A stretch of DNA of 64,000 nt from Oculina patagonica. Lineage: Eukaryota. Both the position numbers and the translations under genes were made by a program. Positions within the stretch are counted from its first letter, which is position 1. Every line of letters starts with the position of its first letter. The notes below the pieces were generated by a model that searched no databases, was not told the DNA's origin, and saw nothing but the letters and a program-made list of their open reading frames with translations. Positions 1 through 64,000 of the stretch are shown here, one piece after another. The DNA lies in NCBI RefSeq assembly GCF_052425735.1, contig NC_135767.1, forward strand, positions 18,848,001 to 18,912,000. The letters are read 5' to 3'.

Positions 1-1605
1 GGGACCTGCTCACTTCTCACTGATATTCAAACAAAGCAGTCAAAAAGGCTTTTAAAACAAGACGGTTCTTTTTATTTGGAAAAGGTTTGTTATCACTTAA
101 TTTCTTGTCAGATCTCTATATGTAGGCCACTACATTTGACTTAATGCCTGATATTTGACAACTGTCTGGCATTAATTAAAACGAACTTAAAAGTGTCCTC
201 GCTATTTCCATGCTTCTTAAAAAAATGTATTGACTCTCATGTAGCTTTCCCCAATTCAGGAATATGATTAATTAAATTAACTGTATAAAAACGTTTTCGT
301 GTTTTGGTATTGACCTGTCGTAGCATAAAGCTTATATTAAAGCGCTAAACGTAAACACTTCTGCAAGAGTAATTTTTTTTTCATCCTAGAAACCAAGGAA
401 AAGAAATATCAGTGCTCAAAGTTCTCTTTTTCACTGGTTTAAAATTTTTAAATTTTTAAAACACTCTTTTATCACTTTAATTATCGACTTGTCAGTTTTT
501 TGGTGTTTGTTTCCTTGTATGTCTTCTTTTTTTTTTTGAGGGGGGGGGGATGTCACTTCTCTCTAATATTTATTTCAAGTTTTCCTGAATTAGTATCATT
601 CATTTTAAAGGTTGTCTCTCCTGGAATTCCAAATTCACCGGGTAAGTAATGTTACTTTTTAGTTAAGAAGTTTAGGGGTCGATAGTACTTAATTTTGGTA
701 TAATAACGCTTTGGATATTATTAAGCGATAATAACTAATGATAAAAGCACACAAACCAACACCCAATCAATAATTTGTCTCTGTTGGAAAATTAAAATTG
801 GTGAGTGGGGTGGTAAATATGGCTGATCTAGTTTATAATTTTAACGATAAAAGGTGTACATTTAGTAACAGTGGTAAAATTGTAAAATATTTCAATATTT
901 TGGGTCATGTTCATGAAAACCAATGATTAAAAATGTCTTATTCACGTAGGCAACACTCGATTTTCAGCGGTGCCCTCGTGCCAGGCCCTACACAGTCAAT
1001 CTTCTTTTCCTTCCTCGGGTGTTTATTGGATTGATCCTGATGGTGGGACCCAGACAAACGCCTTCAGGGCTTACTGTGATATGGACACTGATGGAGGAGG
1101 TTGGACCCTAGTATATAGCTATACATTCACAAATTATGTTCATTTTCAAGATAACTCGAACGCGATCACACCAAGACCAAATTGGCCAGCAGTCTCTAAA
1201 GTAGATGTTCCCGTCTCGACAACTCCTCCCCTGAACGAAACAGACTACAACGCCATAAACTTCTCGCAGTGGAAACAACTTGGCAGAGAGATCCTGATCA
1301 AAAGCAATATAAACAACTGGCTGATATGCCATCCGGGAACTGGAAGTTTGGTTGATTGGCAGGACGGAAACATCAGCTGTCGTGTTACTAAACACGTGAC
1401 GGATACGTGTAACGGAACTGCGCCGCCTTGGGACTTTAAATCGAGTAATGCCTATGGGCCGAGATTCAGGACTTCTGCTAATTACTATTATTTTGATGGA
1501 TACACAAGGAAAAACTGGCCAACTCATGATCCTTGTGGAAAAAATGCGGGAAATCATGTGAAAAATGTGATTGATCCACATGGGAACATTTTTATCCGAG
1601 CATAA
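1..1605 (+). CDS. PAN/apple + fibrinogen-like (YCDxxxxGGGW) secreted protein, paralogue A (5'-truncated by the window edge)
   Basis: Exons <1-84 (GTCSLLTDIQ...SFYLEK|gt), 611-641 (VVSPGIPNSP-G, ag/gtaag) and 950-1605 (GNTRFSAVPSCQAL...GVYWIDPDGG...YCDMDTDGGGWTLV...PHGNIFIRA*). Splice phases 0 and 1 join in frame, and the structure matches paralogues B-D. Confidence 0.85.
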
Positions 1606-4470
1606 GAAACTATAGTATCGTCGAATACAACGCAATAAAGTTCCCAGAGAAAGTGTAGCTTAATATTGATCTTTTGAAACCTAGCATGTTTATAAGAAAC
1701 ACGTTTCCCTCCAACATGCATTGTTCACATAAGGTTGTTCAATTCCAAACAACTGCCATCGATCAGGTCACTCAATGCACCGCCTGATGTATATTAAACT
1801 CTTTACGCCGTGAAACATGATGTCTCATTCGTGATAAAAAATGATCAAAACTAGTTTACTGGTTTACATATTTGCAAACCAGAACGTATGTTTGCTGTTT
1901 TATCCAATACTGATAGCATCAAATATTTTAAATCTGCTTAATGATAAATATCAATTTGCATTAATAGTAATGTTAGCTCTGAAGAGTTGGCGGTTTATCA
2001 AGGCATTCTCGTTCCTGAATTCTCATAACCTGTCTTCTTGTCAATGTACAATATCGTAAAGAGAATATAATTATAATTTGCAGTTAATGAAGGAGTTAAT
2101 AAGCTTTTCATTATTCTAACTGATAGTTGAAACTTATAAAGCAGTGTATCTTGTATGCTTCTTTTTCTCGATCTTAGCTTCCAGTCCACTTTCTCGGTAA
2201 ATTGCGCATGCAGATTACCCTAACCGGAAACAATTTTTGTCAGCCGTGTAATATCACACCTACTTTAAAAATAAACAAAGGAAAATGTGTTGCGTGAAAC
2301 TCGAGTAACTGTCCGCACAATCTCTGTCTTTTAAATATAGTATATTAAAAATATAGGGTCAGTTCGTAATTTGACCATCACAAGTTAACAAAAATTTATT
2401 TTACCCCAATATTGTATATAAAGCCGTGCAAGTAATTATAACGAACTAGTAATCCATTGTAAATGGTGACTGTTTACTCGCTTAGCATAGTGTAGATAAC
2501 TATTGTAATTAGCTTTTGTGTGTATTGTGGGTATTGTATGTGTGTTTATTGCAATAAAAATACAGGGCAAAAGTAATGTCTTAGCTGATAGCATACCCCG
2601 AGTGAAAAAAAAAAAAAAAAAAATACCCCGAGTGAGTGAAAGTCAACTTATAAAAGATACTTTCTTATTGAAGATAAGTCGCATTTGAAGTGTTTATTAT
2701 TGCTTGGTAATCGAACAGAATGAGATATGTAAATGATTTTAGATCATGACACTCTAAATAACGTGATCTCGGAAACGAGAAATTTCCATCAAAATTATGA
2801 TTTTTTTATTCAAAACATGCACATGCCAAATAGTAAAGTTTGCAAACCTCAAAAATGCTTTTAAAGTACAACAAGATTCTATTTTAATTTATCTGCTGTT
2901 GTCCAATTTCAGTTTAATACTTCATGATGTTTATGACAACATAACAAAGGTTTATTGAAACAGAACATCTAAACAAACTAAACATAAAAAAAATTAACAT
3001 TGCAAACCGTGTAATTATCGCCAAAAACAAAGTTATTTGTCATGACAGCTGCAAACATTGGTAATTATTAATGCCATGTTAATTATTTAGCAGAAAAGGG
3101 ATCTGTTACAAAGATCCGCATAACACTTTGTCAGAAGACTTTATGAGTTTAAAGAGGCCTTGAAAATGATACATCAAGTAAAGGTATGAATTGTTTTCTG
3201 TAATTTGAAGACAAGATGGTCCTATATTTCGAAGCAGAACAGTCAAACTATTTATAAACCTAAATCAGTACTAAAAAAGTTAAGACTTCATTTCACACGT
3301 CATGTTTTTGTATAAATGCAATTCATATTCTGTTTATTGCTTATTTTTTTGTATTTTCTTTTATTTTTTGGAGTTTAAATAAAGTTTTGTTGTAAGACCA
3401 ATTGCAGTGCTACATTGAACGAATTACAATATTTCACTAAACCTACACAACGTAACGTACTGACAAATCAAAGCAAAATTTGGTGAAACTAAATTAACTA
3501 AAAAAACTACCTCCGACGTTGGCATTTTCAGGTTTAGGTTTACTTGCTACAAATAGAAAAGGTGACATATAAGAAGAATCTAAAGAGAATTCAGTCCAAC
3601 ATGAAATAAGAGCGATCAGAGGCTCCCATTTCGTGTAATGGCATATAATTAAGATTGTTGCTCTCTTTCTCTCAACGAATATCCTTGCTTATAGATATAA
3701 CAGAGTACTTAAAAGTATTAAAATGGAATTTAGCCTGTGGTAATTTTCACAAACATACAAGCGGTAAGCATATTTATTCAATTTAACATTCTCGAATTAG
3801 GATCAAACCTTGCCAAAAGGTCACAATCGTGTTGTAACCTATATTTTAGAATGAACGAAATCGCATCGATAGCAGTAACAATTTAAATAAATTCCATGTC
3901 CAGTAATATATGTATCACATATCTAAAACAATAAAAACTCTCAAACAAGTTACCCCTCAGATCAATTTTAATTTTCTGAATCGCTGTTGTAGTTTACAAT
4001 AAGTACATTTATTTCCATTTAACATTTCGTGGGTGTATTTTTCTGAATTTTGTTTTCCAAACTGTTCACATGATTACGTAACAATTGAACAATAAAAAAG
4101 CAAACCAAAGAAAGTCATTCTATCTTTTACTATTATTTTCAATCAAAGTCTTATTAACTATTTCTCGCTTCATCTGGAAACCAAACACAAAAAATAGACG
4201 AGAATAATACAGGCAGTATAGAAATACTACCGACCACTTACAATAAATATACTTTTGAGTCTATCTTTTGAGTATGGAAATTTGATGAAAGACTCTCGCT
4301 TCGTGTTTGACGCATTGCAGTATATAAATTTTTTTTAAGCCAGGCCAAATGAATGACCTTACCTATTACTAAAACCTAAAAGATAAGTGATAAATAATAA
4401 TTCTGATTCGTGTACTTGAACCTTTAGTCCGACAATTTTCGTGACCTAACACATTTCATGTTTTTTTCAG

Positions 4471-7089
4471 ATGTTGGCAGTTGCAGTGTTTTTCCTTCTC
4501 TAAACAACAAACACAAGAGCTGAAGGTCGACAACAAGCTGTGTTCGAAACAAAGAACAACTCTGTTTTATCCGACAAAAGTCCTATTTCTGAAGTAAGAT
4601 CAGATTCGCTGATGTCCTGTTCACAGCGATGTGCCAGAGACAAACGATGCAAGAGTGCTAATTTTATAACAGACGAGAGAAAGTGTTCTCTACTGGACAA
4701 AACGAGGAATACTCATTCACGGCTCTTTGGGAAACAAGTCAATTCAATTCACCTGGAAAAGGTAACAGTAAATAGTGATCTGCCATATACGAATTTGCAA
4801 GTATAACGAGCATCCAGAATGAAAAGTTGCCACATAATCACGATCACTCACTCACTGCCCATTGTGCCCACTGGCACGTAGGGCAGCAACAAAGGTCCTC
4901 CACTGCTGTCTGTCTTTGGCCAGCTGTTGGATGGTGTTCCAGCTTTGGTTTAAGCCCCTCAATTCTGTCTCTACTGTACGTCGCCATGTATTCTTGGGCC
5001 TGCCGCGCTTGCGCTTTCCTTCGGGTGTCCAGTATAGTGCTGTCTTTGTGATGGATTCGTTTTCCTTTCGGATGACATGGCCAATCCACCTCCAGCGCCG
5101 TTGCATAATAATAGTACCCATGTCCTCACGATATCTATACAAAAAAACCTTTTTGAGGCCAGGAAAATGAAAGGGGATCTTAAACTGTGTAAACTAGAGA
5201 TCAGAAAACATTAGACAAGTGTCATTTTCTAACCGTTGCAAACATATAGCAAAGTACATGTATTTTTTTTTAAGCTTAACAGCGATTTTTTTACTATTTT
5301 CTACGAAATTCTGCACTCTTGTAACAAACACACGATTAAACCTTATCCTTGCCGTGAGGTTTGGAATTTTTTTTCTAAACAAAGTCAGTACAAACAAACA
5401 GGACATGCACATGTAAAGATGGCTAAAAATCCGCCCACCGAGCACCTATAGAGGGAAGGGATGGATAATTAGCTCAGTATCGTGGGGAAGTAAAATTACA
5501 GATACTAGGAAAAAGCAACATTCGTATCAGGACGACGCAAGTTGATAAGTTGCATAAACTGAATAATAATTAACTGATTTTACTGTCAGGTGGGTTAGAA
5601 TTTCCCATTTTAACCGGGTAAAAATAACACCATTAATGTCATTAATTATATTCACTAATAATAAGTGCAATTTATATACCAACTAATGTAAAATAAATTT
5701 TAAGCACATTACAAAAATATTTGTTTAACCATGTTACTTTAGTTATCTGCTTTAGAATCTGTTTAGCCTGATTTCTTAATAGACATTTAATATTTATATA
5801 AGAACCATTTTGAAATTAGTCTTTTGACGAAAATCAGGTCTTATACGTGAATTTTCTTATTTAAAAAAGTGTATTGTATTCTTTATAAAACAACCTTATT
5901 GGCGCAAGAATTACTTAAATCTCTTCTGAAACGAGCTGAGAGGTTGAATTCTTAACACATTAACGTAAACTAAACTTACCGGTATAATAATTTTTATTTG
6001 GTAAGCGATTATTGTTAATGTTCAAATAACACGAGTCTTTGTTTTTGTCGTTTCGCAGATTAATTCAGACCTTGGTAAGTTAAGCCAGAATTTATTTAAA
6101 ACTTTCTTTATTTTTAAATCTCTTTTTTGTACTTCGTACTACTGTACTCATAGTTTTAATCAGGCGGTTGTGAACTCGAACCCTCTCTTCCCCTTTAACT
6201 TCAACTCACAATCTCTACCCTTAAAATATTGTTATTTGTAATTTGCTTAGATTTTATCAATTGACTAGGCATGTCACCTTCAACTATACTGAGCAAAACA
6301 ACTGTATTGTAATTATTTCAGCAATCACAAATTATTCTTCATCAAAACAACTCTTGTAAACTTTTTTCTTGTAAAAGTTCTTGTAAATTTCCTATTCATC
6401 GTTTACATACAGCTTCTTGTTTCTGTAACATAGGATCAACAAAAGAGCTGGCTGTTCCCTCGTGCAAGGCCCTCCCCCGAGCTCTTCATCCCAGTGGTGT
6501 ATATTGGGTTGACCCAGATGGTGGATCCCATGCCAACGCGTTCAAGGTTTACTGTGAAATGGATACTGATGGAGGAGGCTGGACTCTAGTGTGGAGTTAC
6601 ACGTTTACCGACTACGAGCATTTTTCGGCCACCACAAACGCTGTTACTCCAAGACCTAACTGGCCAGCAGGGAATTCAGATGTCCCAATATCTACTTCCC
6701 CACCACTGAATGAAACCGACTACAATGCCATGGAATTTCCGTTGTGGCGGCAGTTTGGAAAGGAGATCCTCATCAAAAGCAACATCAACAACTGGGTTGT
6801 TTGTTCACCGGATACAGGAAGTTTGGTTGAATGGCAAAATGGAAACGTCACTTGTAAGATTGTCAAGCGCGTAACTGACATGTGTGCAGATGGGCCGCCG
6901 CCGATTTCATATTTCACAAGAAATAATTGCGGAGCAAACTTAAAGCGTACCATTGGGGGAGCATCATCTTATTATCATTTTGAAGGTTGCACAGAAATTC
7001 GCCACCCCGCACATGATCCCTGTGGTCTGAATCAGAACAATGGCCTGAAAAATGTGGAAAATCCTCATGGGAATATTTTCGTTCGCTAA
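4471..7089 (+). pseudogene. PAN/apple + fibrinogen-like protein, paralogue B; in-frame TAA in the signal peptide (null allele, young pseudogene or base error)
   Basis: Exons 4471-4761 (MLAVAVFFLL*TTNTRAEG...CSQRCARDKRCKSANF...CSL...HLEK), 6059-6074 (INSDL-G) and 6434-7089 (GSTKELAVPSCKAL...YCEMDTDGGGW...PHGNIFVR*). The stop is at 4501-4503; the rest of the frame is intact. Confidence 0.7.
4846..5142 (-). mobile_element. 3' end of an RTE-clade LINE (C-terminus of the RT ORF), 5'-truncated, in intron of paralogue B
   Basis: Translates as RRWRWIGHVIRK...ALYWTPEGKRKRGRPKNTWRRTVE...LAKDRQQWR, typical of the RTE ORF C-terminus. The stop is followed by a short GTGA-type tandem tail. Confidence 0.8.
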
Positions 7090-7136
7090 CAACTGTTTGT
7101 TCATTCAAGATCAAATCGAACGTTTCTTCAAAGTAA

Positions 7137-7690
7137 GGGCCTGTTTATATGGAGGATAGTTGTCCCTGGTAGGAGGGTTACCCTCCATACTGAGCCACCC
7201 CGGGCGAGAGAGCTTTTCATACGTTTCTTTATAAATAGCTTCGAACTGTTTATATGAGAAATTGCAAAGTTGGCTCGGGGGGGGGCAGGGTGACCCTGGA
7301 TGGAGGGTCACTTGCTTTGAAGGTAGAGTGGCCTGGGAGCGAGCCAACTTTTTTCCATATAAACAGTTTGGTTATTTTTGCCTCGCCTACCAGGGACAAG
7401 TTGACACATATGGAGCATACGCAAATGCTGCAATTGGCCAAAACAACATCGAAGTTGGCAGTAAAGTTGTCCATAATGGTCGTCGTCGATGTTTCAGGGT
7501 TCCTAATTTTTGAAAAGGCAGCCATAATAGATATTTCAAAATAACTCTCGCCAGTCTTTTGAACCGAGAGGGCCAAGTTTTGGCTCGGTCAAGAGGGACA
7601 ACTTTCTCATATAAATGCTCGGTATAAGATAGCTCGGAGGAGAGGGTAACCATCCTACCAGGGACAACTCTCCTCCATATAATCAGGCCC
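7137..7690. mobile_element. PIF/Harbinger-type MITE
   Basis: ~50-bp terminal inverted repeats (GGGCCTGTTTATATGGAGGATAGTTGTCCCTGGTAGGA ... TCCTACCAGGGACAACTCTCCTCCATATAATCAGGCCC), flanked by TAA/CAA. Confidence 0.75.
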
Positions 7691-7693
7691 CAA

Positions 7694-7940
7694 GGCCCTG
7701 ATTACAAGGCACATTTCAGCTCTGGTTTCCGGGCTGAAATCTCAGCTCCACTTCCAGAAGAAATCTCCTTAAAAAGACGTCTGCGTTTGCGACGTTTGCG
7801 TTTGCTGAATAGTCTGAAAAACCTCTCGGTATTCAAATTTTAGCCCGGGCTGATAATGTGAGCTTACGAATTCTCAGGGATGGTCGCAAAAATCTTTTAG
7901 CCTGGCAAACTGGGCTGAAATTCGCCATGTAATCACGCCC
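7694..7940. mobile_element. Second PIF/Harbinger-type MITE, directly abutting the first
   Basis: Imperfect TIRs GGCCCTGATTACAAGGCACATTTCAGC ... GCTGAAATTCGCCATGTAATCACGCCC, flanked by CAA/TAA. Confidence 0.65.
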
Positions 7941-9038
7941 TAAATAATCCAATATTTGCACAAGGTATTCAACAATTCCATTTTTCAATGGGTGCACGTG
8001 AAAAGGAAAAAAAAAATTAGTTAATAAATCACTTCATTGAAGTTTCAAAGTATTTAGCACTGCTCTGCTAATTTAGTCACTGTAAATAAACAAACAAAAA
8101 GCGTAAATAAACAAAAAAGTCTTTTAAAACACGTTAAAAATCCCAATTGGCAGAAGGTAGACCAGTTGACCATTTACAAATCGCGAGAGAGTTGAATTCG
8201 CGACTACCGAGCGCAAGTCCAGTTGTCAATCTACCATCAAAGCGCTAACAGCTGGCAAACAACCGACGCTTTTTCTTTGATAGTTACTGATAAAATATGT
8301 TTTTTCTTGCTAAGAATTTACTAGTTACATCGTATTTTCTTAAAAGTTTCATGACTTTTTGAAACATTGAAATTTGGAAGGTACCGTGAGGGTGGTCCCT
8401 TTTGTAGAACAACTTCTTACTTAATCTTTGAATTAGATTTAAACCTTACTAAATTTGAATCGTTGTAGAAATAATGATGCCGGTTAACAATAAAGGTTGA
8501 ATAAAAGCAGAAAGTTGGTTTTTGTTTTTGAACCTCTTGAAAAATGGTCCAAAATGTACTATCAACCTGAAGGAATAGTTAATTAAACAAACATTCAATT
8601 GTTAAATTAAAAAAACTAAACGTTTGAACGCACCCTAAATATGTGGAAAAATAATTCACAATCTCCAGTTGTTGTTTTTTTTTAATTTATAGTCTAAAAA
8701 TTATATACTGGTTTTTGTAGTAGCTTGATTGATAAGCGAAGCGATTTGAAGACGCAATTGACAGGGATATGGATTATCAAAAAAATACATTTCAGTGGCT
8801 TTCATTTCAGTAAAAGAAAAAAAAAACAGGACGTTTCTTACCTGTTTCTAATAATTCTCGAAGATAATGGCCCTTCGGAAAGAAACGGTCCAAGCGAACA
8901 ATATTGATTATGTCGTTAAGGATAAAATGAAGATTTCGGACTCCAAAAGCTTTATTTAAAAAAAGGATTATTGCACAGGTCGGTAATATTCTTTTTTTTT
9001 TTCCACCTGGATCGTACGGAAAGTCATTTTTATATATA

Positions 9039-9313
9039 TATAACTGGATTTATGAAAACGTGGTCAAAGAAAAGCCGGTGACCTGAGTGTTTTTGACCAA
9101 GTACATTACACTGCGATGTGGCCTAAAAACATGCCGAGAAAGAAAAAAAAATGAACTACAGCGCTGAAAGGTAGAAAAGAGAGAGGAGGAGAGAAAAAAA
9201 GTCTTACATTCACTTTAGATTTTATATCGTCTACTTTGAAACGCGTTTACGTCGATTTGCGCTAACAACGGTAAAAATTTCACTAACCTGGTTTTCATAA
9301 ATCCAGTCATATA
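9039..9313. mobile_element. Small TIR element (MITE) in a TA-rich site
   Basis: TIRs ACTGGATTTATGAAAAC ... GTTTTCATAAATCCAGT, bordered by TA runs. Confidence 0.6.
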
Positions 9314-9324
9314 CATATTTATTA

Positions 9325-9600
9325 TATAGCAGCAAGTGAGGATATCGATGACGTCATTTCCCGCCTTTGCACGGTTGTTTGTGCAAAGCTGCCAACGCCG
9401 ATTGGAAATGGCGAGCTATCGATTCGTGAAGTTCAATGAAACCAAAATAAATGCCTTACTGAGGAGCAGGAAAATGCTAACACGAAGAAGAAAACTTCTT
9501 ATGACTTGAAATTATTCAAAAGAGCTTCTTGCTTGTGGAAAGTCAGACGAAGAGAGGAAAAATTCATATCTTCGCGCCGCCGTGTAATATCCTCTATATA
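9325..9600 (+). mobile_element. Crypton-like (DUF3504 tyrosine recombinase) transposon relic
   Basis: 9461-9520 reads EEQENANTKKKTSYDLKLFK, resembling the N-terminal helix of Crypton/DUF3504 proteins. It is frameshifted on both sides and ends in a TATCCTCTATATA terminus. Confidence 0.45.
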
Positions 9601-10813
9601 TATATTTTGTCAACTGCAAGACCCTATACCGTACCTTATATATGTGGAAAATCAATTCACCGTCTCCAGCTGCTTTTAATTAATAGTTTAAAAATTACAT
9701 ACTAATTTTTGAAGTTGTTGACGGATATCAATATTAATTCGCTTGATTTATAAGCGAAGCGGTTTGAGGACGCAACTGACCGGAGTAAAAGAAATAAAGA
9801 TACAAAAAATCACATTTCAGTGGTTTTAGTTTCAAGTAAAACAACGGAACTGCAGCCAGCCCAAGGTAATATTTTAACTCCAAGACATTTTTAGTGATTC
9901 CTGAAAAAAATGGCCCTCCGGAAAAAAAGAAAGAAAAAAAAAACACGATAATTTATCAACGCTCGAAGCGAACAAAACGAAAGTTACCTTGTAATTAACG
10001 AAAGTTAAATAATAATTATTGCATAGGCAGGCAATATCCGTGTGTACAAAAAAAATCAGAACATACGGTAAGATTGTATTTACATTGAGAAACAATGAAT
10101 TGAAAACGAGCTTTCGAACTGATGGGTAACTTTAATAAACAAAAAAATGGTTCGAAGATCCATTTCATAGGCATAACAAAGGTGGCACGGAAATGGAAAA
10201 TTTCATTAGTAGTTATTAATTAAATAGTAGTTCAATATTATTAATCATAATGATAATAATCATTTTGAATTCCACCCTATACTGCTTCGATCTCAAGGCA
10301 AGAAGATATTTGCAATAAACAGGTATATTTTGTATTGTGCAAAACGGTAGAACACATACAACTATTTTTCTAATCGATAAATGTTCATCTGACAAACGGG
10401 TTTTAAGCACTTCCTATATATATAACAAAAATGTCAACAAAGCCTCAAGATATTATGTTTCTTAAGGAAAATTGATTGATAAAAATAAATACAAAATTTT
10501 CATTAAAACGTCGTTATTTATTCAAGGAATGACATAAAGAAATATTCATAGAACAGGACGTCAAAACTGATTGAAGCAATAATGTTATATGCACTTCAGA
10601 AAATTCTCATTTTGTCATTTCCCATGATTGATTCTTACATGAACATGTATACACCCGTCGTCAGGGGTATGCTTCACCACTTCTTCCCCAAGAAAGCCGT
10701 AAGTATCTCAATTCTGATCTTCAAAACTGAACCCACTTTCAAGCCTGCAAATTCGAGATCTGGTTTATTATTTCTTATTTCCAAAATGACTTTTATTTTT
10801 TCCTTCACCGCAG

Positions 10814-13800
10814 ATGCTGTTGGCTACACTTGTATTTATACTGTCTTTGGCGGAAAAAATGAGAGCAAAAGAGAATGGCGTTTTCTTTAAAATCGATGAA
10901 AACGCTTTTCTTTTTAATGAAAACAGCATTTTTAATGGCAAGGCAGATTCTTTGTTGTCCTGTTCACAAATGTGTGCCAAGCAAGATGCTTGTAAAAGTG
11001 CAAATTTTATAGCAAGCCACGGAACTTGCTCACTTCACACTGATGGTCAAACAGAGCAGGCAGAAAATATTTTAAAACGAGACGGTTCTTTATATTTGGA
11101 AAAGGTTTGTATAATGCGATCAGAACCTTGTCAGAGTCTCAAGATCCATTTTAATGGGAAAAAAAATAAATTTAAAATTTGTATAGGCCAATATGTTTAA
11201 CTAAATGCCGGATATATGACAACTGTCAACATGACATTAATTAAAAGAACTTAAAAACAATTTGTACTCGTTATTCAACGACTATAATTCTAAGATTCCA
11301 ACCAATTTTTATGCTTCTAAAAACACCAGTAGTTGTTTCTTACTCGATAATATGATAAATTTATGTATGTATGTATGTTGTTGTTATTGTTGTTGTTGTT
11401 TTTTCATGTCGATTTTTAGTCCGGTCTGAATTAAAAAGACGAATTTCAATCAAAACCATAAATATGGGATTAATATGAAGACAGCACCAAGCGTAAACAT
11501 GAAAACATCATGAAAACGACGGCTAAAGGCAGGGCTCGACATACATGCAGATGTTTTCAAAGCCCCGTCCGGTAGTCCTGTTTGGAAAGTGACTTCTCAT
11601 GCTCACTTGCCCAGTAAGCAAGGGCACAGGAAAGCCGTACCGACTAAACTATAGTTACAAAAAATACAATAATAAACTAATGTAATCACGTAACTGCCCC
11701 ACGCATAGCATAGAGTTGCTTGCCCGAAGGATAAGCTTGAATTCACGTTTTAACCTTTTAAAATTTTGCCCTTTTAAATTTCAATTTAAATTTTTTTCTT
11801 AAAAACCTTTTATCGGGATTAAAATTTACTATCAACACCATTTTGAAAAGATGGAAATACTTTTTACTTTATTTGCCTTCTATTTGTTTGATTTATTGTA
11901 TAAGGTTTTTCTATTGGTGTCACTTTTTACTAGTTATGATTAATCCTTAATAATTAACATTCCGTTTACAGGTTGGCTCGCCAAGAATCTCAAATTCACC
12001 GGGTAAGTGCAGTGATTATGAGTCATTTTTGAATGACCCATAAAAAAATAACATAATTTTGGTTAAAATGCTAAGAGATTGATAGTAACTAACTTCGGTG
12101 TCACGCCTTTGAAAGCAATAATACACTCTTTTTTTAAGCCCATACATTTTCTTGAATTTTGGGGCAAATCTCAGCCTCAACGTTCTTATAAAAATGGTTC
12201 TAATAAAATAAAAGAGTGTACTTAACGACGAAAGAACTCAAACCAGCACACAGTCAAAAATTTTCCCAGTACGAAAATTAAAATCGGTGAGCATGGATGC
12301 CATAAACAACGATTTATTCCCTGGGCCCGGTTGTTCAAAACTCCGATTAAACTAACCAACGATTAGGCCTAATCGTCGATTAAAATCACTAACACCGGGT
12401 TAGCTAATCGGTGGAATTGAGAACGTTGTTCAAAGCCCGATTAAAGGCACGATTAGTTAATCGTTGATTAACGGTTAGTACTTAGTGTAAAACAATTTGT
12501 ATTGTCTCGCTAATCGACGTTTAGTATCCCAAAAAGTAATTCTCCTTGAGTAAACACTGCGATGGTTCCCAATATGGCGTCCGCAGTGTCGCATGTGGTA
12601 AAAGGAAAACAGCTGTCGCGACGTAAAACTAACTGGTCCGATTCGAAAATAATCATTTTTCCAGTCGCATTAAATCATAGTGATGACTAGCATTTGGGAA
12701 ATTGGTTTCAGAGCGTGACCACGCTTCGTTAGACTTTCTCAAAGGGCGACTTGGTGCAAGTCTAACGCTTCGTAAATCTGCCTCTACGAGGTTTGTAATT
12801 TACTCTGAATTTACTGGATGTATTGAATTATTTGTACAATTATAGACGCTCTGCCGCGGCGAGGCCGTAGTTCTTGTTTATTTTGTATTGTATTTATTGT
12901 TTTATAAAGCTTAAAATAAAGCTTACACAGAAAAGAAATGTACAGCAAGAAGTAAATAAAACTATTTTAACGTTAAAGGTCGTAGTTCTTGATCGCAACA
13001 AGCCAGTATGTATGGTGTCGTTATATTGATAACTTCGCAGGCGTCTTTGTCTCACAAACAACAAGTCCGCCATTTTTCCAGTTTAATCGGCCGATTAGTG
13101 AGTTAATCTTCAACCGGAGCAGTGTTAAATTTAACCCTTAGTTTAATCGTTGATTAGCGCTAATCGGGCTTCGAGCAACGCAATCTAATCGCGCGTTAAA
13201 ATTTAATCGCCGATTAGCATATTTAATCGCTGATTAGCGCTAATCGGAGTTTTGAACAACCGGGCCCTGGTGTACAAGGTAACCTTCTTAACATATTTTA
13301 ATAATTTGGGTCATGATTAAAAAACGTACTTTATGTTGTAGGTACTAGTGAATCGTCAGCCCTCTCGTGCCAGGCCCTACACAGCCAATCTCCTCATACT
13401 TCTTCGGGTGTTTATCGGATCGATCCTGATGGTGGGTCCCAGACTAACGCGTTCAGGGCTTACTGTGATATGGAGACTGATGGAGGAGGCTGGACTCTAG
13501 TGTGGAGCTATACATTCACAAACTACGGTCATTTCAAGTATAACTCGAATACAATTACACCAAGACCAAATTGGCCAGCAGACCCTAGATTGGATGTTCC
13601 CATCTCGACAACTCCCTCATTGAACGAAACAGACTACAACGCCATAAACTTCTCGCAGTGGAAACAACTTGGCAGACAGATCCTGATCAAAAGCAACATC
13701 AACAACTGGTTGATATGCCATCCGGGAACTGGAAGTTTGGTTGATTGGCAGGACGGAAGCATCAGCTGTCATATTGCTAAACACGTGACGGATACTTGTA

Positions 13801-13994
13801 ACGGGACCGCACCGCCCTGGGACTTCATTTCGAGTAATGCCTATGGACCGCGATTCAGGACTTTAAAGAATTACTATTATTTCGATGGCTACACGGGAAG
13901 TCACTGGCCTACTCATGATCCTTGTGGAACAAACAACGGAAATCATGTGAAAAATGTGATTAACCCACATGGGAACATTTTCATTCGAGCCTAA
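10814..13994 (+). CDS. PAN/apple + fibrinogen-like (YCDxxxxGGGW) secreted protein, paralogue C (intact, ~324 aa)
   Basis: Exons 10814-11104 (MLLATLVFILSLAEKMRA signal-like; CSQMCAKQDACKSANF...CSL PAN pattern), 11972-12002 (VGSPRISNSP-G) and 13342-13994. A possible extra upstream coding exon is 10669-10698 (MLHHFFPKKA|gtaagt). Confidence 0.88.
12324..13266. mobile_element. PIF/Harbinger-type non-autonomous element in intron of paralogue C
   Basis: Perfect 26-bp TIRs GGCCCGGTTGTTCAAAACTCCGATTA, a CTG target-site duplication, and subterminal CGATTA/TAATCG repeats. Confidence 0.85.
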
Positions 13995-14655
13995 CCGAGA
14001 TGTTTAACGGATTTAAAATATGTCAAAGCGCACTTACGTTACGCTTAATTTAGATTGAAGAAGTTCAGCTTAGACTTCTACGATCATGGGGTAATCATGC
14101 AATGTTGATATAAACAGCAAACAGAACATGAATGCTGTGTAATTAACATTATTTGTTTTATTTTTCAATTATCTTTAATTGTTAATTGCATGCATATTTT
14201 TCATTTATTCATTAACTCTTTTTCGTATTTTAGAGTTTTGTTTGTGTTAAACTTTTCCTTTCTTTCTTTCTTTCTTTTATGTTATAATTAGCTGCATGTT
14301 CGTTTGTCCTTTTTCAAGTTGTTCTAAAATGATCTGTGTTTATATCGCATTTGAAGAGAATTGACAAGTAGTAGATGTGTTATTTAAAAAATTTAACATT
14401 GTATAATGCACGTTTGTTGGACAGTATTAATTTGTTTATGAGTGTGGAGGGCTTGTATAGATAGCGAGCTGTCCACTATTCTAGTCATGAATGGAACGTG
14501 GTTACCACTAAAATAAACATTTTTAGATGCTTTACACCGGCTACGTTTGATTATTATCGAGTGCATACTTCTGGAAATACATGTAGGGATCCAGCGAACA
14601 GGCCACACGCTGCAAACGGCAAACGTCAAAATGCTGCTGATCCTGCTTACTTTTT

Positions 14656-14696
<41 letters not shown>

Positions 14697-14907
14697 ACAA
14701 TGGCGAGGCGAAAGGCAAGTATTGTTATGCGAATCGGTAGAGATCTGTATCAAAAGTCAGTGAATACTACTTAGTTGAGCAGGAGTTTGTATCAAAAGTT
14801 AATTCTATTTTTTGATTCGTATTGGGGTTTACAGTTGTGTACATGTAATCTGAACACTGTGCTGGAATTGGTTTGCATTCTCCTGAATATTTAATGAATT
14901 TTACAAC
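14656..14907 (+). repeat. Dispersed repeat, second copy at ~38778-39107
   Basis: Collinear match GTAGTAGATAAAA...GCGGGAGATCTGTATGGGCGTTTACAATGGCGAG...GTATCAAAAGTTAATTCTATT...TTAATGAATTTTACAAC. This copy has an internal deletion relative to the other. Confidence 0.75.
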
Positions 14908-15189
14908 TTAAGTTACTGAATAAATCAGGAAATAAAATTAAAAAAATTGCTTATTTGTGATGAGGGAGGGGCAAATTACTCATGCCAACAGAAAACCACT
15001 CATTGCATGCAGCCGTCTACTATTTTCTTACGCGGAAACAGAACGTCTCTTTTCCGTGGTAGCAAAACATCGTTGTCAAGGCAACAGTTAGAGCACTTAT
15101 CACAACCCAGCTCTATTCGAAGCCCGCTAGCTGGTTGTGCACTTAGTAGCGTGAACATTTATTCCACCACAAGCATGTTTGGTCTTGTC

Positions 15190-15390
15190 GCTTGGTTTTT
15201 GCCGTGAGCTTATTAGGTTTTGCCTTGAGGTTATCTGGTTTTGTATTCCGTTTTGTCGTGAGGGTTTTATTTTTGAAGTTAGCTTATCAGGTTTTGCTGT
15301 GAGCTAATTTGGTTTTGTTATGAGGTTAATAGGCTTCATTTCCGTGAGCTTATTTGGTTTTCTAGTAAGGTTTTTGGTTTTGTGGTCCTC
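15190..15390 (+). repeat. Degenerate minisatellite (GGTTTTGCCGTGAG-like units)
   Basis: Repeated GGTTTTG(C/T)..TGAG(C/G)TTA motifs at roughly 20-25 bp spacing. Confidence 0.55.
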
Positions 15391-15797
15391 AGTTGCTTTA
15401 ATTGAATGTCAACTGGCAAAAAAGGGTTTTAGAACATGGGACCTTAAATCACTCATTAGTTCGAAATGACTTGTTTGAGACGGACGATTAAAATTATCAT
15501 TAAAGTTGTAACGATTGGCGCCTTGCATTACACGTCATATTTTGGAGCAAATTTTCTACAACGGATTAATTAGTTTTAGACAGAACATTTGTTTGAGACA
15601 GAAGGTTAAACATTTTATTAAAATTAAGGTTGTCATGATTGACGTTATATTATTTGCACGTCGTATAAGTTGGAGAAAATTTTCTAGAACTAATTATTAA
15701 AGCACACAAGCGCACACTGCACACAAAACAACAGAAGTAGCCAGAAGCTATCGACATCGGTTCCGAGATTATTATTCGTACAAAACATCAAAACATC

Positions 15798-18700
15798 ATG
15801 GTAGGACAGTTATTCAAAAACTTCAACTTTTTTTATTTATTTTTTTTTTAATGTGTAGCTAGTGACCTTCTAAAGGTTGAGTCATATTTTCCGTTAAGTT
15901 ACCTTCATTTCCTTTGGTTTTCCGCCCGGGGGAAGAACTTAACCTAACGTAAAATTTTTAAACTTGTGCTTTTTCTTTTCGGCTATCACATCCAAGCCCC
16001 ATGTATTCAGATTAAGTAGTATATTCTTTTGGGACGTAGGTTTAAAACTCCAAATTTTGAAATTTTAGAAGGGTTGTATGAGCTCAATTAAAGCTCTTAC
16101 CGCCAGGCAGTTTTGCAGGTGTTTGAAAGCCAATATATAACCTTCAAATGCAAACGAAAAAAGCTAAAACAAATAAGCAATGTATTACTTATTAAGTTTT
16201 ACAAGCTCTTTAAACATTTGGAGTCAATTTGTAAATAGCATGACGTTTTCTCTATTCGAGTTACATGCTAGTGACGCAAGACGTAAGCAACGATTCGCCT
16301 ATAGCGGTACACAAAGCCTGTTCAACGTTTACAGCGAAAAATGTGTGAAAATGGTTCTACAGAAGGAATTAGCTCATGTCTGTTCAACGTTTACAGCGAA
16401 AAATGTGTGAAAATGGTTCCACAGCAGGAATTAGCTCATGTCTGTTTGTCTTCTTCATAGACGCTACAGAACACAGCTGTATTGATACTATCCTTGGCAG
16501 TATCAATAAAAGCACAAGAGCATGACGTTTTCTTCAAGATCGAAGAAAACTCTTTTTTATCTGATGGAAACACTATTTGGAATGGAAAAGCAGACTCCTT
16601 ACTGTCCTGTTCACAAATTTGTGCGAGACAAGATGCTTGTAAAAGTGCAAGTTTCATGACAAAAGCAGGAGCATCTTCGCTTCACAGTGGAAAACAGAAA
16701 AAGCATAATGGCACCTTTTTGCAAAAAGAGAACTCTTTTTATTTGGAAAAGGTATGTTTATAAGCAAAGAACGAGGACATCCTGTAGTAAAGGTGTATTT
16801 TGCTTTAGTAAAGTAAATCATTTAGGATAAAACTTGACGACGTAACCTTTGTGCCTCACCATTAATTTTGAACATTTGTTAAACCGCTGTGTTTCCGAAG
16901 TTGCTTTAGTAAGCTATCCTCTTTTCATAATTCATCAATTGACTTATTATAAACCTGTTTTGTTTTTATTTTTTTTGTTTTTTTCAGGTTACTATAGCAA
17001 CACTGCCCACAATTAACGGTGAGCGAAGCAGCTTTTTGAAAAACCTTGTACGGATATTTCTTTTAAAGTTATCATCATCGTCATCATCATCATTATTATC
17101 AAATTTACCAATTATTATAGATAATAAATTAAAGGAAACAAGAACATTGAGAAGCTTGAGAAGCTTAAAATCGGGCGCTTCGCCTTGAAAGGCAGGGTTC
17201 AGTACAGCGGAAACCACGAAGCAGTTACTTAAGTAGCACTCAGTCCGACTGTGTTTGTGTAAGTCACAGGGCTTGCATGAGCTGTATTAGTGTGCATAAT
17301 ATAATATCTAGAACGTTGTCGAGATTGCATTATTACTTAATGACATGATGGTTTCTTTTCAATTTATAAATGTATCTCACACAATACAAATAAACGATTG
17401 AAGTAGACGACTAGACAATGTAAAGTTTTAAGACTTAGCAAAGTGCAGTGTATTGGTAATACTGAAGGTGCGGTTTCACCTGAAGGTCGTGTGCTTTTCG
17501 GTATTTTCCAGGCATTGCACTTTGATGGGACAGTACTACAACTGTTTACCGGGGAACTACTATTGTCAAGAAAATGATCACAACTTGTTGATGAATGATT
17601 GAACATTTGTTTCATACCATTACTGTAATAGCAATTGATGAAGGCTTTAGTCCTGAACCAAAGTATAAGGACTGGGAAATACTGAAACCCATTATCAGCC
17701 ACCTTAAACGGAAATATCTTGTTGGTGTTTCAAGGAATCCAAGGAAACTTCACTCATCCCATGTATCTATGTATTGCGGTATTTTGTAATTTTTTGAGTG
17801 ATTTTTGGGGATGTTTGGCAGGTGATAGTTTTTTTAAAAGAATTAGTAAAATTTAGACAACTAAGAAATATTGAAAATTTAATGTGAATTTAACATTGGA
17901 ATTTGAAGTTAGAAATTGGCAGACGGACACCAAACAGTCCCGTGACATCCTGGAGTGTTTTTGCATGGGGGTCAACTGTGTGATGATGTTTCCATTTTTT
18001 TCTTCAATCCCCACTGATAAAGAACTGTTGTTGGTGTTATGTTGGTGTTATCACATGTCAAGCCTTTAACAAGGTATGAAAGAACACAAGGATTTAAATT
18101 ATTCTGGTGCTCAATTTTTGCGTAACTAAAATTAATGTTACTCAAATTCCTGATGGATTCTGTCTTAAACTGTTACGAGCTTAGTATTTCCAAATTATTG
18201 CATGTCAATGTAAGGCAAGACAAGACATGCCTTGGTTCTTATGTAATTCTCTTAAAAACACATAAGATATTGACTATAATTTTGTCTGTGCTATGGCAAT
18301 TCACAGTGGGGTGGTCTTGATGTGTCTTTAACTTGTAGACTGGACTGGACTAGTAAAACGCGGACTAGTAAAACGCGGACTTGTAAAACGCCTCTAGACA
18401 CTTCGAATTCCTTGGCCACAATCATCTTACGGCTCTCTTCAATACATAATGTCTCAAAAAAACAGTAACCTCAGAAAGAAGTCAGAAGCAAATAAGGTCG
18501 AAAGACCGAATTTGAACATATAACGGCAAATGTTCTAATGTCACGAACGTAGGAGTCGTGTAGGCCCGTCACCTTTATTTACCACATACTGCCCCCAAAT
18601 TAAAACAGTACCCTCAGAAAGAAGTCAGAAGCAAATAAGGTCGAAAGACCGAATTTAAACATTTAACGGCAAATATTCTAATGTCACGAACGTAGGAGTC

Positions 18701-21700
18701 GTGTAGGCCCGTCACCTTTATTTACGATTGACTGTTGATTTCTGGACGGGCCCCGTTCTACCTCGTGCGAGCAATACAAACGACTGCACTCAACAGACGT
18801 CAAGTAGTGGAAAGAAAGAAACATATGCACACAACTCATAGCATCAATCCCGTTGTTTTAGTAGGGGTTTGCAGAACGAACATGTGCTATACTGCAAAAA
18901 CATCTCCACGCTAAAACAGACCATAGAGTGCTCAAAAAAGCTAGAAATATGCCGTCGAAGAAACACACAAGAGCTTCAAACACAAATTGTTTCGCTCGCT
19001 AAACCGTTTAGTTTTATCCGATTTACAAGCGCTTGTTTTACAAGTCCGCGTTCTACAAGTCCGTGCTTAACAAGCCCTCGTTTTACAAGTCCGCGTTTTA
19101 CAAGTCTGCGTTTTACTAGTCCTCGTTTTACAAGTCCGCGTTTTACTAGTCCGCGTTATACTAGTCCGCGTTTTACAAGTCCGCGTTTTACTAGTCCGCG
19201 TTTTACTAGTCCAGTCCAGTCCTCGAAATACAGTATGCCAAAACTCCCCGCCCTCTAAAGATAAGTCCTTGACGGTTCTTGTCGTTTTTCGGTGCCTATT
19301 CATCTTCGGCATCTTTCTCATCCACCTCTCGTTCTGTCCTGTGTCTGTCATCACACGAAAGAAAAGCTGATTCTCAAAAAATCTGCCACAAAAGGAAATT
19401 GACAAAAACAATATGAAAACCATATATCGAAAGTTTCTTATTCTAAAATTTTATCATACGTCTTAATTCAGAGCTACAAAGAAGTTCCTCCTTTTGAGTT
19501 ATTGATACTGTTCTTACAGTACCTCTTTCCACTAGCGAAATTTTACAAAATTCCTTCGCGGCGAAAAGGTAGCGCGAATCCAGAACAGACTCCAATCGAG
19601 AGTGGGTTAATTCTAGATTACTATTAATTAACTATTACAACATTCATTTTTAAAATAGTTTCCCAAGCCGACTAAGCTAACTAAACGTCGAGTGTATCTT
19701 TCAGTAAACAAAACATGCCGTTATGACGCCGGAAATCCAGCTCACGCATACTATACCCCGTGACTCACGCAAACCTCCGACTTACGTGCTACTACAGTCA
19801 TTCCTTTCTAAACATTTTTTTTTGAACACCACCGTACCTTTCTACCCAAAAAACTCATGAAACCGCCCGGTTTTAACCTGTTTTAACCTTTCAAAAATTA
19901 GAGCGTTCGAAACTAAATAAGATCCGTAATCACAAACAACATACAGCCGTTTACCAGCACTCTTTAAAACTCCTGAAACCCTTCAAAATCAGGCAAAATA
20001 AATCTTTGAAATAACCTTTATCAATGTTTCTTATTTTTTATTCAGTTCTATAAAATGCCTTTCATACACTACTGTCAAACAAAAATTTCAATTTCCTCAA
20101 AGTTTCAAGACAAAAGAATAACAAATATTTCGTGCACAATGTAATTTGATTAAGCCAATATTATCACGTCTAAAAATACTTCAAGCAATTCAGTGAAAAC
20201 CCGTTTTTTTTTTCGTATCAACGAAAACCACTTTCGAATAATCAATACATGAAAATAACAATAAGATCAAAAGGAAGAAAGGAACCTTTCTAATTATTTG
20301 AAGACTTTCAAAGCCGTGATATTATGCATCCAATCCGCGATAAAATTTAATTACAACAAAATCCAAGTTCTCATTTTGAATTCCATTTTTTTCAGTTGAT
20401 ACCTTTATCCAACTTGTGAAAAATTCCATTCAAGTTCCTATTAATACTGTACATTCCCAATGTTTTGCTCAGGTCTTCAGAAGCGTCTTACTAACCAAAT
20501 CTAAAATAATTCCAAAACATGCTGTACAAACATTCTACTCTTTGTGACAAACGACTTGACGACCAATTGTTCAGAAATGAAAATCGACACAGTTCTTGCT
20601 AAATAAAAAAAACGTTTTACGGCGGAGTCAGGCTCAAAAAATATACCGCAAGATCACACCCCCATTCATAGTCAGAAACCAGCAAACCATCTAGTTTGCT
20701 AAAAAAAAAAACACTGCGTGACATCAATGACGTTACCTTTTTCATTTACAAAAATAACTTTAACTTGTCAAAGTAAGTGCAATTTCACAATGGTGAATAT
20801 CAGTACAGTATGGGGCCCAGTTCTCGGCCACTTTGTGTTTAACGCGTTTTTTCACACTCCAGTTGAATCAAAAGAAAAAGGTATTTCCTTCAAACGATAG
20901 ACTGATTCATGTGCTTTAAGTATCTTGAGTTTGATCGTTCAATTCGATATAGAAAGCTCACACGTCGAGTTTACGCGGAGGTAGGTGAATTTGCATTCCC
21001 GAAAAAGTTGTTTGTTTACGGCTCCAAATTCATGGATGTAGTTAAATTCGTATTTTATCCAAAAGCCCCCACCATACGAGCTAATTTTTGGCATGTGCAA
21101 CGTAGAATAATTCAGCTTTCTGCTTTAGTTAACTTTTCGTTGAACCGTTGTATTTTTTGGTCTTAATTTACTTCGAAATTTTTTCTTGCGACGTTTGCGT
21201 ATTTGCCAGTTCTCGGCCACCCTGCTCGCTATCACAGCTTAGCGCTTGGTTTTTAATATAATTTCATCTGCTGCTGCCAGAATGAAAGAAATAAATGTTT
21301 TAAAAATAAAGTTCAATCTTATCTCTAAGTTTTGAGCTGACTCTTGTCTTGTCTATTATTTCTACAACACCTAAATCTTTCAAGACCTTTTCACTGCAAA
21401 ATAAACCATCTAAATGCACGGGTCACACAACGCGGTTTTGCCAGAACCTGCACATAGGCAACTAGGCGCGTTAAAATCCTTCTTTTCTAAAGTAAAACAA
21501 AGCATCATAAAAATAATTTGGGATCGATATAGTATAAATAGGTTTACAGAGTGATTTTATGACTGTGAAAATTAATTGAGCATTTTTTTACAGATAATTA
21601 CGCACAAGCTTTTTAGTGGCCGAGAACTGGGCCAAGGTGGCCGAGAACTGGGCCCACAAATGGAGCTTTTATTTTTATTATTGCTTGGGCAAATTAATTT

Positions 21701-23615
21701 TTGACCGGTCGATAGCTTTACACCAAAAAGCTGAATAATGTAGCTAGCTCTGGGAGAAATTTCAAGTTCCTGCGGTTCTTCTGAGGTAAGAAATACAAGT
21801 TTACGTCAAAAGTGGCCGAGAACTGGGCCAAGGTGGCCGAGAACTGGGCCCACAAATGGAGCTTTTATTTTTATTATTGCTCGAGCAAATTAATTTTTGA
21901 CCGGTCGATAGCTTTACACCAAAAAGCTGAATAATGTAGCTAGCTCTGGGAGAAATTTCAAGTTCCTGCGGTTCTTCTGAGGTAAGAAATACAAGTTTAC
22001 GTCAAAAGTGGCCGAGAACTGGGCCCCATACTGTACTTTGCCCCGTAAGCTTTTTTCTCTGTCCTTCCGCCGAAGCAAAAAAACACAACCTGATTACACA
22101 TTAACCCAAAAGTCGACCAAGTGTGCCTGCAACGATTTCCTGTCAAAACTAAAATGAAAACCATTGCGGTATGCGTCACCCGTAGCGGTTTTGTAGCAAC
22201 CCTAAGCTATCCCCGTCTTTTTGGCCGCGCCAGGAGACTACGCTCTAGGACGACCAAAGGGTAAACTATAAATCGGCCACGCCCGATTAATAAATCACGT
22301 TATGATAATCTTGGGAGGCGCGGTGGCCTAATGGTTAACGCGCTGGACTCCAGATCGAGCGGTCCGGGTTCGAGCCTGGTCTCGGTCATTGCGTTGTGTT
22401 CTTGGGCAAGAAACTTTACTCCCATAGTGTCTCTCTCCACCCAGATGTATAAATGGGTACCGGCAAATTAATGCTGGAGGGTAACCCTGCGATGTACTAG
22501 CAACCCATCCAGGGGGAGTAGAAATACTTCTAGTCGCTTCATACTACAGAAACCGGGATAGGCCTGGCCTGTATGGGCCACTAGGCGCGAAGCAGACTAT
22601 ACCTACCCATCCATGATAATCACGTTAATGCCAGTTGCCACTAAATCGAAGAAACCACCCCCTCCCAAAAAAACAGTTTGCTAAAGTATAAAAACATCAC
22701 ATGCTAGGGGTAATTATAAACCCAAAAGAGACAAAAGCAACATGGATGGGTAGAGATTTCGAGGGATTACAAAAAGCGTACTTGAGAATTTTAAGCTATC
22801 TAGTTCCAAATGAGCTATTTGTGACGTAGGAAGGTCCAGAGAATGATGGTTCTGATTATGTCAGTCGGATATTATTTATTTCAACTTATTGACTGCTACG
22901 ACTGACAAGACATATCAATACCTTTGATGAACAAGTCATTATACTTAATATAGGTACCACTCAATCTTCAGCTGTTTCCTCGTGCAAGGCTCTCCGCAGT
23001 CATTATCCCCATCCTTCATCGGGTGTTTACTGGATTAATCCCGACGGTGGGTCCGAGAGCAACGCATTCCAGGCTTACTGTGATATGGAAACTGATGGAG
23101 GAGGTTGGACTCTAGTGTGGAGTTACACCTTTACTGATTACCAAAATTTTTGGACTGGCGCAAACGCGGTTACTCCAAGACCCGACTGGCAAGCCGAGTC
23201 TGATGTCAATGTTCCGGTCTCTACTACACCGCCATTGAATGAAATCGACTACAATGCCATGGCATTTACGTTGTGGCGTCAATTTGGAAAGGAGATCCTC
23301 ATCAAAAGCAACATCAACAATTGGCTGGTTTGTTCACCGGGCACAGGAAGTTTGGTTGAATGGAAAAATGGGAAAGTCCTTTGTAAGATCTTCAAGCGCG
23401 TGAGTGACACGTGCCTATATCGACCACCACCTTCAACGTTCAGAGGTCCTGGGTACTGCGGGCCACTCTTTAGTGAGGGACCCTCTAGTACACATTACTT
23501 TTACTTCGATGGTTGCAAAGGAATACACCTGCCCACACATGACCCCGGTGGACTAAACGGGGACAATGGTTTGAAAAACGAGAAAAATTCCCACGGAAAC
23601 ATTTTCGTTCGCTGA
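15798..23615 (+). CDS. PAN/apple + fibrinogen-like secreted protein, paralogue D (~328 aa; two conserved Cys lost)
   Basis: Putative ATG-only exon 15798-15800 (ATG|gtagga, low confidence), then 16461-16751 (TLQNTAVLILSLAVSIKA...CSQICARQDACKSASF...FYLEK), 16988-17018 (VTIATLPTIN-G) and 22954-23615 (GTTQSSAVSSCKAL...YCDMETDGGGW...SHGNIFVR*). The last intron is 5.9 kb and filled with TEs. Confidence 0.75.
16318..16441 (+). repeat. 62-bp tandem duplication just upstream of the paralogue D PAN exon acceptor
   Basis: CTGTTCAACGTTTACAGCGAAAAATGTGTGAAAATGGTTC.ACAG.AGGAATTAGCTCATGT occurs twice with 2 mismatches. Confidence 0.9.
18338..19239. mobile_element. Non-autonomous DNA element with 15-bp subterminal repeat arrays and an internal 143-bp-period duplication
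   Basis: Left end GACTGGACTGGACTAGTAAAACGCGGAC is inverted relative to the right array (TTTTAC[T/A]AGTCCGCG)n-AGTCCAGTCCAGTC at 19021-19221. The internal direct repeat is 18459-18582 / 18602-18725. Confidence 0.7.
20806..22033. mobile_element. Tc1/mariner (pogo-like) non-autonomous element with IR/DR-type ends
   Basis: TA target duplication and TIR CAGTATGGGGCCCAGTTCTCGGCCACTTT. The motif GTGGCCGAGAACTGG recurs internally, and there is a 196-bp tandem duplication at 21615-22006. Confidence 0.85.
22313..22606 (+). mobile_element. tRNA-derived SINE with MIR/CORE-like central region
   Basis: A box (TGGCCTAATGG), B box (GGTTCGAGCC), CORE-like TTCTTGGGCAAGAAACTTTACTC...GTATAAATGGG and a short TACC tail. 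Related copies lie at 50461, 58486 and 63540. Confidence 0.8.
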
Positions 23616-23915
23616 GATCCGTCGTTTAAGTCTTGGTCAAGTTTCTCGCTGTATGGCACCCTCCTTCACATGGACAACAATATAGTACCGGTAGAACTGG
23701 ATAACTTTTCGCACTCATAAATACCAGAATGCTCGTTTTATCATGTTTAAACTCCATTTGTTTTCAGGATGAACAGAACATGCACGAACCTGTCCCCCTC
23801 CCCGTTAGTTAGCCACAATTCTTTAGCTGAGTGTAAGATACGTTGGCGCCTTTCAAATTTTCACCGAGGCCGATTTTCACCAAAATTTTCACCAAAACCT
23901 ACCAGTTTTTGTTGG

Positions 23916-24039
23916 AGTAACAGTTACTATTATTTCGATGGCAATAAGTCGAAAGACTGGCATACCCATGATCCTTGTCTCCAAGCAGACCATGTGAAAC
24001 CATGTGATCCCACATGGCAATATTTTCATCCGAACCTGA
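23916..24039 (+). pseudogene. 3' relic of a fifth PAN/fibrinogen-like paralogue
   Basis: Reads SNSYYYFDGNKSKDWHTHDPC...HVK, then after a frameshift PHGNIFIRT*, matching the C-terminus of paralogues A and C. Confidence 0.75.
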
Positions 24040-25542
24040 CAAAGACGGGAAACTTGTATTGATGTTTCGTCGTGATTCTTATGGAAAAGCAACTAACAAT
24101 GAAAGTAATTTGAAATGTAAATAACCAACACTAGAATATTTTTCTATGTGTAACTTGGTATGCCGTAGTTAACAACCAGCGTTATTTACGATAACTTTAA
24201 TGATTTTTAGATCAAACTTGAATTAAACCACTTGACTTCGCTAAGTAGAAGAGCTAATGCTAAAAACGTCAGCTTTCTCAGATCATCTTAGTATACCAAT
24301 TAGTTAACCATAGCAGTTAATTTATGATAGTTTAAAAGAAAAACTTTTTAAATTGCTTATTACCTTAGTGTTACTCTTTTTCGCGGGACTTATTTTTTGC
24401 CATGTTCAAAAATTCGCGAAATTAAATAAGTGGTATTTTTGGGGGGAATGATAATGAAATGTTTAAGAGACACTGAACGTTTTTGACTGCACGTATTTAC
24501 AGCCATCGTCGGGTTGTCTAAGTGTTTCACTTGCTCGCCAATGCAATGCAAGTTTACATTTTAGTAGGCTACGGTATGAATTGTAAATAATTTCGACGAA
24601 TCCGTCGCATGTAGTTTAAACCATAGAAAATAATAATAAGCAGCTAATACAGTGGACTTAACTGCAGTAAGTTACTTAGTAAAACACGAGAGATAAGTTT
24701 CCCTTTACATGGTTACCACAGACATCAGTTTTTAAAATTCCCCGACTTTTCCCTGACAAAAATACTTTTCCCTGACCATTTTCTGACCTGTGGCTACCCT
24801 GCTATACGAACTACTTCTTTTAGTTTAAACGGTTAAAAAGGTAGCCCTTGATGAACAATGTTTTATGACGTCAGAAATAGTTATTATGGCGTCACTACAG
24901 GGTTAGGGAAAGGAAGTGAAGGGGTCGGGATATTTTTTTATTCTAATAGCTCCTGTGTATTGTACGTTTTTTTATGGTTATTCTTGGCAGCCAGTACTTT
25001 ATTTGTCTTTCCTGTAATAATGTTTTGGTTGTAAAATGAGTACAAATAGAGGTTGTCGTTCCCTTTACCATTTACTTTTTTAAATGGTTAAAAAAACTAG
25101 CCCTTGATGAACAATGTATATTTATTACGACGCCAGAAATAGGTATTATGCTGTCGCCACAAGGCTTATTTGATATCCTGATTAGCTTTCTTAAAATGAT
25201 AACATCTAGTACTTGCATGTCAGAACGTTATAAAAAGAAAGTAAGAGTAAGATGCAAGGACAGCCTGAAAAAGATAGAAAGAGAGAGGAAAGGAAAAGAT
25301 AACACACGATTGGATATTCAAAAAAATTGACACTACTCCATATTGAATAGCATATTTGTGCGTAAAAAAATTGCATTGTACAATCACAAAACCTGATTCT
25401 TCGAGAATTTTCTCATTTTGTATTTTGCATATGAACATTAGTAAAGATGGACCAGAAATAGCACATTATTAAAACACTTCTGATGCTATTAGCATAAAAC
25501 TATTAGAACTAACTTTCTAGCTACTCAGAAAAACCTAACTTA

Positions 25543-28500
25543 CTAGCTACTCAGCGCTTTTCTCTTCTTAGAAGTGTTCATGTAAGGTCGTAATCTCCAC
25601 TCCACGTCTGCTTCGTTTTGATCAACTGTTCCGAGCTTGATTTCGTAAACTGAAGGAGAATATAAAACAATTTACAATGGGAACAAGAGTGTACTTCTTA
25701 CATTGATTTGCCAACTTCTGCGAGTGGTCAATGAATCACAGCATTGCTTGGTTAGCAAGTATTTCTGCCTGTATAATGAAAGAATAGCAGAGTTGGAGAG
25801 CCGCTCAGGACTCATTTTGCCAACTTTTTGCTTTTCACAATAGACCATTCATGTTGGCTCTGCTTCAAAACGAGAGGGTAAGGGGGGTAGGGAGTTAAAA
25901 CTCCCTGCTTCCTGCTTCCTGTACCTTTCAGGTTCCTTACCATTGTCGGTTCCAGCCCCTCCCTTAGCGGTTCTTGCCTCTTTGTGCTACATTGTATTTT
26001 AATTGCAAAATAGTACACACTTTTCAAAAAATACATTTATTCCTCAATTTCTCCAGGTTCCTACCACCTTGGGAATCCCACTTGTCACCCTCTCTTCCCT
26101 GTCTCCTGTAAAGCTCCTGCCCCATTTACTTCACCCCTGCCCCCCCCCCCCCCCCAACCATATACTCATTTCCACCTCATACAAGATGTCTATTGTCTAA
26201 TACCCCCATTTACACCAGCAAAACATGTTTAGCTAAGCCAGGTTTAACAAAATGAAAACCAGCAACAGAAAACAGAAAGACTTAATTTTACATATGGTTC
26301 AAGTTAGCTCTAACTTGTGCTTTCATTGTGCTAGGTTTAAACTCGACAAACATTAGTTAGCAACTTCAATGAAGACACAATCATAAACCGTGCTTTAACA
26401 TGTTTTAGCTTTGGTGTGACTGGGGTATAAGATTCTAAAAGGTTACTCACATACACCCCAGCACAACAGAGATCAAAGATGTGCAGTCACATTATTGGAT
26501 GTTGCAGATACTGTCATAATGACTTGACATGCATATGCAACCACTCAGCCAAGACACTGAATGGACCACCACTTACAGTATTATTGTGAAATGTTTGGCT
26601 TTAATCTCACCAAGGTTCTCTAATGAGAAAGGAAGGAAATAACTTGAGGGAAGGAAATAATTTGCTCCTTTTCTCATGTGCAAGAAAAGTATTATGCAAC
26701 TTGCCTTTCATTTCAAATCTTGGTCCCACTTCTGTTAACTCAACCTGCCCATCTACTTTCTTGTATGTATGATGCCTGAGAAATACAAATGCACACATGT
26801 CACAAGTGAGGAGCTACATGACCATTTAAATGAAAAATGGTGGTCTGAGTTATGATAATGGCACACAGAAGAGATGAGGTTTCTTTGCATCTCCTCTGAT
26901 CCATCCCACATAGAGCCTGCTACTGTATAAAGGTTGCAAAAAAATGTAGTTCAGAACAACACAATTTACTTGGTAGCATTAACTGAACATACCGTATTTA
27001 CTCGAATAAGCGCCGGAAAAAAAGAGGAGAAAAAAGGCCCTCGAATAAGCGCCGCATTCGGGACAAAAAAATTTAATAAGCGCCGCCCCCGAATAAGCGC
27101 CGCAGTCCCGATGCGGCGCTTACTCGAGGAATTCCGTATAAACTAAAATAGCACTACAAAGAAGCTCTGAAACAGCCTTGGAAATTCCTTTTCATCATAA
27201 GCGATGTTTCACAGTTCAAAGTTATGTTTTACAGCTCGCCTATCAAAAATTCTAACAATATGCAGTTCTGTTAACGTTGTGAAGGCCGTGAGCTTTGTCG
27301 AGACAGCAAGTGCAACTACTCTCTTCCGTAAGATACGAATCCTGACAATCAAAAGATGCTTCTTTTATTTACTATAGAAGTTTCGTTTAGATTAGATTCT
27401 TTGCGGCGTCCAAATTGTAAATAAGCGCCACCCTCAAATAAGTGCCGCCCTCGAATAAGCGCCGCACTTGTGGCGTGAAAAATTAAATAAGCGCCGCGGC
27501 GCTTATTCGAGTAAATACGGTAATGTACATGTACAGTGTGAACAAAACAGCCCTGAGAAGCAAGGATGACCTAACAAGACAGACATAGAGCGGTTTTCAC
27601 TTGTGTGAAGAAAGTAAATTGCGTTTGCTTTGGTTTTGCGTTCACTACGCTCAGTAATTGGCTTAAAAATCTCGCGTCACTTTCTCAGCCAATCAGGGGT
27701 AAAACCAAAACCAATCATGACTCGCTCGCGCACGTTTTCCCACGCTTCATGCCAGTTACATGTTTTTGCTTTGAGTATTGATTGGTTCACTGGATTAACT
27801 GTATCCTTTGTGATAGGCCAGAGTAATTACTTTGGTTTTGGTTTAGGACACTCAATTGAAAACTGCTCTATTTGTATCTTATTACATATAGATGATCTTT
27901 CCACCCACAGCAAAGAAAACCTACACTGTAAGGCTCAAACCACAAAACTTAACATACTGTACCATAACAGTTCAAAGATCCAGAACTGAAACTCAGGGAT
28001 GTCGCTAAGGGCCGGCTGCCGGCTAATTTAACCGGCTGAAAGAGAACTAAAATCCGGCTGAAATATCACATGAAAACAAAGACTTAGGTAAACTTTAAGA
28101 GCTGTCAACAGAAACTTTAGCCAGCTAGGCTTGTTGATTAGCCGGTTTAGTAATTTCTTAGCTACATCCCTGGTCAAACTGGGACTTTTCAGGTTAAACT
28201 AAATGTACAGTGTATACATGTACATGTACATGCACGTTTAGTTTTAAATGTGTTTATCACCAACCTAAATGAGATATAATCCTCCTGGTTTCCAAATGTG
28301 ATTACTCTTCTGCTATCATCTTTGGGAACTGGATATAAATACTTTAAAATACTTTTTACCTGTTAACAAAAACAGAAGGTCACAGGGTTATTGTACTACA
28401 TGTATGTAGCCAGGTTAGACAGTGGAGATGATGTGAAACTTACCCTTTCTCCAAGTTTTGAATTGAAGTTATGAAATATCAAATGTGGATATGCTTCTGA

Positions 28501-31500
28501 CATTGTGCCAATCTTAGGAATATCGTGCCTCATTACTGTGTTTGATAAGGTGAAATATGCTGTTGGACCAAAAGGAAGATGTGATACTACAAGACCATCT
28601 GCAAAGAAATACCAGACAAAAAGTATTAAAATACACAGTGACAACTTTTGTGATGGCGTGGGTGGCACAGAGGCCTTAACTCTGTATTGAGAGGTCTCGG
28701 TTCCAAGCCCTGGCCAGGCACACAGTGATGGGTTCTAAGCAAAGGAGAAATAACATTTAATAGCAACACAAAGAGGAAAAGACTATCACTTTAAAATTTC
28801 CTGCATGCTGCAGTATTGGATTTTATGACATGTAATGGTTGCCGCTATTGTTAGAAAGCAGAGTATGCATGGTGTGAAACAATTGGGCTACCATTACATG
28901 TCATAAAATCGAAAATGGCAATGCACAGGAAATTTAAAAGCCAAAATCTTTTTTTGTTGCTATTACATGTATATATTTTTTTTTCCTTGTCCTGTAAAAT
29001 TTGAAATGAAGGCATTATTTCAAACAATTCCACATCAACAAGTGTTGTAAGAGTGGAGGTTCCCTTTAATGTTATCACACAAATTAAAAATTTGAATCCT
29101 TCAATACACACCGGGTTCTCCTCTGTGCTCATGAACCAATATTAGGTCTGTAACTTCATTAGCTTTGCAAGCATGAACCAGCTGACTCATTACATAGTTG
29201 CCACGGTTTAAACGTTGACTGTTGGGAAATATTAGCCGCAGTTCCTTGAAGACAAAAGGCAACAGTATTTTAAAAATTAATATCACATCTACAAAAATGC
29301 AATAACAATAACATGTACAAAACATATATACACTTCATAATTATATGTAATTCTAGTAAAACAGAGTTCAAATTGAACTTATCCTGGAAATTAATGTATT
29401 GGGTTATTCCAGAAAAAATACACACCCCCCGACGGATGGCAAAACATTTTGACCCCCCTCTCGCCCGGATTTCCCAGATTGCTAGACCCCCCCTCCCGCC
29501 CGGATTTCCATTTTTTTAAAGGCCCTAACTGGACACAACAGGCAACAGAAAAGACGCAACATTTCTTCCAAAAGATCCCTGTTTATTATGATTTTCAAAA
29601 CTAGGCTAATATTGCAAATTTTGCGGTTCAAATATCAACATTTCAAATCAGAATATTTAAACGATCGCGCGTGTGTTTGAGTGATCTCCGGTATACTCTC
29701 CTCGAAAAGGCCACTTGATTTTTCCGTCATACAACAAATGTACAAGATAAGAAATATGTAAGTCTTAAAACGTATGTAAATGTAAGAAAAAACACAGTGA
29801 AAAAAGTCCTTAATGCGCTAAAAAAGAAAAACTATAATTTCAGTTGTCGGTGACAAAGCAGCCTAAATTGGCGCGTGTTTACAAGATTGAGTTCCCGCTG
29901 TTAGGACTATTAGTGTGACATTTATAATTACTTGAGCTTATTAATAAAGCCTTTCGAACTACAATAATTTTAAATTTTTTACCTAATAGTATATCGTCCG
30001 TAGGTCAACTGGAACTCTTGCCTTTCTTTCAAAGAATTCAAGTTTTCATGCCGGCGTAATGTTCACGTTCTGGCTTTCATAAACTTGTTAACATATCGAT
30101 CGTAAGGCATGGATAATAAAGTGGAAGAAGCCAAATAATACACAAATTGTGTATACGCATGTTAGCGAGCAAAGCAAGTTCTTGGGTTGGCTAAAATAAA
30201 CAGAAAAGTACAACCTGCAGCCGGACCGATCGTCTTTTCTTCGCATTTTTTGAGGATGTTGCAAAGCATGGGCTCGGGTGGCCTGGGTACCGTAAAAATG
30301 TTCCAGGCGTTGCATGCTGGGTCAACAGTGTTTTTTCCGATCGTAAAGTTGTTGTTATCCATTTAACGCGCTGGTTCTTCATGAATAAAAGGTCCTATGA
30401 AGGTAAACTTGAAGCATATGAGGTGAGAACACCATAAACTGGAAGACTACGAGATTTTCTGAGGCAAACTTCTTCTTTTAAGTAGTAAAACATATCGATC
30501 GAGTTGAAGTTAAAAGTGACCCCCGAGGAAGAATTTTTAGGTTCAGACCCCCCCTTCCGCCCGGATTTCCCAAGCCATTAACCCCCCCCTCCCGCGAGAA
30601 TTTCCAGTTTGCCATCCGTCGGGGAGGTGTGTATTTTTTTCTGGAATAACCCATTCTGAGTTTCCTTACCTTAATTGAATCAACAACCTAAAACAGTTCT
30701 AGTACTTTTTATGTTATACATCCATACCTCCCTCCCTCCAACTCCTGGAAAGGTTGTAGGTTTGAAATCCCCAACTTCACCCCTCTAGAAGTTCAAGTTA
30801 AGCTTCATATTTTTTCTTTAAATAGTTTGGCTTGTGACAGTCCCACTTCTGGAAATTTTCAATGATCTCCCAAGTGGTGGGTAATAAAACTAATAATAAT
30901 TTAATTAAGTATAGAGCTAAAATTATGGAATGTATATATTTTGAAACTGCACAATGTAGATTCTTTACCTTGGCAAATTGTTTAAGCCTTGAGCTTGGAT
31001 TGTGAGAAGTTGTTATCATTATCTTTGGATCTTGTACTCCTGCCCAGGCATATTCATCATCCTGATGACTAGCTGACTCTGAAAAGACACACCAAAGAAG
31101 AGGTTTTCTTTTTGTTGTGGAAATCTTAATCACTTACACAGCTCATTGTTGGTGGTATGAAATGTAACTCAGATCTACTGAAGACGCATCCTCGGAGACC
31201 CAGGGGCAGTTAGTCGGGGCGACGAGTAGATCATCGGGACGACGAGATTTTCGGGTAACAGTTTACAACATAGAGCGTAACAGCCCCTGGGCACTTTGTC
31301 TTACCGAACCCGTTCCAGAAGCGTTTGAACTCCCTCTTTCTGATTGGCCAGAAAAACAGTTTTTCTGGCCAATTAGCGAGGCTGACCAGCACTTCACGGT
31401 TGACGTCTTCTTACACGAAGTTGTTTTCCTCATAGACATGCCATGTAAAAGCATCCGATTGAGGAAAACAACTTCTTGTAAGAAGACTCCAATCGTGAAG

Positions 31501-43820: not shown

Positions 43821-45998
43821 CTGATGTTAAAATTTTCCCGCCTCTTTTAACCATTAACTTCCAATATAATGGTTGTAAGCATGTAATTTTCTCATTAAGG
43901 TCACGACAATCACACCAATAAAACAGTTTCGAAAAATTCATTTAATCAGACTGAAGGAGATGTGAAAAACTCAGAGAAACGCGATCAACCGAAAATAAAA
44001 TTTTGTCTTGATGTTCTACTAAATTCCCAACATTAACTTTGAAGGAAATGTATAAGGGAATTGATTTGGTATTTAAGCTTAGAAGCATGTGGCGTTCATA
44101 AATTACTTGGTATTTGATTCTGATGCGGGTCGCGACAGGCAGAAGAATCAAACCTGAGGTGACTATACTGCATTGCAACTTTCGCAAATAATTAAAGATG
44201 CCTCTCGAGAAGAATTAAAACATTCTCCAAAAACCTTTTCTCCAATAAACACTTCTGACTACATGTATGTGCCCATGGCCACGAGTTTATATAAAGCTCT
44301 TTTTGAAGCTTACTTCTATATAGCCCGACAACATAGACTTACGAGATGCAGTGCAGGATATACTTTCGTATTCTTTTTTATATGACAGACTGTTTCGGTG
44401 AATATCTGTTCGGAAGACTTCTAATCGCCTATACGATTTTCGTTTACGGCGTTATAAAAAAACTAGAGTTTTCTACAGCTTAGACTTTCGTGACATGGGG
44501 AAAGTAATGCCTGCTGTTTTCGGAGAGAGAAAAATGTTCTTTTGGGCACGAAAGAAGGCCAGCTACGATTTTTGAGAAGGCAACAGTGGCTAGTAAATTC
44601 GGGTAATAATATGTCGTTCCCTAAAATGTTCGAATGTTCGAAAGTTCAGCTAGCGTATCCGAAAAGATACACTTTTCTTAGCGTTTAAAAATAAGGCTTT
44701 ATAACGTATAAAGAGGACACTTACAACGTAGAAAAGGTGTCCCTACAACTATAGAGAAATTTTCGCGTTGTGTGCCCCTGAAGAATATATTTTATAGGAA
44801 TATTGCGGCGAAACTTGCGAATTTCTAACAATGTTTTAAGAATAAACCCGAGGCTGAGAGTTTGTAAAGAATATAGTTGTGTGTTCAAAATTTGTAAATG
44901 CAATACAATCATTGCTTTCAACTAAACAGTATAAAATGTTTTCTTTTTCTACATGGCAAAACTAGCCAAAACAACAACAAAAGCAGCGCTAGCTGAATGT
45001 TTGATGCTAATAACATTTCTGCAAGAAGTTATACACCAAACACTTGTAATTGATATCCCAATACATTCTAAAACGGAAATGTCATACGCTATATTCTAAG
45101 AATATTCACAAGAATATTTCCAGTCTAAAATCGGCAGAAAAATAAGATTATTCAGCCCGGGCCGGAAAACAATATTCTTATAGAACAAAACAAGTGTAGT
45201 TTCGACCTCATTAAATTTTAGAAGGTTTTATTTGCATTAATCCACCAGCACTTATATACTTATTTTTATTTTACTAATCGAAAAAGACTTACGTTCCTTT
45301 ACCTTTATCGAACAAGAAACAGGAGCGAGACGAATGCTTTCTATATTTTCAAGTGTTCTCGATTTACTGAAGTGTTTTTATACATGGCTGCTTTTTATGT
45401 GAAATAGAGTTAGCGTGCGCTAAACCGCTAATTAAAAGCGCAGTTTTCCGTTTTTTACATTTTGATAATATAAAACAGCAAGTTTTAGCCAATCACAACG
45501 CGCGAAGTATCCAATCTATATTTTAATAAGCTGTGAGCCGGCCGAGTGCCAGCATAACGAATATGTTCGAATTCTGGAATGAGTATAATATTGACTTTAT
45601 CTTCAAATAAACATCATTTAATACGTACAGGAAAAAATGTTAATTAGCTGACTCTATTTTTAAGACGCATTTGGAAAAAAGAAAAAGAGGCTTTGTTTAA
45701 TCACTACAATACCTTCAAAGCTGAAGGATTATGCCGTTTTGCAAATCAATGAAGCTGCCGACCAACGAGTCAACAAATTAAAACTTTTAGCTAAGACCCA
45801 GTATTAGACCTATCCTTTTAAGTAATTTATAAACAAATCAATTTAAAAGCTGCTTTAGTCTGATCCTGCCGAAATGTGCTGCCTTTTTACGTACTAACGT
45901 TACAAAAAATTGTACAATAATATGTACTATTGTTTTGTGTGAGACCATTTACATTTTGCTAATTTATGGTTTTCGAGAAGGTGTTAACGCTATCTATT

Positions 45999-47348
45999 CT
46001 ATTTAAACGGTTTTAGTTGGTATCGTTTTTGTTGTTCCACTAGATCGAAATGCGTCCCTTTGTACTTATTAATCAGTCTGTCGATTGAAGCAACTGAAAG
46101 CGTTCTGGAGTAAACTGCCCCGATCTGCCGGTTGTTAGAAGTTTTTTGACGAGCTGTCTTAAATGACGTACCAATTGCTGGCAGCGAAATCCATCTGCTA
46201 TTGTTGTTTTCCTCATTACAAACATGCCCTGATATCTCTCCATTAATTGTTTTGTTACGCGTTTTACGATGGTTTCCTTGCGGCTTCACGGCAGAATTCC
46301 GTTTTAGAAAATCAATATACTGGTTAGTATCTTTAAGACTAGTCGTTATTGTACCCGGCGAGGGCTTCATTGCGACTCCAATGTGCTTTGGGTCCCGCTT
46401 TTGCGATTTGCAATTACAACAACATAAAATATCCATATTCCTCTGAGCATTGACCAAACCATCTTTCAGCGATTTTTCGTGTCCCGCTGTACTTTTCTCC
46501 GGCGTCCAAAAAGGCGAATAAAACGTCTTCGGAACGACACACCGTTTAAAAGCAGAATTTTTCAACGCAAAAGAATTAGCGTTGTTCTCTGGTCTCTTGA
46601 AGTCCGTTCCCTTGATGCTTTTTCGGATTTTAATTGCGTGGGACTCGTTCTCGCAGTTTGTATGTCCTTCAAGGGACAATAGCTTCAAATTGTCGCATGT
46701 TGGTTTTTCATTGAAACTGCTGTTAATGTAAGCGTTTTGCTCGGAATTCTTTTCAAGGTCTTCCGGTAAAACAGCCTCGGGTATCGTAGCGTTCGCGAGT
46801 GCCTCGGTTTCGCTGCCAGTTTTAACGCGATCTTTATCGTGACTGCTTGACGGCACGTTGTCAGTTTCCGTCGCGTTTTGTCGTCCGGCAGATTGCGTAA
46901 GCTCTTCCGCATTTTTTGTTAAAGTTTTTGACTCCACGTTCTCACTGCTTGGGCTAACTTCATTTGTGCAAGTATTTAAAGATTCGAAAACAGATGTGTT
47001 GTGCAGCGATGCACTGTTTTCAATGGAAGACACCTTAACTTGCTCACAAAGCGTTTCGCCACCGTTGCCATTAATAAAATCTTTTTCCTTGCAACTGTGC
47101 CCTTGCTGTGTAGTTAATTCTAAAGGGCCTTCTCTTATTAAATACTGATGAGTGTCTTGTGTTTTTGCCGCCGACACTTCATTTGCGTTCCCAGCAATCG
47201 ACAGACCTGCTTCAAACGTGTCAATAAAATCGAAGCTATTATCTTCATCGAAGAAAGTGTTGACGGGCTGTCCGAGGAAGTCTTCACCCTCCTGGTAAAG
47301 AAGTGGGCTGGAACACAGCGATCCTAAGTCGAAACAAGGGCTGCCCAT
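45999..47348 (-). CDS. Uncharacterised intronless 449-aa protein, largely disordered (acidic N-half, basic C-half)
   Basis: 1350-nt uninterrupted ORF in AT-rich DNA with an ATG start and no recognisable domain or transposase motif. Confidence 0.7.
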   Translation of the reverse strand: MGSPCFDLGSLCSSPLLYQEGEDFLGQPVNTFFDEDNSFDFIDTFEAGLSIAGNANEVSAAKTQDTHQYLIREGPLELTTQQGHSCKEKDFINGNGGETLCEQVKVSSIENSASLHNTSVFESLNTCTNEVSPSSENVESKTLTKNAEELTQSAGRQNATETDNVPSSSHDKDRVKTGSETEALANATIPEAVLPEDLEKNSEQNAYINSSFNEKPTCDNLKLLSLEGHTNCENESHAIKIRKSIKGTDFKRPENNANSFALKNSAFKRCVVPKTFYSPFWTPEKSTAGHEKSLKDGLVNAQRNMDILCCCNCKSQKRDPKHIGVAMKPSPGTITTSLKDTNQYIDFLKRNSAVKPQGNHRKTRNKTINGEISGHVCNEENNNSRWISLPAIGTSFKTARQKTSNNRQIGAVYSRTLSVASIDRLINKYKGTHFDLVEQQKRYQLKPFK

Positions 47349-47476
47349 TTCCCGACCATCTGAAACGAACTCAATGTCCGTGCTACAAATCCTTTAAAAA
47401 CTGGCACCCGGTCTGATTTTGCAAAACAAAAAAGTAATTGTTCTCTTGAATTAAAAAAAATCCGTCAGCTGCTCTC

Positions 47477-47490
47477 GTCACCATGGCAAC
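47477..47490 (-). promoter_or_regulatory. RFX X-box
   Basis: GTCACCATGGCAAC (reverse GTTGCCATGGTGAC) fits the 14-bp X-box consensus and lies ~130 bp upstream of the 449-aa ORF start. Confidence 0.6.
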
Positions 47491-49135
47491 CAAAGGACAA
47501 TTTATTCATTGCATGACACTAACAAAAGAGTTGAATTTTTATGATTGTTGAAAGACTTAAAAGTGCTAAGCTTGTGTTTGTGTATAAATCTTTTGTTGAC
47601 CAACCGGCCTTTAAGCTCGCTTTATTTTTTAGCAATGACATTATGCTAATTATAAATTTAAAAAAAACCTTTTGAGGCTTGTGTCCAAGCCATTCATGTA
47701 AACTTGAACAAAAAGACAAATCCACTTTTATAACCTCAGTGAAAATTTATTACAATTTAGTCTTTTAATCCTTGTCAAAAGAGAGCTGCCAACTTTTATT
47801 TTTATTATATATTTTTTTCATAACCTCCTCCGGATATTCTTCGACAATTGATGTTTTATCCATATAATATTGATTTTCGCTACTGGTGGAAATTTAAATG
47901 AAAATAAACTGAAAAGTATAAAGAATAGGTTTTAGTTATTACTAAAACTAAAGTGCTTTTTGCATAAAATAAATTATTGCTTAGGTTTTAAAGAGCCAGA
48001 GAAATATTCAGCAGAGTTCATAGCAGATGTTTATCATTTCTTTTTTTTTTTTTTTCGTTCATAAAAAAGACCGTCCCGAAGGACGGTCCAGCTGAAAACA
48101 TCGTGAAACGTTCTGGCGGCTGTCAGTGCTATGCCGATAAAGAGTTGAAAGCGCTACACATTTTGAGCGTGATAATTAAGCTGACAGACAGACAGACAGT
48201 CACACGTGCACAGACAGGCGAATGTAAAGCAAACGTCGGAAACCAAACAAACCCTTCACTCAAAATCTTGTACAGTACTACTAGTTGTAAGGCGGAAGGA
48301 ATCTATTATACGAAGGCGTCGTATGTGATTTTTTTTTCTACGAAAATTACTTAATTAAAGTTATAAACCCGATAAAAGTTTCATACCAAATAGAGTAGGA
48401 CAACCCCCAGAACTAAAGCTCAGCTCTGGGTTGGAGGTAGATGATGGTTTAAAACTATAATAATTGTAAATCTTCACTAAATCTTTCTTTTGCCTGTTCA
48501 GGTTCCAAATCCACTTAAACCCCGTTCCTCTCTCCTTCTTCATAAATATCTAAAAAATATCTAATAAAATTTAAATAGCTTTGCTAGAGACTTTTTTTTT
48601 TAGCCCCCAAGAGCAACTTGTTCCTCGTGACCCAGGCTACGCCGGCTTAGAGGACAAGGCGGCTCTGGGAACGAGAATGAGCTGCAGGCTGCAGGCGCTC
48701 CTTTACTTTCAGTTCCGTGCTCTTTAGTCACGGGCTTTGCTTGCCCGTAAAATACCTTCTTTGCTGCGGGAGGCAAGTTACGTTACGACAAAAACCATTC
48801 TCATACCTCGAGTCTTCGTTCCTTCTGCACAGGCTTGAAGAAACGAGCTCGTCTACTGACCGCTGGTCAAAGGGAACGAAGACCCTGGGTACGAGGACAA
48901 AAACAAGTTTCGAGAGTTCTGAGTTGCGCCTCCCTCGACTTCCAACGCAGGGTTCGTCACGCAATCTTTCTTCTATTGTCTCTAGCATAATTCGATTAAC
49001 ACCGCTTGGCTATTTTCATTTCGCGTGACAATCAAACACTTTGAAAGAGTCACAGACCAAATCCTCTTGCAATCGCCCCTGATATTTCCTTGTATTCAAA
49101 CATTCGCTGGACGCTATAGCAACCCAAAGACGACC

Positions 49136-52100
49136 ATGGTGTTCGAAGAAGACAGAAAACCTTTAAAAGCCGTGGATTGGGTGATAATAGCATTTTACTT
49201 CGTTGCCTGTATTCTTGTGGGACTATGGGTATGTACGGTAATATCACCGGTCAGGACGGTTAATGACTGCTTTTCTCCGTGTTAAGAAAGCTATTTTATA
49301 GTTAATTGAAAGCTCATAATGCCATATTCTGTGCTAGAGCTTCCTTATAGAGAACATTTTGCACCTAAGGTAAAGATGCCAGTTCCGTGCATGGACAACG
49401 AGGTATTTTAAGCAGCTCGTAATACAATTCTTCGCCAATCTCATGTCTGTTGTTCGTTTGCGACGGTTATCTGATAAAATAATAAAACGTTTTTAGCTCG
49501 CTTAACTTTTGTTCTAAGCTACAGTGTAGTTCTAACTTATGCTAAAAGGTCTGCGAACGCGAAATAATTTTTTTTAAAAATTTAATGCTTTGTAATAGGG
49601 CATAAAAATGAAAGCTTTTCAGATCTTTCAAAATTTCTATCCTTTTTTATCAGCACTTTGTCTCAGATGTCCGCATGTGAATGAACCAAGAAGCATGTAA
49701 CCAAGGAGCTAAATTGATAATCGCAATGAATCAGTTGCTGAATTGATGATTAAATTCTTCTTTGCTAGTTGTCAATAAGTCATTTAAAGCATTTAAATCA
49801 AAGCCTAGCAGAGCATGTTGGTTTTCAAAATATGTAACCGACCTTTTTAAAGCAAATCAAATGTTTATTTAAGTAAGTAAACTGACCATTTAATTCGAAC
49901 CAATTTCAATAGTGGGGGCCATAGTAACCTTGGCGAGGTGTAACAGACAATAGGTATTAGCTTGCTTGTAGTCACATTATTCACAGTCACTGTTTTTATT
50001 ATTCAACGAGCGGTAAATCTCTCTTGCACCGCACCTAGCGTGCATAGCAGTCCAGTTGCCATAGCCACAGAAGCGCTAGCGTTAAACTATATGATTGCAA
50101 AAGTAAACTAAATTTTGGTAAAACATCATTCTTGTCCCCAGAGCCACGATCCTTTTATATGTGCATTTGCAAGTTAGAATTATTGCTATTTCATATTTAT
50201 CGTGATTAATGAAGAAATGGGTAAAAAAGAATGAAAAAAGACGTTGCAAGGAATAGAAAAAAAAGAAAAAGAACTCGTGATGGGGACCATCAAAGCGTAG
50301 TTCACGTTGTTACACCACGATTTACGTTCCACTGCAAATTAAGACAATAATTTTAGGCTCCTTAAATACACATTTAGTTGTTGTCCTACGGGCCAAGATT
50401 TCCTCTGTCTACATTCCTATTAATGAGCTTAACCTTTAATCGGATCTGTTGTCTGTGATTAGGGGGGCTCGGTGTCCTAATGGTAAGCTCCTTGAATTTG
50501 ATAGAGCGAACTGGGGTAGAGCACTGACCAAGATCATTTCGTCGTCTTCTTGGGCAAGACACTTTCGGGGAAGGGTGAATTCGAAGGGAACTCCGTCATA
50601 TGAAGGGGACGGGGAAGCTCAAGTTCGTAGGAAAATTCAAATTTGAATTTAAGCCCTAAATTAAGGAGACCAATCTGGGAGTTGCTAAAGCCTTTTTGAC
50701 CCCTAAAAGATACCAATTTTTATCATGCCTGATCGGTCTTGACGTCAAAAAAAAGACGGTGTTTTTTTTTTATTATTATTATTTCTTCATGTGCAACCCT
50801 AAACTAGACGTTGACCGGCTCAGAATGTTGGAGTTCTGTCCTGAACACCAAAACACGACAAGCATGGATATATCCTAGTCCCTTTTGCATGGAAGTCCTC
50901 TCTCCAAACCAGAGGACGCTTTACTCCCACAGTGCCCCTCTCAATCCAGGAGAATGAATCGGGATACCGGCGAACTGTTGGGGGTGTTACAATACTCCTC
51001 ACCCCCCCTTGTCGTTTCGATTAGTCATGCTTCAGGGAGATTGCAGTTAAGCCGGCACCAACGATCAACGAGCGCCTTACTTAGTTTATCTACTCACTAA
51101 TTACCTCCAAGTAAAGTGTGGCATATACGTTACAGTACCGCGATACTCATTTTGTCTGTGTATGAAATCTTTTCCAGACCAAGTTCAGACAACAAAGGGG
51201 AAAAGCTGAGACGGCAGAAACGTTTTTCTTGGCCGGAAGATCCATGATGTGGTGGGCGGTAGGTCCATGTACCTCATGCCGGAATAAATGTTTTATCTTA
51301 ACGCAGGATAAAGGCTTTCAGATACGAAAACTTTCCATAAACGCCTGCCAAGGTTACGACTCTCTTTTTGTAGCGGGAAACAAGAGAAAGGAGCGAAGCG
51401 CCGATTTTTTCGAACCCCCGCTCCTGAAAAACCGTCAATCAACCCTGAGTCCCAATTTGGGTGTCACGCAACACTAGATTAAGTGGGCTATCAGCTGTTG
51501 CGTGCGCGTGACAACCCAAATAATGGCTTCCAGGGAGACTGCCCTGTTTGGTGACCATGGCCCTTTTTGAGAGAAACTCTCATGTTTAAACAGAAACGGA
51601 ACTTACTCTAACAATGGAAGCTTGCGACAAGCTTTTACCAACCTCCTCCTTTGCAGTTATTTTCTTTGCTCGCCGCGCAAACACACGAGCAATTGACAAT
51701 GATCGAAGAAAGCACAGCCCAGTCGGTTTGAGACTAACTGTACATTGAGAAAATAATGCGAAAATTCTTTGAATGCCACAACTAGGAAATGCAATGAAAG
51801 GTGGCTAAGCAACTTCGCTGTCCAAGACATGATAATGTTGAGCTCATCCACTGTACTCGATCAAGAATCGACCTTGATGTCTCCAAAATGCTCTTGAGGC
51901 TTGCTCTGTTAACATCTGTTACCTCTGTTATCGAATTCGAAGCAGTTGATATTTTTTCTCTGTGTTAATTTTTCAAGGTTGGACCCAGCCTATTTGTCAG
52001 CAACATCGGCAGTGAGCACTTCATTGGGTTGGCTGGGTCTGGAGCGGCTACAGGGATTGGTGTAGGGTCGTATGAATGGCAGGTGAGGCAAATTTACCAG

Positions 52101-55100
52101 TGTCCTACATGTATGTGAACTTAAAACTAATACTTAACCAACGAAATGTCAATACTGAAAAAAAAACTTACACAATAGCATATTGCTACCCATTGATCTT
52201 TTTCCTTTGATTATGTTTAGGCACCTTTTATCTTACTCCTTCTTGGATGGGTTTTTGTGCCAATTTATCTAAAGGCGCGGGTAAGTGCACAGTACAATAC
52301 AAAATGTTGGATTATTGCGCGTGGGTACCCTATAACACCCCTCTGTAACAGACCTGGTGACACCTGATTTTCCACCAGGTTTTCAACCAAAATCGACCAG
52401 GGAAGTAAAAAATCCACCAGGTTGATTACTTACTTTTTGTATGCAATAAACTTAGCGGGGTAATTGTGCACAATTTTCCGCACCGATGTCGCCTAACGGC
52501 TGTAGATGACACCGTCGTTTTTTCGCATTGTACGTAAACAACTGAAGTAATATACTCTTTGTATCCTGCTCTTAGACGGAGAAAAGTGGCAAAGGAAAAA
52601 CAGAATCGAATAAAGGCATCGGACTTAATTTCTCTTAAAACAAGTCCTTTTAGGCTTTCGCGTTATACGGCAAACGGGCCGTTTTGCGATCGCCGAGCGT
52701 TCTTTGTATCGAACAGTGCATTACAGCCACTAGATCCGCAATGGGTCAAATTTAGCAAATCATTGTCACAATGAGCCAATGAGTATAATCATACTATTGA
52801 CACTGTCAGTTTGCACTTGGACTTGAAACAGTCGTGTTATATTCCTGAAATCCTCTGAAATTCTCGCACGTTTTTGTCCATCAGAGATCATACACGGCAC
52901 GCAATGCATGCAGAAGCGATGACGAATAGAAGAACAAATTCCGCCGACCGCCTTATGATATAAGGCGATGGACTGACGTTGTCGCCTTAAAATGATTCCT
53001 TTAGATGCATGTTACTTTTACAGTTCTTAGCAGGCCTGTAGGCAGGATTTAAAACGACGGTTCTTCAGAGCGCCAAAGATCTGAAAGATGCAACCGTGTG
53101 AATGCCGAAGATGTAAGCTACTACTGGGGGTCCAGGGGGGCATGCCTCCCCGGGAAATTTTGAAAATTAGACAGGCCGAAATCACATTTTGTGCGTTTTG
53201 AAGGGAGTTTCATAGGCAACTAGGCAGCTTAAAGTAAACTTAAAAAACACGATTATTTCTAGTCCTTTTCAGTTAAAATCAAAGCTCCTTATTTTTGGAA
53301 GGGGAACGCGCTTCACCAGGCAACCAACCTTGCGCTTGACGGATTACACCACCAAAACATACATTTACGACTTAAATTCCTAAACCGCGTGTTGAAGGAT
53401 ATTCAGACAGATATTCGATATGTTTCAAAAACAAATTGGGAGAACGTTTCGCGGGATCATTTTCTCGACTCCCTAGTCCCTAGTTTGAACGTCTCTCAAG
53501 CCCTGCTAATTTGACTACAAGTTTAATTACTTTTCCAGAAGGTAAATGACATAAATATGTATTATCAAAAGAGCCTAGCCTAGCACCAAGAGACAGATCC
53601 AGAGGTTGTCTCGCACGGGCGCGCCTAAATTTAAACGGTCCGTTTACCATTAAAATTGCAAAATGTTAAAAATGCCGGCCCCTATTCGTTGATCCATTTT
53701 CAGTAGGTTATAGCATAAAGACGTCAAAATAGAAAACCGTTTGCTTATATCTTTTACAGGTCGAATAAATTGTCTCTTTTTTTCGGATTAAGCGAGCAAT
53801 TACAAATACGTTTTAATGACTGCAGTCATCGGCATCAATAGTTTCATGCAGGCGAAAGCTACACAAAGTAATATTTAGACAGTAGTTACAATTTGAGGCA
53901 GCTTAATTAAAATTTACCGTCATACGCCACTTGAATGATCTTGAATGTACTTGAATAACTTGCGTATTTTTTACATCACATTGTGCTGGCGGGCTGCAAA
54001 GTTTAACACGATATTTTTTACATCAAACGCCTCTCAAACTGCTCAAGGCTACTAAATTGACGAAAAAAAGGCCGTTTAATACTCACCAAGAATTATTTCG
54101 GTCAACCTGATTATCCTCTGCGTAGTTATTCGATAAAACGCTGTAGAAAGCCGGGTCAAAAATACTTCCACACATTTGTTTTGGGCCGCGCGCGCTGTTC
54201 AAATCGCTCTGAATCATTCACAAGCTCGTATTACGTACAGAAAAGGAAACAGATCTGTTTTGTCTCTTCAGTGGTGTGCTTGACAACGGAACAAGCGACA
54301 AAAACAATAGAAAAAAGTTAACAATTACCTTTTGCTATATTTACATCAAGTTATAGTCAATTATTAAATTATCTTTTTGCCGGGCGTCGTTTTCTTCTGT
54401 TTATTAAAGCCAGCAGAAAGATTTTGGTTTATTTTTCCTGACCAGGTAAACAAAATTCTTCACCAGGGAGAAATAAAATTGACCAGGGAATTTTCAGATA
54501 TTCACCAGGGACCAGGGAGGTCAAATTTCCACCAGGGAGGGCAAAATAACCCACCAGGTCGGGTTTCACCAGGTCTGTTACAGAGGGGTGTCCTATATAT
54601 GAGCTATGTAGTTTTTCTGGAGAATAGCAACTCTGGGGTAGAGCAGGGATTTTTGGCGTTAAGTCTAGTATAATGTTGTAAACTGGAGCTAAAATGGTCT
54701 AGAATATCAGAGTGGTACATCTTAATTGCCGTAATTGCATGTTACTCAGTGACTTTTCCTCGCCACTTGTATTTTTTGGACAAGAAAATGGAAACTCGAC
54801 TTTCTCCTCACTATATATCACTAGTAACTGTTTTAATTCCTTTAGGTATACACGACTCCAGAATACTTGCTAAAACGATTCCACAGCACAAAGATCAGGA
54901 CATGTTTGACAGCAGTGGCTCTTATCTCGTATGTCCTCACCAAGATTTCTGTGAGTAATAAATCAAAACCTTGTATGAGTTTAGATAAAAAGAAAGGGTG
55001 GATTTTATTTAGCGTTGGACATCAAAGAATAAGCCTCAAGGCTAAAAACACAAAAAAACACTGACTGGGGGAATGAATAAGCAACAAAGGACTCGTAAGG

Positions 55101-58100
55101 CAAAGGGATAAGCTTTTTAATCGGGAAGACGAAAGTAAAAAAGATATAAGAAAAGAGGAACTAGAAACCGATCGCTTATTGAAGAAAGCTATACCGTACC
55201 GTGAAAGCAATATAACTGAATAATTCCGATTAAAAAAATGTGAAATCCTTATTAAAGAAACAAACTTAACGATGTTCTGTCTCGAGCAACCGGCTACAGT
55301 TGATGTTTTTTCGAAACATGTTTTCTTTTCGGTTACAGGTTGATATCTATGCGGGCAGCGTATTTCTGTATGAAGCTGTCGGTTGGAATATTTACATCTC
55401 CGCTGCTTGTGTTTTGGCTATCACAGCTGTTTACACTGTCTTGGGTAAGTCTATGGGACTAAAGCCTGCTGAGTAAATAGACAACCTTCTCGCACGTTCA
55501 AGTCCCTCCCCCGCCCCTCCCCTCAAGAGACGTCTGTGATTTAACCCGAAAAATACCAATTCTAATGACGTAGCTCTATAGAGATCCTTGTAGTATCTCT
55601 GATTGGCTGTTACTTGCACGTAACAGCCAATCAGAGATACTACAATTTTCAAAACTGAGCAACAACCAATCAGAGGCACTACATGTATCGATGTAGAGTT
55701 ACGTCATCGTAGCTATTATCATCATCATCATCATCATCAGTCCTTGTCTCGCCACTGGACGAATAAGACCTCATGTAACGTCATCAGTAAGGTTATTTCT
55801 TTTGGCTCTTGCAATTGATCGGGGGGGGGGGGGGGAGGGGAATTAAATTACAATATTAAATTAAAAACCAATCAACACGAAGTTCGTTCTTCTGGTTTGA
55901 TGCTTCTATGTTTCTGCAGATGTAGAACCTCCGTTATTTTAATATTAACTCGAGTAAAACGTTTTGCACTGTACTGAGCATATTATCGGCAGTCAAATGA
56001 ACATTCATGTTAGCCAAACTTCTTTCGTTTTGCACTTGCAGGTGGTTTAACAGCTGTATTCTTCACGGATGTGTTGCAGTGCACCATAATGATTATCGGT
56101 GCCATTGTTGTCGCTATAATGAGTAAGTGAAGTTAACTAAAGTCGGAGAAAGAAGAGCCGTTATTTGTAGAGTCCACGTTTTTCGGAGGACAACAGCTGT
56201 AAAAGATCAAGAATGCGCACTTTGAAATCTATAGTATAAAATTAGAATGAAAGGAAAATATTTTGCACTTCCTTTTTGATTTAAGCTAAAACATTTGGAT
56301 CTTTTTGCTAGCCAAATTTTCCCATTTGTGTTTTCTTTAATAATCTTGGCGATCAACGTTTACTTAAAGAAGGTTCCTCAGTTAGATACCTTGGTAAATG
56401 CAATCCAAGCTCCGCATGCCTCTGAAAAAGTAAAGCGACTGCGCTCTCGAACTGTGTCACGTTAGTCACCAGTTGATATACCACGTACAACAAGTCTTTG
56501 AAAATCGTGCTATTTTTGGAATAGCTAAAAGGAATAACCAAAGTCTGTGGCTAACACTGTGGAGAAATTTAAAGGGAAGGGGGTAATGATCTACCTTTTT
56601 TATATTAAAGTTACGATTTAAATCTTTAGGAGCATTCCCACTTATCCTTGGATAAAATTTTCTCTCTCATAACAGGCTTTTCTAAAGTTGGTGGAATGGA
56701 CGGTTTGTGGGAAAAATACGGCGCGTCTATGGGTAAATCCATCACTACAGCTGCAACTACAGCTGCACCAACAGCAGCAGTCAGTAATGTCACGACAGCA
56801 GCAGCTGTTCTAAGCACCGTGACATCCACAGCCTCGAATCACAGCAGCAACCAAGATAACTGCTTCAAGTTGACTCCTTACTGGGGTAACCTGGTGCGAC
56901 CACTAGATGACCCTGACTACCCCTGGTTGGGATTGTGGACGTCTCTGTTCATCACATCGGTGTGGTACTTTTGCACTGATCAGGTAAATCATTTTTTTTG
57001 GCAAAATTCAATTTGCCAAATGAATTGCTCGCATGAGGAGAAACTGTATATATATAGACGCTGAAACCATCCCCTATCGGGCGGCACGTCTCTGTAAAGG
57101 CAAAATAAAAAGAATTACCTCTCTCGGTATTTGAACGTAGGCATGGCAACATGCACGTCCACGTTTTTTTTTCTTGGTTAAAACAATTATCCTGCAAAAT
57201 CTTTCAGACGATCTATCATCCGATAAGAGGCTGAAGGCTGAGTGGGCTAAAATCAGAAGATATTCCGCAAGATTGAGTACGATTATTGATAACTATTTAA
57301 AAAAATTGTCCACGAAAACTATTTCACTGCTAAAAATACTTGGTTATGCAGCGCTTTACAAGACTTTGGACGAATTTTCGCAACCTACGGGCATCGCAGG
57401 ATATGTGTTATGTACGGATGACGAATAACAATAATTTCCTGATCACATACGTGTTGGCATCGACACAATTTGTTGAATAATAATGGGGTGAATGCGTTTG
57501 TTGTTATTCTTGTTGGTTTTTGTCCACAAAGTTTGGTCCCAATTTCAGGTCCTTGTCCAGCGCGCCCTGGGAGCCAAGAACCACATTCAAGCCAGAGCAG
57601 GGACGATTTTTGCAGGATTTTTAAAAATTCTTCCCATGTTCGTCATGGTAATGCCAGGCATGATCAGTCGAGTTCTGTTTCCTGACTCCATTGCGTGTCC
57701 AGACCCTGAGAGCTGTAAGGCGGCCTGTGATAACAAATGGGGCTGCACTAACAACGCCTACCCAAAGTAAGTTTTAGCTAACACCATGTCCTGTCAACAT
57801 CTTAAGATCTACGAGCTCACCTCTGAAAAAAATTGTGTCGCAGCCGAATAGCGAAGCGCGCGAGGTTTAAAAATAGAATGCAAATGAATATATTCCCACG
57901 AATCTCTGGAAACATCAGCGTGTTCTGAGAGAAATAGAAGGAATCTAGGCAAGGTTTTCGTTTATGAAAGGTGTTTTAAGAACACCGACTTTTTTAGAAA
58001 AATTTTTAGGAAAACCGTTCGCTATTCCGGTTTGTTTGTCTGAGTCTTGTCTGAGTCGTGACGTTACTAGCGCGCTTCGCTATTCCACGAAACGTCCCTA

Positions 58101-61100
58101 ATGGGGTTCACTACAATGTTGGGACAATAACTCAACTTTAACAAGAAGCGGCCATTCCTTATGCCGGCACTATTTTTTTTTAAATGAAGCCTACAAAATA
58201 AAGCCAGATACGTCTGATTACTGTCATAGATTCAGTAGTGTGGCAGCTCTCGTAAGCTTGTAATTCTACTGGTCCTCTATTGTAGCAGTTGTTATTGTTT
58301 TGGGGGCTAGGGGCATTAATTGTTCCTGTTGTTTGTTCTATTGTTCTCTTGAAAGGTAGCGAGCCACTCATGTGAGACATTGCGAAAGATGCTACCCGAG
58401 TCCATAGATTCACGCAAAATGACTACAGAATCAATCGGCGTGTGCATGATGTGATCAAATTGTAATCATTTCTTTTTGTAGACTGAGAGGCGTTTGTTGT
58501 CTAATGGTTAGTATGCTGGACTCCGGATCGAGTGGTCCGGGTTCAAGCCCTGGCCTGGGTCGTTGTGTTTTGTTCTTGGGCAAGACTCTTTACCCTCATA
58601 GTGCCTCTCTTCACCTAGGTATATTAATGAGTACCGGCGAATTTTATGCTGGGGGTACCAGGCAATGGACTAATATCCCATCTAGAAGAAGTAGAAATAC
58701 TCCCGCTAGTCGCTTCACGCTACTAAAACCGGGATAAGCTCTGGCCTGATGAGACACTTGGCTCGTAGTCAGACTTTACCTTTTCACCCTTTTGTAGACT
58801 GGTGCTGAACATCCTTCCCACTGGCTTGGTCGGTCTGATGATGGCCGTTATGATGGCAGCGGTCATGTCCTCACTGAGCTCCGCATTTAACAGCAGTGCC
58901 ACTATCTTTACTGTTGATGTATGGCTGCGACTCAGACCTCAGGTAAAGATATCAGCTTTTATTGACTGATAGACATCGAATAAGATAGGTATACCAGTCT
59001 TGTCGATTTCGTTCCCAGAGCCTGCGAACCCCTTGACCAGTGGTCTGGAAATGCGTTTTCCTCTGGTCAAGGAAGACGCGGGCTTTGGAAACAAGACTGC
59101 GGTCTTGTGTGAATATGGCATAGCTATAACATTTTTGTTTGACTGAAGTCCATCGACTCGTGTCCAGATATCAGTTTTATTTGACTGATAGGTATCAAGT
59201 AAAGTGCATATGCCAATTTTGTCTTGAACAGGCGGCTCGAGCTCATGAGAAGAATTCGTGAAAATAAAAGCCCTGTGGCCTCCAGTTGTTTAGATTCAAA
59301 ACTTTGATCACTGTTTGATGTTTAAGGAAATATCTGTTATAAACATTATTGCTTTATTTTTTCTTAAACAGGCCCGAGATCGAGAACGAATTATTGTTGG
59401 CCGACTGGTCGTGGCTCTTCTTGTTGGCATCAGTTTGTTGTGGCTGCCTGTCGTTAAAGGTGATCAGCACTGTTTAAAGCATATTAGACATTGTATAATT
59501 ACTCCAGTTTATTCTGGTTTATTGGATGATTGTTGGCTTAGCAGAAAAAAAAAAAACAATAAAATAATAATTTCCCTTGCAAGGGCAATGCAACGCTCGC
59601 GCTAGCTATCATGGTCCATCGTTGATTGTTAAAAAAAATTGAGCATTGGGATAATGTATTTCCAAAGTTTAGATTGGCTTAGCGGCCATAAGATATCAGC
59701 CGTTATTACACCATGCCCGACAAACATGGTCGACCAAAATCGTCTTAGAAAGATTTACAGATATTCTGCTCTTGTTTTTATTCCACTTGCTCTCGTTGGA
59801 TATGAGATGAAAGTAAATTATCATTTGATCAGCAATCCCAAAGTAGCGCATCAGGAGACATTATTTTTTCTTTGCATTCCTGCCGTTGGTCCAGTTTGCA
59901 AAGCGCGAGGTTTGTTTTGAGTTTCACCGGGCCGGGTCAAACGTCTCAGGCAACTTTTCTTTCTATTTCGGGGAATTTCGTTCATATTAAAGAGCACGTA
60001 TGAGCAAGGATAGATAAAATATTTGCTTATTGTAAATATATTTCCATTCCCTCGAATAAGCGAGTATTTTTACTTTTTAAACGTCAAAGTATTCGAACCG
60101 AATACTTTGACAAATGGCGCCGACAAGTCCGTATTTACCTGTTTTCAAACACGTAGAACATTTTTAGAAAAGCTCCAAAAAATTTAGTTAACCATCGAAG
60201 TTTGAACAGTGAAAATTAAAGCGTTATCTTTGAAGTACGTTTAATGTTTTTTACATATTTCTATCGTTTGACCGCGGTCGAGTTCTGAGTGTACAATGTT
60301 AATACGATCTGTTTGAAACCTATTTTCAGGTTTTGCCGGAAGCCAACTATTTGTCTACCTCCAGAATATCCAGTCATATCTGGCGCCTTCAATCTCGTCA
60401 ATGTTCCTTTTGGGAATCCTGTGGACTGGACTCACGGAACACGGAGCAGTAGCTGGACTTCTGGTCGGGTTTACTATGGGAATTATCAAGTTTATTGTCG
60501 AGAATGTGTACTCACCACCACATTGCGGCGAGGAGGATACACGCCCTGGATTTGCCAAGCTACATTTCATGTATTATTGTAAGCAGTTATTGAAACCATC
60601 AAATTATTTTGATAATAGGTTAATTACGTACTGTAGCCACTGGCGCGGGTGACCTCAAAAAGCGTTCATCCTATCCCATCACAAATAGGTACCACCAATA
60701 ACTGGCCCCTGCCCGAGCCCTCGGGTATTATGGGTAGTTTGTTTTCTCCCCAGGCTTCACTCGACTATTCAAAATGGCGGCTTGTCAAAAACGGGCAAGG
60801 GAAATAGAAGGGATGGTAAGAGGAACTGGTCAGGACTTCGAGTATTAATTGGACAAAATTATGTACCAAATTATTAACATCTTTTTGCAAACTTCTGTGT
60901 TACTGTTTCAAATATCTTATAAAAAAAATCATTTCTAACAACACCAAACATCGAAAACAAATTTCGAAGTTCAACTGAATTCCACTGAATCGCTTAAAAG
61001 GCGATTTTACAAAATTACTACCCGTAAGATTTTACCTATGGTTTAGATGGTTATAATTAATTTTTGTGAACTTTAAAATATTTTTCTTAGGCTCTAATTA

Positions 61101-62879
61101 GAAATTGTTGTTGGTGTTACATCTTTACCTTTTAAAAAGGGTAGAAAATAGAGCAATAGGATTTAAACTATTCTGGTACTCGATATTTGTCCAACTAAAA
61201 TTAATATTACTCGATTTCTAGACTGCAAAACAGTCGTTTTTTCTCTTAGTCGTTGGAAAAAGTGCTTATCGAAGGCGCGAAGCGCCGATCGTCTAGCGTC
61301 TCTCCCCAGTCTTACCCATAGTTTTGACATTGGCTCCAGACCTCTCGCTCTCGTTTCAACACCGAGCGCGTTCGCAAAAGATACGACTGTTTTGCAGTCT
61401 ACTCGATTTCCTGATGGATTCCGTCTTAAAACTACAGTTAAAACTTTACGAGTAACGGAAACGCAAAAAAGTAAACAATTAAAAAATGCGTTATTTTTTT
61501 TTCTGTATTTCAGCGAATATTCTGTTCACCATCAGTGTATTAACAATGGTAGTGGTTAGCTTTTTCACCAAGAGAATTCCACGAGACGAGCTCGGTAGCT
61601 TGACTTGGCCCACCATTAATGACCCTCCACTCTCACACGGAGCGATTGGCGAGAGCGTTGAGAAAGAAAACATTGAGAAAACTGAAAAGGGAGACATACA
61701 GATGAAGGGTAAGGAAAACATACCGGAAGTCTACAACATTGTTTATAGACTTCCACCCGTACTTTTGTAAGTAAGGTTTAGCGCTATGAATTGAGGTATT
61801 TACTAGAGAGATTAAGCATGACGTTATACACATGTTTATACGGTTAAAGGCAAACGCGAGCTTGCCTTCCATTTTTTTACCTTTTTTATCGAATTCTAAA
61901 ATTAATTTCTCATAAAAATAGGGAGGAAATCCCACATTCACGACAAGTACAAACACAACACTTCCCATTTCCGCGTAAGAAAGCCAAACGGTAAACGGCA
62001 GAAGTTGAAGTTTTGCCGTTCGCGGGTAAAATAAACGTCATGCTTAATCTCTCTAATAACTGTTATTATTATACGGGTAGCCCGGCGAGAAGAAAAAGAT
62101 TAATCAAACCCTACGCTTTGATCGGCAGCCCGAGGATGCAAGATGTTGCCCACTCGGGATTTCCCGTTATGTCCCGAAAGACAAATTGTGTTCTTTATTC
62201 CACATTAAGAACATAAATGCTGTATTGACTATTGTTCGTTCAAGAAGGCTCAATATCGGTCTCGTTTTTCTCTTTCACCAATGTACTCCGCCATTTTGGC
62301 TACATTTGGTCAATAACCTACATTTGTCGTTACCTTATTTGGTGCGTTATCGGAAGTAGTAAAGAGGTCAGTAGACCATCTTCGGGTCATCGGGTGATAT
62401 TCGACAATCTTCGGAACTTTCTTGATGATCGTCAGTTCCTCGGTGTTCTTCGTGCTCGTCCACGATATCAAGTGGACCCCTTAGGACTAGTCCGCAAAAA
62501 CGCTATGTTCTATCTGCCTCGTACCCGGGCGTCGCTCCTTAGTCGTTCGCGGTGCGCTTTGCGTTGTGGGATCGCTCCCTAACCATCTATCCCCGCGCTC
62601 CCTGTTTTCCCGCCTTCCCACCTTAACCGACTGGCGCCTAGGGACGAGGCAGATGTTCAATTTGTTTTTTTTTCATCGTTTGTAGGCGAAACTGAATCAA
62701 ACCTGCCTGATACTCCATCTGCATCTATGGCAGTGTTTCACCCTGAGGAGAAAACAGAGCGCATTTTCCTCCCTGTGGTTCAGTTCCCGGTTGAAGAGCC
62801 CTGGCTGAAATGGCTTTTGCGAATCATGACAGTTGTGTTGATGTTCGCGCTGATAGGACTGTGGATAAGATTCGCGTAG
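49136..62879 (+). CDS. SLC5 sodium/sugar cotransporter (SGLT/SMIT subfamily, myo-inositol-transporter-like), 14 exons, 675 aa
   Basis: Exons 49136-49228, 51178-51258, 51978-52082, 52221-52280, 54846-54950, 55339-55444, 56042-56122, 56676-56983, 57549-57766, 58798-58942, 59372-59459, 60330-60578, 61514-61708 and 62686-62879, all in frame. Motifs include [79 protein letters not shown] and a C-terminal TM ending in FA*. Confidence 0.93.
50461..51095 (+). mobile_element. Old CORE-like SINE split by a ~350-bp DNA element (50566-50914)
   Basis: The SINE 5' half ends TTCTTGGGCAAGACACTTT and resumes GACGCTTTACTCCCACAGTGCC, giving an 8-bp duplication around the insert. Confidence 0.65.
52336..54590. 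mobile_element. 2.25-kb non-autonomous TIR element (hAT-like) in SLC5 intron 4
   Basis: Perfect 25-bp TIRs CACCCCTCTGTAACAGACCTGGTGA, subterminal ACCAGG repeats and an imperfect 8-bp flank duplication (CCCTATAA/TCCTATAT). No transposase ORF. Confidence 0.8.
58486..58789 (+). mobile_element. tRNA-derived CORE-like SINE inserted at the SLC5 exon 10 acceptor
   Basis: Homologous to 22313-22606 and flanked by the 12-bp duplication TTTTGTAGACTG (58474-58485 / 58790-58801). Confidence 0.85.
61219..61401. mobile_element. Mutator-like MITE
   Basis: TIRs TAGACTGCAAAACAGTCGT and a perfect 9-bp duplication CTCGATTTC. Confidence 0.8.
61804..62055. mobile_element. MITE in SLC5 last intron
   Basis: Perfect 22-bp TIRs TAGAGAGATTAAGCATGACGTT. 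Confidence 0.75.
62514..62652. mobile_element. Mutator-like MITE 33 bp upstream of the last SLC5 exon
   Basis: TIRs CTGCCTCGT.CC..GGCG and a 9-bp duplication ATGTTCTAT/ATGTTCAAT. Confidence 0.7.
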
Positions 62880-63539
62880 AGGAAAAGAACTGGAAAAGAA
62901 GACTTTGCGAGGACATGCTACTTTATATCATTTTGGGTTTATACATTCTCGTTCCCAGTGCCTCCGTTTCTTTTGGTCACGTGGTCGGCGAAACTACGTC
63001 ATGTCATTTTAAAAAATACGCGTGGCCCTGGGGAAGAGGATGGGGTTTATACAGCTAGTTCGCTTTTTATAAGGATGAAAACTTTCAGTGAAGCTCATGT
63101 TGCACGTGAAGCATTTGTTTACTCAGTAATAATCATAGGCCGCAGGCCTCAGCCGCCTACAATATACCCAATAATGCTGTGAGCCTCAGTAATTATCGCT
63201 CCTTATCGCTCCTTATTCTCTCTATTACAATTATTGACCCTCCCAAAACCCTATTTTTCTCTTTCTGCATTACACCGACAATTTCACTCGCTTCCACACT
63301 GATGTTTTGGTTCATGGCTGCATTCGTCGATATATTGCAGGGAGAGAACAAAACTGATTTTAGAAGGGTCAGTAATTATTTGCATAAAATCATTAGAGCT
63401 GTATACCTTGTTGGTGAAATTGGCGGCAAATTAATCATGGTTCTGCGCTGCCTTTTTCCTTTTCCGCCACGACCGACTCCACACGCACCTGTGTCAGAAG
63501 CGAGGCCATACATGCAATCCAAGTTCCTGTTTGGATGCG

Positions 63540-64000
63540 ATCGGCTGTCCGGGTTCGAGCCCTGACCGGGGTTATTGTTGTGTTCTTGGGCAATACACTT
63601 ACCTGTCATACAGTAAACACCCGCGTGTAAGAACCTAGCGGTTTAAGAACCTGCTGGCAGAAATTTGCCATTTTAATACCCCAAAATATAAGAACCTGTT
63701 TAGCCAAGCAAATTTCAGCAGGTTCTTATATGTGGGTTATAGAAAATTTTTATGAACATTTTTAACAGAACATCCCAAACTGTATTTACAAATAAAGAAA
63801 AGACAGATTCACATAGACTGTAATTGTCTTCTTTGGACCTTGCATGAGGCTTGAAGCAATACAGTTATGAATAAATGCTGCATAATGAAGGACCAAACCC
63901 ATTTTTTTTCTTCTCGTACAATCAAAAACTATGGCTCCTGCTTAGAAATTAAGAACCTTATTAAGAACCTACTTAGCCTAAATTACCAATAACTACCCCC
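63540..64000 (+). mobile_element. SINE 5' fragment followed by the left end of a Tc1/pogo-like element running off the window
   Basis: B box GGTTCGAGCCC and GTTCTTGGGCAATACACTT, then TA-CAGTAAACACCCGCG with repeated TAAGAACCT motifs. Confidence 0.55.

What the first reader, a model, noticed from the sequence alone, without database searches (positions are those of the whole stretch)
1..24039. Tandem, diversifying family of secreted PAN/apple + fibrinogen-module proteins with an unrecognised C-terminal domain (candidate recognition/lectin system)
Seen: four paralogues plus a relic share one architecture, including a PAN exon of exactly 291 nt in B, C and D. After the fibrinogen-type SC...GVYWIDPDG...YCDM.TDGGGWTLV module they lack the canonical fibrinogen-domain motifs (QRR.DGS..F, FST.D.DND, GGWW). 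Instead they carry a conserved ~150 aa block (YTFT.Y, TPRP.W, STTPPLNE.DYNA, ILIKSNINNW..C, GSLV.W, YYF.G, HDP.G, HGNIF.R). Known: intelectins use the same N-terminal module ahead of a different carbohydrate-binding domain, and PAN domains mediate protein/glycan binding. Inference: an uncharacterised birth-and-death family of secreted recognition proteins (immunity, symbiont or allorecognition). I cannot confirm novelty without a search.
Basis: partly seen in the sequence, partly recalled or inferred. Interest (0 to 1): 0.78.

Follow-up and report, generated by a model that had tools for sequence, protein, structure and literature searches.

The report
Coral PAN plus fibrinogen-like gene array
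This stretch of the stony coral Oculina patagonica holds the edge of a very large tandem family of small secreted proteins that join a PAN/apple domain to a divergent fibrinogen-type binding domain. The domain is an unstudied branch of a known fold, and its closest non-animal relatives are in soil and marine Myxococcota bacteria.

Summary
Window 1-24,100 (+ strand) carries four paralogous genes and a relic.

The "unrecognised C-terminal domain" is not a separate domain. An AlphaFold2 model (pLDDT 96) shows one compact 218-aa fibrinogen-related (FReD) fold. It aligns end to end with intelectin-1 (Z 9.8), fibrinogen beta, ANGPTL3 and ficolin (Z ~9). Curated HMMs (Pfam, NCBIfam) cover only its first ~50 residues.

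Only gene A looks fully intact and transcribed. B has a stop in its signal peptide. D lost its ATG and two cysteines and is a hybrid of two subfamilies. C is open but unannotated.

The Oculina genome holds at least 40 full-length copies, about 33 of them in a 450-kb array around this window. PAN plus this domain also occurs in sea anemones, an octocoral and an annelid. The domain alone, at 35-48% identity, occurs in a few Myxococcota, which suggests old inter-domain transfer.

Variable loops evolve near neutrality (dN/dS ~0.8), so diversifying selection is not shown. The ligand is unknown. This scan has met the same family in other windows of this genome.

The parts
1..84 (+). Gene A (RefSeq LOC144627973): last 84 nt of the signal-peptide+PAN exon; the rest lies upstream of the window
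   Evidence: 100% tblastn match to P0001 and P0083 residues ending ...SFYLEK, followed by a GT donor
611..641 (+). Gene A linker micro-exon, 31 nt (VVSPGIPNSP plus 1 nt)
   Evidence: Exact peptide of P0001/P0083, flanked by ag...gt. Depth arithmetic suggests 19 nt of an RNA-type contig lie here
950..1605 (+). Gene A terminal exon: complete 218-aa FReD-like domain, stop included. An internal AG acceptor before 1150 gives annotated isoform X2, which lacks the N-terminal module
   Evidence: 100% identical to P0001 56-273. Agrees with the family majority at every column that is at least 85% conserved. AF2 pLDDT 96. Acceptor read
4471..4761 (+). Gene B signal-peptide+PAN exon, 291 nt, with an in-frame TAA at 4501-4503 (codon 11)
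   Evidence: No alternative base reported at 4501-4503 in two DNA runs that have depth in that bin
6059..6074 (+). Gene B linker micro-exon, 16 nt (INSDL plus 1 nt)
   Evidence: AG/GT-flanked candidate that matches the INSDL linker of paralogue P0102
6434..7089 (+). Gene B terminal exon (subfamily 2 FReD-like domain)
   Evidence: Profile E 4e-93. Groups with P0125, P0097 and P0112
10814..11104 (+). Gene C signal-peptide+PAN exon, 291 nt; ATG is its first codon
11972..12002 (+). Gene C linker micro-exon, 31 nt (VGSPRISNSP plus 1 nt)
   Evidence: AG/GT-flanked, similar to gene A's linker, correct phase
13342..13994 (+). Gene C terminal exon (subfamily 1). Open, but with A72T and P94S at positions that are 89-99% conserved
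   Evidence: No database protein is at least 97% identical to it
16461..16751 (+). Gene D (RefSeq LOC144629109) signal-peptide+PAN exon, 291 nt. ACG replaces the ATG and the fourth PAN cysteine is lost. The head is subfamily 1 type
   Evidence: P0107 match. PAN is 57% identical to C and 39% to B
16988..17018 (+). Gene D linker micro-exon, 31 nt (VTIATLPTIN plus 1 nt)
   Evidence: Exact peptide of P0107, ag...gt flanks
22954..23615 (+). Gene D terminal exon, subfamily 2 type, reached across a 5.9-kb intron; C196G and P210S
   Evidence: Clade with B, support 100/99
23751..24059 (+). Relic of the 3' third of a terminal exon (YYYFDG...THDPC, subfamily 1-like)
   Evidence: hmmsearch E 7e-6, profile positions 165-200; alignment

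Best explanation
**What it is.** Window 1-24,100 is one edge of a ~450-kb tandem array on an Oculina patagonica chromosome. Each gene encodes a ~320-aa secreted protein with four parts. These are a signal peptide, one PAN/apple domain, a short linker encoded by a micro-exon, and one compact ~215-aa globular domain encoded by a single exon.

**What the last domain is.** It is a complete but strongly divergent member of the fibrinogen-related (FReD)/intelectin fold. Its first ~50 residues are the shared SC...YCDM.TDGGGWTL module. The remaining ~160 residues are the B and P parts of the same fold. They have family-specific motifs, three cysteine pairs and no canonical FReD calcium or acetyl-site motifs.

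**How it most likely works (inferred, not shown).** The proteins are extracellular binding, lectin-like molecules. A conserved scaffold, including an invariant WPTHDPCG segment, carries a few loops that differ between paralogues (residues ~64-70, 78-86, 155-178, 185-190, 198-201). The PAN domain gives a second binding or anchoring surface.

**How the array turns over.** It evolves by duplication, exon-level recombination and decay. In this window A is intact and transcribed and C is open but unannotated. B has a premature stop. D is a subfamily-1 head fused to a subfamily-2 tail with damaging changes. A tail relic follows D.
For: **Gene models.**

**Identity of the genome.** P0001, P0083 and P0107 are NCBI Oculina patagonica proteins that match the window at 93-100% identity. 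Their contig length of 23,458,249 equals that of C10, which holds the window.

**Fold.**
- AF2 pLDDT is 96.2 and pTM 0.93.
- VIA-align gives Z 9.8 to intelectin-1 (182 residues aligned), 9.1 to fibrinogen beta, 9.0 to ANGPTL3, 8.8 to H-ficolin and 5.3 to the procollagen C-propeptide. The next unrelated fold scores 4.4.
- Foldseek hits in PDB and Swiss-Prot are all FReD or intelectin proteins and span residues ~1-217.

**Sequence models.**
- Pfam COLFI and Fibrinogen_C, and a profile search of PDB sequences, match only residues ~4-56.
- NCBIfam NF040941 GGGWT_bact scores 68.7 bits against a cut-off of 30.

**Family size.** There are 96 matches in the genome. About 40 are full-length and stop-free, and ~33 of these lie at C10 18.75-19.20 Mb.

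**Variable and conserved parts.** Entropy profile and dN/dS.

**Defects.**

**Hybrid D.**

**Binding context.** Bacterial homologues sit beside Laminin_G_3, CBM_4_9 and Big_2 domains.

**Transcription of A.** Contigs of runs X1 and X2 cover only 949-2560, start at the acceptor, and do not cover B.
Against: - No ligand, localisation or expression pattern is known for any member.
- The canonical FReD calcium and ligand motifs are absent, so binding chemistry cannot be carried over from ficolins or intelectins.
- I had no model coordinates. Placing the variable loops around one pocket is therefore inference from their position in the sequence.
- A homotrimer prediction gave no verdict.
- The runs taken as RNA are labelled only 'RNA?' and are contigs, so the splicing evidence from reads is indirect.
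- B and C have no matching database protein and may be silent.
Confidence: 0.65

Rival explanations
1. One reading: a dedicated, actively diversifying germline repertoire of immune, symbiont or allorecognition receptors, in which positive selection drives the loops apart.
For: There are many paralogues with loops of high entropy on an almost invariant scaffold. FReD and intelectin relatives are innate-immune lectins. An earlier scan note on another window of this genome (s1-291612) reports signs of selection for diversity.
Against: Pooled pN/pS in the variable patches is 0.77-0.89 and never clearly above 1. This holds even though the patches were chosen for being variable. Only 31 of 165 pairs exceed 1, and the core is at 0.25. 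There are no expression data under challenge. Half of the copies here are damaged.
Confidence: 0.2
2. Extracellular-matrix or skeletal-organic-matrix component: the domain acts as a structural or matrix-binding module, like a collagen C-propeptide or tenascin head, rather than as a non-self sensor.
For: In the red coral Corallium rubrum skeleton proteome, protein CR_6 is among the most abundant organic-matrix proteins. It is 687 aa, carries InterPro COLFI + fibrinogen signatures, has no Gly-X-Y repeats, and its best hit is an uncharacterised Pocillopora protein. Its peptide EIGEEILIK(S) at residues 582-590 falls where this family has LGREILIKS (PMC7853314). NCBI names some members 'collagen alpha-2(I) chain-like'.
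Against: Assigning CR_6 to the family rests on one 9-residue peptide plus its domain signature; its full sequence was not compared. The family is also present in non-calcifying sea anemones and an annelid. No collagen helix or known assembly motif is present. The fold match to the C-propeptide is the weakest in the superfamily (Z 5.3).
Confidence: 0.2
3. The last ~150 residues are a new domain of unknown fold fused behind a short fibrinogen-type module.
For: No Pfam, NCBIfam or PDB sequence profile matches beyond residue ~56.
Against: The confident model is a single globule. Structural alignments to FReD and intelectin chains run from residue 1-6 to 217-218, with 160-182 aligned residues and Z 8-10. 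The whole 215 residues are inherited as one unit in animals and bacteria.
Confidence: 0.03
4. Secreted venom or cnidocyte product: FReD proteins used as toxins or prey-directed factors.
For: Snake-venom ryncolins are among the fold matches. A Nematostella matrisome paper reports fibrinogen-related proteins expressed in mature cnidocytes and suggests they may be venom components (PMC12549020).
Against: Nothing links this subfamily to cnidocytes. The Nematostella FREPs were not shown to belong to it. The bacterial and annelid homologues argue for a general binding module.
Confidence: 0.05

Closest known systems
Intelectins / X-type lectins (human intelectin-1 4wmq, Xenopus XEEL 4wmo, lamprey LSVL 7e1e)
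   Same: They are the best sequence match of the N-terminal module (profile E 5e-11 and 1e-10). They are also the best fold match (Z 9.8, 182 residues; TM by query 0.54-0.55). Both are secreted, lack a collagen or coiled-coil stalk, and depart from canonical FReD motifs.
   Different: Identity is only ~15%, and there is no sequence match after residue 56. The domain is 218 aa against ~280 aa, so the intelectin-specific insertions are missing. Intelectins have no PAN domain. Their calcium and diol-binding residues could not be mapped here.
Canonical fibrinogen-related domains (ficolins, tachylectin-5A, FIBCD1, angiopoietins, tenascin, invertebrate FREPs; Pfam PF00147)
   Same: Same overall fold and size (Z 8-9 over 160-175 residues). 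Same first disulfide and YCDM..GGGWT strand. They are often found in expanded tandem families.
   Different: PF00147 matches only its positions ~3-47. The GGWW and FST.D.DND calcium/ligand motifs are absent. The cysteine pattern differs, and the domain is encoded by one exon.
Bacterial 'fibrinogen-like YCDxxxxGGGW domain' proteins (NCBIfam NF040941), especially those of Myxococcota
   Same: The coral N-module scores 68.7 bits on this model, higher than on the Pfam models COLFI (37.3 bits) or Fibrinogen_C (29.6 bits). A subset of Myxococcota proteins shares the whole 215-aa domain at 35-48% identity, with all six cysteines and the TPRP.W, SNIN.W, WPTHDPCG and G.I..R motifs.
   Different: The NCBIfam model covers only 46 residues. 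The bacterial proteins are large multidomain proteins (Laminin_G_3, CBM_4_9, Big_2, MopE) without PAN. The full domain was found in only 6 of 401 sampled Myxococcota genomes.
Corallium rubrum skeletal-matrix protein CR_6 (PMC7853314)
   Same: Same COLFI + fibrinogen signature without a collagen helix. One peptide matches the family motif at the expected position. Its best hit is an uncharacterised stony-coral protein.
   Different: It is 687 aa with a long, different N-terminal part. Membership was inferred, not tested on the full sequence.
CniFL, the cnidarian ficolin-like proteins
   Same: Another tandem family in this genome whose proteins carry a fibrinogen-type head (earlier scan note s1-293943).
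   Different: As described in that note, which was not tested here, CniFLs have a collagen stalk, three Ig domains and a Caspr-type head. The proteins here have a signal peptide, PAN, a linker and the GGGWT-type domain only.

Membership tests
Fibrinogen-related domain, Pfam PF00147 (canonical FReD) | Match over most of the 221-position HMM | tested here: not met
   All 89 family members hit PF00147, but the window copy and every full-length relative scanned match only model positions ~3-48
Fibrinogen-related domain, Pfam PF00147 (canonical FReD) | Three-subdomain FReD fold | tested here: met
   AF2 pLDDT 96. VIA Z 9.1 (fibrinogen beta), 9.0 (ANGPTL3), 8.8 (H-ficolin) and 8.4 (FGL1) over model residues ~1-218
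Fibrinogen-related domain, Pfam PF00147 (canonical FReD) | P-subdomain calcium/ligand motifs (D.D-type loop, GGWW) | tested here: not met
   Regular-expression scan of the four copies finds none outside the N-terminal module. No conserved acidic cluster lies in residues 150-190
Intelectin / X-type lectin | FReD-like N-terminal module plus the intelectin-specific ~280-aa fold | tested here: inconclusive
   The module matches (E 5e-11) and gives the best fold Z of 9.8. However, only 182 of 283 intelectin residues align, at 15% identity, and there is no sequence match beyond residue 56
Intelectin / X-type lectin | Three calcium sites and exocyclic-diol binding residues | not testable with these tools
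   No residue-level structural alignment or model coordinates were available
Fibrillar collagen C-propeptide, Pfam PF01410 (COLFI) | Full-length COLFI match behind a Gly-X-Y triple helix | tested here: not met
   COLFI matches only model positions ~29-70 of 233. Fold Z is 5.3. No collagen repeat is present in any gene model
NCBIfam NF040941 GGGWT_bact | Score above the curated cut-off over the 46-position model | tested here: met
   68.7 bits against a cut-off of 30, model positions 1-46, residues 10-55 of gene A's domain
PAN/apple domain, Pfam PF00024 | Score above the gathering threshold, with the four core cysteines | tested here: met
   48.1, 33.8 and 26.0 bits for B, C and D against 21.4. 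Four cysteines are present in B and C; D has lost the fourth
CniFL (cnidarian ficolin-like) | Collagen stalk plus Ig domains ahead of the head domain (architecture as given in earlier scan note s1-293943; not checked against the literature) | tested here: not met
   The gene models and annotated proteins P0007, P0083 and P0107 have only signal peptide, PAN, linker and head

The most novel reading that the evidence does not exclude
The head domain is a fourth, unnamed branch of the fibrinogen/intelectin/collagen-propeptide superfold that moved once between Myxococcota-like bacteria and an early animal. The tree hints that the direction was into animals, before cnidarians and bilaterians split. 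In this reading the domain was then fused to a PAN domain and, in stony corals, expanded into a germline array of 40 or more lectin-like proteins with paralogue-specific loops.
Probability: 0.35. Interest if true: 0.65.

Novelty: new variant of a known kind. Interest (0 to 1): 0.45.

Why it matters
Fibrinogen-type lectins are a main tool of invertebrate innate recognition. Corals lack adaptive immunity, yet they must sort symbionts, pathogens and neighbours.

This finding defines a large subfamily that no paper found here describes. It is clearly delimited and has a confident structural model. It has a conserved PAN partner that reaches back to the cnidarian-bilaterian ancestor, and a concrete set of variable loops to test.

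The close bacterial homologues matter for two reasons. They raise a testable case of gene transfer between bacteria and animals for a fold usually treated as an animal invention. They also supply easily expressed proteins for finding the ligand.

It is not a new kind of system. The fold is known, the proteins are already labelled fibrinogen-domain proteins in databases, and diversifying selection is not shown.

Tried and rejected
- **Homotrimer.** A prediction of the head domain as three copies gave score 0.00 and no verdict. It is not evidence either way.
- **RNA evidence.** X14 and X15 proved to be genomic DNA, since they cover introns and intergenic DNA. X1 and X2 behave like RNA but are contigs, so no joints were listed for genes A or B. 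The single joint, 4764 to 6051 in X14, has non-canonical AC..CG ends and was not used.
- **GON domain.** A protein-atlas lead to PF08685: only 1 of 89 members hits it, at E 0.066. Dropped.
- **Stylophora skeleton proteins P14 and P18.** They are a coadhesin and a vWA protein, not this family.
- **Literature.** Searches for coral + PAN/apple + fibrinogen, for fibrinogen-like + Myxococc + intelectin, and for YCDxxxxGGGW found no description of the family.
- **Positive selection.** Pairwise Nei-Gojobori estimates gave no dN/dS above 1. Site models and recombination screening were not run.
- **Unlabelled representatives.** Cluster look-ups of ten more returned a name for only one.
- **464-aa ORF at 46002-47393 (-).** No Pfam hit and only weak atlas hits.


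Full report
**Source of the window.** The window is G000:C10:18,848,001-18,912,000 of a 529-Mb genome. NCBI proteins of Oculina patagonica match it. P0001/ACROYT_G034088 and P0083/LOC144627973 are 100% identical over their exons here. P0107/LOC144629109 is 93-98% identical. These proteins come from a contig of 23,458,249 bases, the same length as C10. The window is therefore a stony-coral chromosome. GC content is 31-46%.

**Observation.** All family matches in the 64 kb lie on the + strand between 1 and ~24,100.
- Four terminal exons are open: A 950-1605, B 6434-7089, C 13342-13994, D 22954-23615. Each scores E 1e-92 to 1e-101 against a family profile.
- The ORF at 23751-24059 is a real relic, at E 7e-6 over profile positions 165-200.
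- The signal-peptide+PAN exon is exactly 291 nt in B (4471-4761), C (10814-11104) and D (16461-16751), with AG and GT boundaries. ATG is the first codon of this exon in B and C. Pfam PAN_1 is significant in all three.
- The phases of the PAN exon (ends in phase 0) and the terminal exon (starts in phase 1) do not fit each other. The gap is filled by a micro-exon:
  - The linker peptides VVSPGIPNSP and VTIATLPTIN of the annotated proteins lie at 611-641 (A) and 16988-17018 (D).
  - Equivalent AG/GT-flanked micro-exons lie at 11972-12002 (C, 31 nt) and 6059-6074 (B, 16 nt). B's linker INSDL is the same as in paralogue P0102.

**State of the copies.**
- A agrees with the family majority at every column that is at least 85% conserved.
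- B has an in-frame TAA at 4501-4503, inside the signal peptide. Two DNA runs with depth in that bin report no other base there.
- C is open throughout. It has A72T and P94S at positions that are 89% and 99% conserved, and no database protein matches it at 97% or more.
- D has ACG in place of the exon-initial ATG, so RefSeq uses an upstream M. It lacks the fourth PAN cysteine and carries C196G and P210S.
- D is also a hybrid.
  - Its PAN exon is of the A/C type: 57% identical to C against 39% to B.
  - Its head groups with B and the other subfamily-2 heads, with support 100/99. In every other full-length protein compared, head and tail types agree.
  - Its second intron is 5.9 kb, against 0.3-1.3 kb in A-C.
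  - I read this as a fusion of two neighbouring genes after a deletion (inference).
- The relic behind D is subfamily-1-like.
- RefSeq isoform X2 of gene A uses a canonical AG just before 1150 inside the terminal exon. This removes the whole N-terminal module, and such a product would probably not fold (inference).

**What the 'unrecognised' block is.**
  - Pfam COLFI (E 2e-9) and Fibrinogen_C (E 8e-7) match only residues ~7-56. This is true of all 89 aligned family members.
  - A family profile searched against all PDB sequences matches only residues 4-56, best to lamprey LSVL, XEEL and intelectin-1.
  - NCBIfam's 46-residue GGGWT_bact model matches at 68.7 bits.
- By structure it is not a second domain.
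  - With an 89-sequence alignment, AlphaFold2 gives one globule with mean pLDDT 96.2 and pTM 0.93.
  - VIA-align against 48,161 PDB representatives gives intelectin-1 Z 9.8 (182 residues, rmsd 3.9), fibrinogen beta 9.1, ANGPTL3 9.0, lamprey fibrinogen 9.0, H-ficolin 8.8, FGL1 8.4 and fibrin gamma 8.1. All of these span residues ~1-218. The procollagen C-propeptide follows at 5.3, and unrelated TLDc folds at 4.4.
  - Foldseek against PDB, Swiss-Prot models and AFDB clusters lists mainly FReD and intelectin proteins, and in PDB and Swiss-Prot only those. Family members themselves appear at TM 0.92-0.97 and are already named 'Fibrinogen C-terminal domain-containing protein'.
- The terminal exon therefore encodes one complete, highly divergent FReD-superfold domain at ~15% identity to solved members.

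**Size and spread of the family.**
- A profile search of the Oculina genome gives 96 matches. About 40 cover the whole domain without a stop. About 33 of these lie at C10 18.75-19.20 Mb, so the window's four copies are part of a ~450-kb array.
- A second cluster lies at C10 13.74-13.77 Mb. Two-exon variants lie on C7, C9, C5 and C13.
- Public proteins give more than 1,070 close hits. All named ones are stony corals and none is characterised.
- An exhaustive search gives 4,903 representative clusters at E below 1e-3 and 163 below 1e-30.
- Named members outside stony corals are from Exaiptasia, Actinia, the octocoral Dendronephthya, the annelid Owenia and the brachiopod Lingula.
- PAN plus this head also occurs in Exaiptasia (with an EGF domain), Actinia, Dendronephthya, Owenia and an unnamed low-GC animal-type contig, L058. 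The architecture therefore predates the split of cnidarians and bilaterians.

**Bacterial homologues.**
- Twenty loci encode the whole domain at 35-48% identity over residues ~10-217. Most are labelled Myxococcota or Deltaproteobacteria MAGs (Haliangium, Kofleriaceae, Nannocystales). Contigs reach 1.9 and 9.3 Mb. One is a 3-kb contig binned as Acidobacteriota.
- They sit in large proteins with Laminin_G_3, CBM_4_9, Big_2, bacterial TSP3 and MopE domains, so they are not coral contamination.
- The full domain was found in only 6 of 401 sampled Myxococcota genomes. This is a lower bound, because only seven candidates per genome were scored.
- In a careful maximum-likelihood tree of 93 domains:
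  - All 24 sequences known to be eukaryotic fall in one clan of 49 rows, with support 98/95.
  - The bacterial sequences form at least five deep lineages separated by well-supported branches.
  - The midpoint root falls among the bacteria.
  - One probably bacterial sequence (P0143, on a densely packed 7.6-kb contig) sits unresolved at the base of the eukaryotic clan.
- Bacterial heads are as similar to coral heads (38-46%) as annelid or brachiopod heads are (46-48%). Vertical descent from the common ancestor of bacteria and eukaryotes is therefore implausible, and inter-domain transfer is the likely cause.
- The tree shape hints at a single transfer from bacteria into an early animal. The root is not established, and the reverse direction is not excluded.

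**Variation.**
- Among 37 stop-free Oculina heads, entropy is concentrated in residues 64-70, 78-86, 155-178 (with indels), 185-190 and 198-201. Residues 24-63, 71-77, 90-135, 179-182, 191-197 and 202-217 are nearly fixed.
- Pooled Nei-Gojobori pN/pS is 0.24-0.30 in the core and 0.77-0.89 in the variable patches. Only 31 of 165 pairs exceed 1. The patches were chosen for being variable, which biases this value upward.
- This fits loops under weak constraint. It does not demonstrate diversifying selection.
- The earlier scan note on the same array 249 kb downstream (s1-286725) reached the same view. Another note (s1-291612) reported selection for diversity in a different cluster.

**Transcription.**
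- Splicing of the PAN exon, micro-exon and head is what RefSeq models for A and D.
- Runs X1 and X2 cover only 949-2560 of the stretch laid (560-6559), apart from a repeat at 4844-5127.
- One 291-nt contig aligns from 1220 back to exactly 949, with 19 letters left over. The depth of 0.62 in the bin 560-759 equals 19 letters at that contig's depth of 6.5. This fits the micro-exon being joined to the head (inference).
- Gene B is not covered by X1 or X2.

**Function.**
- Shown here:
  - a secretory-type N-terminus;
  - a PAN domain;
  - a FReD-fold head without the canonical calcium or acetyl-site motifs;
  - a conserved scaffold with paralogue-specific loops;
  - carbohydrate-binding neighbours in the bacterial homologues.
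- Inferred: extracellular, probably multivalent binding of glycans or matrix.
- A matrix role has one piece of outside support. Corallium rubrum CR_6 is an abundant skeletal organic-matrix protein with the same COLFI + fibrinogen signature. It yielded the peptide EIGEEILIK(S) where this family has LGREILIKS (PMC7853314).
- I found no paper describing this subfamily.

**Verdict.**
- The structural interpretation is corrected: there is one divergent FReD-fold domain.
- The functional interpretation remains a reasonable but untested hypothesis.
- The new element is the close Myxococcota homology.
- This is a new variant of a known kind. The scan has already found it in several other windows of this genome.

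Noticed in passing
window 16461-23615: Gene D (RefSeq LOC144629109) joins a subfamily-1 PAN exon and linker to a subfamily-2 head across a 5.9-kb intron. It looks like a fusion of two neighbouring genes after a deletion. A subfamily-1-like tail relic follows at 23751-24059.
   Followed up: partly
window 4844-5127: A multicopy repeat in gene B's first intron. Depth reaches 11,800-27,500 in DNA runs, against ~50 nearby. An ORF on the minus strand (4852-5142) reads ...RWRWIGHVIRK...KRGRPKNTWRR..., which from memory resembles the C-terminal tail of non-LTR retrotransposon reverse transcriptases. Pfam found nothing.
   Followed up: partly
window 19022-19212 and 21615-22025: Tandem repeats inside gene D's long intron: a 15-nt unit x 12.7 copies (reads as RFTSP repeats in one frame) and a 196-nt unit x 2.1 copies at 99% identity. 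A 143-nt x 1.9 repeat lies at 18459-18725 and a 62-nt x 2.1 repeat lies just upstream of D's PAN exon (16318-16446).
   Followed up: no
window 36337-37137 and 41688-42458 (+): Two paralogous open exons that match Pfam Rost ('protein rolling stone', E 2e-21 and 2e-16). This is a tandem pair of multi-pass membrane protein genes downstream of the array.
   Followed up: no
window 46002-47393 (-): A 464-aa open frame with no Pfam match and only weak atlas look-alikes (best 0.82, S100P-binding protein clusters). It may be a disordered protein exon.
   Followed up: partly
window 60317-60649 (+): An exon matching the C-terminal end of the sodium:solute symporter family (PF00474, E 6e-6).
   Followed up: no
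window 1150 (gene A): Annotated isoform X2 (P0083) splices the micro-exon to an internal AG acceptor in the terminal exon. This deletes the SC...YCDM.TDGGGWTL module in frame. The one RNA-type contig seen runs straight through this site.
   Followed up: partly
P0121 (Phalansterium solitarium transcript, 3,103 aa): An amoebozoan giant protein carries 14 repeats of the N-terminal GGGWT module alone, without the rest of the head. Several other proteins of 1,000-4,500 aa show the same pattern.
   Followed up: no
contig of P0143 (7.6 kb, no DNA held): Two adjacent genes with this head (550 and 529 aa) sit on a densely packed, bacterial-looking contig next to Peptidase_M18 and metallophosphatase genes. 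In the tree P0143 sits at the unresolved base of the eukaryotic clan. It may be the closest bacterial relative of the animal genes.
   Followed up: partly
window 4764 to 6051, run X14: One DNA contig skips 1,286 bases between gene B's PAN-exon donor region and its micro-exon, with non-canonical AC..CG ends. It may come from a paralogue or a deletion allele rather than from splicing.
   Followed up: no
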